From contig DXDO01000129.1 in the NCBI GenBank assembly GCA_019115425.1, forward strand, positions 1 to 43,541: DNA of 43,541 nt, read 5' to 3'. This document shows positions 1-43,541 of this stretch, in pieces. Below the pieces are notes generated by a model. The model did no database searches and was not told the origin of the DNA. It saw nothing but the letters and a program-made list of their open reading frames with translations. A program made the translations under genes and the position numbers. The number at the start of each line of letters is the position of its first letter. Positions within the stretch are counted from its first letter, which is position 1. This DNA is from Candidatus Agathobaculum merdigallinarum (GTDB lineage Bacteria > Bacillota > Clostridia > Oscillospirales > Butyricicoccaceae).

Positions 1-64
1 ACCTTGGGTCCTGATTTGTTGCTTTGGTGAGACATTGGGGGTGTTTTTGCGGGGAGGAACTCAA

Positions 65-520
65 TCACTTATCCTTGAGCAGCGAATTGAGCTCCTCCAT
101 AAAGGTATTGATATCCTTGAACTGTCGGTAAACCGAGGCAAACCGCACATAGGCAACCTCGTCCACCTTGCGCAGCTGCTCCATCACCAGTTCGCCGATG
201 GTCTTGCTGGATACCTCGCTTTCGAGCGAACCAAATACCTTCTGCTCCACATTATCCACGATCTGCTCGAGCTGCATCAGCGAAACCGGCCGCTTTTCGC
301 AGGCCTTCATCAGCCCGCCGAGCAGTTTCTGACGGTCATATGGCTGCCGGGTGCCGTCCCGCTTGATCAGCATCAGCGGCATACGTTCAACTGTTTCATA
401 GGTGGTAAAGCGTTTCAGGCACTTCAGGCACTCCCGCCTGCGGCGGATGCTTGTGCCTTCATCTGTCGGACGCGAATCGACAACCTTGCTGTCGTCATAG
501 CCGCAAAATGGACATTTCAT
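65..520 (-). CDS. nrdR: Transcriptional repressor NrdR
   Basis: MKCPFCG...RRRRECLKC zinc ribbon, RFTTYE, ATP-cone, [10 protein letters not shown] motif; 151 aa. Confidence 0.97.
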
Positions 521-565
521 CGGGGTTCACCCTTCCAATTCCATAAAATGTGATCTATTTTTATT

Positions 566-595
566 ATTATACCACCGCTTGTGTCATAAAGTCAA
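566..595 (-). promoter_or_regulatory. SigA-type promoter for nrdR
   Basis: Minus strand TTGACT-18 nt-TATAAT with TG extended -10. Confidence 0.7.
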
Positions 596-638
596 TAAAA
601 CGCAGTAAATTCCCCTATCCCTTGCGCCGCGGAATCTC

Positions 639-1430
639 TCACACCGGTGCGAAACGCGACAACACGCGCACCGCGCGCGCCAGCTCCTCAGCTTTCGTGA
701 AATTGTTTCGATACACCTCGATCAGCGTGTGTCCGTCATAGCCGACCGCGCGCAGACGCGAAAAGAAGTCCGCATAGTCCATACAGCCCGTGCCGGGCAA
801 AAGGCAGCTTTGATCCGCTGAAAAATCACTGATATGCACATTGACGATCCGATCCCCCACCGCATCGATAAATTCTTTCCAGTTCCGTCCCGCGCGGCGC
901 GCCTGCTTGATATCCAGCGTATAGCGCAGCTCGGGCACAGCACAGTACAGCGCGCGCAGGAAGTCCGGATCGCGCGAGCGGCACCAGGCCACGTTTTCCT
1001 GTGCCAGCGTGATCCCGCAGGCAGAGGCGATGCCGCACAGCCGCCGGTAGACCTCGCACTTCCGTGCCCAGCGCGCCGCATCGTCCTGATGCCCCATATC
1101 CCGCTCACCATGGAAGGTCAGAAAGCGCGCCCCCAATGCAGCGGCACACTCAAAATACCGCTGATACTGCATCAGCCCATCCTCGGTGCGGCGCTTGTAA
1201 TCCGAAAAAAGCAGCATCCCCTCCATCAGCGAAGTATATGGATGCACGGACACCACATCCAGCCCATAGCTTTTCACCTGCGCGCCGATCTGTTCATAAA
1301 AATGTGGTTCAAACTCGCTCTCGGTATTGAAAAATATCTCTACCGCGTGTACACCCAGTCCTGCCAGCACCGGCAGGATCTCCTCGACCGGCTGCGGATA
1401 AAAGCAGGCGGTTGAAATACCAATCCGCAT
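639..1430 (-). CDS. Sugar phosphate isomerase/epimerase family TIM-barrel protein (xylose isomerase-like/AP endonuclease 2)
   Basis: EN, LDIKQ, HISD and IE metal-site motifs; GGGAGG RBS upstream. Confidence 0.8.
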   Translation of the reverse strand: MRIGISTACFYPQPVEEILPVLAGLGVHAVEIFFNTESEFEPHFYEQIGAQVKSYGLDVVSVHPYTSLMEGMLLFSDYKRRTEDGLMQYQRYFECAAALGARFLTFHGERDMGHQDDAARWARKCEVYRRLCGIASACGITLAQENVAWCRSRDPDFLRALYCAVPELRYTLDIKQARRAGRNWKEFIDAVGDRIVNVHISDFSADQSCLLPGTGCMDYADFFSRLRAVGYDGHTLIEVYRNNFTKAEELARAVRVLSRFAPV

Positions 1431-1453
1431 GACAAACCTCCCATTCCAAAGCA

Positions 1454-1473
1454 GGGGCGCTCAGAAGCGCCCC
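1454..1473. terminator. Hairpin downstream of secDF (possible weak terminator)
   Basis: GGGGCGCT-caga-AGCGCCCC stem; poor U-tract. Confidence 0.4.
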
Positions 1474-1519
1474 CGTTATGATACCGTTTCCTCCTAAAGG
1501 GAAAGCCGCTGTTTTTCCG

Positions 1520-3958
1520 TCAGATCGCCTGCTTTCTGCGGATCTTCTTTCGGAAGAAGGCCCACAGGCTGACCGACAGCAGAATCGATGACCACGCGCC
1601 CGCCAGAATGCCGACGATCAGCGGCAGCGTAAACTGCTTGAGCGACGGTACGCCCAGAATAAATACCATGCCGATGGTAAACAGCGTCGTCAACGTGGTA
1701 TTGATGGTTCGGCCCATGGTCTGCCAGATGCTGCGCTCGGCGATCTCCTCAAACGGCTCCCTGTGTGCATTGCGCAGGTTCTCGCGCACACAGTCAAACA
1801 CGATGATGGACGCATTGATCGAATAGCCCAGGATGGTCAGCGCCGCAGCAATAAAGTTGGTATCCATCGGGATTTGCAGCCATACATATACGCTCAGCAT
1901 GATGAGCAGGTCGTGCAGCAGACAAACGACCGCCGCCAAGCCGCTTGTCAGCTCAAAGCGGAAGGTGACGTAGAGCAGCATCAGCGCGATCGCCAATACC
2001 GCGCACAGCACCGCCGCGCGTTGCAAATCGCTGCCGACCGAGGCGGAAACGTCCTCATTGCCATACAGGTCGGCATCCGTCAGGCCGTACTGCTCATTCA
2101 TCGCGTCGATCACCTGCTGGCGCGTCTCGGAATCGATGCTGGTCGAGCGGATCAGCACCTGCCCGTTGCCATCGCCCGACGAGGTGACCGAGGACGGCGC
2201 AATGCCGGTCGTCTGCTCAAACAGGTCGCTGACCTCGGTCTGAAGCTCCTGCGTCACGGTCTGATGCATGTTGAACTCCATCTCGGTGCCGCCGGCAAAG
2301 TCAATGCTCAGGTTAAACAAGTTCTTGCCAAACGGCAGCAGGATGAGCGCCACAAGGCCGGTTGCAATCAAGAGAGCGGAAATGCCGCCGAAAATCTTGA
2401 AGTTTTTCACCACGGGGAAGCGGCCGCCCTCGCGTGTTTTCTCGCGCAGGCCGTATGCCTTGGGATTGCGAATACGGAAATCCACCATACGGTTCAGCAG
2501 GAAATGCGTCACCGTCAGCGCGGTGAACATGGAGACCACCACGCCGATACCCAGTGTGGTCGCAAAGCCCACGATCGTACCCGTGCCGAAGAAGAACAGC
2601 ACACCCGCCGCGATCAGCGTGGTCAGGTTGGAATCCAAAATCGCGGTGAACGCGCGCCGAAAGCCAGAATCAATCGCGCTCTTGACCGTTTTGCCCATAC
2701 GCAGCTCTTCCTTGATGCGTTCAAAGATCACGACGTTGGCATCCACCGCCATACCGATCGACAGAATGATGCCCGCAATGCCCGGCAGGGACAGATTGAT
2801 GCGCAGCACGCTGAACAAAATGGCTTCGATCACAATGTAAAAGCCCAGCGCAAGGCAGGCGACCAGACCCGGCACGCGGTATACGATAATCATGAACAGG
2901 CAGACCAGCACCAATCCGATCACCCCTGCGATCAGCGAGGTGCGCAGCGCATCCGCGCCGAGCTGCGGGCCGACCGAGCGCAGCTCCGCCTGCGTCAGGC
3001 TGAAGGGCAGCTGGCCCGCGTCGATCAATCCGGCAAGCTGCTCCGCGCTCTCCTGGGTAAAGTTTCCGGAAATGGTGCAGCTTTCGCTGTCGATACGCGC
3101 GCTGACATACGGATCGGAAATCACCTGACCGTCCATCACGATCAGCAGCTGGTTATCGCCGTCGCCGCCGTTCTGCACCGAACGCTTTGCAATCTCCTCG
3201 GTCACATCCGCGAACTTCCGGCTGCCTTCATTCGTGAAGTCCACCTGCACATAGTTCTCCTGCATGCCGTTCGGCGTTGTCTGTCCATACTGCGCGCTCG
3301 CGCCCGCGATATCCGAACCGGTCAGCAGCGCATACTGTGCCGCGTCAACCGTCTCGCCGCTCATCACCGCGTTGGCATACGCAGTATATCCATCCCAATC
3401 CATAAACAGCAGCTGAGCGGTCGTTCCCAGCGTCTGCACTGCCTCCTCCGGATTGGTGATCTGCGGGATCTCGACGGTCAGACGGTTTTCGCCCGACAGC
3501 GCGACCGTCGCTTCGGTGAAGCCCTGACTGGTCAGACGCTGGCGGATCATGGCCTGTGCGGTCTGCATATCGTGCGGCAGATCGTCCATATTGTAGCCCT
3601 CCGGCAGCACGGCCTCATACACAATGCGCGAACCGCCGACCAGATCCAAGCCCAGACGGATGCCGTGCTCGGTGTCCATCACGCTTGGAATGATGGCGGT
3701 CAGCTCGGGCGTATCGTTTTCGGCCGTCTCATTGCCGGAAGCGTCCGGCGCTTGATCGGTCGGATCACCTGCGGCATCGGCGTCCGCTTCTGCGCCGTCC
3801 TCCGTGGTGACAGCCGTTGCAGGCGTGTCCTCGGTCGTGCCGCTGTCCCTAAACGGCATGGTCCATCCCCCCGGGATATACAGGCCTGTTACCGCCGTTA
3901 CGCCGAGAAACACGATCACCAGCATAACGACAATAAAGGAAATTACACTTTTCTTCAC
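1520..3958 (-). CDS. secDF: Fused protein translocase subunit SecDF
   Basis: LGLDLVGG, VGPQLG and GMAVDANVVIFERIKEE SecD motifs followed by IDFAGG SecF motif; GTG start with AAAGGAGG RBS; 812 aa. Confidence 0.96.
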   Translation of the reverse strand: MKKSVISFIVVMLVIVFLGVTAVTGLYIPGGWTMPFRDSGTTEDTPATAVTTEDGAEADADAAGDPTDQAPDASGNETAENDTPELTAIIPSVMDTEHGIRLGLDLVGGSRIVYEAVLPEGYNMDDLPHDMQTAQAMIRQRLTSQGFTEATVALSGENRLTVEIPQITNPEEAVQTLGTTAQLLFMDWDGYTAYANAVMSGETVDAAQYALLTGSDIAGASAQYGQTTPNGMQENYVQVDFTNEGSRKFADVTEEIAKRSVQNGGDGDNQLLIVMDGQVISDPYVSARIDSESCTISGNFTQESAEQLAGLIDAGQLPFSLTQAELRSVGPQLGADALRTSLIAGVIGLVLVCLFMIIVYRVPGLVACLALGFYIVIEAILFSVLRINLSLPGIAGIILSIGMAVDANVVIFERIKEELRMGKTVKSAIDSGFRRAFTAILDSNLTTLIAAGVLFFFGTGTIVGFATTLGIGVVVSMFTALTVTHFLLNRMVDFRIRNPKAYGLREKTREGGRFPVVKNFKIFGGISALLIATGLVALILLPFGKNLFNLSIDFAGGTEMEFNMHQTVTQELQTEVSDLFEQTTGIAPSSVTSSGDGNGQVLIRSTSIDSETRQQVIDAMNEQYGLTDADLYGNEDVSASVGSDLQRAAVLCAVLAIALMLLYVTFRFELTSGLAAVVCLLHDLLIMLSVYVWLQIPMDTNFIAAALTILGYSINASIIVFDCVRENLRNAHREPFEEIAERSIWQTMGRTINTTLTTLFTIGMVFILGVPSLKQFTLPLIVGILAGAWSSILLSVSLWAFFRKKIRRKQAI

Positions 3959-3996
3959 AGACTGGTTCCTCCTTTGATTGATTACATAGCTAAAGT

Positions 3997-4025
3997 AGTA
4001 TACTGCGGCATCCGAAAAAAGTCAA
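3997..4025 (-). promoter_or_regulatory. SigA-type promoter for secDF
   Basis: Minus strand TTGACT-17 nt-TATACT. Confidence 0.7.
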
Positions 4026-4040
4026 CCGCAGCAGTCTGTC

Positions 4041-4075
4041 ATAAAAAAAATGCCCGCTTTGCGGGCATTTTTTAT
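4041..4075. terminator. Intrinsic terminator downstream of purB
   Basis: AAAAAAAATGCCCGC-ttt-GCGGGCATTTTTT stem with A/T tracts on both sides. Confidence 0.75.
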
Positions 4076-4157
4076 AAAATCATGTCCTCAAATACACGCT
4101 GCACCCCACGCGGCATCAATTCCGCGCGGGCGCGGTACATCCATCGTTTCTGCCGGA

Positions 4158-5588
4158 TCAGAGGTTGATCTCCACCGTAACTTCCTCGCCGTCCAGATAC
4201 GGTGCGATCGCCGGACGGACACATTCGCTGATGAACTCGTCCACCTGCGACGGGCAGCGGCCGATATACGCCTTCGGGTCAAGATGCTCGAGGATCTGCT
4301 CGCGCGTCATGCCGAACATCGGGTCGGCTGCGATGCGGTCGATCAGATCGTTGTCCAGCCCTTCCTCCTTGACGCGCTTGCCCGCGGCCATCGAGTGCTC
4401 ACGGATGCGCTCGTGCAGCTCCTGACGGTTGCCGCCGCGCTTGACCGCGTCCATCATGATGTTCTCGGTCGCCATGAAGGGCAGCTCGTTCATCACATGC
4501 GCCTCGATCACCTTGGGGTATACCACAAGGCCGGAGACCACGTTGATCATGATGTTCAGGATCGCGTCCACCGCGAGGAACGCCTCAGGCACCGAGATGC
4601 GCTTGTTGGCCGAGTCGTCCAGCGTGCGCTCGAACCACTGGGTCGCGGAGGTGAACGCGGGATTCAGGCTGTCTGTAATGACGTAGCGCGCGAGCGCGCA
4701 GATGCGCTCGCTTCTCATCGGGTTGCGCTTGTACGGCATGGCGGAAGAGCCGATCTGGTTCTTCTCAAACGGCTCCTCGACCTCCTTGAGGTGCTGGAGC
4801 AGGCGCAGGTCGGTCGCGAACTTGGACGCGGACTGCGCGATGCCCGACAGGGTCGCGAGCGTCTGCGCGTCGATCTTGCGCGAATAGGTCTGACCGGACA
4901 CCGGCACCACGCCCGCGAAGCCGAAATCGTCCGCAATGCGCTTTTCCAGTTCCTTGACCTTGGCCTCGTCGCCGTCAAACAGCTCCATGAAGGACGCCTG
5001 CGTGCCGGTCGTGCCCTTGCTGCCCAGCATGCGCAGGTTCTCGATGCGGTACTCGACCTCGTGCAGATCCATGAGCAACTCGTTCATCCACAGGGTCGCG
5101 CGCTTGCCGACCGTGGTCAGCTGCGCGGGCTGGAAGTGGGTAAAGCCGAGCGTCGGCTGCGCCTTGTGCGCGTCCGCGAACTGCGCGAGCTTGTCCAGCA
5201 CAGTCGCGAGCTTTTTGCGCACAAGCAGCAGGCCCTCGCGGATCTGGATGATATCGGTATTGTCGCCCACATAGGCGCTCGTCGCGCCGAGGTGGATGAT
5301 GCCCGCCGCTTTCGGCGCGGCCTTGCCGAAGGTGTAAACGTGCGCCATAACGTCGTGGCGGACTTCCTTCTCGCGCGCCTTCGCGGTCTCGTAGTCGATG
5401 TCGGTCAGGTGTGCTTCCATCTCGTCCACCTGCTCCTGCGTGATGGGCAGGCCGAGCGCCATTTCGGCTTTCGCCAGCGACACCCACAGGCGGCGCCAGG
5501 TCGAGAACTTCATATCCGAGGAGAAGGTGTAGAGCATCTCCTTCGAGGCATAGCGCGAGGAAAGCGGGCTTTCATACACGTTGTTCAT
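4158..5588 (-). CDS. purB: Adenylosuccinate lyase
   Basis: SSRYAS, RHDVMAH, HLGATS, THFQPAQ and GSSAMPYKRNP fumarase-lyase signature; 476 aa. Confidence 0.97.
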   Translation of the reverse strand: MNNVYESPLSSRYASKEMLYTFSSDMKFSTWRRLWVSLAKAEMALGLPITQEQVDEMEAHLTDIDYETAKAREKEVRHDVMAHVYTFGKAAPKAAGIIHLGATSAYVGDNTDIIQIREGLLLVRKKLATVLDKLAQFADAHKAQPTLGFTHFQPAQLTTVGKRATLWMNELLMDLHEVEYRIENLRMLGSKGTTGTQASFMELFDGDEAKVKELEKRIADDFGFAGVVPVSGQTYSRKIDAQTLATLSGIAQSASKFATDLRLLQHLKEVEEPFEKNQIGSSAMPYKRNPMRSERICALARYVITDSLNPAFTSATQWFERTLDDSANKRISVPEAFLAVDAILNIMINVVSGLVVYPKVIEAHVMNELPFMATENIMMDAVKRGGNRQELHERIREHSMAAGKRVKEEGLDNDLIDRIAADPMFGMTREQILEHLDPKAYIGRCPSQVDEFISECVRPAIAPYLDGEEVTVEINL

Positions 5589-5657
5589 GTCAGTCGTCCT
5601 TTCCGGTCAGTTGATCGTGATCCAGTGATGGATCATTTCAGATTTTCAGCCGATTTT

Positions 5658-5686
5658 AGTTTAACACCGAACCCGCTGTTTTTCAA
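5658..5686 (-). promoter_or_regulatory. SigA-type promoter for purB
   Basis: Minus strand TTGAAA-17 nt-TAAACT with TG extended -10. Confidence 0.55.
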
Positions 5687-5776
5687 GCAGGCGGCGGCGT
5701 TTTGCCCATATATTGTAGCAATAAACAAACTTTCTCCCACCTCCGCCCATGTATTTGATGTGTTCCGCCGCCATGC

Positions 5777-5805
5777 TTGACTGCCGCGCCCGCACATGTT
5801 ATCAT
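5777..5805 (+). promoter_or_regulatory. SigA-type promoter for the GNAT gene
   Basis: TTGACT-17 nt-TATCAT with TG extended -10. Confidence 0.65.
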
Positions 5806-5836
5806 CAAGGCAGCAAAGGCGCAGGAGGTGCATGGT

Positions 5837-6475
5837 ATGCGAAAAGCCCGGCAGGAGGAGCGCGCAGCGCTCGCCGCATTGATGTTCGACCAGTTTTACG
5901 AAAAAGAGGAATTGCAGCAGCAGTTTTCCGGCGTGGACGAGCAGACCGCCCGCCGTTTTGGGCCCTCGATGCTCAGCCTCGGGCAGGGCTATTTCTTTAC
6001 GCACGGCGATGTGTTCGTCTGCGAGGGCGCGGACGGCGCGCCCATCGGTGCGATCGTCGGCGCGGACCCGCGCCGCCTGTCCCGTCTCGGCCCGCTCGGG
6101 CAGCTTTTCTACGCCCTGCGGAACGGAAAAATGCTGCGTACTATCCCACGGCCGCTGCTCGCGCAGCTGATGCGCAACAGCCGCCCGGTCATGGAGGTAC
6201 ACAGCATGAACTGGTACAGGCGGTACTGCAAGCATCCCTATTATATCGCCCAGTTCGGGGTGGACAAGGCGCACCGCGGCAGCGGCGCGGCCCGCGAACT
6301 GCTCGACGGCGTGATAGCCCATGCGGCCGCACAGGGCTATCCGGCGGTCGCGCTCGAAACGCTCTCGCGCGAAAACGTGCCCATGTACCTGCATTTTGGC
6401 TTTTTCCTCAAGCAGGTATACACCTGCGGCGCGTTTACTGAATACCGACTGATCAAATATCTGCCGCAGTCATAA
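5837..6475 (+). CDS. GNAT family N-acetyltransferase
   Basis: FGVDKAHRGSGAA acetyl-CoA motif A, LET..ENVPMYLHFGF motif B; ATG at 5837 after AGGAGG; 212 aa. Confidence 0.85.
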   Translation: MRKARQEERAALAALMFDQFYEKEELQQQFSGVDEQTARRFGPSMLSLGQGYFFTHGDVFVCEGADGAPIGAIVGADPRRLSRLGPLGQLFYALRNGKMLRTIPRPLLAQLMRNSRPVMEVHSMNWYRRYCKHPYYIAQFGVDKAHRGSGAARELLDGVIAHAAAQGYPAVALETLSRENVPMYLHFGFFLKQVYTCGAFTEYRLIKYLPQS

Positions 6476-6481
6476 TCAAAG

Positions 6482-6510
6482 GCGGGAGCGCATTACGCTC
6501 CCGCTGCTTT
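6482..6510. terminator. Terminator hairpin between the convergent GNAT and hypothetical genes
   Basis: GCGGGAGCG-catta-CGCTCCCGC, 7 nt after the GNAT stop. Confidence 0.65.
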
Positions 6511-6555
6511 ATCAGAACAGTTTCCATATCTGCCCTCGCCGCCTAAAACCATTCT

Positions 6556-7029
6556 TTATTCGTTTATCAGGCATTGCCTCAGGCGCTGTATCCGCGCAAA
6601 AAATTCTTTGGCCTCAAAAGGAACCACAGCCAGCGAGGGAGGATAGCTGCGGAAAAAATCCTCGGCCGCGTCCAACAACTTGCCACACAACTGCGCAAAA
6701 TCCGCGGTCAGCTTCGGCTGCCCGTCCATCTGCAAAGCCATCCGCCTTCCTGACAACCGCTGGATACGGCCCTCATGCGGATGATCTGGGCAGCACAACA
6801 CCGCTTCATCCGTCTCGCACAGCTGTTCCAGTGCATTCAATACGCATTGCCACAGTTCCTCAATGCAGCCATCAAGCGCATTTCCCTGCTCCCCGCAATC
6901 TACGGTGATGATACCGTCGATATACTCCTCAGGCTTCTTAACGAACGGATATTCCGCCAGCTGCTCCAGCGGCACATACCGCCGCGCATTTGGTATGCAT
7001 ATCTCGGTCGTGATCCGGATCTGTTCCAT
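6556..7029 (-). CDS. Hypothetical protein (157 aa), possibly immunity-protein-like
   Basis: ATG at 7029 after AAAGAGGA RBS, directly downstream of the aminotransferase; no family recognised with confidence. Confidence 0.65.
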   Translation of the reverse strand: MEQIRITTEICIPNARRYVPLEQLAEYPFVKKPEEYIDGIITVDCGEQGNALDGCIEELWQCVLNALEQLCETDEAVLCCPDHPHEGRIQRLSGRRMALQMDGQPKLTADFAQLCGKLLDAAEDFFRSYPPSLAVVPFEAKEFFARIQRLRQCLINE

Positions 7030-7087
7030 ACTGTCCTCTTTCTGCAAAGCGGCGCCCTTTTCAGAGCACCGCTTCTTGATCCCTCTC

Positions 7088-8287
7088 TTATGCGTTTTTG
7101 ATAAACGCCTCCAGCCGGTCGAGGCCCTTGTCGATCTCATCCAGCGAGGTCGCATAGCTCCAGCGGACAAAGCCCGGGGCTGCAAACGCGGTGCACGGTA
7201 CGGTCGCCACAAGGCCCTTCTCGAGGAACAGCTGCGCGAAGTCCTCCGCGCTCTCGATGGTCTTGCCGTACATGGACTTGCCGATAAAGCTCTTCATATT
7301 CATCATAACATAGAACGCGCCCTGCGGCTTGATGCAGGAAACGCCCTCGATGCGGTTCATGCGCTCGACAAGGTGGTCGCGGCGCTTCTCAAACGCCTGC
7401 TTCATCACCTGCATATCCTCCTGCGGGCCGCGCAGCGCGACGATCGCCGCATGCTGCGAGATCGTGGACGGCGCGGAGGTCGAGTGGCTCAGGTAATTGC
7501 TCATCACCTTGGCAAGCTCGGGGTTGGATGCGCTGTAACCGATGCGCCAGCCGGTCATGGCATAACTCTTGGACACGCCGTTGACAATGATCGTGCGCGC
7601 TTTCACGTCTTCACTGAGCGACGCAAAGGACACGAACTCGATGTCGTCATACACGAGATTGCAATAGATTTCATCTGCAATAACATAGATATTGTGGCGG
7701 CAGCAGACCTCGGCAATGGCTTCCAGCTCTTCGCGGGTATAGACCATACCGGTCGGGTTGCAGGGCGAGTTGAGCATAAACACCTTGGTCTTATCCGTGA
7801 TCGCGGCATCCAGCTGCTCGGCGGTGATCTTGAAGTCCTGCTCCTCCTCAGCGGCGACGATCACGGGCACCGCGCCCGCCTGCTTGACCATCTCGGAGTA
7901 GCTGACCCAGTACGGCGCGGCGATGACGACCTCGTCCCCCGGGTTGCACAGCGTCATCAGGGCAACGTAAACCGAGTGCTTTGCGCCGGAGGCAACCACG
8001 ATCTGCTTCGGCTCATACTCCAGGCCGAAATCGGTTTTCAGACGATAGCACGCAGCCTCGCGCAGCTCCATCAGGCCGGCGGCCGGGGTGTACTTGGTCT
8101 GGTTGGTCTCGATCGCCTCAATGCCCGCCTGCTTGATGTGCTCGGGCGTGGGGAAGTCCGGCTCGCCTGCGCCGAAGCCGACGACATCCTTGCCTTCCGC
8201 CTTCATCTGCTTGAACAGCGAGTCGATTACAAGTGTGGTAGACGCTTGTACCCCCGCTGCGATCCTCGAAATCGGTTTCAATGCCAC
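7088..8287 (-). CDS. aspB: PLP-dependent class I aminotransferase (aspartate aminotransferase)
   Basis: GAGEPDF, NSPCNPTG, DEIY and SKSYAMTGWRIG (PLP lysine); GTG start; 399 aa. Confidence 0.9.
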   Translation of the reverse strand: MALKPISRIAAGVQASTTLVIDSLFKQMKAEGKDVVGFGAGEPDFPTPEHIKQAGIEAIETNQTKYTPAAGLMELREAACYRLKTDFGLEYEPKQIVVASGAKHSVYVALMTLCNPGDEVVIAAPYWVSYSEMVKQAGAVPVIVAAEEEQDFKITAEQLDAAITDKTKVFMLNSPCNPTGMVYTREELEAIAEVCCRHNIYVIADEIYCNLVYDDIEFVSFASLSEDVKARTIIVNGVSKSYAMTGWRIGYSASNPELAKVMSNYLSHSTSAPSTISQHAAIVALRGPQEDMQVMKQAFEKRRDHLVERMNRIEGVSCIKPQGAFYVMMNMKSFIGKSMYGKTIESAEDFAQLFLEKGLVATVPCTAFAAPGFVRWSYATSLDEIDKGLDRLEAFIKNA

Positions 8288-8323
8288 TGGTTACGCACTC
8301 CCTTTTCATCTCTCTATGATTTT

Positions 8324-8352
8324 ATTATATGCTCGTTGCTGCTCTTTTGCAA
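8324..8352 (-). promoter_or_regulatory. SigA-type promoter for the aminotransferase
   Basis: Minus strand TTGCAA-17 nt-TATAAT. Confidence 0.65.
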
Positions 8353-8390
8353 GTATGCGTCCGTCAAATTGCAAAACTGCCCGAATAGAA

Positions 8391-8414
8391 AAAACCGCCA
8401 ATTTCGGCGGTTTT
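8391..8414 (-). terminator. Intrinsic terminator after thiN
   Basis: AAAACCGCC-aatttc-GGCGGTTTT with T-tract on the minus strand, 13 nt past the thiN stop. Confidence 0.7.
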
Positions 8415-8426
8415 CGTGTGAAATAT

Positions 8427-9089
8427 TCACAAAGCGCGCGAAAAGTCGCGCGAAAAGACGACGAGCGCACGCCCGTCCCGGATTTCGACCACAAACGTCT
8501 CGCCTGCGGCCGCCTCGTTGGAAATAGTGATCATACCAGCGCGGGTGACAGTCGCCTCGCGCAGCGGGTATTTCGCGTTTTCAATGGTCACGCCGGTCAG
8601 CACCGCGTCGAGCGGCACGATGGAGAAATACCGGTATTCCGGCGGCATTATGAATTTTTGGCGGCCACCCTCATGCAAAACGATTGAGTTCTGCCGGTCG
8701 AGCACGGTCAGGCGCCCGCCCATCGCGCGCGCCTCCTCCAGAAGCGAGAGATTGGCCAGCTCGTGATCGATGCGCCCGCCGGTCGCGCAGACCAGCGTCG
8801 CCTCGGCGCAGCCGCGGCGAAACACCTCGCGCAGGCAGCCCTGCGTATCCGTGTCGTCCTTCTCGGGTTTCAGGCGGATGATCTCCGTGCCTTCGACCTC
8901 GGGCATGGAATCGCAGTCCGAGATCATGAAGTCCGGGTGCAGGCCGAGCGCGCGCGCATGGCGCAGCCCGCCGTCCGCGCAGGCGATCAGCGCGTCCGGA
9001 TGCGCATCCAGAAACGCGCGGATGTAGCCGTATTCGGTTTCCGGCGCTGCGGCGAAAATCAGCGCGTGCCGCCCTTCGTAAGCTCCCAT
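8427..9089 (-). CDS. thiN: Thiamine diphosphokinase
   Basis: ADGG, D.DS, KDDTD, GGRIDH, KYPL and ISNE motifs; overlaps the end of rsgA. Confidence 0.93.
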   Translation of the reverse strand: MGAYEGRHALIFAAAPETEYGYIRAFLDAHPDALIACADGGLRHARALGLHPDFMISDCDSMPEVEGTEIIRLKPEKDDTDTQGCLREVFRRGCAEATLVCATGGRIDHELANLSLLEEARAMGGRLTVLDRQNSIVLHEGGRQKFIMPPEYRYFSIVPLDAVLTGVTIENAKYPLREATVTRAGMITISNEAAAGETFVVEIRDGRALVVFSRDFSRAL

Positions 9090-9958
9090 TGCTTCAAATC
9101 CTTTACGCTTTCATACAGTTTGACGTAGCTGTCGTGACGGGTTTTTGCAATTTCACCCGCCTCGACCGCAGCGCGCACCGCGCAGCCCTTTTCCTTGACA
9201 TGCGCGCAGCCGGTGAATTTGCACTGCCCAATGTAAGGCGCAAATTCCGGAAACGCATATTGCAGATCCTCCGCGAGCACGAGATCCATCTGCTCGGTAT
9301 CGAACGAGGAAAAGCCCGGCGTGTCCGCGATGTATCCGCCGCCCTCGATGGGGTGCAGCTCAACATGCCGCGTGGTGTGCCTGCCCCTGCCGATACGGTC
9401 CGAGATCGCGCCGACCGCCGCCCCGAACTGCGGGTCGATGCGGTTGAGCACGCTCGACTTGCCCACGCCCGAGTTGCCCGCGAATGCGGACACCTTACCG
9501 CGGATGCGCGCCTTCAGCTCGTCAATGCCGTCGCCGGTCAGCGCGCTGACACGCAACGTATCGATGCCGCTTTTGCGGTAGGTCTCATACAGCTCGTCCC
9601 CCGGGTTCTCATCGGTCTTGTTGATGACGACCAGCACGTCCATGTCCTTGTGCACCGCGATCGCCGTGACGCGGTCGATCAAAAACGGGTCGGTCACCGG
9701 CGGGGCGGCCGACGCGACCGCGACCAGCAGGTCAAGGTTCGCGACCGCCGGACGCACCAGACTGTTTTTGCGCGGCGCGATGTCCAGCAGGTAGCCCGTG
9801 CCGTCCTCGGACTGGATCTCCAGCGTCACGCGGTCTCCTACGATCGGCTTGCCCACGGTTTTGCGGAAGCGCCCGCGCGCCTTACATTCGATCAGGCCGT
9901 CGGCGGTATCCACATAGTAGAAGCCGCCGATGCCCTTGAGAATGATCCCTTCGGTCAA
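9059..9958 (-). CDS. rsgA: Ribosome small subunit-dependent GTPase A
   Basis: N-terminal OB fold, NKTD, GNSGVGKSS, GRHTTR, DTPGF and C-terminal CKFTGCAH..E.GC zinc finger; TTG start at 9958 after AGAGAGGT; 299 aa. Confidence 0.96.
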   Translation of the reverse strand: MTEGIILKGIGGFYYVDTADGLIECKARGRFRKTVGKPIVGDRVTLEIQSEDGTGYLLDIAPRKNSLVRPAVANLDLLVAVASAAPPVTDPFLIDRVTAIAVHKDMDVLVVINKTDENPGDELYETYRKSGIDTLRVSALTGDGIDELKARIRGKVSAFAGNSGVGKSSVLNRIDPQFGAAVGAISDRIGRGRHTTRHVELHPIEGGGYIADTPGFSSFDTEQMDLVLAEDLQYAFPEFAPYIGQCKFTGCAHVKEKGCAVRAAVEAGEIAKTRHDSYVKLYESVKDLKQWELTKGGTR

Positions 9959-9974
9959 AAAATCTACCTCTCTG

Positions 9975-11939
9975 TCAACTGAACGTATAGATCTGGGTCG
10001 TGCTGCTGCCATCGACGCTGACCGTGACCTCATGCTCGCCCACGGTGCCGGTAACCGGCACAGAAATGCTGCCGAGGCTGGTTTCGTGCGTCTGGTCATA
10101 CTGCACCACACCGTCCACCGAGATAACGACATGCGCCATATCTGTGCTGTCCGGCAGTACGACCGGAATGGTCGCCGAGCCCTGCTGGGGCACGGTCGGC
10201 TCTTCCTCGCCGCCGGTATTCCCGCTGTCCGGGGGATTATCGTCATCCGTCGTCTCCGGCGGGCGCTGCGTGATCCCCTTGGAGATCTGAATATTGATCG
10301 TCGTACCCTGATTTACTTCAACGTCAGGGTCGGTGGACTGCCATACCACTGTGCCGACTGCGGCCTGGTTTTCCACCGAATCGACCGAGCCAAGCGACAG
10401 TCCGCGCTCGGTGAGCGCCTGCCGCGCCCCGTCCTCGGTCATGCCGTACAAACTCGGCACGGCCACCGTCTTGGTCTCCTTGCCCTTGCTGACGTAGATG
10501 GTCAGCGACGCCCCCGGCTCGAGCTCAGTGCCGACGCCCGGGTCCGTGCGGATGACAAGCCCCGCTTCCACCTGGTCGCTGTATTCTTCCTGCGTCTTAT
10601 AGCTGATGCTGTGCGCATCCAGCATCGTGGTCACGTAATCCAGCGAGCGGCCCGCGAAGTCGATCACCTTATACGTGTTGCTGACGTTTTCACCGCCGGC
10701 GGATACCGTCAATGTGATGACCGTTCCCTTGGTGACCTCGGTCGTCGCGGCGATATCCTGATAAAGGATCTCACCCGCCTGCCGGTCGGACTCGATACGC
10801 TCGTCCGCTTCCCTGATGGTGAAATTATCGGTATAGGTCGGGTCCGCCATCACTTCGTCGATCATCATGCCGAGAAACTGGGGAACCACTACCTTTTCGC
10901 TGTTACTGCTGCCGGTTGCAAACAGGATGCCCATCACAAGCAGGGCGATCACCGCCACCACAGCCACCGCGATGCCCGCGGCAAGCCCGGGCCGCTCGGC
11001 CAGGCGGTCGAAAAAGCCTTCCGGCTCGCGCACGGCCGTTGCAGTCTCGCGGCCAAGCACCTGCGTTTCACCGGATTCATCCGCTGCGGCGGCATAACCA
11101 AAGCGCAGCTCCGGATTGCCTTTGAGCCGCTCCAAATCGGCATACAGCGTTTCCGCCGATGCGTAGCGCCGGCTGATATTGGCGCTCATCGCGTGCATGA
11201 CGATCTCGTCCAGCCCTCTCGGAATCCCCGGCACCAGTTCGCTGGGCGCGAGCGGCACGGCGTTTAAGTGCTGCATCACCACCTGCAATGCCGTTTCGCC
11301 CTCGAAGGGCAGCTTGCCGGTGAGCATTTCATACATCACAACGCCGAGCGAGTAAATATCCGTCCGGTAGTCGATCTTAGAGCCCTTCGCCTGCTCGGGC
11401 GAGATATAGTGCACCGAGCCGATGGCCTCCTGCACCACGCGGGTCTCCTGCGTGGTGGCAAAGGAGGCAATGCCGAAGTCGGTCAGCTTGGCGGTGCCGT
11501 CGCGCAGGATGATGACATTCTGCGGCTTGATATCCTGATGGATGATGCCGCGGGAGTGCGCATGCACGAGCGCGCGGCAGATCTGCTCTGCAAAGAACAC
11601 GGCTTCCTGCCAGGACAGGCTGCCCTTTTTCTGCAGATATTCCTTGAGGGTAATGCCCTCGATCAGCTCCATGACGATATAGTCCGTTCCGTTTTCACTG
11701 CCGACGTCGTACACGGAGACAATATTATGATGGCTGAGCTTGGCGACCGCCTGAGACTCGATCGAGAACCGCTTGCGGATATCCGGGTCCTTGGCATATT
11801 CGTCCTTCAGAATTTTTACGGCGACATACCGGTTGAGCACATGGCAGCGCGCGCGGTAAACAACAGCCATGCCGCCCACGCCGACCACATCGATGATCTC
11901 ATACCGACCGCCGAGCAGTTTGCCGATATACTTATCCAT
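9975..11939 (-). CDS. pknB: Stk1/PknB/PrkC family PASTA-domain Ser/Thr kinase
   Basis: GVGGMAVV, VAVKIL, HQDIKPQN, DFG, GSVHYISPEQ, a TM helix and three PASTA-like repeats; start 11939; 654 aa. Confidence 0.94.
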   Translation of the reverse strand: MDKYIGKLLGGRYEIIDVVGVGGMAVVYRARCHVLNRYVAVKILKDEYAKDPDIRKRFSIESQAVAKLSHHNIVSVYDVGSENGTDYIVMELIEGITLKEYLQKKGSLSWQEAVFFAEQICRALVHAHSRGIIHQDIKPQNVIILRDGTAKLTDFGIASFATTQETRVVQEAIGSVHYISPEQAKGSKIDYRTDIYSLGVVMYEMLTGKLPFEGETALQVVMQHLNAVPLAPSELVPGIPRGLDEIVMHAMSANISRRYASAETLYADLERLKGNPELRFGYAAAADESGETQVLGRETATAVREPEGFFDRLAERPGLAAGIAVAVVAVIALLVMGILFATGSSNSEKVVVPQFLGMMIDEVMADPTYTDNFTIREADERIESDRQAGEILYQDIAATTEVTKGTVITLTVSAGGENVSNTYKVIDFAGRSLDYVTTMLDAHSISYKTQEEYSDQVEAGLVIRTDPGVGTELEPGASLTIYVSKGKETKTVAVPSLYGMTEDGARQALTERGLSLGSVDSVENQAAVGTVVWQSTDPDVEVNQGTTINIQISKGITQRPPETTDDDNPPDSGNTGGEEEPTVPQQGSATIPVVLPDSTDMAHVVISVDGVVQYDQTHETSLGSISVPVTGTVGEHEVTVSVDGSSTTQIYTFS

Positions 11940-11946
11940 ATGCGCC

Positions 11947-12699
11947 TTACGCCTCCTCTTCCGCGCCGCGGGTGAACAGCGCAACCGTGATATTATCGCG
12001 GCCGCCGCCCTCCAGCGCGAGGGTTAGCAGCGCATCGCCCGCCAGCGCGAGCGTTTTTGCCGTTTTCAGGGTGTCTGCGATCTTCTCATCCTCCGCCATG
12101 CCGGTCAGTCCATCCGAACACAGCAGCAGCACTTCGTCCTCGCCGAGCCGCACCTCAAACAGATCGCCTTCGACCACCGGTTCCACGCCGACCGCGCGGG
12201 TAATCAGGTTTTTCTGCGGATGCGTGCGCGCGTCTGCCTCGGTGATCCGGCCCTGCCGACGCATCTCCTCGACATAGGAGTGGTCTTCCGTCAGCTGGTG
12301 CAGGCGTGTGCCGTCGAACAGATAGGCGCGGCTGTCGCCCACATTCAGGATCGTCACCTGATCGCCCTGCACGAGCGCCGCAACCAGCGTGGTGCCCATG
12401 CCGCGAAACTCCGGCTGCCGCCCCGCCAGACTGAACACGGTCTCGTTTGCCTCGTCCAGCGCGCGCGTGAGCAGTTCCTGGCGGGTTTTGGCATCCAGCG
12501 CACCGGTCAGAGCGGCCTTGATGGACTCGGTGAATACCTGCGCGGCAAAGCGGCTGGCCACGTTGCCCGCATTCGCGCCGCCCATGCCGTCGCACACGAC
12601 GAGCAGCGCGGTTTTGTTTTCCTCCCGCGCTTCGATCTGATAAATGTCCTGATTGGTCGGGCGCACACGCCCCTTATCGGTCAATCCGAACCATTCCAT
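11947..12699 (-). CDS. stp: Stp1/PrpC family PP2C Ser/Thr phosphatase
   Basis: GRVRPTNQD, VCDGMGG, GMGTT, GDSRAY, CSDGL and GGRDNIT motifs; adjacent to the kinase. Confidence 0.95.
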   Translation of the reverse strand: MEWFGLTDKGRVRPTNQDIYQIEAREENKTALLVVCDGMGGANAGNVASRFAAQVFTESIKAALTGALDAKTRQELLTRALDEANETVFSLAGRQPEFRGMGTTLVAALVQGDQVTILNVGDSRAYLFDGTRLHQLTEDHSYVEEMRRQGRITEADARTHPQKNLITRAVGVEPVVEGDLFEVRLGEDEVLLLCSDGLTGMAEDEKIADTLKTAKTLALAGDALLTLALEGGGRDNITVALFTRGAEEEA

Positions 12700-12784
12700 A
12701 GCTACACCTCCGTGTGTTTAGAGGAATTCCCGCCCCCTGCAGAGCAGGGCTTGGGGCAGGCAGACGGCAAAGCCGTCCGCGCTT

Positions 12785-13828
12785 TTATATCATCTGGGCC
12801 GCGTCCTCCCGCAGCTGCCGCTGGCGGAGCTGTCCGCACGCCGCGTCGATATCCGGTCCGAGCTTGCGGCGCACGGTCGCGGTTACGCCGCGCTTTTGCA
12901 GCGCCTGCTGGAAGCGGCGCACGGTCTCCGGCCGCGAGGGTCTGAGCGGGCTTTCCGCCACCTCATTGAGCGGGATCAGATTGACATGCGCCGGACGGCC
13001 GCGCAGCAGCTTTGCAAGCTGTTCCGCCTGCCAGGGGCGGTCGGTCTTGTCCCGCGCCATCATGTACTCATAGGAAATGCGGCGGCCTGTCGTATCGAAA
13101 TAGTACCGGCACGCGCGCATCAGCCGCTCGACCGGATAGGCGTCGTTTACCGGCATGATGGAGGAGCGGGTTTCGTCGTCCGGCGCGTGCAGGGAGACGG
13201 ACAGCGTGATCTGCAGTTTCTCCTCCGCTAACTTCTCTATTTTATCAGCAATTCCACTCGTTGACAAGGAAATATGCCGCTGTCCGATGTTGATGCCCTC
13301 GGGACAGCTGACCAGATGCAGGAATTTCAGCACGTTGTCGTAGTTATCGAGCGGCTCCCCCGTGCCCATCAGCACAATGCTCGACACCTTTTCACCGCTG
13401 TCCTTCTGCATAAACAGGATCTCATCCAATATTTCGCCCGCGGACAGGTCCCGTTTTTTCCCGTTCAGGCCGGAAGCGCAGAATTTGCACCCCATCCGGC
13501 AGCCGACCTGCGTGGATACGCAGACCGATACGCCGTGCTCATAGTGCATGAGCACAGATTCCACACAGCTGCCGTCCTGCAGCCGCCACAGGTATTTGAC
13601 CGTACCGTCGACCCTGCTCACCTGCTTGCGCGCGATGTCGGGCACGGTCAGGATAAACCGCTCCGAGAGCCGCTGCCGCAGGTCTTTGGACAGGTTGGAC
13701 ATCTCTTCAAAGGACGTAACGCCCCCGTGAAGCCATTGGAAGATCTGTCCCGCGCGGAAGGGTTTCTCGCCCATGTCCTTGAGCGCCGCTTTGAGTTCTT
13801 CGATTGTCAGGGATTTGATCTCTGTCAT
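12785..13828 (-). CDS. rlmN: 23S rRNA m2A2503/tRNA methyltransferase RlmN (radical SAM)
   Basis: CRMGCKFC radical-SAM motif, MGTGEP, SLHA and IDAACGQL; start 13828 after AAGGAG; 347 aa. Confidence 0.96.
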   Translation of the reverse strand: MTEIKSLTIEELKAALKDMGEKPFRAGQIFQWLHGGVTSFEEMSNLSKDLRQRLSERFILTVPDIARKQVSRVDGTVKYLWRLQDGSCVESVLMHYEHGVSVCVSTQVGCRMGCKFCASGLNGKKRDLSAGEILDEILFMQKDSGEKVSSIVLMGTGEPLDNYDNVLKFLHLVSCPEGINIGQRHISLSTSGIADKIEKLAEEKLQITLSVSLHAPDDETRSSIMPVNDAYPVERLMRACRYYFDTTGRRISYEYMMARDKTDRPWQAEQLAKLLRGRPAHVNLIPLNEVAESPLRPSRPETVRRFQQALQKRGVTATVRRKLGPDIDAACGQLRQRQLREDAAQMI

Positions 13829-13875
13829 GGTTTTCTCCTTGCTGGAAAATCGGACGCAGGCGCGCACCGCGCGCC

Positions 13876-15225
13876 CTACGCCTTCCGCCGCATTTTAGCG
13901 ATAAAAAATCCGTCCGTGTCATGTATCGGCGGCAGCAGGGTGACCATGCCGTCCTCCCGCGCGCCGCATACGGGATGCGTCCACGGAACCGCTTCAAAAT
14001 CCGTGCTTTCCGCCAGAAACGCGCAGACCACGTCCTCGTTTTCGCGCCGCAGGATCGTACAGGTCGAGTACACCAGCGTGCCGCCCGGCCTCACATACTG
14101 CGCGCAGTTTTTTAGGATCTTTTGCTGCAAAGCGGGCAGCTGCTCGATCTCGTTCAGGTCTTTGTAACGAATCTCCGGCTTTTTGCGGATGATGCCCAGC
14201 CCCGAACACGGCACGTCGCACAATACGACGTCCGCGCTGCCTGCCCATTCCGCGTGGAACACGGCTGCGTCCTGCAAAGCCGTCCGGATATTGGGCAGTC
14301 CCAGCCGCGATGCGCCCTCTTTGATACGCCCCAGCTTATGTTCATATATATCGCAGGACGTCACGCTGCCCCTGCCCCGCATGCGCTCGGCCATGGCAAA
14401 GCTCTTGCCGCCGGGCGCGGCGCAGCAGTCGAGCACCGTATCCCCCGGCTGGGGATCGGCCACCGCAGCGGCCAGCGCGCTCGCCGCGTCCTGTATGGTG
14501 ATCCTGCCCTCCGCGAAAGCAGGCAGCGCGGCCGCGTTCCCGCCCTCGCACAGCAATATTTCCGGAAACGCACGGTGCGGCGTAACCGTCAGCCCCTCGG
14601 CTTCGAGTTCTGCCTGCATTTCCGCAGGCGTTGTTTTCATCGTGTTGACGCGCACCGAGATGGGCGCGTCCGCATTGTCCGCCTGACAGATGCGCTCGGC
14701 CATTTTCCGGCCGAACTGCTCAGACCACAGCCGCACGAGCCACTCCGGATGGCTGTATTTGAGAGAATAGTAGCTTTCCTTATCCGGACAGTCGAGCACC
14801 GGCAATCTGTCCTGCTGCACGGCCTGCGCCGCGCTCCGCAGCACCGCATTGGCAAATGCGACCGTGCGGTCGTTGGCGTGGCAGTACCGCCGCACCAGCG
14901 CAACGGTTTCCGCGACCGCGGCATGCGCCGGAATTTTATCCATCAGGATCAGCTGATACAGGCCCATGCGCAGACAGGTAAGCACACGCGGCGCAATTTT
15001 TTTCAGCCGCACGCTGGAAAAATGCCGCAGATACCAGTCGAGCAGCAACTCATTCTGCACCGTGCCATAGGTCAGGCGGGACGCGAGCGCCGCGTCTCGG
15101 CCGTCCAGTCCCGCGCGCTCCAGATAGTGATGCAGCGCGCCGTCCGACCACGCGCCCTCCTCGGCCATGGAAAACAGCGAAAACGCCGCCACCTCGCGCG
15201 GCGTGCGCGGGCGCTTACCGATCAT
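13876..15225 (-). CDS. rsmB: 16S rRNA m5C967 methyltransferase RsmB/Sun
   Basis: NusB-like N-terminus, DCCAAPGGKS, DVPCSGLG and YSTCT; start 15225; 449 aa. Confidence 0.96.
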   Translation of the reverse strand: MIGKRPRTPREVAAFSLFSMAEEGAWSDGALHHYLERAGLDGRDAALASRLTYGTVQNELLLDWYLRHFSSVRLKKIAPRVLTCLRMGLYQLILMDKIPAHAAVAETVALVRRYCHANDRTVAFANAVLRSAAQAVQQDRLPVLDCPDKESYYSLKYSHPEWLVRLWSEQFGRKMAERICQADNADAPISVRVNTMKTTPAEMQAELEAEGLTVTPHRAFPEILLCEGGNAAALPAFAEGRITIQDAASALAAAVADPQPGDTVLDCCAAPGGKSFAMAERMRGRGSVTSCDIYEHKLGRIKEGASRLGLPNIRTALQDAAVFHAEWAGSADVVLCDVPCSGLGIIRKKPEIRYKDLNEIEQLPALQQKILKNCAQYVRPGGTLVYSTCTILRRENEDVVCAFLAESTDFEAVPWTHPVCGAREDGMVTLLPPIHDTDGFFIAKMRRKA

Positions 15226-15925
15226 CGCGTCCCCGTCCTCCGAACAGCAGAAGCAGACGCAGAAGCTGCGCGAGCGACACCGCAAGCGCCGCAAAATAGG
15301 TCATCGCGGCGGCGGTCAGCGTTTTTTTCGCCATTGGGTATTCCTCCGGTGTCAACAAGCCGCCCTGCTCGAACGCCGCGAGCGCGCGGTTTGACGCATT
15401 GACCTCCACCGGCAGGGTGACCAGCTGGAACACGGTCGAGAGCGCAAACGCCCAGATGCCGATATCGATCAAAATGCCCGAGTTCATGAACAGACCCAGA
15501 ATGATGAGCGGAAGCGCCGCCGCTGAGCCGAACTGCGTCACCGGAATGATGGCCGCGCGCAGGCGGATGGGAAAGTATCCGACCGCATACTGCACCGCGT
15601 GCCCTGCCTCGTGCGCAGCCACACCGACGGATGCGACCGAAGTCGAGGAATACACCGCGTTTGACAGGCGGATGGTGTTAGTGCGCGGGTCAAAATGGTC
15701 GTTCAGCTTACCCGCGACCCACTCGATGCGCACACCGGTCACGCCGTTTTGCCGCAGCACGGCTTCGGCCGCCTGCGCGCCGGTCAGGCCGCGGCGGTTG
15801 AGCACCTGTTCATAGCGGTTAAATGTGCTTTTGACCTTGGCCTGCGCCCAGAGCGCCAGAATGATGCAGGGGATGACCAGCACAATATAGTAAATATCAA
15901 CGCGGTAAAAACCGAAATAAGGCAT
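15215..15925 (-). CDS. Membrane zinc metallopeptidase (YugP-like)
   Basis: DHFDP, AAHEAGHAVQ (HExxH), TLPVE.NASNRA and AAAMTY; usual position between fmt and rsmB in Clostridia. Confidence 0.9.
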   Translation of the reverse strand: MPYFGFYRVDIYYIVLVIPCIILALWAQAKVKSTFNRYEQVLNRRGLTGAQAAEAVLRQNGVTGVRIEWVAGKLNDHFDPRTNTIRLSNAVYSSTSVASVGVAAHEAGHAVQYAVGYFPIRLRAAIIPVTQFGSAAALPLIILGLFMNSGILIDIGIWAFALSTVFQLVTLPVEVNASNRALAAFEQGGLLTPEEYPMAKKTLTAAAMTYFAALAVSLAQLLRLLLLFGGRGRDDR

Positions 15926-15938
15926 AGTCTACTCCTTT

Positions 15939-16862
15939 TTACTCGCCCAAAATGGTTCCTGTTTCGATGGCATGACCGCGCAGAAAATCCGCGCTCTTCA
16001 TGCGCTTGCCGCCGACGAGCTGCACCTCACGCAGCGCGAGCGCGCCCTCGCCGCACGCAACGACAAGGCCCTTTTTCGGGTCGCTCACAAGCACTTCGCC
16101 CTGCCTGGCTGTGCCGGAAACCGGCTCAGCGGCGTAGATCTTGAGCCGCGCACCGGCGAGCGTGGTCAGCGCGACCGGCCACGGGTTCAGCCCGCGGATC
16201 AGGCAGTCGATCTCATGCGCGGATTTGGCCCAGTCGATGACCGCCATCTGCTTATCCAGCATGTGCGCGTAGCAGCTCTGGCTGTCGTCCTGCGGCTGGG
16301 GCGTGATGCCGTCCAGCGTTTCCAGCGTTTCCAGCAGCAGTTTCGCGCCCGCCTGCGCGAGCCGGTCGAACAGCTCGCCCGCGGTTTCCCGCGCGCCGAT
16401 CTCGGTCTCGTAAGTCAGCAGCATGTCGCCCGTGTCCAGTCCCTCGGCCATCTGCATGGTGGTCACGCCAGCCTTTTGGTCGCCCGCAATGACCGACCAC
16501 TGGATGGGCGCCGCGCCGCGCCAGCGCGGCAGCAGCGAGCCGTGGACGTTGATACATCCGCGCGGCGGGATGTCGAGCACCGCTTTCGGCAGCAGCTTGC
16601 CGTACGCCACGACGATGATGACCTCGGGCGCGAGCGCGCGCAGTTTTTCCTGCTCCTCCTCATTTTTGAGCGTGACAGGCTGGTAAACTGGGATGCCATG
16701 CCGCAAAGCCAGTTCCTTGACCGGCGGCGCGGTCAAAACCTGCTTGCGGCCCTGCGGCTTGTCGGGCTGAGTATACACCGCGCACACCTCATGTCCCGCG
16801 TCAATAAGCGCCTGTAAGCTCGGCACGGCGAAATCCGGCGTGCCCATGAATACGATTTTCAT
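15939..16862 (-). CDS. fmt: Methionyl-tRNA formyltransferase
   Basis: MKIVFMGTPDFA and NVHGSLLPRWRGAAPI; ATGA overlap with def; 307 aa. Confidence 0.97.
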   Translation of the reverse strand: MKIVFMGTPDFAVPSLQALIDAGHEVCAVYTQPDKPQGRKQVLTAPPVKELALRHGIPVYQPVTLKNEEEQEKLRALAPEVIIVVAYGKLLPKAVLDIPPRGCINVHGSLLPRWRGAAPIQWSVIAGDQKAGVTTMQMAEGLDTGDMLLTYETEIGARETAGELFDRLAQAGAKLLLETLETLDGITPQPQDDSQSCYAHMLDKQMAVIDWAKSAHEIDCLIRGLNPWPVALTTLAGARLKIYAAEPVSGTARQGEVLVSDPKKGLVVACGEGALALREVQLVGGKRMKSADFLRGHAIETGTILGE

Positions 16863-17359
16863 TCCGCGCCTTCCTCTTCGCCGCCCTGCAGTTCTTCCAT
16901 GTCCACATACTCCTCCACCTTTTCGGTGAACAGATGGCCGTCCAGATGCTCGGTCTCGTGGCAGAAGCACTGCGCGACAACGCCCTCGCCCTCGCGCTCA
17001 AACCAGTTGCCAAAACGGTCCTGCGCGCGGATCTTGGCCCAGGTCGGGCGGGTGACATAACCGTACACGCCCGGCACGGACAGGCAGCCCTCCACAATGC
17101 GCTGCTCGCCGCGCTGCTCGATCACCTCGGGGTTGACCAGCTCGACTACTTCTTCCGGATCCTTGTTGATGTCCAGCAGCACGACCACGCGGCGCAGCAC
17201 GCCGACCTGCGGTGCGGCAAGGCCCACGCCGCCCGAGTTCTCGAGCGTCTCGCGCATATCGTCGATCAGCGTGTGCAGGCGGGCGTCGAATTTCTCCACC
17301 TTGCGGCTGTGCTTGAGAAGCTGTTCGTCCCCTTGCGTCAAAATATTACGAAGTGCCAT
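16859..17359 (-). CDS. def: Peptide deformylase
   Basis: GVGLAAPQVG, EGCLS and HETEHLDG motifs. Confidence 0.97.
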   Translation of the reverse strand: MALRNILTQGDEQLLKHSRKVEKFDARLHTLIDDMRETLENSGGVGLAAPQVGVLRRVVVLLDINKDPEEVVELVNPEVIEQRGEQRIVEGCLSVPGVYGYVTRPTWAKIRAQDRFGNWFEREGEGVVAQCFCHETEHLDGHLFTEKVEEYVDMEELQGGEEEGAE

Positions 17360-17360
17360 G

Positions 17361-17969
17361 TCAATTCATTCCTCCATCATTCAGCATTTCCGTATATCTG
17401 TGTAAGCATTCCTGTATTTTTCGCTTGTCCAGCTGTGGGAAAGAAACCACGGGCTGCGCCGAGCCGTTCCCGCCGAGCCGTTTTTCAAACCAGCCGACAT
17501 CGTGCCAGCTGTCAAACTTCCAGCCCGAGCCGTGCCACACGCCGGCAAGCGAAAAGCCGAGCTTTTGATGCAGCCGCTCGCTTTTCTCATTCGGCAGGGT
17601 GACGCAGCCGTATAAAATGCGCAGATTCTGCATTTCCAGCAGATCGATCAGGCACCGGTACAGCGCCGTTCCCACGCCCTGCCCCTGCGCCGCAGGCGCA
17701 AGGTAGATGGACAGCTCGGCCGCCCAGTCGTACGCCGCGCGCTCGCGGATGCGGTGCGCATAGGCGTAGCCGACGATTTGCCCGCCCCGCTCGCACACGA
17801 GGTAGGGGTGCAAAGCGGCGGTTTCCCCGATGCGCGCGGCGAATTCCTCCGCCGTGGGCACGTCGTATTCAAATGTAATGACCGTATCTTTGATGTACGG
17901 CGCGTAAATGTCCAGCAGAGCGGCCGCGTCGCCCACCGCCGCCCGCCGGATGACAAAGTGTGGTTCCAT
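17361..17969 (-). CDS. GNAT acetyltransferase, phosphinothricin/methionine-sulfoximine acetyltransferase (YncA/MnaT)-like
   Basis: IYAPYI.DTVITFE, GYAYA...RERAAY, QGQGVG, PNEKS..LH..LGF and GWKFDSWHDV; ATG at 17969 after GGAGG; 202 aa. Confidence 0.88.
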   Translation of the reverse strand: MEPHFVIRRAAVGDAAALLDIYAPYIKDTVITFEYDVPTAEEFAARIGETAALHPYLVCERGGQIVGYAYAHRIRERAAYDWAAELSIYLAPAAQGQGVGTALYRCLIDLLEMQNLRILYGCVTLPNEKSERLHQKLGFSLAGVWHGSGWKFDSWHDVGWFEKRLGGNGSAQPVVSFPQLDKRKIQECLHRYTEMLNDGGMN

Positions 17970-17980
17970 ATCTCTTCCTC

Positions 17981-18174
17981 CGCGCCACCGGCGCGCATTT
18001 AATCGCAAAGCAAGATAATTTCTTGCTTTGCATAAAAACGCGCGACATGCGCGTGCGTTTTTATACCAGTGCAAAGCAAAGTGTGCCTGCCAGGCGCGCT
18101 TTGCGCAGCTGGGGGTGTATCCGCACTGTAAGTGCGGTACATCCCTCTCGATTGGAACTGTACGTTCCAATCGA
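17981..18174 (+). repeat. Multi-hairpin dispersed element, copy A
   Basis: Six consecutive hairpins including ATAAAAA-cgcgcg-ACATGCG-cgtgcg-TTTTTAT (18032-18064) and terminal TCGATTGGAAC-tgtac-GTTCCAATCGA (18148-18174); collinear with copies B-E. Confidence 0.85.
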
Positions 18175-18176
18175 AA

Positions 18177-20630
18177 TCACATGTCCGGGTTCTCATCCGC
18201 AAACACGGTCACGCCCCTGTTTTTGCTGTCCTGCATGAATTCGCGGATCACGCCCGCGATCAGCGAGCGCCAGCGCGCATTGCTGTCCGCCCGCATGGTC
18301 AGGTGGTAGCGGTAGCGCCCCATCACCTTGACCACCTGCGCCGCGGCCGGTCCCAGAACCGGCGCCTTGACATCCGCGTACTGCCCTTCCATCAGGCTTT
18401 GCAGACGGGCTTTAAGCGCGATGAGGCTTTTCAGCACCTGCTGCTCGACCTCGCCCACCGCGGTCAGCACGGTCAGGCCGCGCACCGGCGGACACTGAAG
18501 TGCCTGCCGCGTTTCCAGCTCGCGCTCGAAAAACGCTTCATAATCCTGCCGCGCTGCGGCGAGGATGACCGGATGCGCAGGGCTGTATGTCTGAATGACC
18601 GCTCTGCCCGTGTCAAATCGCCGTCCCGCGCGCCCCACCACCTGCGTAATCAGCGAAAAGGTGCGCTCACGCGCGCGATAGTCCTGCGCGTATAAGCTCT
18701 GGTCCGCGTCCAGCACGCCCGCCAGCGTGACGTTCTCGAAATCCAGCCCCTTGGTCACCATCTGGGTGCCGAGCAGGATATCCGCCCCGCCTTTGGCGAA
18801 CTGCGACAGCAGCTTTTCGTGCGCGCCCTTGGTGTTCATCGTGTCCGCATCCATGCGCAGCACGCGCGCGGACGGGAACTTTTCGTTCAGCTCCTGCTCG
18901 ACCTTCTGCGTGCCCGGTGTTTCGGTAAACAGATGCTCGCCGCCGCACACGGGGCATTTTCCGGTGATCCTGACCGATGCGCCGCAGTAATGGCACATCG
19001 CGCGGCCGGATACCGAGTGATAGGTCATGCTCGTCGAGCACGAGGGACATTCCGGTACCCAGCCGCAGAGCGCGCATCCGATCACGCGGCTGTTTCCGCG
19101 CCGGTTGAGAAACAGGATCGCCTGCTTTCCCTTTTCCAGCGTATCGATCAGCTCGCTTTCCAGCTGCGGGCCGATCACCCCTCCGCGCCCCTCGCGGGCA
19201 AGGCCGCGCATATCGGCGATCTGCACATCCGGCAGGCCGGCGCCAAGAAAGCGTTCGGTCAGCCGAAATACCGGATATTTACCCTGCTTTGCGCCATAAT
19301 ACGTCTCGACCGACGGAGTAGCCGACCCCAGAACGAGCAGAGCGTTCTGCTGGGCAACGCGGTATTTTGCCACGTCGCGCGCATGGTAGCGCGGCGACTG
19401 CTCGGAGCGGTACGCGCCGTCCTGCTCCTCGTCGATAATGAGTATCCCCAGGTTCTGCACCGGCGCGAACACCGCCGAGCGCGTGCCGATGACAACGCGC
19501 GCGCGGCCGGATTTGATCTTTTTGAAGCTGTCGTACCGCTCGCCGGCGGACAGCGCGGAGTGCAGCACCGCGACCTCGCCGCCAAACTGGGCGGCAAACT
19601 GCCGCAGCACCTGTGGGGTCAGCCCGATCTCGGGCACAAGCACGATCGCGCTTTTGCCCTGTTCCAGCGCCCTGGCAATCAGCTTTAAGTAGACCTGTGT
19701 CTTGCCGCTGCCGGTCACGCCGAACAGCAGCGCGGCGCGCGGCGCGTCCTCATCCATCAGCGCGGCAATGCCGTCATAAACCTCCTGCTGCGCCGCGCTC
19801 AGAATCGGCGGCGCGGCCTTTGGCACCTCGGAAAAATCGGGCGTACGCAGGCGCTCTTCGCGGTGCTCGCGCAGAAAGCCCTTTTTGACCATATCGCGCA
19901 GCGCCGCATCCGACACGCCGGTCATATATACAAGCTCCTTCTGGCTCATCCAGCCGCCGTCCGCCAGCAACGAGACCACGTCCATGCGGGCGGGGCTGCG
20001 GCGGCTGATGCGCGCCATTGCTTCGCCCGCCTCCATATCCAGAGAGAGCATCTTTTCGGTTTTATCGTTTGATTTCTGTATGGTATTGCTGTGATAGACG
20101 AGTATCCCCTCGCCCGCGAGCGCATCCAGCAGGCGTGTTACGCTTTTGCCGCCCAGCCGCTGCCGGATATCCGAGACTGCAAGCGTCTGTCCCGGGCGGT
20201 CGAACAAAGCCAGCACCGCGCCCGCCTCGTCCTCCCGCTTTTGCAGCGCGGCAAGGTCGGCATCCGGCGCAAGCGTATAAGTCTCGTTCCGTTTGAACCA
20301 CAGCCCTGCGGGCAGCATCACGCGCACGCAGTCAAAATAGGTGCAGTACAGGCGCTCGCGCATCCATGCGGCGAGTTTGAGCTGCTCGGCCGTTAAAACC
20401 GGCGCATCGTCCAGCACCTCGACGATGGGCTTGAGCTTGTATTCACCGGTATCTTGACGGAACGCCAGTACGACCGCTTCCGCCCGTTTATTGCCAAAGC
20501 CGAACGGCACAAGAACACGGGTGCCAATCTGCACCTGTTCCCGCAGCTCGTCCGGCACACGGTAGGAATATAGCTTGTCGATCGCATAGGTCGCCGCATC
20601 CACAGCGACCGCGCAGATTGGTTCGGTCAA
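18177..20630 (-). CDS. priA: Primosomal protein N' (replication restart helicase)
   Basis: GVTGSGKT, LVPEI, DEEQD, SATPS, four CxxC pairs and GTQMVTKGLDF; TTG start after AAAGGAG; 817 aa. Confidence 0.97.
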   Translation of the reverse strand: MTEPICAVAVDAATYAIDKLYSYRVPDELREQVQIGTRVLVPFGFGNKRAEAVVLAFRQDTGEYKLKPIVEVLDDAPVLTAEQLKLAAWMRERLYCTYFDCVRVMLPAGLWFKRNETYTLAPDADLAALQKREDEAGAVLALFDRPGQTLAVSDIRQRLGGKSVTRLLDALAGEGILVYHSNTIQKSNDKTEKMLSLDMEAGEAMARISRRSPARMDVVSLLADGGWMSQKELVYMTGVSDAALRDMVKKGFLREHREERLRTPDFSEVPKAAPPILSAAQQEVYDGIAALMDEDAPRAALLFGVTGSGKTQVYLKLIARALEQGKSAIVLVPEIGLTPQVLRQFAAQFGGEVAVLHSALSAGERYDSFKKIKSGRARVVIGTRSAVFAPVQNLGILIIDEEQDGAYRSEQSPRYHARDVAKYRVAQQNALLVLGSATPSVETYYGAKQGKYPVFRLTERFLGAGLPDVQIADMRGLAREGRGGVIGPQLESELIDTLEKGKQAILFLNRRGNSRVIGCALCGWVPECPSCSTSMTYHSVSGRAMCHYCGASVRITGKCPVCGGEHLFTETPGTQKVEQELNEKFPSARVLRMDADTMNTKGAHEKLLSQFAKGGADILLGTQMVTKGLDFENVTLAGVLDADQSLYAQDYRARERTFSLITQVVGRAGRRFDTGRAVIQTYSPAHPVILAAARQDYEAFFERELETRQALQCPPVRGLTVLTAVGEVEQQVLKSLIALKARLQSLMEGQYADVKAPVLGPAAAQVVKVMGRYRYHLTMRADSNARWRSLIAGVIREFMQDSKNRGVTVFADENPDM

Positions 20631-20678
20631 AAGCTATACTCCTTTCTCTGTTGATGAAAATTGCTATGCATATAACTC

Positions 20679-20837
20679 CGCGCCGCAGCGCGTATTTAAT
20701 AGAAAATTGCGGTGAACCGCAATTTTCATAAAAACCCGCGACATGTGCGTGGGTTTTTATACAAACCGATACCAAGTGTGCCCACTGGGCGCGCGCAGGT
20801 ATCGGAAATTTTCAATTGAAACTGTAGTTTCAATTGA
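20679..20837 (+). repeat. Multi-hairpin dispersed element, copy B
   Basis: GAAAATTGCGGT-ga-ACCGCAATTTTC, then ATAAAAA-cccgcg-ACATGTG-cgtggg-TTTTTAT, then CCGATACC...GGTATCGG, then TCAATTGAAACT-gt-AGTTTCAATTGA. Confidence 0.85.
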
Positions 20838-22038
20838 GTTGCTCCTGCTGCATCGCCAGCAGGCGGTCGAGAATGATGTCCGCAAGCTCCTCCTTGGGCA
20901 TGAGCGGCGGCGTTTCCCGCCGTCCGTCCGCAAACAGCAGGGTCGCGACATTGGTATCCGTGCCGAAGCCCGCGCCCTTGTCGCGCAGCGAGTTTGCCAC
21001 CAGCATATCGCAATTTTTGCGGCGCAGCTTATCCGCCGCGTTGTCCAGCAAATTCTGTGTTTCCATCGCAAAGCCGCACAGCAGCTGGCCGGGGTGCTTG
21101 CGCCGCCCCAGTTCGGCGAGGATATCCGGATTGCGCGCAAGGGCAACTGACATTTCGCCGTCGCCTTTTTTCATCTTTTCCGGAGCGACCTTTGCCGGAC
21201 GGTAGTCGCCCACCGCGGCCGCTTTAATCACCATGTCCTGCTGATCCGCGCGGGAGATCACCGTGTCGTACATATCGCGCGCGGATACAACATCCACCCG
21301 CTGCACGCCCTCGGGCGTAGCCAGCGCGGTCGGACCGGAGACCAGCGTCACCTCCGCGCCGCGCATCGCCGCGCGCGCCGCGACCGCATAGCCCATTTTC
21401 CCTGTCGAGTGATTGGATAGGAACCGCACCGGATCCATCGCCTCCTGCGTCGGCCCTGCGGTCACCAGCACACGGCGCCCGTGCAGATCCTGCGGGGTGA
21501 GCGCCCGCTCGATCCCCCAGAGCAGCACCGGCGTTTCCGGCAGCTTGCCGCGGCCGGTGTCGCCGCAGGCAAGCCGCCCCGCCGCAGGATCGATGATATG
21601 AAAGCCCCGCTCGCGCAGCGTCTGCAAATTCTGCTGGGTGACCGGATTGTCGTACATGCCGGTATTCATCGCCGGCGCGATCACGACCGGCGCGCGGGTC
21701 GCCAAAAGCGTGGTCGTCACCATATCGTCCGCAATGCCGTGGGCCGCCTTGGCGATGACATTCGCGGTTGCAGGGGCGATCACGAACACATCCGCCGCCT
21801 TGGCAATCGACACATGCTCAACCTCCCACGCGAAGTTGCGGTCGAAGGTATCCACCACCGTGCGATAGCCGGACAGGGTTTCAAACGTCATGGGTGAAAT
21901 AAACTGCGTGGCCGATTCAGTCATCAGCACACGCACCTGCGCGCCGGCATGACGCAGCTTGCTGGTCAGATCCGCAGCCTTATATGCCGCGATGCCGCCC
22001 GTAACGCACAAGACGACTGTTTTCCCCGCAAGACGCAT
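20830..22038 (-). CDS. coaBC: Bifunctional phosphopantothenoylcysteine decarboxylase / phosphopantothenate-cysteine ligase
   Basis: TGGIAAYK, APATAN, PAMN, LACGDTGRG, TAGPT.E..DPVRF.SN.STGKMG and GFAMET; 402 aa. Confidence 0.97.
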   Translation of the reverse strand: MRLAGKTVVLCVTGGIAAYKAADLTSKLRHAGAQVRVLMTESATQFISPMTFETLSGYRTVVDTFDRNFAWEVEHVSIAKAADVFVIAPATANVIAKAAHGIADDMVTTTLLATRAPVVIAPAMNTGMYDNPVTQQNLQTLRERGFHIIDPAAGRLACGDTGRGKLPETPVLLWGIERALTPQDLHGRRVLVTAGPTQEAMDPVRFLSNHSTGKMGYAVAARAAMRGAEVTLVSGPTALATPEGVQRVDVVSARDMYDTVISRADQQDMVIKAAAVGDYRPAKVAPEKMKKGDGEMSVALARNPDILAELGRRKHPGQLLCGFAMETQNLLDNAADKLRRKNCDMLVANSLRDKGAGFGTDTNVATLLFADGRRETPPLMPKEELADIILDRLLAMQQEQLN

Positions 22039-22041
22039 CGC

Positions 22042-22425
22042 TTACCGGTCCTCCTCCGGCACATCGCCGTCGTCCAGCTCGCTGTCTCCAAACTCGTCGA
22101 GGCGGAGATCCTCCTCCTCGGCTTCCGCTCCGTCCTCGGATGAAGTTTCCTCCTCATCCAGATCCAGCGCGTCATCCACATCCACCATCGCGGCAGCGAT
22201 CGGGTTGTTCTGCACGATCACCGGTTCGGTGCGCGGGCCGGGACGGTAAACGATCTCGCCGGCTGCGATCTCGTCGAGCGCCAGCTTGACCGCCTTATCC
22301 GGCAGCTGCTCGCCGGTTTCCTCCGCCTGGTCGGCAATGTCGCGGGCACGCTGCGCCGCCAGATTGACCAGCAGATAGCGATTGCCCACTCGCTTCATGA
22401 GTTCCTGCATGGAAGGTTTCAGCAT
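22042..22425 (-). CDS. rpoZ: RNA polymerase omega subunit with long acidic C-terminal tail
   Basis: MLKPSM..L...VGNRYLLVNLAAQRAR and KAVKLALDEI; lies between gmk and coaBC. Confidence 0.92.
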   Translation of the reverse strand: MLKPSMQELMKRVGNRYLLVNLAAQRARDIADQAEETGEQLPDKAVKLALDEIAAGEIVYRPGPRTEPVIVQNNPIAAAMVDVDDALDLDEEETSSEDGAEAEEEDLRLDEFGDSELDDGDVPEEDR

Positions 22426-22460
22426 TGTAATCAGTTCTCCTTATATTACCCTTAGTATTC

Positions 22461-22696
22461 TTCGATCGAAACTACAGTTTCGATCAAGATGAACGCACCG
22501 CACCAAAGGCGCGGATGCGTCCCAAGCTATGCAAAGTTCCGACACGCGAAACTTTGCGCCGCACTGGTATAAAAACCGTGATACACGGCCCAGGCCGCCT
22601 TCTCTTGGTCTACGACCAATTCACCTTGCGCTCCCGGTTTTTATAAAATTGCGGTATACCGCAATTTTTATTCTATTATACGCTTCGCGCGCAAAA
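22461..22696 (-). repeat. Multi-hairpin dispersed element, copy C (inverted, with nested insert)
   Basis: Reverse complement has the same hairpin order as A/B; shares AAAATTGCGGT..ACCGCAATTTT and GAAACTGTAGTTTC with B, and TTTTATACCAGTGC with A; central loop replaced by about 55 nt of extra structure. Confidence 0.8.
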
Positions 22697-23260
22697 TCAG
22701 TCCCCACGCCGCGCGGCAAAAATGCCCTGTATCTCGCGCACCGCGCGGTCGATCTCATCGTTTACCACGACATAATCGAACTTATCCTGGCTTTTCAGCT
22801 CTTCTTTTGCGGTCTCAAGGCGCTTGCGCACCTTTTCCTCGTCCTCGGTGCCGCGGCCGCGCAGGCGTGCGGCGAGCTCCTCAAAGGACGGCGGCGCGAT
22901 GAACACCATTACCGCGTCCGGACGCTTCTCATGTACCTGCATCGCACCCTGCACCTCGATCTCGAGGATCACGTCATAGCCCTCGGCAAGTTTTTCATTG
23001 ACCGGCGCTTCGAGCGTGCCGTAGTAGTTATCGACATAGCGGGCGTGCTCTAAAAACGCGTTCTGCGCGATTTTTTCCTCAAAATCCGCCTTGGTGAGGA
23101 AGTAATACTGTACGCCGTCAGTCTCGCCCGGGCGCGGCGCGCGCGTGGTCGCGGAGATCGAATAAAAAAGGCGGTTGTCCTGCTCGCGCAGAAGGGAAAG
23201 CAGCGTGCCCTTGCCCGCGCCCGACGGGCCGGTGAACACATACAGGGTTCCTTTAGGCAT
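22697..23260 (-). CDS. gmk: Guanylate kinase
   Basis: [24 protein letters not shown] and NYYGT; start 23260; 187 aa. Confidence 0.97.
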
Positions 23261-23516
23261 CCTCGGTCTCTCCTTCCTCTCCGTCGCCCGCAAAGCGCGC
23301 AGCGACCGTTTCCGGCTGCAAAGCGCTCAGCACCACATGGTCGCTGTCCATAATGAGTACCGCGCGGGTGCGGCGGCCGTAGGTGCCGTCCACCACCATG
23401 CCGCGGTCGCGCGCCTCCTGCACGGTGCGCTTGACCGGCGCGGATTCGGGGCTGACGATTGCGATCAGACGCGACGAGGCCACCATGTTGCCAAAGCCAA
23501 TATTGATGAGTTTCAC
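23253..23516 (-). CDS. remA: DUF370 family regulator RemA
   Basis: [12 protein letters not shown]...[15 protein letters not shown]...TYGRRTRAV...[15 protein letters not shown]; lies between yloC and gmk. Confidence 0.93.
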
Positions 23517-23536
23517 CCGTGCCGCCCCCTTACAGC

Positions 23537-24412
23537 TTATTCAATATTCTGAATCTGTTCGCGGATCTTTTCGATCTCGCTTTTGATATCCACCACGATG
23601 CGCGCCATATCCACGTCGTTCGCCTTGGAACCGATCGTGTTGGCCTCGCGGTTCATTTCCTGCACCAGAAAATCCAGCTTGCGGCCGACCGGCTGGGTCT
23701 CCTTCAGCATACCGTCCAGCTGGTGCAGATGGCTGCGCAGGCGGACAGTCTCCTCATCGACCGCAGTCTTGTCGGCATAGATCGCCGCCTCGGTCAGGAT
23801 ACGTGTTTCGTCGATGCTGGTATCCGCCAGCACCTCCTGCATACGCGCGCGCAGCTTTTCACGGTACTCCCTGACGCGCTCGGGCGAGCGTTTCTCCACC
23901 TCGCTCACCATGCGCTCGATCGCGGCGCAGCGGCCGCGCACATCCTCGGCAAGCTTTTCGCCCTCGCGCAGGCGCATCTGATCAAAGCCGTCGCAAGCCT
24001 TCCCGAACACATCGGTCACGTCGCGGATCAGCTCATCCGCGTCCTGCTCGATCCGCTCCGATCCCAAAACTTCCGGCATTTTGGCCAGCACGGCGACGGT
24101 CACGTCGTCCCGCAGGCCATAGGTCTCGCTCAGGTCGTGCAGCGCGTCCAGATAGCGCTTTGCCAGTGCGTGGTTGACCGTGACGGCGATATCCCCGCCC
24201 TCCTGCATCTCCACGCTGACGAAAATCTCCACTTTTCCGCGCGCGATACGGGCCGCGGCGGCTTTTTTGACCGCGTCATCCAGAAAACCGTACTGGCGCG
24301 GCGCCTTGACCGTGCAGTCCAGATAGCGATGGTTGACCGCGCGCAGTTCGACCGTGATCGTGCGGCCGTTCAGCTCCTCCCTGGCGCGGCCGTAGCCGGT
24401 CATACTCTTCAT
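23537..24412 (-). CDS. yloC: YicC/YloC family endoribonuclease
   Basis: [36 protein letters not shown] and [11 protein letters not shown]; 291 aa. Confidence 0.95.
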
Positions 24413-24429
24413 GTCATTTCTTCCCCTTT

Positions 24430-24936
24430 TCAATCGGGCGGCAGGCTTCTGCGCAGCAGCGCAATCAGCCGTGACAGCGCCACGTCATACATTAAAAATA
24501 TAACATTGGCCGCGGCCCACAGCGCCACGACCTTGCCCAAGCCGGTGACGGCGAGCTGCGGCATAAACACGAATACCGCCAGCGCGGCGGCGACCACCAG
24601 CACGACGTTGAAATACGCCAGCTTGATACCGGTCTGCATCTGCCGCGGCATACGGCTCTCGATCACAAACTTGACGATCGGGTACAGGCCGCAAAACAGC
24701 ACATAGGCCGCAGCCACACTCTTGCGCGGCGTGACCAGTATACCCAGCAGCGATGCCGCGGCATACAGCAGCACCGCGGTTTTCAGCTGCGCATGCCGCA
24801 AAAGCGGTACAGCCGAGGTGACGCCCGCTACGATACACGCCGCTGGGCCGATATAGGGCGCGGCGCCGCCTACATACAAAAGCGCCACGGCGGCAGCGGC
24901 CAGCAGCCCGCCGCGCGCAATCTCCCTTGCGTTCAT
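24430..24936 (-). CDS. Hypothetical integral membrane protein (about 5 TM)
   Basis: Highly hydrophobic 168 aa with GLYPIVK..IE; starts 1 nt after the J-domain gene stop. Confidence 0.75.
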   Translation of the reverse strand: MNAREIARGGLLAAAAVALLYVGGAAPYIGPAACIVAGVTSAVPLLRHAQLKTAVLLYAAASLLGILVTPRKSVAAAYVLFCGLYPIVKFVIESRMPRQMQTGIKLAYFNVVLVVAAALAVFVFMPQLAVTGLGKVVALWAAANVIFLMYDVALSRLIALLRRSLPPD

Positions 24937-24937
24937 A

Positions 24938-25555
24938 TCAGCAGCCCGCGTTGCAGCAGGAGTTCAGGCAGCAGTTGCAGATCGCCAGCTGCAGGCAGAA
25001 ATCGCACATATTCGTCTCCTGCATGGGACGGTAGCCGCCGTAGCCGCCCGACATGTTCAGATTGTTGAGTGCGGTGCGGTACTCCAGGTTGGACGGGTCC
25101 ATCTGGCACGCCTGCGTATAGGAACGCGCGGCCTCGTCATACCAGCCCTTGCGGTAATACACCGTGCCCATCAGGTAGAACCACTCGGCGTCCCTGCCGT
25201 TCGCGCGCTGCAAAAGCTGCTCGGCCATACCCAGATTTCCCTGATTGATCGCCTGGCGCACCTGACTGTACAATGACGCGTTCGGGCCGGAATAGGCGCG
25301 CTGCTGCGCGCCGCCGTACTGCTGGCCGCCGTATTGCTGCCCGCCCGAAGCGCCGCCTGCGGATTTGCCCGCGCGCTCGTTCATGATCATGTCGTAGGCC
25401 TCGTTGATCTCTTTCATACGGGCTTCCGCGAGATCCGCCAGCGGATTGTTGATATAGTTGTCTGGATGATATTTGCGCGCCAGCTCGCGGTAAGCGCGCT
25501 TGACGTCGTCGTCGCTTGTCTGTGGCGTGACGCCCAGCACCTTATAGGGATCCAT
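24938..25555 (-). CDS. J-domain (DnaJ-type) protein with TPR-like region and Cys-rich C-terminus
   Basis: DPYKVLGV...YRELARKYHPD J domain, G/Q-rich linker, AEWFYLMG...GWYDEA TPR-like helices and CDFC..AICNCCLNSCCNAGC tail. Confidence 0.88.
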   Translation of the reverse strand: MDPYKVLGVTPQTSDDDVKRAYRELARKYHPDNYINNPLADLAEARMKEINEAYDMIMNERAGKSAGGASGGQQYGGQQYGGAQQRAYSGPNASLYSQVRQAINQGNLGMAEQLLQRANGRDAEWFYLMGTVYYRKGWYDEAARSYTQACQMDPSNLEYRTALNNLNMSGGYGGYRPMQETNMCDFCLQLAICNCCLNSCCNAGC

Positions 25556-26426
25556 GTCTGCCCCATCCTCCGTTCGTTTGGTAAGTTCCGTCCAGCACCT
25601 GTCTCGTGACCAGCGGCATACCCAGAAAAATAATATTGCGGATCAGGTCCGCGTCCCGCTTCGCATCCAGCAGGTCGAACGCCATGCAGATGTCCGCGAG
25701 CGACCGCTCCAGCGTGCGCTCGAGCGGTTGTTTGATCTCTGTAATATCCGGTGTGTGCAGTTCATAGCGCAGCACCACCGGATTGTAATTATCCTGCTCC
25801 ATGTCCTCTTTGACGTCCTGCGCAGCATCCAGCAGGTAGACCCAGCGCCCGATGTGGTAAACCATCTGCCGCAGCACGCGCTCGCGCGCGTCCCCCGTTC
25901 TGGGAACGGCCGCCTCGGTCATGCGCGCCGAAGCGTCCGCTGCGCGGTCCATGGACGCACATTTCTCGCGCTCGAGCGTTTGCAGATCGGCAAGCGCCTG
26001 CATCATTTCTGTATCCGCATCCGGCAGACGCGCCCGCGCCTTCTCATAGCCGCGGCGGCCCAGCCGACACAGCACGGCGGCCAGCGCGCGCTTCGGGCCT
26101 TTTTCATCCGCAAGGCTATCGCGAAGTTTGTGATAGGTGAGCAGAACGCTCACATCGGCCGCCAGCTCCAGCGCAGCGTCTGTCTGCGCGCAGGGACGCT
26201 TTGTGACCGGATGCGCATCACACCGTTTTCTGCATGGCGGAGCAGTATCCGGCTCGCCGCAGCCCACAACGAGCGCGAAAAAGGTCATGTCGTAGCTAAG
26301 GAAAAAGGTATAGAACCGGCCGTACCGTGCGCGGATCGCGTGACACAGGCCGCAGTATACCTGTTGGAACCGGTCGGCCTCCTTCACCCGAAGCTCGGGC
26401 TTGACCGGACGGATAAAGCCAAACAT
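25542..26426 (-). CDS. DUF5685 family protein
   Basis: MFGFIRP.KPEL, YCGLC, LSYD.TF, KL.D...DE and GRWVYLLDA..D..ED; overlaps the J-domain gene start. Confidence 0.85.
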   Translation of the reverse strand: MFGFIRPVKPELRVKEADRFQQVYCGLCHAIRARYGRFYTFFLSYDMTFFALVVGCGEPDTAPPCRKRCDAHPVTKRPCAQTDAALELAADVSVLLTYHKLRDSLADEKGPKRALAAVLCRLGRRGYEKARARLPDADTEMMQALADLQTLEREKCASMDRAADASARMTEAAVPRTGDARERVLRQMVYHIGRWVYLLDAAQDVKEDMEQDNYNPVVLRYELHTPDITEIKQPLERTLERSLADICMAFDLLDAKRDADLIRNIIFLGMPLVTRQVLDGTYQTNGGWGRHGSL

Positions 26427-26477
26427 TACATAATCCTTTCACGCCGCACTCGGGACACGGCCTTGCGTATTCAACCT

Positions 26478-26506
26478 ATTTTACCGAACTTTTGCGGATA
26501 ACACAA
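26478..26506 (-). promoter_or_regulatory. Putative SigA promoter at the head of the DUF5685-to-thiN gene run
   Basis: Minus strand TTGTGT-17 nt-TAAAAT in an AT-rich gap. Confidence 0.45.
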
Positions 26507-26545
26507 GGGATAAACGGATAAAATCAGTAAAAATTTACAAAAAGT

Positions 26546-26959
26546 TCAGAGCCTTTTTGTGATTTCATACGGAACCTGATTGCGCACCTTCATCCGGTGG
26601 CTGTACCAGATCGCGCCGAGAATACCTGCGGCGAACAGCACGCCGCCGCCAATCGCTCCCGCTGCCCCGCCTTCAAACAGCAGGCTGGCCAGTGCGTAGC
26701 CGACGAAAAACAGCACGATCGGCAGCACATATACCAGCACCGCAAGGCCGAGCACCTGTCCGGTTTCGCCCTCGATCAGCACGCGCTCGCCGACGCGCGC
26801 GTCCGTTTTATTGCGCGCGGTAACATAGAGCGTTTGCGTTTCCAGACCGCCGCAGCCGCCGCACTTGGCGCAGTCATGTCCGCACGCCGACCGGCGCGTG
26901 ACTTCGATCTCCGCCATGCCGCCCGGCAGCAGTTTTTTTATCGTTCCCTGTTGGGTCAA
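26546..26959 (-). CDS. SoxR-reducing system RseC/MucC family membrane protein
   Basis: SACGHDCAKCGGC Cys cluster, N...A.VG..V, YVLP and two TM helices; TTG start. Confidence 0.85.
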   Translation of the reverse strand: MTQQGTIKKLLPGGMAEIEVTRRSACGHDCAKCGGCGGLETQTLYVTARNKTDARVGERVLIEGETGQVLGLAVLVYVLPIVLFFVGYALASLLFEGGAAGAIGGGVLFAAGILGAIWYSHRMKVRNQVPYEITKRL

Positions 26960-27009
26960 TGGTCTCGCTCCATTCTTTTTTCAGTATTTTTTGCGCCGCA
27001 GCGCACCTA

Positions 27010-28599
27010 TCAGCCCAAATACGGTGCATATTCTTCCATAATGCGCCAGGCCGCTTTGATGCCGTCCACCGCAGCGGACATGATGCCGCCCGCATAGCCC
27101 GCACCCTCGCCGCACGGGATCAGTCCCGCGCAGCCCAGGCCGAACAGATCGTCCCCGCGCGTCATGCGCACAGGCGACGAGGTGCGCGTCTCCGGCCCGG
27201 TCAGCAATGCGTCCGGCGCATCAAAGCCGCGGATCTTACGCCCAAAGTACGGCAGACTGTCCCGCAGCACATCCTGCACAAAGGCGGGCAGACTTGCCGC
27301 CGCTTCGCCGTATGCCACGCCAATGGGATAGCTGGGCTGCACCGCGCCCGCGGCTTTGCTCGGCCTGCCCGCGAGGAAATCGCCCACGCGCTGGCAGGGC
27401 GCGCGGTAGGAACCGGTCTGCCGGTAAGCCGCGCGCTCGATCCGCCGCTGGAGCGCAACGCCGCCGAACGGCGTGCCGTCGTCGAAATCCTTGGGATCGA
27501 CCGACACCGCAAGCGCCGCATTCGCATTTATCCCGTCGCGCGCGTGGTAGCTCATGCCGTTGGTCACAACGGTGTTTTCCTCGCTCTGCGCCGCGACGAC
27601 CACGCCGCCCGGGCACATGCAGAAAGAATAGCAGGCTCGTCCACCCTCCCGCCGCGAAAGATTGTATTCCGCAGGCGGCAGCAGCGGATGCCCCGCATAT
27701 TTGCCGTACAGCGCGCGGTCGATCTCGCTTTGGAGGTGCTCGATGCGCACACCGACCGAAAACGCCTTTGGTTCCAAGTATACCCCGTTTTGATGCAGGG
27801 CATCAAAGGTGTCCCGCGCGGAATGGCCGATAGCGATCACTGCGCGCTCACACGCGGTCTCTCCATTCTCCGTGCGGACCGCGCACAGCGCGCCGTTTCG
27901 CACGGAAACACCGGTCAGCGCGGTGCGGAAATGCACCTCGCCGCCGTTTTTCACAATCTCGCGCCGCATGGCGCGCACAACATTTTTCAGGATATCCGTC
28001 CCTACATGGGGCTTGGCCTTTTTCACGATATCCGCCGGCGCGCCGTGCGCCGCGAACGTCTCCAGCACCGTATCGCACAGCGGATCGCCGATGCGGGTGG
28101 TGAGCTTGCCATCCGAATATGCGCCCGCGCCGCCCTCGCCGAACTGGATGTTGCACGAGGGATCGAGCACGCCGCCATGCCAGAAGGCTTCAACCGCCCT
28201 GTCCCGCTCGTCCAGATCGCCGCCGCGCTCGAAAACGACCGGCGCGTATCCGTGCTTTGCGAGCGTATAGGCCGAAAACAGCCCCGCCGGTCCCAGCCCG
28301 ACGACCACAGGACGGCGGCTGAGCCGCTTTCTGCCCCGCGGCACATCCGGTTTCGCGTCCGCTTTATACCGCACAGAGGGCATTTGAAGCTTTTCTGCAA
28401 ACGCCTTTTCGTCAAACGGCGCATCCAGCCGCACCGAATATACACGGGAAATACGGCCGCGCCGCGCGTCGATGCTGACGCGGCATACCGCCGCCTGCGC
28501 GCTGTCCGGGGCAAGGCCGGTCAACCGCCGCGCTTCGCTGAGCGCCAGCTCCTCCGGCGCGTCAAACGGCAGGCGGATACCACTGGCGATCAGGCTCAT
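27010..28599 (-). CDS. NAD(P)/FAD-dependent oxidoreductase (uncharacterised FAD-dependent dehydrogenase)
   Basis: VVGLGPAG Rossmann motif, FGEGGAGAYSDGKL, FCMCPGG, ETRTSSP and GEGAGYAGGIMSAA; ATGA overlap with cdaR. Confidence 0.9.
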   Translation of the reverse strand: MSLIASGIRLPFDAPEELALSEARRLTGLAPDSAQAAVCRVSIDARRGRISRVYSVRLDAPFDEKAFAEKLQMPSVRYKADAKPDVPRGRKRLSRRPVVVGLGPAGLFSAYTLAKHGYAPVVFERGGDLDERDRAVEAFWHGGVLDPSCNIQFGEGGAGAYSDGKLTTRIGDPLCDTVLETFAAHGAPADIVKKAKPHVGTDILKNVVRAMRREIVKNGGEVHFRTALTGVSVRNGALCAVRTENGETACERAVIAIGHSARDTFDALHQNGVYLEPKAFSVGVRIEHLQSEIDRALYGKYAGHPLLPPAEYNLSRREGGRACYSFCMCPGGVVVAAQSEENTVVTNGMSYHARDGINANAALAVSVDPKDFDDGTPFGGVALQRRIERAAYRQTGSYRAPCQRVGDFLAGRPSKAAGAVQPSYPIGVAYGEAAASLPAFVQDVLRDSLPYFGRKIRGFDAPDALLTGPETRTSSPVRMTRGDDLFGLGCAGLIPCGEGAGYAGGIMSAAVDGIKAAWRIMEEYAPYLG

Positions 28600-29963
28600 G
28601 CGTCCGCCCCGCTTTCCCCGGGCTGCGTTTCATCCGGCTGGGATTGATCTCCCTGCCCTTCATCTGAGGGCGCTCCGTCCGCCGGAGGCTCCTCCTCGGA
28701 CGGCGCCTCCTCGCCGCTGCCTGTGATCCGGATCTCGACCTCCACATCCTGCTCGACCAGCGTTACGCCGGCGGGCAGGCCGGTGGCCGCAATCACGCCG
28801 CGGACCGTGTGCGTGCCTGCACCCAGCGAAACCGAGTCATAGGTCAGGCCAATGGACAGCGCGCTCACATCCACCTGCTCAAGCGCGCTCGCGCCGCCGC
28901 GCAGCTCGATCTCGACCGATTCCGTCAGGATCTCGACCGTATATGGCGTCTCGCTCTGCGCGGTATCGGTCGGCACGAAGTTGGTCACCTGCACGCTGCG
29001 GGTGGAAACGCTTTCCTCTTCCTTGACCGTGATCGTCACCTGCGCGGACGAGGGCTGCCCCTCATCCAGCCGCACGCCGTCCGGCAGCGGGATCTCCATT
29101 TCGATCGGCACATCGGTGCGCACGGTATCCAAGTCGATCGTGCCGAGGTTGATCTCCGTGATGCCCGCAAGCGTGTTCTGATCGCCCAGCAGGCTGATCG
29201 TCTGCGGGTCGATGTTCACATCGACCTGCTCACTGGTCAGCGTATCGCCGTCGGCCAGCGTGACCGCAAGCGGGATGCTCTCGACCGGATAGATCGGCAC
29301 ACGCACCGTGACCGTATCCGTCTGACTGGAGACATGCGTGCCGGTGATCGGTTCGCCCGCGTCGTTATACAGGGTAATCCGGCACTCGTTGGTAAAGGTG
29401 GAGGTACTGCCGCCCACATCGACCGTGCCATAGGCATAGGCAACCTCGGCCAGTTCGGACGCCGGTCCCTCGATTGTGATCTCCTTGGTGGTGGTCGGCT
29501 CGGGCGTACCCGCGCGGTAGCCGACCGCCGGAACGCCGGTCGCCTCCACGCGCACGGGCACGGTAGCAGTCGTCACCTTATCCACCAGCACACGCACGCT
29601 CACGCTGTTTGCTTCCACATCGACTGATCCTGTAGTAATGCGCACGGGCAGCGTGTATTCGCCTGCGACATCCGCAACGTCCGCAACATTCACCGTCGCC
29701 ACGATCCTGCTGCGCAGTCTGGAGTTGGAAATCTCATTGATCGGGCCGCGCACAGTGATATCAACGGTCTCCGGACATTCGATGACCGACAGCCCATAAT
29801 TATTCAGCAGTTCCTCCTCACCGGTGATCGTGATGCCGACATCGTTGATCGATGCGGTGCGGGTCGGGTTATCCACCTCGCGCGCAATGATCCACAGGAT
29901 GAACGCCAGAACCAGCGACAGCAGCCGCAGCCAGACGTCGTGCTTCTTCATAAACTCCTTCAC
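28596..29963 (-). CDS. cdaR: CdaR/YbbR-like regulator of diadenylate cyclase
   Basis: N-terminal LRLLSLVLAFILW anchor, repeated beta-rich YbbR-like domains and acidic tail; directly downstream of cdaA. Confidence 0.88.
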   Translation of the reverse strand: MKEFMKKHDVWLRLLSLVLAFILWIIAREVDNPTRTASINDVGITITGEEELLNNYGLSVIECPETVDITVRGPINEISNSRLRSRIVATVNVADVADVAGEYTLPVRITTGSVDVEANSVSVRVLVDKVTTATVPVRVEATGVPAVGYRAGTPEPTTTKEITIEGPASELAEVAYAYGTVDVGGSTSTFTNECRITLYNDAGEPITGTHVSSQTDTVTVRVPIYPVESIPLAVTLADGDTLTSEQVDVNIDPQTISLLGDQNTLAGITEINLGTIDLDTVRTDVPIEMEIPLPDGVRLDEGQPSSAQVTITVKEEESVSTRSVQVTNFVPTDTAQSETPYTVEILTESVEIELRGGASALEQVDVSALSIGLTYDSVSLGAGTHTVRGVIAATGLPAGVTLVEQDVEVEIRITGSGEEAPSEEEPPADGAPSDEGQGDQSQPDETQPGESGADA

Positions 29964-30859
29964 TTGCCCGCGCCCCCTTTCCAGATATTCCGGAGCGCGG
30001 AGATACCCTTTTTGTCCGGCTTATTGTCCGCGATCAGCTCGCTTTCCAGCACCTTGCGCAGCACCTCGGGGGAGAGATGCCGCTTGAGCATGCCGCCGAT
30101 GGCAACCGAGATCGCGCCGGTCTCCTCGGAAACGACGACCAGCACGCTGTCGGACGATTCGCTCATGCCGACCGCCGCGCGGTGGCGCGTCCCCAGATCG
30201 CGGGACAGGTTTTGGTTGCCGGAAAGAGGCAGCACGCAGCCCGCCGCGCAGATTCGTCCGTCGCGTATGATCAGCGCGCCGTCATGCAGCGGGCTGTTTT
30301 TGAAAAAGATATTTTTGAGCAGCTCTGCCGAAGGCTCGGCATCCACCGTGGTTCCGGTGGCGACGATCTCGCCCAGACGCTCCTTGCGCTCAAACACGAT
30401 CAGCACGCCGGTCTTGGTCTTGGACATGTCGCTGCACGCCTTGACCGTGGCGTCGATCGCGGCCTCGGCTGCGTCCGGATCATCCGCCGAGATCAGAAGC
30501 CCGCTGATGTTGCCCTTACCGAGCTGCTCCAGCAGACGGCGCAGTTCAGGCTGAAAAATCACGATTGCCGCCGTTACGCCGATCCCCAGCGAACTGCGCA
30601 GAATAAAGGAAATCGTCGTCAGCCCTGCAACGCTGGCGACCAGAAAGATCAGCAGCAGCCAGATCACGCCTTTGGCCAGTCTCGCCGCGCTCGTATCCTT
30701 GAGCAGCTTCATCAGCCGGTAAATGATATAGCTGACGATCAGGATATCGATCACGTCCATGATGCCCACCGTCTGCAAGGCGATCATGCTGTTTTCCAAT
30801 GACGTGCGCAGATCGAAATTCTGAAAGGTCGGGTCGAAAAAATTCTGAAAAACTTCCAT
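29960..30859 (-). CDS. cdaA: Diadenylate cyclase CdaA (DacA)
   Basis: Three TM helices, IFQPELRR, LHDGA, GTRHRAA and VVSEETG; 299 aa (alternative start 30880). Confidence 0.96.
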   Translation of the reverse strand: MEVFQNFFDPTFQNFDLRTSLENSMIALQTVGIMDVIDILIVSYIIYRLMKLLKDTSAARLAKGVIWLLLIFLVASVAGLTTISFILRSSLGIGVTAAIVIFQPELRRLLEQLGKGNISGLLISADDPDAAEAAIDATVKACSDMSKTKTGVLIVFERKERLGEIVATGTTVDAEPSAELLKNIFFKNSPLHDGALIIRDGRICAAGCVLPLSGNQNLSRDLGTRHRAAVGMSESSDSVLVVVSEETGAISVAIGGMLKRHLSPEVLRKVLESELIADNKPDKKGISALRNIWKGGAGK

Positions 30860-30970
30860 ATATCCACCTGTCCTGTTCATTTTGCCCCCTGCGCAATGCG
30901 GAGACAGGATGTTTTCCTTATCTATACTACCACAAATCCCCTGCGGTGTATAGCGGATTGACGGAGGTAT

Positions 30971-32098
30971 TCACATATTTTTTACGGTTTGCCGCACCAG
31001 CGCCGCCGCATGTTCCAGCTGATGCGCGGTCGAATAAAAAGAAAGCGAAAAGCGCACCGTGCCGGTCTCCTCAGTGCCGGCGGTGCGGTGCGCGAGCGGC
31101 GCGCAATGCAGCCCCGCCCGCACGGAAACACCCTGCCGCGCGAGCGTTTCCGCCATGCCCTCGCTGGACACGCCGCGCACGCGCAGCGACAGCACGCCGG
31201 TCTGCTCCGGATGGGCAAAGCACTCGATCCGCTCCTCGCCCTCGAGCGCGCGGACAAACTCGCGCATGAGCCTTTGCTCCTGTGCGAGAATGTTCGCCGG
31301 CCCCACCGAACGGACAAACGCAATTCCCGCCGCCAGACCCGCGATGCCGGGCACATTGGGCGTGCCGCTTTCAAGCGCGTCCGGCAGGAAATCCGGCTGC
31401 CGCATGTCCTCCGACCGGCTGCCCGTGCCGCCCGCGAGCAGCGGACAGCGCGTGATGCGGTCGTCCAGCGCGAGCAGAATGCCGGTGCCCTGCGGGCCGT
31501 ACAGCGCTTTGTGCCCGGGCATGCACACCGCCGCAAGACAGGGGTGCCTCCGTACATCGATCCCGATCACCCCCGCGGATTGCGATGCGTCCAGAATGAG
31601 CGGCACGCCTTTTTCGTCCAGCAGGGCGGCGATCTCGTCCAGCGGAGCGGCAAAGCCAAACACGTTGGACACATGGTTCAAGATAAACAGCTGCGCGCCG
31701 TTCGCAAGCGCCTGTTCCGCCCGCTCCGCCATTGCCGCGCCGTCCCAGAGCGGCGTATCCAGCACGATGGGATCGATCCCGCGCAGCATGAGCGGCCGCA
31801 TGACCGCGTTATGCTCGTATCCGCTGACCGCAACCCGTGTCTCCGGCCCCGCCAGCGCATGAATCGCCAGATTGAGCGCGTGCGTGGCGTTCATGGTGAA
31901 CACCACGCGCGCCGGGTCGCGCACGCCGAACAGCGCCGCCGCCTGCTCGCGGCAGGCATAGACCGTCTCGCCCGCGCGCATGGCGGCGGCATAGCCGCCC
32001 CGTGCATATCCTGCCGCCGCGTGCATCGCGCGGCGCACAGCCTCATCCACCGCGCGCGGCTTATGCAGGGTGGTGGCCGCGTTGTCCAGATAGATCAT
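30971..32098 (-). CDS. Cysteine desulfurase family (class V PLP aminotransferase)
   Basis: MIYLDNAATT, EHNAV, DASQSAG, GHKALYGPQG, ESGTPN and RAGLHCAP catalytic Cys; 375 aa. Confidence 0.92.
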   Translation of the reverse strand: MIYLDNAATTLHKPRAVDEAVRRAMHAAAGYARGGYAAAMRAGETVYACREQAAALFGVRDPARVVFTMNATHALNLAIHALAGPETRVAVSGYEHNAVMRPLMLRGIDPIVLDTPLWDGAAMAERAEQALANGAQLFILNHVSNVFGFAAPLDEIAALLDEKGVPLILDASQSAGVIGIDVRRHPCLAAVCMPGHKALYGPQGTGILLALDDRITRCPLLAGGTGSRSEDMRQPDFLPDALESGTPNVPGIAGLAAGIAFVRSVGPANILAQEQRLMREFVRALEGEERIECFAHPEQTGVLSLRVRGVSSEGMAETLARQGVSVRAGLHCAPLAHRTAGTEETGTVRFSLSFYSTAHQLEHAAALVRQTVKNM

Positions 32099-32334
32099 AC
32101 CCCCGCCCCCTCATCCGGCAGCACACGGCAGGGCGAAATGCCCATCTGGCGCAGACGGTACAGCGCCGTATCCTTCTGCGCGGCGCTCACGCGCACCGCC
32201 CAGCCGCACGACTCGGTGCGCGCGTGCCGCGGCGGGCGGGTCACCTCGCCCTGCACGCCCATCTGGGTCAAATGCCGCCGCAGGCCGACCGCTTCGGTCT
32301 GGCTGCGGCATATCAAAAGAGCATAACGGCTCAT
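32095..32334 (-). CDS. DUF3343 family small putative S/Se carrier protein
   Basis: S.T.A......L...G......PP.....SCG.AVRV pattern; ATG at 32334 after GAGGAGGAG; ATGA overlap with the desulfurase; 79 aa. Confidence 0.75.
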   Translation of the reverse strand: MSRYALLICRSQTEAVGLRRHLTQMGVQGEVTRPPRHARTESCGWAVRVSAAQKDTALYRLRQMGISPCRVLPDEGAGV

Positions 32335-32373
32335 ACTTCTCTCCTCCTCAGGTTGGTCTACCCTCATCCTATG

Positions 32374-32402
32374 TTGCAACGGCCGGTAAAGTGTGGTATG
32401 CT
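32374..32402 (+). promoter_or_regulatory. SigA-type promoter for the DUF815 ATPase
   Basis: TTGCAA-17 nt-TATGCT with TG extended -10. Confidence 0.6.
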
Positions 32403-32440
32403 GAAACCGAACAGTAAAATCGCCCAAGGAGTGAAAAAAC

Positions 32441-33643
32441 ATGGATCTTTCCGCTCTTGCCCTGCGTCTGCGCGCGCTTTCCGTGCTGCGCGGCCTGCAC
32501 CGGCATCCGCTTGTCCGCGCCTATCTGGAGGCATTCGACGCCCTCGATCAGAGCGCCGCGCAGTTTGCAGACCGCTACGGTGCGCTGTGCGCCGCGCGCT
32601 TTGCCTGCGGGGATGTCTCCCGCGCTGTACTCGACGCGGTGCATTTTGACGTCAATTCGCTGACCGATACGATCGCCGCACCCGCGTCCGACCTGTTGGA
32701 CGCGGCCACGCACGACATAGAAACGCTCAGCGCCCTGCTTGCGCTGAACGGCGGCGCGCTCAAATCGGCCGCCGCGGGGCGGCACAACGCGCCTGCGCTA
32801 CTCTCTCTGTCGGACTTCCCCGCGGGCGATGCGCTGCCCTTCCGCGACGGCGCGGCGCTCGCCAGTTTTTACCGCGCGCAGGGATATGGCTTTTTCACCC
32901 AGTCCTCCGCCTTCGCGGTGCGGGATAACGGCGCCGTCGTCCCCATCACGCATCCGGACACCGTCCGCCTGCGCGACCTGCCCGGCTACGAGCGCCAAAA
33001 GCAGCAGATCCTCAAAAACACGCTCGCCTTCCTCGACGGGCGCGAAGCAAACAATATTCTGCTGTACGGCGACAAGGGTACGGGCAAATCCTCAACCGTC
33101 AAGGCAATCGTCAACGAATATGCCGAGCGCGGTCTGAAAATCATTGAGATGTCGCCGCGGCATATCACCTGCTTTCCAAAGATCTTTGCACAGGCGCTCC
33201 GCTCGCCCTTCCGCTTCATCGTATTTCTGGACGACCTGTCCTTCAGCCGCGAGGACGACAACTTCGCTGCGCTCAAGGCGTTTATTGAGGGCGGGCTTGC
33301 CGGAAAGCCCGCCAACCTCGTGATTTATGCGACCAGCAACCGCCGCCACCTGATCCGTGAGACCTTTGCTGACCGCGAGGGCGACGAGGTGCGCGTGCGC
33401 GACAGTCTGGAGACTGTCACCTCGCTGTCCGACCGTTTCGGGCTGGAGATCACCTTCTCCGTGCCGGACAAGGACGAATACCTGTACATCGTCGATCAGC
33501 TCGCTGCGGAAAGCGGGCTTACGCTGTCCGGCGAGCAGCTTCACCTGCTGGCCGAGCGGTTCGCGCTGCGGCGCAACGGGCGCTCTCCACGCACCGCGCG
33601 GCAATTCATCAGCCAGCAGCTGGCGGAGCAATACGAAAAATAA
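32441..33643 (+). CDS. DUF815 family AAA+ ATPase
   Basis: NNILLYGDKGTGKSS Walker A, FLDDLSF Walker B, YATSNRRHL and SLSDRFG; AAGGAG RBS. Confidence 0.9.
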   Translation: MDLSALALRLRALSVLRGLHRHPLVRAYLEAFDALDQSAAQFADRYGALCAARFACGDVSRAVLDAVHFDVNSLTDTIAAPASDLLDAATHDIETLSALLALNGGALKSAAAGRHNAPALLSLSDFPAGDALPFRDGAALASFYRAQGYGFFTQSSAFAVRDNGAVVPITHPDTVRLRDLPGYERQKQQILKNTLAFLDGREANNILLYGDKGTGKSSTVKAIVNEYAERGLKIIEMSPRHITCFPKIFAQALRSPFRFIVFLDDLSFSREDDNFAALKAFIEGGLAGKPANLVIYATSNRRHLIRETFADREGDEVRVRDSLETVTSLSDRFGLEITFSVPDKDEYLYIVDQLAAESGLTLSGEQLHLLAERFALRRNGRSPRTARQFISQQLAEQYEK

Positions 33644-33652
33644 CGCGGATAG

Positions 33653-33699
33653 GCATACAAAAAAGCAGGCTTCGTTAGCAAAGCCTGCTTTTTGTATGC
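33653..33699. terminator. Bidirectional intrinsic terminator between the DUF815 gene and htrA
   Basis: GCATACAAAAAAGCAGGCTT-cgttagca-AAGCCTGCTTTTTGTATGC between convergent stops. Confidence 0.85.
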
Positions 33700-33706
33700 G
33701 TAGTTC

Positions 33707-35203
<1,497 letters not shown>

Positions 35204-35235
35204 TGCAATGACCTCCCTATCGATTTTGTGCTTTC

Positions 35236-35289
35236 ATTCTACCGGTCCATTGTGGCAGTTTGTTGAAAACAATATGAATAATTTTTGAA
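35236..35289 (-). promoter_or_regulatory. htrA promoter with tandem OmpR-family regulator boxes
   Basis: Minus strand TTCAAAA, TTCATAT, TTCAACA, GCCACAA at exact 11-bp period, upstream of a TAGAAT -10 (35236-35241); no good -35. Confidence 0.55.
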
Positions 35290-35339
35290 CTTCAATTTTC
35301 CCCCAATATTCAACCGGACAAACCGCCGTCCGAAGGCGA

Positions 35340-35526
35340 CAGCCTCTCGATCGGAACCATGCTTCCGATCGAAATTTACGCAAAAAAAGGTTCCCCTATG
35401 CGAAACTTTTTTGCTCTCAAAGTATAAAAAGTCAGGCACATGTCCTGACTTTTTATGAATTTTGCGGCAAGCCGCAAAATTCTGTTTGATGCGCGCTGCG
35501 GCGCAAAAGACTTTTTCGACAGACTG
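35340..35526 (-). mobile_element. Multi-hairpin dispersed element, copy D, MITE-like with imperfect TIRs and target duplication
   Basis: Same hairpin array, inverted (ATAAAAAGTCAGG-CACATGT-CCTGACTTTTTAT at 35424-35456); ends CAGCCTCTCGA...TCGACAGACTG (9/11 inverted match); AAGGCG repeated at 35333-35338 and 35527-35532. Confidence 0.7.
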
Positions 35527-35557
35527 AAGGCGGCGGTCTTTGCGCATATGATTTCTG

Positions 35558-37012
35558 TTATTGCTGTTTCGCGCCCGGCAGCTGCGGCGGGGCGAGCGGC
35601 AGGGTAAATTCAAACTCGGTCTCGCCGCCGTCTGACCGGACAGAGATCTCCCCGCCGTGCAGATTGATAATATTCTTGACAATATATAATCCCAGACCCG
35701 CGCCGGTTTTATCCATGGAGCGCGAGCGATCGGCCTTATAGAAGCGGTCGAAAATATGCGGCAGGTCATCCGCCGAGATGCCCGCGCCCGTGTTGCTGAT
35801 CGAGAACGCGCAGAACGTGCCCTCCGGATGCGCGCGCAAGCACAGCCGGCCGCCCTCGTCAATAAACTTGACCGCGTTATCCACCAGATTATACACCGCG
35901 CGGTACAGATGATCTCTGTCACCCATGACGATCAGCCGATCCTCCAGTTCGCAGCATACCTCCAGTTTCTTATTTTCAATCTTCTGCTCAAAGGAGAGGA
36001 TGATCTGGCTGGTCATCTCGGAGAAATCAAGCGGCGCAGGGTTCAGGATCAGCTCGCCCGACTGGATCTTTGCCGCGTCCAGCATGCGATTGACCATGCG
36101 CGACAGGCGGCGGGTCTCCTCGGCAATGATGTGCAGATATTTATCCCGCTGGTCGGCGGGAATCGTGCCGTCAATCATGCCGTCCACAAAGCCGCCGATC
36201 GTAGTCATCGGGGTTTTGAACTCGTGGCTGACGTTGGAGATAAACCCGCGCGTCAACTCCTCCAGCTGATCGAGGTCGCGCGCCATGTTGTTGAAGGAGA
36301 CCGCCAGCTCGTCGATCTCATAACAACGGTTGTCCTCGGGGACGCGCACCTCAAAATTGCCGGCCGCAAACTCTTTCGCCGCCGCCGCAATCACTTTGAG
36401 CGGCCGCGTCATATGCTGGGACAGGATGAACGATATGATCAGCGCCACCACCAGCGTCACCAGCAGGATGAGCACCAGCGTCTGCGTGGAGTGCCGCACC
36501 ATCCCCGCCGCCGCGGCGTCCTGCGTGTAGATAAACACCATGGCGGAAAGCTCTCCGTTGTCGTCCGTCACGCCTGTGCCCACGGTATAGCTGGAGCGGT
36601 CCCCCAGCACGCCGAGCTGTCCCAGCTCGGCATAGCTGCCCGTGTTGCGTACCTGGCGAACCACAGCGGCCGGCATAATATATCCACTGACCGACGCTGT
36701 CGAACCGTCTGGGGCAGCGACCATTTCTATCACGCCGTTTGAATCGGTCACACAAACAGTAATCGCGTCCTCTTTGGCGACACGGCCGATGGACAGCATA
36801 TAAATATCCCTGATAATCTCCGAATCCGTTCCCTGCATCAGTTTGGTCTGCTCCGCAAGGCTCTGCACGGTCGTGCGCAGTTCCACCTGTTTGGATCTGA
36901 GCGCATAATTGCTCATCTGGTAATAAAACACGCTGCCCGCCACCGCGAACGCACATACGATCAGCACCAGATGCGTCACATAGTTTTTGAAGAAAAAACT
37001 GCGTCTGCCCAT
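35558..37012 (-). CDS. HAMP-domain sensor histidine kinase
   Basis: Two TM helices, HAMP, SHEFKTP H-box, NLVDNAVKF, FDRFYKAD and GAGLGL; 484 aa. Confidence 0.95.
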   Translation of the reverse strand: MGRRSFFFKNYVTHLVLIVCAFAVAGSVFYYQMSNYALRSKQVELRTTVQSLAEQTKLMQGTDSEIIRDIYMLSIGRVAKEDAITVCVTDSNGVIEMVAAPDGSTASVSGYIMPAAVVRQVRNTGSYAELGQLGVLGDRSSYTVGTGVTDDNGELSAMVFIYTQDAAAAGMVRHSTQTLVLILLVTLVVALIISFILSQHMTRPLKVIAAAAKEFAAGNFEVRVPEDNRCYEIDELAVSFNNMARDLDQLEELTRGFISNVSHEFKTPMTTIGGFVDGMIDGTIPADQRDKYLHIIAEETRRLSRMVNRMLDAAKIQSGELILNPAPLDFSEMTSQIILSFEQKIENKKLEVCCELEDRLIVMGDRDHLYRAVYNLVDNAVKFIDEGGRLCLRAHPEGTFCAFSISNTGAGISADDLPHIFDRFYKADRSRSMDKTGAGLGLYIVKNIINLHGGEISVRSDGGETEFEFTLPLAPPQLPGAKQQ

Positions 37013-37015
37013 GGT

Positions 37016-37696
37016 TTACTCCTTGGTTTCAAATTTATAGCCCACACCCCAGACGGTCTTTAACTCCCACTTATCCGAAGCGCCCTCGAGCTTTTCGCGC
37101 AGGCGCTTGACATGTACATCCACCGTGCGGGTATCGCCGAAATAGTCGAAGCCCCACACATCGTCCAGCAGCTGCGCGCGGGTGAACACCCGGTTCGGGC
37201 TGGATGCCAGATAGTACAGCAGCTCGATCTCCTTGGGCGGCGCGTCCACACGTTTTCCCCTGATAACCAGATCATATGCCTGCTTGTCGATCACGAGGTT
37301 GTCAAACGACAGCTTTTCAGGTGCGTCGTCCGGCGCCATGCGGCGGAACACCGCGCGCACGCGCGCAATCACCTCAGGCATCTCGAGCGGCTTGACGATA
37401 TAGTCGTCCGCGCCCATTTCGAGGCCGGAGACCCTGTCCGCCGTCTCGCCCTTGGCGGTCAGCATGATGATCGGCACGTCGCTTTCCGCGCGGATCTCCT
37501 TGCAGACCGCCCAGCCGTCCATCACCGGCATCATCACGTCGAGCAGCAGCATATCCGGCTTTTCCGACTTCCACAGCTTAATGCCTTCCACGCCGTTTTC
37601 CGCCTCCAGCACCGCATAGCCCTCACGCTCCAGATACAGGCGCAGCAGCTCGCGGATGTTGGCTTCGTCTTCCACAATCAATATTTTCTTGGGCAT
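37016..37696 (-). CDS. OmpR/PhoB family response regulator
   Basis: ILIVEDE, LLDVMMP, LTAK, GADDYIVKP and winged-helix RTVDVHVKRLREKL..TVWGVGYK; start 37696; 226 aa. Confidence 0.95.
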   Translation of the reverse strand: MPKKILIVEDEANIRELLRLYLEREGYAVLEAENGVEGIKLWKSEKPDMLLLDVMMPVMDGWAVCKEIRAESDVPIIMLTAKGETADRVSGLEMGADDYIVKPLEMPEVIARVRAVFRRMAPDDAPEKLSFDNLVIDKQAYDLVIRGKRVDAPPKEIELLYYLASSPNRVFTRAQLLDDVWGFDYFGDTRTVDVHVKRLREKLEGASDKWELKTVWGVGYKFETKE

Positions 37697-37785
37697 GATA
37701 TCCCCTGCTTTCCCATAGTATGCTTCCATTATACCGCTGTTTGCCTGAAAAAGCATTAACAATCTGTAAAAGCGCGTCCGGCCGA

Positions 37786-37814
37786 TTGTGCGTGCCGCGC
37801 GGGTGTGTTATAAT
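37786..37814 (+). promoter_or_regulatory. SigA-type promoter for tsaA
   Basis: TTGTGC-17 nt-TATAAT with TG extended -10. Confidence 0.6.
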
Positions 37815-37843
37815 CTTGACATCCTGTAGGAAGGGGGCCTTTC

Positions 37844-38536
37844 ATGTCCCACACCATTCCCATGCGCGTGATCGCACACATTCACAGCGATTTTCCAACC
37901 AAATTTGGTATCCCTCGTCAAAGCGGGCTGGCCGACGCGCCCGCACGCATTGTTTTCGAACCCGAATACCGCAATGCCGACGCATTGCGCGGCATCGAGG
38001 GATTTTCGCATCTCTGGCTGCTCTGGCATTTTTCCAAGGCCGAGCGCGAGGGCTGGTCTCCAACCGTGCGCCCGCCCAAGCTGGGCGGCAACAAGCGCGT
38101 AGGCGTGTTCGCCACACGCTCCCCCTTTCGGCCGAACGCCATCGGACTATCCTCCGTCCGGCTGGATCGGGTCGAACTGCAAACGCCCGACGGCCCAGTG
38201 CTGCATATCGCAGGCGCCGACCTGATGGACGGCACGCCGATTCTGGATATCAAGCCCTATCTGGCCTATACGGACGCGCATCCGGACGCCGTGGGCGGCT
38301 TCGCCGACCCTGTCTCACAGCGCGCATTGCCGGTGGACTGCCCTCTTGCTCTGCTCGAACCTCTGCCCGAAAACCGGCGGGAGGCGCTGCTCGCCGTGCT
38401 TGCGCAGGACCCGCGTCCGGGCTACCAACACGAGCCGGACAGAGTGTACGGTTTCCCGTTCGCGGGCTTCGAGGTGCGCTTTTCGGTCTCGGACGGCCGC
38501 CTGACGGTCGTTGATATCCAGCCCGCGGAGGGATAA
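37844..38536 (+). CDS. tsaA: tRNA (t6A37)-N6-methyltransferase TrmO
   Basis: KFGIPRQSG, FSHLWLLW.F, PTVRPP.LGGN..VGVFATRSPFRPN, DGTPILDIKPY and QDPRP. Confidence 0.95.
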   Translation: MSHTIPMRVIAHIHSDFPTKFGIPRQSGLADAPARIVFEPEYRNADALRGIEGFSHLWLLWHFSKAEREGWSPTVRPPKLGGNKRVGVFATRSPFRPNAIGLSSVRLDRVELQTPDGPVLHIAGADLMDGTPILDIKPYLAYTDAHPDAVGGFADPVSQRALPVDCPLALLEPLPENRREALLAVLAQDPRPGYQHEPDRVYGFPFAGFEVRFSVSDGRLTVVDIQPAEG

Positions 38537-38554
38537 ATTCCGCTTTGCAAACAC

Positions 38555-38587
38555 AAAACCGCCCCGGAACTTTCCGGGGCGGTTTTT
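38555..38587. terminator. Bidirectional intrinsic terminator between tsaA and the DUF4914 gene
   Basis: AAAACCGCCCCGGAA-ct-TTCCGGGGCGGTTTT between convergent stops. Confidence 0.85.
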
Positions 38588-38600
38588 ATATGCGTTTTTA

Positions 38601-40475
38601 TTACAGGTTGGTCGGGGTGATCGCCTCAAAGTCCTCGAGCTTGCCGCCGCGCATGAAGCATTCGATGATCTCCTTGCCGCGCGGGTCGAGTTCAGGCGTA
38701 TCGAACTTCGCCAGTTCCTTGCGGAAGAAGTTCTCCAGGATCTTCGCGCCCGCATCATAGCCTTCGGTGCCGACGCGGTCCTGCGTATCGACGCGCAGGT
38801 ACTTGGAGCGGATGCGCTGGCCGTCGATCGTCATATCCTTCATTGCGTAGCCGAGCAGCGGGCAGCGGGCCGGTTCCAGATGCTCGCGGCGGATGCGCGC
38901 GCCGCCGTGGCGGGCAAGATACTCGCGGGAGATCCACTCAGCCGCAAAGCCGACCTTATACACGCCGATGTGCTGGTTCGGGATGAGCACATAGCGGGTA
39001 TTCGGGCAGTTCATGATCTGCTCCAGCAGCAGGTTGGCCTGCTTGACGCGCTGGCCGGTCGCAAACGGCCAGTAGGAGCCGACGCCCTCGCTCTTGAGCT
39101 CGTTGCCGGTCACGATGGACGGGTTGTTGAAGCCGCGCGGCGCAACCAGACGCCACAGCCAGGCGAGTGCAGGCGGGATAATGTGCATCATGCCCATGAT
39201 GCCGTAGTTCGGATTCTCGCGCGTCGTGGGGGGCATGCGCACGCCGAACGAGCGCACGTCGACCTCCACAGGCTCCTTGACGATATGCGGCACATCCCAG
39301 CGCGGCACGATCGCGCGCGGGTTGGAGCAGGGCTTGCCGTTGGAATCGAGCGTATGCTCCCAAATCAGCAGAGTCGCGCCCGCATGGCCTTCCATATTGA
39401 AGAAGCAGAGCGGCTCCTTCGGCTCGGTGCAGATGCGCTCGTACACCGGATCGCAGCCGTAATGGGTCACGCCATCCATGCGCAGGAACCAGCCGTCCTC
39501 GCCGTCCACCAGCACAAGCTTGCCCGACCGGTTTTGAAGCTGCGGATAGCAGGTCGCCATATCGTCGCACACCGGCTCGATCGAGCAGGTCGCGCCCATG
39601 TTGATATAGGTCTCCTCACCGGTCACAGTGTTGGTAGAGAGCAGCACGCGGCCGTCCGGATCGCGGGCGATGTCCTGCAGCATCTCGCTCTTGCCGCCGC
39701 CGGAAGCGCCCTCGTGCATGATGACCATTTCGTTTTCATACGGGGTAACGAGACGGCCGCAGGAGGTGTGCGCGGTCACCCAGCCCTCCTGCTCGCCGAT
39801 GTCGAGCAGCACCGAGTATACGCCCTTCTTGGCGGACGGGCCGGGATACAGGTTGTAGGAAAATACCTCGTGGCAGTCGTCCAGGCGGTTGTGCACAACG
39901 ACCTGCTTGCCCTCGAAGTGGGTATGGCGGAACGGGGGCGCCACGTAAACGATCGCGCGCGGCTTGTAGCCGTCGCACTCCTCGGCGTTGACAAAGCCCT
40001 GCAGATGCGCCAGCGCGAACGCGAAAAACGCGCACTGCTTGGGGCACACGAGCATGGAGCCGTAGCCGTAGATATTGCCGCCCGAGTTAAAGGGCATCAG
40101 GATCAGCTCCTGCGTCTTGAACCAGTCCATGGTTTCCTTGCGCAGATCGCTGAAAGGATAGCCGTATACATCCGCAAAGCGCTTTTTGTCGGTCGGCTTG
40201 TCGTCCGCGATGCGCATGCAGTCCGGCTCACGGCGGCGCATATAGTCCTCCACGAAGTTGACCGAGGCGCCGTTCTTGCAGCGGGTCACGTCCGCTTCCT
40301 TGACCGGACCTTTGCCGGGCACGTCGAACACGACGTCGTAAACATCCGCATGCTCGGGCCCGAACACCATGTCGTACAGCTCCGCCTTGCTGGTCGGCAC
40401 TGATACGCCTTTGCAGTGTTCGATCACATCGGTCAGCTCATCTGTAAAAGTGAATTTGGTCAGCAGAGAGTTCAT
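38601..40475 (-). CDS. DUF4914 family protein, PEP carboxykinase-like fold
   Basis: YPGPSAKKG, AHTS, GASGGGKSE P-loop, CDD and NPRA in PEPCK motif order; AAGGAGG RBS; 624 aa. Confidence 0.82.
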   Translation of the reverse strand: MNSLLTKFTFTDELTDVIEHCKGVSVPTSKAELYDMVFGPEHADVYDVVFDVPGKGPVKEADVTRCKNGASVNFVEDYMRRREPDCMRIADDKPTDKKRFADVYGYPFSDLRKETMDWFKTQELILMPFNSGGNIYGYGSMLVCPKQCAFFAFALAHLQGFVNAEECDGYKPRAIVYVAPPFRHTHFEGKQVVVHNRLDDCHEVFSYNLYPGPSAKKGVYSVLLDIGEQEGWVTAHTSCGRLVTPYENEMVIMHEGASGGGKSEMLQDIARDPDGRVLLSTNTVTGEETYINMGATCSIEPVCDDMATCYPQLQNRSGKLVLVDGEDGWFLRMDGVTHYGCDPVYERICTEPKEPLCFFNMEGHAGATLLIWEHTLDSNGKPCSNPRAIVPRWDVPHIVKEPVEVDVRSFGVRMPPTTRENPNYGIMGMMHIIPPALAWLWRLVAPRGFNNPSIVTGNELKSEGVGSYWPFATGQRVKQANLLLEQIMNCPNTRYVLIPNQHIGVYKVGFAAEWISREYLARHGGARIRREHLEPARCPLLGYAMKDMTIDGQRIRSKYLRVDTQDRVGTEGYDAGAKILENFFRKELAKFDTPELDPRGKEIIECFMRGGKLEDFEAITPTNL

Positions 40476-40589
40476 CTATTTGTTTCCTCCTTTTCACACT
40501 GCCGCGTTCTTCCCAAAACGCCGTCCAGTGTGTCCACGGAACCTTGTTAAAAAAATGACGTTTAACAAGGCCTATTGTTCTTCATTTAT

Positions 40590-40619
40590 AGCATACCGCA
40601 AAACCGGCCCCTTCGTCAA
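40590..40619 (-). promoter_or_regulatory. SigA-type promoter for the DUF4914 gene
   Basis: Minus strand TTGACG-18 nt-TATGCT, about 115 nt upstream of the ATG. Confidence 0.55.
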
Positions 40620-40726
40620 CTCATTTTCACATTTTTGCAGGATTTTAGACAACTTCTTGCAATGTGTACAAAACCCAACAAATGTTTTCATCTGTTTTTC
40701 TCACATGGACAAGTGTTCTTCGCGCA

Positions 40727-41908
40727 TCAATCCGTGAAACGGACGGTAATGCGCACGATTTCGCTGCGGGTGCCCACGCGCATATCCGGCCCCCAGACAC
40801 CCAGCCCCGAGGTGACGACCGAGTACATCCCCCCTACCTGCAAACAGCCGCAGGGATTGTCCCAGAGAAGCGGCATGAGCAGGTTGCCCGGAAATACCTG
40901 CCCGTCATGTGTATGGCCGGACAGATCGAGGTCTGCGCCCGCCGCGGCCAGTTCGTTCAGTTCCTTCGGCTGATGGTCGATGACAAAAACAGGCTGCTCC
41001 GGATCGAGCGGCTCCAGCAGCTGCTCCGGCGCCAGCCGGGCGCTGTCCAGCTTGCGGCTGCGCGAGGGGTCCTTACGCCCGACCAGCTGCACGCCGTTTG
41101 CGAGCGTCACCGCCTCGTCCTCCAGCAGGGTGATACCCGCCTTTTCGAGGAAACCGGTCATGCGCGGATCATCCTTGTCCGCGTCGGCCGTATCCCAGGT
41201 AAATCCTGCGAGGATGGGTTCGGAAACGTCGTGGTTGCCCCAGCAGGCATAGGTGCCGTATGTACTCCGCATGGACGCCAGCGCCGCCGCGATCCGTTCC
41301 GGTTCGGGTACTGCCTCATATTCGTTGTCAAAAATATCGCCCGCGATCACAACAAGATCGGGCTGCATGGCGTTCACCACCTGCGCCGTCTGCTCGATGT
41401 AGGCTGGGTCGGTGTTATACCCCAGATGCAGGTCAGCCAGCAGGGCGACCGTCATGTCCTCCCCTTTGCCGTCCAGCGCGACCTCGTAATCCGTCACACG
41501 CAGCGTATCGGCATTCACCATGCCGTATATGCACACCGCGCACACCAGCGCAAGCGCAATGCCGCCCTGCACCTGCCGCACGCGCTGCATCTGTATAAAA
41601 TCTTTTTTTCGCACTCTGCGCACGGCAAACAGCATGATTTCCACCAACAGGATCGCCAGCCCCAGATACAGCATGCAGCCGAACCAGTAGTTGCCGATCT
41701 GCCGAAGAAGGTGCCGCAGCGCGGGCGGCGACTGCACCAGGAATCCGGTCAGCGGCGTGACCGACACAAAGGCATACAGAATGATAAAGATAATCCGGAA
41801 TGCCCTCGTGCCGAACAGCCGGTGACAGCAGCCTGTCCAGCGCAGCACCCAATGCGCCAAATACAGGTTCACCAATATATAAAACGGCGCGAAAACCAAA
41901 GCAAGCAT
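40727..41908 (-). CDS. Membrane-anchored calcineurin-like metallophosphoesterase (YkuE/YaeI-like)
   Basis: N-terminal TM helices; DLH, GDIFD, GNHD, DHQP and SGHTHDGQ. Confidence 0.9.
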   Translation of the reverse strand: MLALVFAPFYILVNLYLAHWVLRWTGCCHRLFGTRAFRIIFIILYAFVSVTPLTGFLVQSPPALRHLLRQIGNYWFGCMLYLGLAILLVEIMLFAVRRVRKKDFIQMQRVRQVQGGIALALVCAVCIYGMVNADTLRVTDYEVALDGKGEDMTVALLADLHLGYNTDPAYIEQTAQVVNAMQPDLVVIAGDIFDNEYEAVPEPERIAAALASMRSTYGTYACWGNHDVSEPILAGFTWDTADADKDDPRMTGFLEKAGITLLEDEAVTLANGVQLVGRKDPSRSRKLDSARLAPEQLLEPLDPEQPVFVIDHQPKELNELAAAGADLDLSGHTHDGQVFPGNLLMPLLWDNPCGCLQVGGMYSVVTSGLGVWGPDMRVGTRSEIVRITVRFTD

Positions 41909-41978
41909 CGTCAGTCCCCCAGGAAAACCGCCAAATCGTCAAAAGAAAACAGCGCGGGCGCCAAAGCGCCCGCCTCGC

Positions 41979-42761
41979 TCACCTCTTCCAACGCTCCCAT
42001 ACACGGGTGACGGACGAACATCTGCCGTCCCGCCCGATTTCAAAGACCGCGCCCGAAAGCGCACAGTCGCCCGGGGCGGTTTTGAAATACTCGGTCAGGT
42101 CGCCGCGGAACATGGCGACCGACTGCTCGACGCACACGCCCAGCACGGACACGATCGGCCCTGTCATGCCGATATCCGTGATATAGCCCGATCCCTTGGG
42201 ATTTACGCGGTTGTCCGCGGTCTGCACATGGGTGTGCGTGCCCCAGATGGCGGACGCGCGGCCGTCCAGATAATAGCCCATGGCGAGTTTTTCGCTCGTG
42301 GCGTTCGCATGGATCTCTGCAAGGGCGATGTCGTATTTGCCCGCCGCCTCGCCGAGGATCTTATCCGCGCGCAGGAACGGGTTATCCGGCCCGTAGTGCA
42401 TGTCGCACCGGCCGATCAGGTTCATCACCAGCAGGCGCAGGCCCTGCGGCCCGTCGTAGATGCCCCAGCCCTGCCCTGGGCTTTGCGGGGCAAGGTTGGC
42501 AGGGCGCAGTACGTTCGAATGCTCGTCCAAATAGGGCGCGATCTGCTGCTTGGAAAACGCGTGGTTTCCCAGCGTGATCACATCCGCGCCCGCGGCAAAG
42601 ATATCGTCCGCCTGCTTCGGGGTAACGCCCCGCCCTGCGGCGTTCTCGCCGTTGACGATCACGAAATCCGCGCCGTGCTCGCGTTTGACACGGCGAAGCA
42701 GGCCGTGCAGGGTGTCGATCCCCGCTTCGCCGACCACGTCGCCGATGGTTAAAACTTTCAT
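41979..42761 (-). CDS. ymdB: TIGR00282 family metallophosphoesterase YmdB
   Basis: GDVVG, NGENAA, TLGNH, RPAN, HA.ATSEK, GTHTHVQTAD and TDIGMTG. Confidence 0.93.
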   Translation of the reverse strand: MKVLTIGDVVGEAGIDTLHGLLRRVKREHGADFVIVNGENAAGRGVTPKQADDIFAAGADVITLGNHAFSKQQIAPYLDEHSNVLRPANLAPQSPGQGWGIYDGPQGLRLLVMNLIGRCDMHYGPDNPFLRADKILGEAAGKYDIALAEIHANATSEKLAMGYYLDGRASAIWGTHTHVQTADNRVNPKGSGYITDIGMTGPIVSVLGVCVEQSVAMFRGDLTEYFKTAPGDCALSGAVFEIGRDGRCSSVTRVWERWKR

Positions 42762-42785
42762 CGTGTACCTTTCCTTCTCTTGATT

Positions 42786-43307
42786 TCACAGTCTTACCGG
42801 CTCGTAAACCAGTTCTGCCATGCCGCCCGACTGCCGCACGGACACCAGCCGCTGTATTTCGCCCTCTGGGAACAGCCGGATGCCGCCGCTGAGCAGCACG
42901 GGAAGCACGGTCAGGTGCCAGCGGTCAATCTCGCCCGCGGCGGCTGCCGCCGCGAGCAGCTCCGCGCCGCCGCACAGCCAGATGTCCTTGCCGTGCTTAC
43001 GCTTTTGCGCGCGCAGCCACTCGGCAAAGTCCCCCTCGATGCACTGCGCATGGGGCAGCGGCCCGCTGTCATGCGTCCAAACCCAACAGTCCAGCCCCGC
43101 ATGCGGCCATACATCCGGCGAAAGCGTTTCTGTGACCTGCCGATAGGTTCGGCCGCCCATAACGACCGTATCCACGCCCTGCACGAAGGCTTCGTAGCCG
43201 CCGTCCTCCTGCGCGTCCGCGAAATCATCCAGCCAGTCCACGCCGCCATCCCTATCCGCGATAAAGCCGTCCAAGCTGACCGCCAGATATGCCACTGCCT
43301 TGCGCAT
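42786..43307 (-). CDS. Dihydrofolate reductase / RibD C-terminal domain family protein
   Basis: SLDGFIA..DGGVDWL, MGGRTY, IWLCGG and PVLLSGGIRLF; ATG at 43307 after AAGGAAGG; 173 aa. Confidence 0.88.
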   Translation of the reverse strand: MRKAVAYLAVSLDGFIADRDGGVDWLDDFADAQEDGGYEAFVQGVDTVVMGGRTYRQVTETLSPDVWPHAGLDCWVWTHDSGPLPHAQCIEGDFAEWLRAQKRKHGKDIWLCGGAELLAAAAAAGEIDRWHLTVLPVLLSGGIRLFPEGEIQRLVSVRQSGGMAELVYEPVRL

Positions 43308-43322
43308 ATGCCCTTCCTTTCC

Positions 43323-43357
43323 AAAAAGGGAGGCGGACAGCCCTCTGTCCGCCTCCC
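43323..43357 (-). terminator. Intrinsic terminator immediately upstream of the DHFR-family RBS
   Basis: 13-bp stem GGGAGGCGGACAG-aggg-CTGTCCGCCTCCC followed by TTTTT on the minus strand. Confidence 0.65.
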
Positions 43358-43372
43358 CCGTTCTCATTTCAA

Positions 43373-43541
43373 GCCGCGCCCCGCGGCAATTTAACAGAAA
43401 ATCGCCCCGCGATTTTCATAAAAAGTCAGGACATGCGCCTGACTTTTTATACAAAGGCCAAAAGGCGGAAAAATCAAAATTTTTCTGTCTTTTGGGCGCA
43501 ATAGCTGTTTCAGGCGCAGCCTGACAACAGCGTCCCTCGAT
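43373..43541 (+). repeat. Multi-hairpin dispersed element, copy E (truncated by the window end)
   Basis: GCCGCG-ccc-CGCGGC, GAAAATCGC-ccc-GCGATTTTC, ATAAAAAGTCAGG-ACATGCG-CCTGACTTTTTAT and two further hairpins; ends TCGAT at the start of the terminal palindrome. Confidence 0.85.

Follow-up and report, generated by a model that had tools for sequence, protein, structure and literature searches.

Modular hairpin arrays of a gut clostridium include IS1182-type MITEs and end-less copies in operon spacers

IS1272, a member of the IS1182 family, targets hairpins and terminators, and duplication of a whole stem-loop has been drawn as a possible route for this element in the accounts cited here (PMC4923244, PMC5678879). 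The pneumococcal BOX, RUP and SPRITE repeats are described as modular, interspersed hairpin elements with nested insertions, which are likely mobilised in trans and possibly co-opted near the 3' ends of genes (PMC3049150), and the family reported below resembles them in each of these respects. BOX varies chiefly in module number according to that source, whereas here the site is fixed and its modules are replaced by variants that differ in sequence and are fully paired. REP and BIME sequences with RAYT are imperfect palindromes between co-oriented genes, soon after coding regions (PMC3733652, the main text of which mentions neither Firmicutes nor clostridia). The core palindromes of our family are likewise imperfect, strand-asymmetric and close behind stop codons; unlike REP/BIME as portrayed there, the core has no terminal GTAG/CGTC tag and no RAYT neighbour, and its units measure 180-200 nt. 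Intercistronic stem-loops of cellulolytic clostridia are also operon-internal and could set upstream-to-downstream transcript ratios; those described are single and host-specific, with measured effects (PMC9045158), whereas the arrays here are repeat-derived and known from sequence. Our literature search returned no description of the family, on which the main text of PMC11602168 is silent, and the MITE database or supplements of that paper may list such elements.

The window, by which we mean the whole 43,541-nt stretch of contig DXDO01000129.1 from Candidatus Agathobaculum merdigallinarum that was analysed, contains five copies (A to E) built from hairpins H0 to H5. On re-reading of the window, the coordinates and hairpins that a first-pass annotation had given for all five were borne out, and the features are as follows.

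17981..18174, forward strand: copy A, an end-less resident array H0-H1-H2-H3-H4-H5.
18032..18064, forward strand: H2 of copy A, a 13-bp hairpin closed by an A-tract and a T-tract, the family anchor.
20648..20844, forward strand: copy B allele, 197 nt in place of 21 nt of the empty allele.
22461..22696, reverse strand: copy C, an end-less resident array that lies sense in the gmk-rpoZ spacer.
22586..22628, reverse strand: insert Y, 43 nt with its own hairpin, inside the H2 loop of copy C.
35340..35526, reverse strand: copy D, an IS1182-type MITE with an intact left end, its right terminal hairpin H6 missing.
35509..35526, reverse strand: left terminal inverted repeat of D, 16/18 identical to the left end of L121.
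35527..35541, reverse strand: 5' part of a host terminator hairpin, flanking D upstream, by comparison with empty alleles.
35319..35339, reverse strand: remainder of that hairpin, flanking D downstream, by comparison with empty alleles.
43373..43541, forward strand: copy E, an end-less resident array interrupted where the contig stops.

Three of the earlier descriptions required amendment: the hairpins of D were correct, but its 18-nt IS1182-type terminal repeat and the split terminator hairpin had been overlooked; the array of C was correct, to which the separate 43-nt insert is to be added; and the array of E was correct, but its end is that of the contig and not of the element. The H2 loop, described as nearly invariant in A, B, D and E, is not so across the family, in which the two commonest 9-nt loops account for 206/313 copies and further loop types exist.

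To define the family, we built a covariance model from 26 end-less copies, A among them, which recovered all five window copies at 89-175 bits and left every other window match below 27 bits. Across the 2.0 Mb of this genome the profile identifies 122 loci, including a few weak or split ones, and this count upholds the proposal of a genome-wide family (some 120 loci), at a density of about one per 16 kb rather than the one per 9 kb extrapolated from the window. H2-type hairpins occur 54 times in the genome and 0 times in each of five block shuffles. The family occurs across its genus, probably Agathobaculum, and a beta tail, which lacks an end-like hairpin, was found in 33/36 genomes. Beyond the genus, 5 of ~390 genomes carry the H2 module, which is seen there in other families, arranged in tandem, and in one case within a phage; a search of plasmid and phage records for the family gave no match. 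Neither the window nor a set of 20 loci gave a gathering-level match to Rfam, T-box leaders excepted, and every E-value-level match in 17800-22900 was below cut-off.

Copies that retain ends form one tier of this family. These units are 213-217 nt long and gene-less, 24 loci have both ends, and their median identity to the nearest paralogue is 0.92, compared with 0.73-0.79 for other copies, which marks end-bearing copies as young. The MITE left end is identical or nearly identical to that of an element in congener G047 encoding a 488-aa transposase (DUF772 and DDE_Tnp_1_6), and to that of an element in G031 that passes the IS1182 family cut-off. MITE right ends are identical at 13-14/18 positions to the right end of L121, an intact IS1182 of a congener. 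A terminator hairpin is duplicated at the flanks of 53/71 two-ended copies (10/17 of the genome's own and 43/54 related copies), compared with 1/557 controls consisting of mismatched flanks (1/130 and 0/427), and each of the duplications, 17-40 nt long, folds as a hairpin. End-bearing copies are enriched in spacers between convergent genes (14/34, against a background of 75/502; p=2e-4), without a preference for either strand (10:8). In one case, separate insertions in this genome (G000) and in G043 struck a single terminator and face opposite ways; the orthologous site of the G043 copy L184 is empty in G000. At copy D, the two parts of the split host terminator hairpin have ~6 nt in common, and a search for the orthologous site found it unoccupied, with a single terminator, in 4/4 informative relatives (G043, G007, G012 and G023). 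Taken together, we conclude that the end-bearing tier is an IS1182-type MITE and that D is a right-truncated member. The first-pass reading of a non-autonomous mobile element thus holds for this tier by its ends, hairpin duplications and empty sites, but copies A, C and E have neither IS1182-type ends nor duplications.

The young tier resembles IS1272/TnSha1, as described in the sources cited, in its IS1182-type ends, in targeting hairpins or terminators without a sequence consensus and in striking one hairpin repeatedly, independently and in both orientations (PMC4923244, PMC5678879). In contrast, IS1272 is reported to delete or replace the hairpin without duplication, whereas most young copies here duplicate the whole hairpin; young copies are furthermore non-coding, with an interior that is a hairpin array (PMC4923244, PMC5678879). 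Very probably, a DDE transposase would bind the 16-18-bp ends and join them at both feet of an extruded terminator hairpin, and repair would then duplicate the whole hairpin. The window holds no mobilising gene, as had been noted, and searches for the cognate transposase in this genome, which is 92% complete, and in closed genome G019, which is rich in young copies, did not find it. An intact partner transposase is present in G047, and only 12/36 genus genomes have partner-protein matches. The IS1182-like matches in G000 were rejected as partner, as they comprise a different IS5/IS1182-like gene (C8) and a fragment with an end that fits another MITE. None of three complete IS elements passes the duplication cut-off, with a 20-nt repeat carrying 4 mismatches at L023 and none at L139 and L143. 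IS1182, which the first-pass annotation had listed as a candidate partner, is supported by the end match to the intact congener element, which suggests that young copies are likely moved in trans by a candidate IS1182 transposase.

The second tier consists of end-less residents, which in the window are A, C and E, in operon spacers. Residents lie antisense to the mRNA in 46 cases and sense in 10 (p=1e-6), and 14/17 are within 15 nt of a stop codon, with a mode of 5-7 nt. The antisense bias also holds at genes opposing the contig majority (8:1, a weak proxy for replication strand), and replication-strand bias was rejected as its cause on that ground. No resident-type match above control was found in closed genome G019. 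Copy A is antisense between priA and a GNAT gene, with its H5 end 2 nt from the priA stop and an H2 that scores as terminator-like on both strands; its site holds other modules in G007, G012 and G043 and is empty in G023. The site orthologous to E in L168 has a complete H5 with prs behind it, which places E, in antisense orientation, between prs and a RibD_C gene. The element at C is present in 2/29 informative genomes and is crossed by RNA-library contigs, which carry no strand or transcript ends and for which run X2 may contain DNA. Insert Y has no clear target duplication; its genome matches are all in or beside family copies (5/5), and relatives carry Y too. Copy B is antisense and supplies the coaBC stop codon. 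Its core (20679-20837) has a MITE-type interior without H4, and it retains a decayed left-end-like pad at 20648-20660 and lacks a duplication. The empty allele, joined at 20647/20845, occurs in contigs of ~97.5% identical strains, and the site is filled in 3/30 genomes. Copy B is an intermediate between the tiers, and intermediates from H5 to right end occur in G016, G013, G041 and G042. Residents probably descend from the MITE, although A, C and E are without ends or duplications and B replaces 21 nt.

Three asymmetries have a fixed orientation among 313 non-independent copies, namely the H2 loop (285:1), an H3-type T.G pair (162:0, with 5 perfected) and a bulged T in H4 (97:3), whereas H1 loops flip freely. 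Together with the absence of ends and duplications from residents, the patchiness of C and B between species and the H2 modules outside the genus, these asymmetries fit an alternative in which the end-less core represents independent, older REP/BIME-like palindromes, read strand-specifically as single-stranded DNA by a putative nicking enzyme that would seed copies and rewrite them, with IS1182 ends captured later by one branch. The search for such an enzyme speaks against it. Y1 or RAYT genes had been suggested as neighbours of the family, but the single Y1 gene touching a copy is an IS200 that landed in a MITE, which disqualifies it as mobiliser, and PF01797 has no gene in G000 and matches in 6/36 genus genomes. 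At E<=1e-8, 94 neighbouring proteins included no transposase or nuclease family except one relaxase and one NikA-like protein; an origin-of-transfer (oriT) reading was discarded because each is at one locus, where the copies occupy ordinary chromosomal sites. A non-autonomous IS200/IS605 element would show a fixed target tetranucleotide and no duplication; here stop-codon complements are most frequent at ~5 nt from the tail hairpin, with no fixed target word or spacing at the tail end. The GTAG/CGTC tag is absent from the core alignment, with GTAG in insert X only. Furthermore, some out-of-genus relatives likewise finish with an IS-end hairpin that has a terminator behind it. We consider an independent palindrome origin unlikely, and still more doubtful the idea that the host genus has domesticated the end-less arrays as a self-renewing hairpin cassette for operon-internal control, set antisense ~5 nt after stop codons, in which a putative protein would read the fixed loop, wobble and bulge strand-specifically and rewrite modules, with the MITE as dispersal form.

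Resident sites persist while their modules change. The rplI-dnaB site is filled in 23/29 informative genomes, with tail types that alternate within supported clades; copies there are decayed, truncated or lost in G017, G047 and G001, and six genomes are empty. Whole-hairpin modules are replaced in 9/21 clean orthologous pairs, and replacement also occurs between strains whose flanks are 97% identical or more. In the latter set, many of the 29 apparent swaps in 73 pairs are artefacts that come from contigs broken at the site, units in tandem or a flank on one side only, and from it we use just the alleles of rplI-dnaB and rpmJ. Among 38 copies, the type of H2 shows no association with that of the tail (p=0.23, beta tails left untyped), and modules are interchangeable between copies and orthologous sites. 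Residents could be purely neutral remains of MITEs, without host function, in which hairpin-driven mutation and homogenising recombination are all that keeps the stems, as the losses at rplI-dnaB, the absence of B from close strains, one-step compensation and loop inversion would suggest. However, one site is kept in 23 genomes, the antisense bias is strong, and resident stems differ by 6.5% compared with 42% at 4-fold sites; site-specific stems reach 86% identity against 58% at 4-fold sites, and the loop-to-stem change ratio is ~4.6 in residents vs 2.05 in young copies. We judge wholly neutral debris to be less likely than not, though not far-fetched. The conservation of resident stems beyond neutral expectation and the three fixed asymmetries suggest that some constraint or recognition may operate.

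Covariation was compared with shuffled alignments, and strong compensated pairing was found: of the cells in the alignment of 26 copies, 95.4% are paired (34-48% with slid partners), and both sides have changed in 36/49 pairs, matched by 0/500 shuffles. Among young, near-identical copies, 54/101 private stem differences belong to changes that affect both arms in a single copy, and loop inversions are seen in duplicated terminators; both observations fit one-step template switching or module exchange. Because about half of the young private stem changes strike both arms at once, covariation is no proof of RNA selection, and matching stem changes likely arise mostly from DNA copying events and not from a hidden RNA gene. 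The contrary reading, of the family as a structured non-coding RNA that is made antisense from the element strand and selected for its fold, draws on the covariation, on z scores of ~-11 on both strands of A, on an excess of G.T over A.C pairs on the element strand of alpha copies (62:21) and on the resident stem conservation. Yet there is no Rfam match, compensation comes in single steps, modules at a site are freely swapped or lost, promoter-like sites are at chance (2 vs 1.9), and GNRA loops number 0/208 in family hairpins, whereas those of host spacer hairpins lie 11:1 on the mRNA strand. We therefore hold an RNA gene to be very improbable. G.T pairs favour the strand antisense to mRNA in most end-less copies (G.T 51 vs A.C 24 on the non-mRNA strand), and a few beta loops hold UUCG, with a U.G pair allowed. 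GNA DNA triloops were rejected as a signal (13 vs 5-7, unpersuasive). The earlier reading of compensatory change as selection on RNA structure is thus not supported, in view of the one-step changes, the absence of GNRA and the wobble strand, and is right in part as regards the old resident stems and the fixed asymmetries.

We consider it probable that there is one family, with a young IS1182-ended tier moved in trans and an old end-less tier descended from earlier rounds, whose modules have recombined. On balance, H5 in the old tier appears to be the former right-end hairpin, the left end having decayed. Operon copies would survive mainly if antisense, where U-tract hairpins fold weaker in mRNA, although the element strand folds better by only a small margin (5 kcal/mol, 12/17) and H2 of copy A is terminator-like on both strands. 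The beta tail without an end-like hairpin and the H2 modules in other families also speak against the account given here. Template switching during replication may copy one arm onto the other so that stems stay paired, and recombination at conserved anchors may swap modules among paralogues and among species. Template switching alone leaves unexplained the low resident stem divergence and the never-flipped asymmetries. Tentatively, and short of what we would call probable, the host may keep many residents as putative mRNA-stability or partial-termination elements just after the stop codon.

IS1182-type MITEs are a known kind, and the family here combines them with an end-less resident tier that shows antisense bias and module exchange. 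It is a clear example from bacteria of covariation that looks like the textbook pattern but is largely produced by DNA events of one step, which calls for caution in non-coding RNA discovery in gut clostridia. It is also a further IS1182 system that targets structure, one in which whole terminators are duplicated and for which a candidate transposase is identified. Finally, one mobile repeat is seen at two life stages within one genus and, because these stages coexist, the domestication of repeats as operon-tuning elements becomes testable.

The contig belongs to a 2.0-Mb assembly (203 contigs, 58% G+C, 92% complete) and carries housekeeping genes that with few exceptions are encoded on the minus strand, among them gmk, rpoZ, coaBC, priA, a GNAT gene, def and fmt. 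The GNAT gene (17361-17960, between priA and def) is closest to the arsinothricin acetyltransferase ArsN1b, at 181 bits against a family cut-off of 210. Five multi-hairpin copies, which the first-pass annotation had reported from inspection, were located again at the following positions.

17981-18174, plus strand: copy A, end-less
20679-20837, plus strand: core of copy B, with a decayed end-like pad
22461-22696, minus strand: copy C, end-less
35340-35526, minus strand: copy D, end-bearing
43373-43541, plus strand: copy E, end-less

With a covariance model of 26 end-less copies, all five score 89-175 bits, and hairpins of the H2 type, the A-tract/T-tract anchor of the ordered modules, number 54 in the genome and zero in five shuffles. 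Within the alignment of these 26 copies, pairing is intact in 95.4% of cells, and both sides have changed in 36 of 49 pairs, a level that none of 500 shuffles and no slid control reached. The modular architecture proposed earlier holds, and about 24 copies have two further features missing from that model, a left end of 18 nt and the terminal hairpin H6. Comparison with Rfam gave no match to the family, and no description of the hairpin-repeat family was found in the literature searched. One A-tract/T-tract hairpin in the secDF-purB spacer (4041-4075) is like H2 only in its outline and seems to be an ordinary bidirectional terminator.

Three profile models located 122 loci in this genome (G000), a few rows being split or weak: 43 have end sequences, 60 are end-less with an H3-H4-H5 tail (alpha), and 19 are end-less with another tail made of three hairpins (beta). 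Copy D has a match in 24 of 24 congeners versus 0 of 16 genomes of other families, and the full model, with 21 candidates scored in each of 121 genomes, gave strong matches only inside the genus, where the beta tail occurs in 33 of 36 genomes. The H2 module alone was found outside the genus in five genomes among 401 searched, partly as tandem arrays, and on one phage contig. In other families it sits within other hairpin repeats (L288, L290, L298, L289, L287; tandem arrays of 183, about 152 and 259 nt), and at L309:1501-1536 an H2-like hairpin accompanies other hairpins between two phage genes resembling terminase and portal.

The right end of the roughly 24 copies that carry the 18-nt left end is the 3' arm of H6. 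The same or nearly the same left end borders intact IS1182 elements in congener G047 and in G031, and the G047 transposase has 488 aa with DUF772 and DDE_Tnp_1_6 domains. A whole host hairpin (17-40 nt) is repeated on both flanks in 10 of 17 G000 rows, some of which have mis-called ends, and in 43 of 54 related rows, whereas mismatched flanks gave 1 of 130 and 0 of 427. The end-bearing copies are young, enriched between convergent genes and without strand bias, and each species has a separate expanded subfamily. Copy D is of this type but lacks H6, and its site in four informative relatives is a single undisturbed terminator. We conclude that copy D is an IS1182-type terminator-duplicating MITE. 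PMC4923244 and PMC5678879 describe IS1272, of the IS1182 family, as targeting hairpins and deleting them, whereas most of the MITE copies here duplicate the whole hairpin, a route that is drawn as possible in PMC5678879. A cognate transposase was found neither in G000 (92% complete) nor in the closed genome G019, and none of the complete IS copies tested reached the duplication cut-off used; the partner may be transient or unassembled. Elsewhere, one terminator received independent MITE insertions in two species in opposite orientations (L185 and C34:5970-6256 of G000), and a 481-aa frame open to a contig end (L001, on C8) has a weak IS1182-family match (48.8 bits) and ends unlike those of either MITE.

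Copies A, C and E have neither ends nor duplications. Copy B combines a MITE-type interior with its end-like pad, and it stands in place of 21 nt that strains of about 97.5% identity retain intact. These four copies are probably older, end-less, reshuffled relatives of the MITE represented by D. Between co-oriented genes, as predicted from ORFs in this analysis, 46 end-less copies (hereafter residents) are antisense to the mRNA and 10 are sense (p=1e-6), and the tail hairpin is at most 15 nt from a stop codon in 14 of 17 fully parsed cases, mostly at 5-7 nt. The sites are of different ages: 2 of 29 genomes have an element at site C, 3 of 30 at site B, and three of four informative close relatives at site A. 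For the rplI-dnaB spacer, fetched from 30 of 36 genomes with one ending at a contig end, 23 of the 29 informative genomes have the site filled. The coaBC-priA spacer gathers different repeats, since G016 and G022 have GTAG-type palindromes (L077, L080) where G000 has copy B. Short purine-rich heptamer-like runs lie 5' of H0 at several resident sites (L441, L444, L445, L447-L449, L451, L214). Residents also form array pairs, head to head or tail to tail (C42:8698-9135 and C143:14825-15208 of G000; L169, L170, L292), and C157 holds tandem partial units.

Other repeats meet the family. A second, unrelated MITE of ~150 bp has 31 end matches (C23, C33, C71, C93, C105, C130, C150, C178 and others in G000; L002); its end matches an IS1182 5' fragment at C160, and some copies lie in or beside first-family copies. 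Insert X, a ~52-nt hairpin with a GTAG-containing end, occupies several different positions within family hairpins in both orientations, without clear duplication (L052, L055, L098, L110; C10, C18, C2, C157). Insert Y, a ~43-nt hairpin, was found only within family hairpins (22586-22628 in the window; C170, C143, C53, C157; L004, L099, L100). A MITE copy carrying insert X is also interrupted, at L162:1069-2084, by an IS200-type element of which G019 has identical copies at six or seven places.

The 46 copies of five young subfamilies show 101 private stem differences, of which 54 belong to both-arm changes within a single copy; almost none would be expected from independent mutation at 1.6% per site. 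Whatever the distance, most H2 differences between orthologous sites are double; where flanks are 85-92% identical, for instance, the pairs, which are not independent, gave 336 double, 73 single with pairing kept and 38 broken. H1 loops are seen in both orientations, and the loop is sometimes inverted between the two duplicated terminators. Both-arm changes and inverted loops of this kind fit the marks of replication template switching described in PMC8794818. On the mRNA strand, host spacer hairpins favor GNRA loops 11:1 and G.T pairs 67:16. This RNA signature is missing from antisense residents: GNRA loops number 0 of 208 hairpins and G.T pairs are biased 51:24 to the non-mRNA strand. Wobbles are unbiased in the beta class, where UUCG is present in a few loops if a U.G pair is allowed. 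The first-pass proposal of a non-autonomous mobile family is retained, but its claim of selection on RNA structure was overstated, given the single-copy both-arm changes and the missing RNA signature.

Residents also differ by whole modules, even between strains whose flanks share 97% identity or more. Relative to copy A, the array at the orthologous site retains H1 and H2 in G007 but has a beta tail, retains H1 in G012 with a different H2, and in G043 differs in both and has a beta tail. Of 26 orthologous rows, five were set aside (an end-bearing row, a row where an insert lies at the start of a contig, and three at head-to-head double elements); in 9 of the remaining 21, at least one module is clearly closer to a G000 paralogue than to its orthologue, and 12 are largely intact. 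At rplI-dnaB, alpha and beta tails alternate between sister genomes of supported clades and stand in tandem in three genomes. Between species, the alpha alleles of this spacer share 86% identity, but their similarity to the best G000 paralogue, in cases with a near full-length match, is only about 72-78%, which suggests that interspecies allele transfer or differential deletion contributes alongside paralogue conversion. Some strains have, at the rpmJ site, a third tail of unrelated sequence in place of beta (L348, L355).

Nine alpha alleles differ at 6.5% of paired versus 32% of unpaired positions, with 4-fold sites at 42%; for 11 pairs chosen as unswapped, the values are 3.1% versus 14.1%, and the contrast in young copies is twofold. 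Resident stems are conserved beyond what mutation bias predicts. Orientation is fixed for the H2 loop (285:1), the H3 wobble (162:0) and the H4 bulge (97:3), counts that are inherited rather than independent. No nuclease or transposase gene recurred beside the core among 94 neighbors scanned, of 155 clusters within 700 nt. REP hairpins just behind stop codons affect mRNA decay. The stem conservation and asymmetry could reflect either one-strand recognition, or strong homogenizing recombination, or use by the host, for example in the manner of the intercistronic stem-loops that PMC9045158 describes in cellulolytic clostridia.

Follow-up and report, generated by a model that had tools for sequence, protein, structure and literature searches.

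An IS1182-related, modular family of non-coding hairpin elements in Agathobaculum, with an end-less form found mostly antisense behind stop codons

Five element copies and their surroundings

The window analysed here, a contig of 43,541 nucleotides (DXDO01000129.1) from Candidatus Agathobaculum merdigallinarum, belongs to a genome (G000, 92% complete) in which we found approximately 100 copies of an ORF-less, multi-hairpin element, five of them (repeats A to E) within the window. The copies are solitary and intergenic, and absence of coding capacity, multiple copies and presence/absence polymorphism were all observed. Inside, five to seven covarying hairpins follow one another, with modules nested in them; 40 of the 100 copies bear one or both of a pair of IS1182-like ends, and the other 60 have no recognisable end. 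As the initial annotation had it, the genes flanking the copies in the window lie on the minus strand (prs, beyond copy E, included), so that A, B and E are antisense to them and C and D are sense.

No ends are present in A, B, C and E. Copy A (17980..18174, plus strand), which comprises H0 to H5, lies antisense between priA and a GNAT gene, with H1 at approximately 18005-18031, H2 at 18032-18064, H3 at 18066-18110, H4 at 18111-18144 and H5 at 18148-18174, and the priA stop codon beside it at 18177-18179. In copy B (20677..20837, plus strand) the stop codon of coaBC (20830-20832) falls inside the 3' arm of H5 (20812-20837), the last codons of this gene having been rewritten by the element. Copy C (22462..22690, minus strand), between gmk and rpoZ, carries a mini-module, M1 (22586..22627, minus strand), nested in its H2 loop; M1 is also found in reverse orientation in H3 of copies in genome G019. 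Copy E (43374..43541, plus strand) continues past the window into another contig of the same genome (C168), where the 3' arm of its H5 doubles as the native end of prs, stop codon included, whose C-terminus reads VSTLFD in 30 of 30 genomes. Copy D (35335..35526, minus strand), flanked by htrA and a sensor kinase gene, has a left end of the IS1182 type and, on the right, a truncated end. The start of its left terminal sequence (35509..35526, minus strand) is identical to that of IS1182 elements, and direct reading of the sequence to its right finds the remnant of a target terminator hairpin (35320..35341, minus strand), of which 35527-35541 is probably a partial duplicate.

Rfam returned no family at the gathering score (the best, istR, reached 28.5 bits against a cut-off of 45), and no phage copy was found with one exact search pattern. 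A literature search, with incomplete coverage of subscription papers and supplements, found no published account of the element. H3 and H5 may resemble the ends of group II introns.

Wobble pairs, fold and orientation

The stem arms on which a one-strand fold had been proposed exist: all those searched for were found at the expected places (A H3, 18081/18091; A H4, 18112/18138; B H3, 20776/20786; E H3, 43462/43484; and, for copies read as the reverse complement, C at 22547/22536 and 22508/22498 and D at 35402/35390), and the sequence also shows the H2 arms of A and B. The accompanying list of mismatches was partial, leaving out non-wobble pairs such as a G-A in H2 of copy C and the family-level A-C pairs of one H2 variant. 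The H0-to-H5 strand gives the better fold in all five copies, marginally so in D (RNA, -75.5 versus -75.1). A strand-symmetric scan of the 100 G000 copies counted 94 G-T to 33 A-C pairs on this strand, compared with 63:75 in shuffles, 72:70 in coding DNA and 166:97 on the mRNA strand of 3' UTR hairpins. The proposed excess of one-strand wobbles thus extends genome-wide, but it stems from a small number of inherited columns: column 11 of H2 contributes 21:1, while the remaining H2 columns (11:15) and H1 (8:7) amount to 19:22. Sorted by origin, the ratio is 20:6 in family-level contexts and 53:36 for site-private events. Since a few family-wide columns account for the bias, the five copies in the window are not independent tests of it. 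Sense copies alone give 9:6, which is not significant, yet for 12 of 16 the element strand gives the better fold.

That the fold is the element's own, rather than that of the host mRNA, is borne out by the antisense copies, which show no drift towards G-U on the mRNA strand (37:26 for the element strand, p=0.21), by strong stem covariation (double changes in 18 of 24 pairs) and by GNA triloops, of which the element strand has more (43:13, compared with 21:21 in 3' UTRs), the individual counts not being independent. A hint of such drift in H1/H2 (7:18) was lost in the larger set that gave 37:26. GNA triloops are expected to be stable in DNA, and their presence hints at a DNA fold; GNRA loops are few (4 versus 31 in 3' UTRs) and UUCG loops were not found in the element. 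On balance we lean slightly towards single-stranded DNA or a cruciform, rather than RNA, as the folded form.

The initial annotation had further described the fold as independent of the direction of host mRNA. This applies to the wobble strand, trivially so, by inheritance, but not to the orientation of the element, since end-less copies are mostly antisense directly behind stop codons. Inside co-directional gene pairs they are antisense in a ratio of 41:8; where the H5 end could be mapped, 22 of 31 finish no more than 9 nt from a stop codon; and 102 of the 104 matches at six orthologous sites in the genus are antisense. The end-less form recurs in this position, in the first bases 3' of the stop codon, at priA, rpmJ, pheS, argS, rplI, relA and prs. 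It is antisense both to leading-strand genes (21:5) and to lagging-strand genes (12:2), its orientation tracking transcription and not the replication fork. End-bearing G000 copies are mostly sense to their upstream genes (25:10), and their 22:10 preference towards the leading sequence tracks this sense orientation. Purging of sense copies through better termination on the wobble strand was considered but is not supported, the element strand scoring lower in 69 of 100 copies. Terminator scores, from a heuristic with coefficients after de Hoon et al., are weak on both strands (element medians of approximately 0 versus 3.7 for real terminators).

IS1182-type ends, target hairpins and turnover

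The left end of the element equals the start of the IS1182 left ends in four genomes (G047, G048, G044 and G046), and its right end is similar to theirs, though a poorer match than the left. A transposase from the genus (P0001) passes the IS1182-family model NF033551 (386 versus 270 bits), which scores above cut-off in four of 36 genus genomes. Targeting of hairpins by IS1272/IS1182 is described in two papers (PMC4923244, PMC5678879). Both the element and the IS1182 of the genus insert at hairpin feet with duplications of 25-43 bp, a whole terminator hairpin being duplicated at 31 of 37 copies in G019 (a complete, single-contig genome with a young burst of copies), at 14 of 23 in G000 and at 18 of 42 related IS with both flanks.

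The T-run-bearing hairpin of the IS left end has 41 G-T to 1 A-C on the top strand among 48 distinct ends, the same strand as that of the element's wobbles. IS right-end hairpins give 6:16 on the top strand, favouring the bottom one, a preference that also fits inward-facing RNA terminators. The terminal hairpins of G042, which has degenerate left ends, and of G118 form a continuum between the IS right end and H5, with core and loop common to both. Aligned with IS end hairpins, the internal hairpins score at best 22 on the left (16 reversed, 25 reverse-complemented) and no better than control on the right. Searches of G000 and G019 gave no matching IS1182 transposase, which means that any helper has been lost or is transient, and none of 30 + 80 IS loci held an autonomous IS carrying H0-H5. 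An IS5-like DUF772 gene of G000 was dismissed as a partner, as its ends are unrelated.

Orthologous sites reveal both persistence and turnover. The element is present and antisense at the priA site (copy A) in 11 of 30 genus genomes, in differing subtypes, and the empty alleles also contain the H0 5' arm. At the site of copy B it occurs in three genomes (G000, G043 and G012) among 29 genus loci, with 21 other letters in place of 20648-20844 in the empty alleles and no duplication; at that of copy C it occurs in two (G000 and G020) among 30, having replaced approximately 27 nt of ancestral spacer. Insertion at A, B and C was thus without duplication. Copies at rpmJ, pheS, rplI and argS persist in most sampled genomes. 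The content of one site turns over between subtypes, near relatives are empty, and a 99% complete genome (G015) holds one match. Modules (H2 variants, tails, M1 and M2) undergo reshuffling within one and the same orthologous site, and new copies insert at the hairpins of old ones, as in G003, where a left end sits at the foot of an older H1, and in G050, which has an inverted copy.

Origin of the family

Our verdict is that the element is a modular MITE derived from IS1182, which has inherited a one-strand fold and also has an end-less, antisense, stop-codon-anchored form. The element ends and the whole-terminator duplications point to a DDE transposase of the IS1182 type, and we think it probable that this is a non-coding MITE family of Agathobaculum and its relatives, likely moved in trans by such a transposase, and that the few inherited G-T columns and the GNA loops likely reflect folding of one fixed, transposase-sense strand in propagating master copies. 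On the model for IS1272, the hairpin would be duplicated when strand transfer hits the 5' feet of a cruciform and replaced when it hits the 3' feet. H5 may be an older, diverged right-end hairpin, in which case A, B, C and E would share this MITE ancestry, having lost their ends or inserted by replacement. Once inserted, a copy retains paired stems while gaining mismatches that show no clear strand bias. The antisense, stop-codon pattern lies outside what the MITE model explains. Also weighing against it are the 60 end-less copies, replacement without duplication at B and C, the poorer right-end match, and the lack of an IS1182 helper in G000 and G019 and of an autonomous IS with H0-H5.

It counts further against the MITE model that DDE transposition is usually described as needing no folded strand. 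It is conceivable, though we think it unlikely, that an IS1182-derived element gained a second, transcription-coupled route, in which a folded single strand would pair its terminal hairpin arms with the target, home antisense to the template strand exactly behind the stops of housekeeping genes and swap cassettes genus-wide; the strands of the IS1182 ends that fold would then be the non-transferred ones, and a DDE family would have a single-strand step. We give as little credence to two superimposed elements, in which an H0-H5 core would move as folded ssDNA by a non-DDE, transcription-coupled route of its own, its end hairpins pairing with the target and homing antisense behind stops, an IS1182 MITE having merely captured and amplified one core. 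The H0 5' arm in empty priA alleles, the native prs end as H5 3' arm of E, the missing duplications at A, B and C, the 22 of 31 stop-proximal copies, the antisense bias on both leading- and lagging-strand genes and the GNA loops would all suit such a core. However, G000 has neither a Y1 transposase nor an RT (RT genes are likewise absent from G012, and present in G019, G020 and G008), H5 grades into the IS right-end hairpin, tight operon spacers tolerate insertion only in the few bases past the stop, and the 'empty' alleles may be deletion scars.

Less probable again is a fold acting as RNA, either as an antisense RNA or as a terminator facing inwards that came with the IS1182 left end, with the stop-proximal copies domesticated as antisense regulators of housekeeping operons. 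The wobbles are of the G-U type, the IS left-end hairpin combines a T-run with its 41:1 ratio, terminator-like sequences within IS ends are reported (10.1101/2025.07.22.666184), and copies persist at rpmJ, pheS, rplI and argS; against this, neither strand scores well as a terminator, the element strand mostly lower, GNRA loops are few and UUCG loops lacking, and site content turns over between subtypes, with empty close relatives and a single match in G015. The mobilisation originally suggested, by a Y1 (HUH) transposase acting on REP/REPIN or IS200/IS605-type elements on the lagging-strand template, was already disfavoured and appears very improbable. One-strand imperfect hairpins of the REP/IS200 type are indeed present, with wobbles, GNA loops and bulged stems, and insertion at A, B and C was duplication-free, but Y1_Tnp is absent from G000, G008, G012 and G002, no copy lies near the Y1 genes of G019 and G003, orientation to the fork in G019 is even (26 leading to 28 lagging, n=54), and IS1182 ends and hairpin duplications would be left unexplained.

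By description, the family recalls the staphylococcal STAR repeats, which are reportedly also modular, intergenic and often near gene 3' ends. Pneumococcal BOX, RUP and SPRITE, likewise similar in description, have approximately 100 modular, mutually nested intergenic copies, often near gene 3' ends, but according to PMC3049150 they mirror the leading-strand coding bias (61-63%) and prefer convergent gaps, whereas the end-less element prefers co-directional gaps and lies antisense in them. REP/REPIN and IS200/IS605 stem-loops, such as the Borrelia IS605 loops that lie at lipoprotein genes' 3' ends (PMC2775950), share strand-asymmetric wobble hairpins at gene 3' ends; the element differs in having no linked Y1 transposase or fork bias and in its IS1182-type ends and long hairpin duplications. 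With IS1182-family IS (NF033551; IS1272/TnSha1) and their MITEs it has in common the left end found in the IS1182 of the genus and, as described in PMC4923244 and PMC5678879, the targeting of hairpins and terminators, which are duplicated or replaced. It departs from them in its lack of an ORF, its covarying five-to-seven-hairpin interior with one-strand wobbles and nested modules, the end-less, antisense placement of most G000 copies behind stop codons, and the absence of a helper gene in G000 and G019.

Hairpin targeting by IS1182 is poorly worked out, and this family supplies hundreds of natural junctions; the genus also has a matching transposase, and the wobbles at the two IS ends are strand-specific (on the left 41:1 for the top strand, on the right 16:6 for the bottom strand), so that the reading of folded single strands by a DDE transposase becomes directly testable. 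Should the placement at stop codons reflect survival only, the element would be an ordinary MITE; should it reflect targeting, it would connect transposition with the end of translation in a new way.

Distribution and setting of the element

An iterated HMM of hairpins H0-H2 identified 103 element matches (E < 0.01) in the 2.0 Mb, 92% complete assembly of Candidatus Agathobaculum merdigallinarum (G000) and none in the reversed genome; we analysed the 100 copies with E < 0.001, the orientation of each being readable unambiguously from sequence. The stems covary across 24 copies, with 96.5% of cells pairing and double changes at 18 of 24 pairs, as compared with pairing in only 35–48% of cells in slid stem controls. 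Of 24 genus genomes searched with BLAST, 23 carry the element; 16 genomes from other families gave no match. The covariance model matches 23 of 91 family genomes, in 9 of 27 genera, and in an order-wide set of 121 genomes matches G000, G015 and, weakly, one outside; no Rfam family reaches threshold for the element.

By a simple gene caller and NCBIfam, copy A of the window (G000 contig C60) occupies the gap separating priA from a GNAT gene; B falls in the coaBC–priA gap, C in the gmk–rpoZ gap and D in the gap that separates a sensor kinase gene from htrA, while E lies behind prs, which is beyond the window end; the flanking genes are on the minus strand throughout. The GNAT gene (17361–17969) shows a sub-threshold resemblance to ArsN1b arsinothricin acetyltransferases, scoring 182.6 bits where the cut-off is 210, and is found between priA and def in only some genus genomes. 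GTAG-type REP-like repeats occur in other genus genomes, in the coaBC–priA gap and inside a Y1 gene (L191, L193, L134).

Orientation relative to transcription and replication

IS1182-like terminal sequences, one or both, are found in 40 of the 100 copies (end-bearing, including D), and 60 have none (end-less, including A, B, C and E). The initial annotation held the strand of the fold to be independent of host mRNA direction. For the orientation of the element, independence from gene direction is not supported: in co-directional gaps the end-less copies are antisense 41:8 (p = 2e-6), the end-bearing copies being 7 antisense and 8 sense. Orthologous sites in related genomes, which are kin and not independent, gave HMM matches at 104 of 178 loci for priA, rpmJ, relA, argS, pheS and rplI, 102 of them antisense and all except three with their end no more than 18 nt from the stop codon, and at prs 7 of 7 matches, among 30 loci, were antisense. 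The H5 end lies ≤9 nt from the facing stop codon in 22 of 31 end-less copies with a mapped H5 end, four of these 22 having the stop codon inside H5.

A lagging-strand bias, suggested as a sign of HUH mobilization, was not seen in the single-contig genome G019 (origin at about 3.918 Mb, terminus at about 1.95 Mb), where 54 model matches split 26:28 relative to the fork. With G000 replichores inferred from skew (the same method was correct for 18 of 20 G019 tiles), end-less copies were antisense 21:5 on leading-strand genes and 12:2 on lagging-strand genes; the orientation bias follows transcription. A terminator heuristic did not explain the antisense bias by terminator strength.

Content at one orthologous site varies, with differing H2 and tail types and nested starts; in G003 the foot of an old H1 has received a left end, and G050 has an inverted copy. 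Copies B and C replaced 21–27 nt without duplication, empty alleles of A carry the H0 5′ arm, and the H5 3′ arm of E is the native prs end. Left of B (20640–20676), about 30 extra bases resemble half an older, oppositely oriented H1. Our literature search found no account of this element or of an antisense, stop-anchored form; BOX, RUP and SPRITE are modular repeats like the element but differ in orientation habits (PMC3049150).

Ends, mobilization and nested modules

The proposed HUH mobilization was not borne out: Y1 transposase is absent from G000, G008, G012 and G002, no element copy adjoins the Y1 genes checked in G019 and G003, and the fork split is even. IS1182 elements of the genus have the same left end as the element and adjoin terminators. 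Among related IS with both flanks the hairpin is duplicated in 18 of 42, and most of the remaining 24 have two different hairpins at their flanks, which collapsed assemblies or recombination would be expected to produce. Whole-hairpin duplication accompanies 14 of 23 end-bearing copies at terminators in G000 (some misses being caused by anchoring) and 31 of 37 in G019 (25–43 bp). The terminal hairpins of G042 and G118 form a gradation between the IS right end and H5, which would link the end-less form to the MITE. Counting against mobilization by IS1182, neither G000 (92% complete) nor G019 yielded a cognate transposase, and no IS examined carries H0–H5. Our best reading, which we consider moderately probable, is that of an IS1182-derived hairpin-string MITE. 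Stem-loops are targeted and deleted by IS1272/TnSha1 (PMC4923244), and the cruciform foot attacked decides between duplication and replacement in the model of PMC5678879.

At a duplicated terminator (G000 C180:1290–1720) the loop is reverse-complemented on one side, a pattern in keeping with template switching or with an intermediate of cruciform type. Free-standing hairpins of 35 bp, each composed of two IS1182-like ends, adjoin terminators at C151:5826, C151:23549 and C32:9423 and are possibly minimal MITEs. An IS5-like DUF772 transposase gene (L001, G000:C8:1–1443) runs off its contig after a truncated membrane-protein gene.

Mini-module M1 (∼45 bp) occupies the loops of hairpins, with no duplication evident; its orientation is forward in H2 and reverse in H3. 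It lies at 22586–22627 in the window, on G000 contigs C143, C157, C163, C170 and C53 and at G019 loci L050, L052, L064 and L071, and one copy is within a GTAG-type repeat that is unrelated. M2 (∼55 bp) occurs in H0, H2 or H3, forward on C10, C18, C95, C155 and C180 and reversed on C34, C83, C110, C145, C153, C157, C180, C181 and C192, and once adjoins a terminator (C150). A separate MITE (∼165 bp, near-perfect 16-bp terminal repeats, >10 copies in G000) is sometimes within or adjoining the hairpin element (C23:7636–7786, C71, C93, C105, C107, C130, C150, C178, C33 and several contig ends).

Strand of the fold and its inheritance

With a strand-symmetric stem finder, the 100 copies gave 94 G-T to 33 A-C pairs on the H0-to-H5 strand, beside 4182 Watson–Crick pairs, compared with 63:75 in shuffles, 72:70 in coding DNA and 166:97 in 3′ UTRs on the mRNA strand; G019 gave 47:14 in 49 copies. 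That strand folded better in 75 of 100 copies as RNA and 78 as DNA, and G-T to A-C counts were 51:21 in antisense, 9:6 in sense and 14:5 in convergent copies. For the top strand of IS1182, G-T to A-C counts are 41:1 at the left-end hairpin and 6:16 at the right-end one (16:6 on the bottom); these two subterminal hairpins (L225–L303) favour opposite strands, in each case the strand entering from that end. GNA triloops outnumber complementary TNC 43 to 13 (21:21 in 3′ UTRs), and GNRA tetraloops are rare (4, vs 31 in 3′ UTRs). A GNA-triloop preference leans towards a DNA rather than an RNA fold; our literature search found no paper on GNA triloops.

The fixed-strand wobbles first noticed in the window are real, but they are carried by inherited columns. 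Distinct contexts give 48 G-T to 25 A-C; H2 column 11 contributes 21:1 and the remaining H2 columns 11:15 (68 parsed stems), with 8:7 in H1 (67 parsed stems), counts that leave out the 32–33 copies that did not parse. With 102 orthologous copies added, family-level events were 131:39 and site-private events only 53:36 (37:26 in antisense copies, p = 0.21). The G-T excess is inherited within the family, so the five window copies are no independent test of strand folding. The fold does belong to the element itself, as the initial annotation had it, and because the excess is inherited, one-strand folding is a property of the propagating family.
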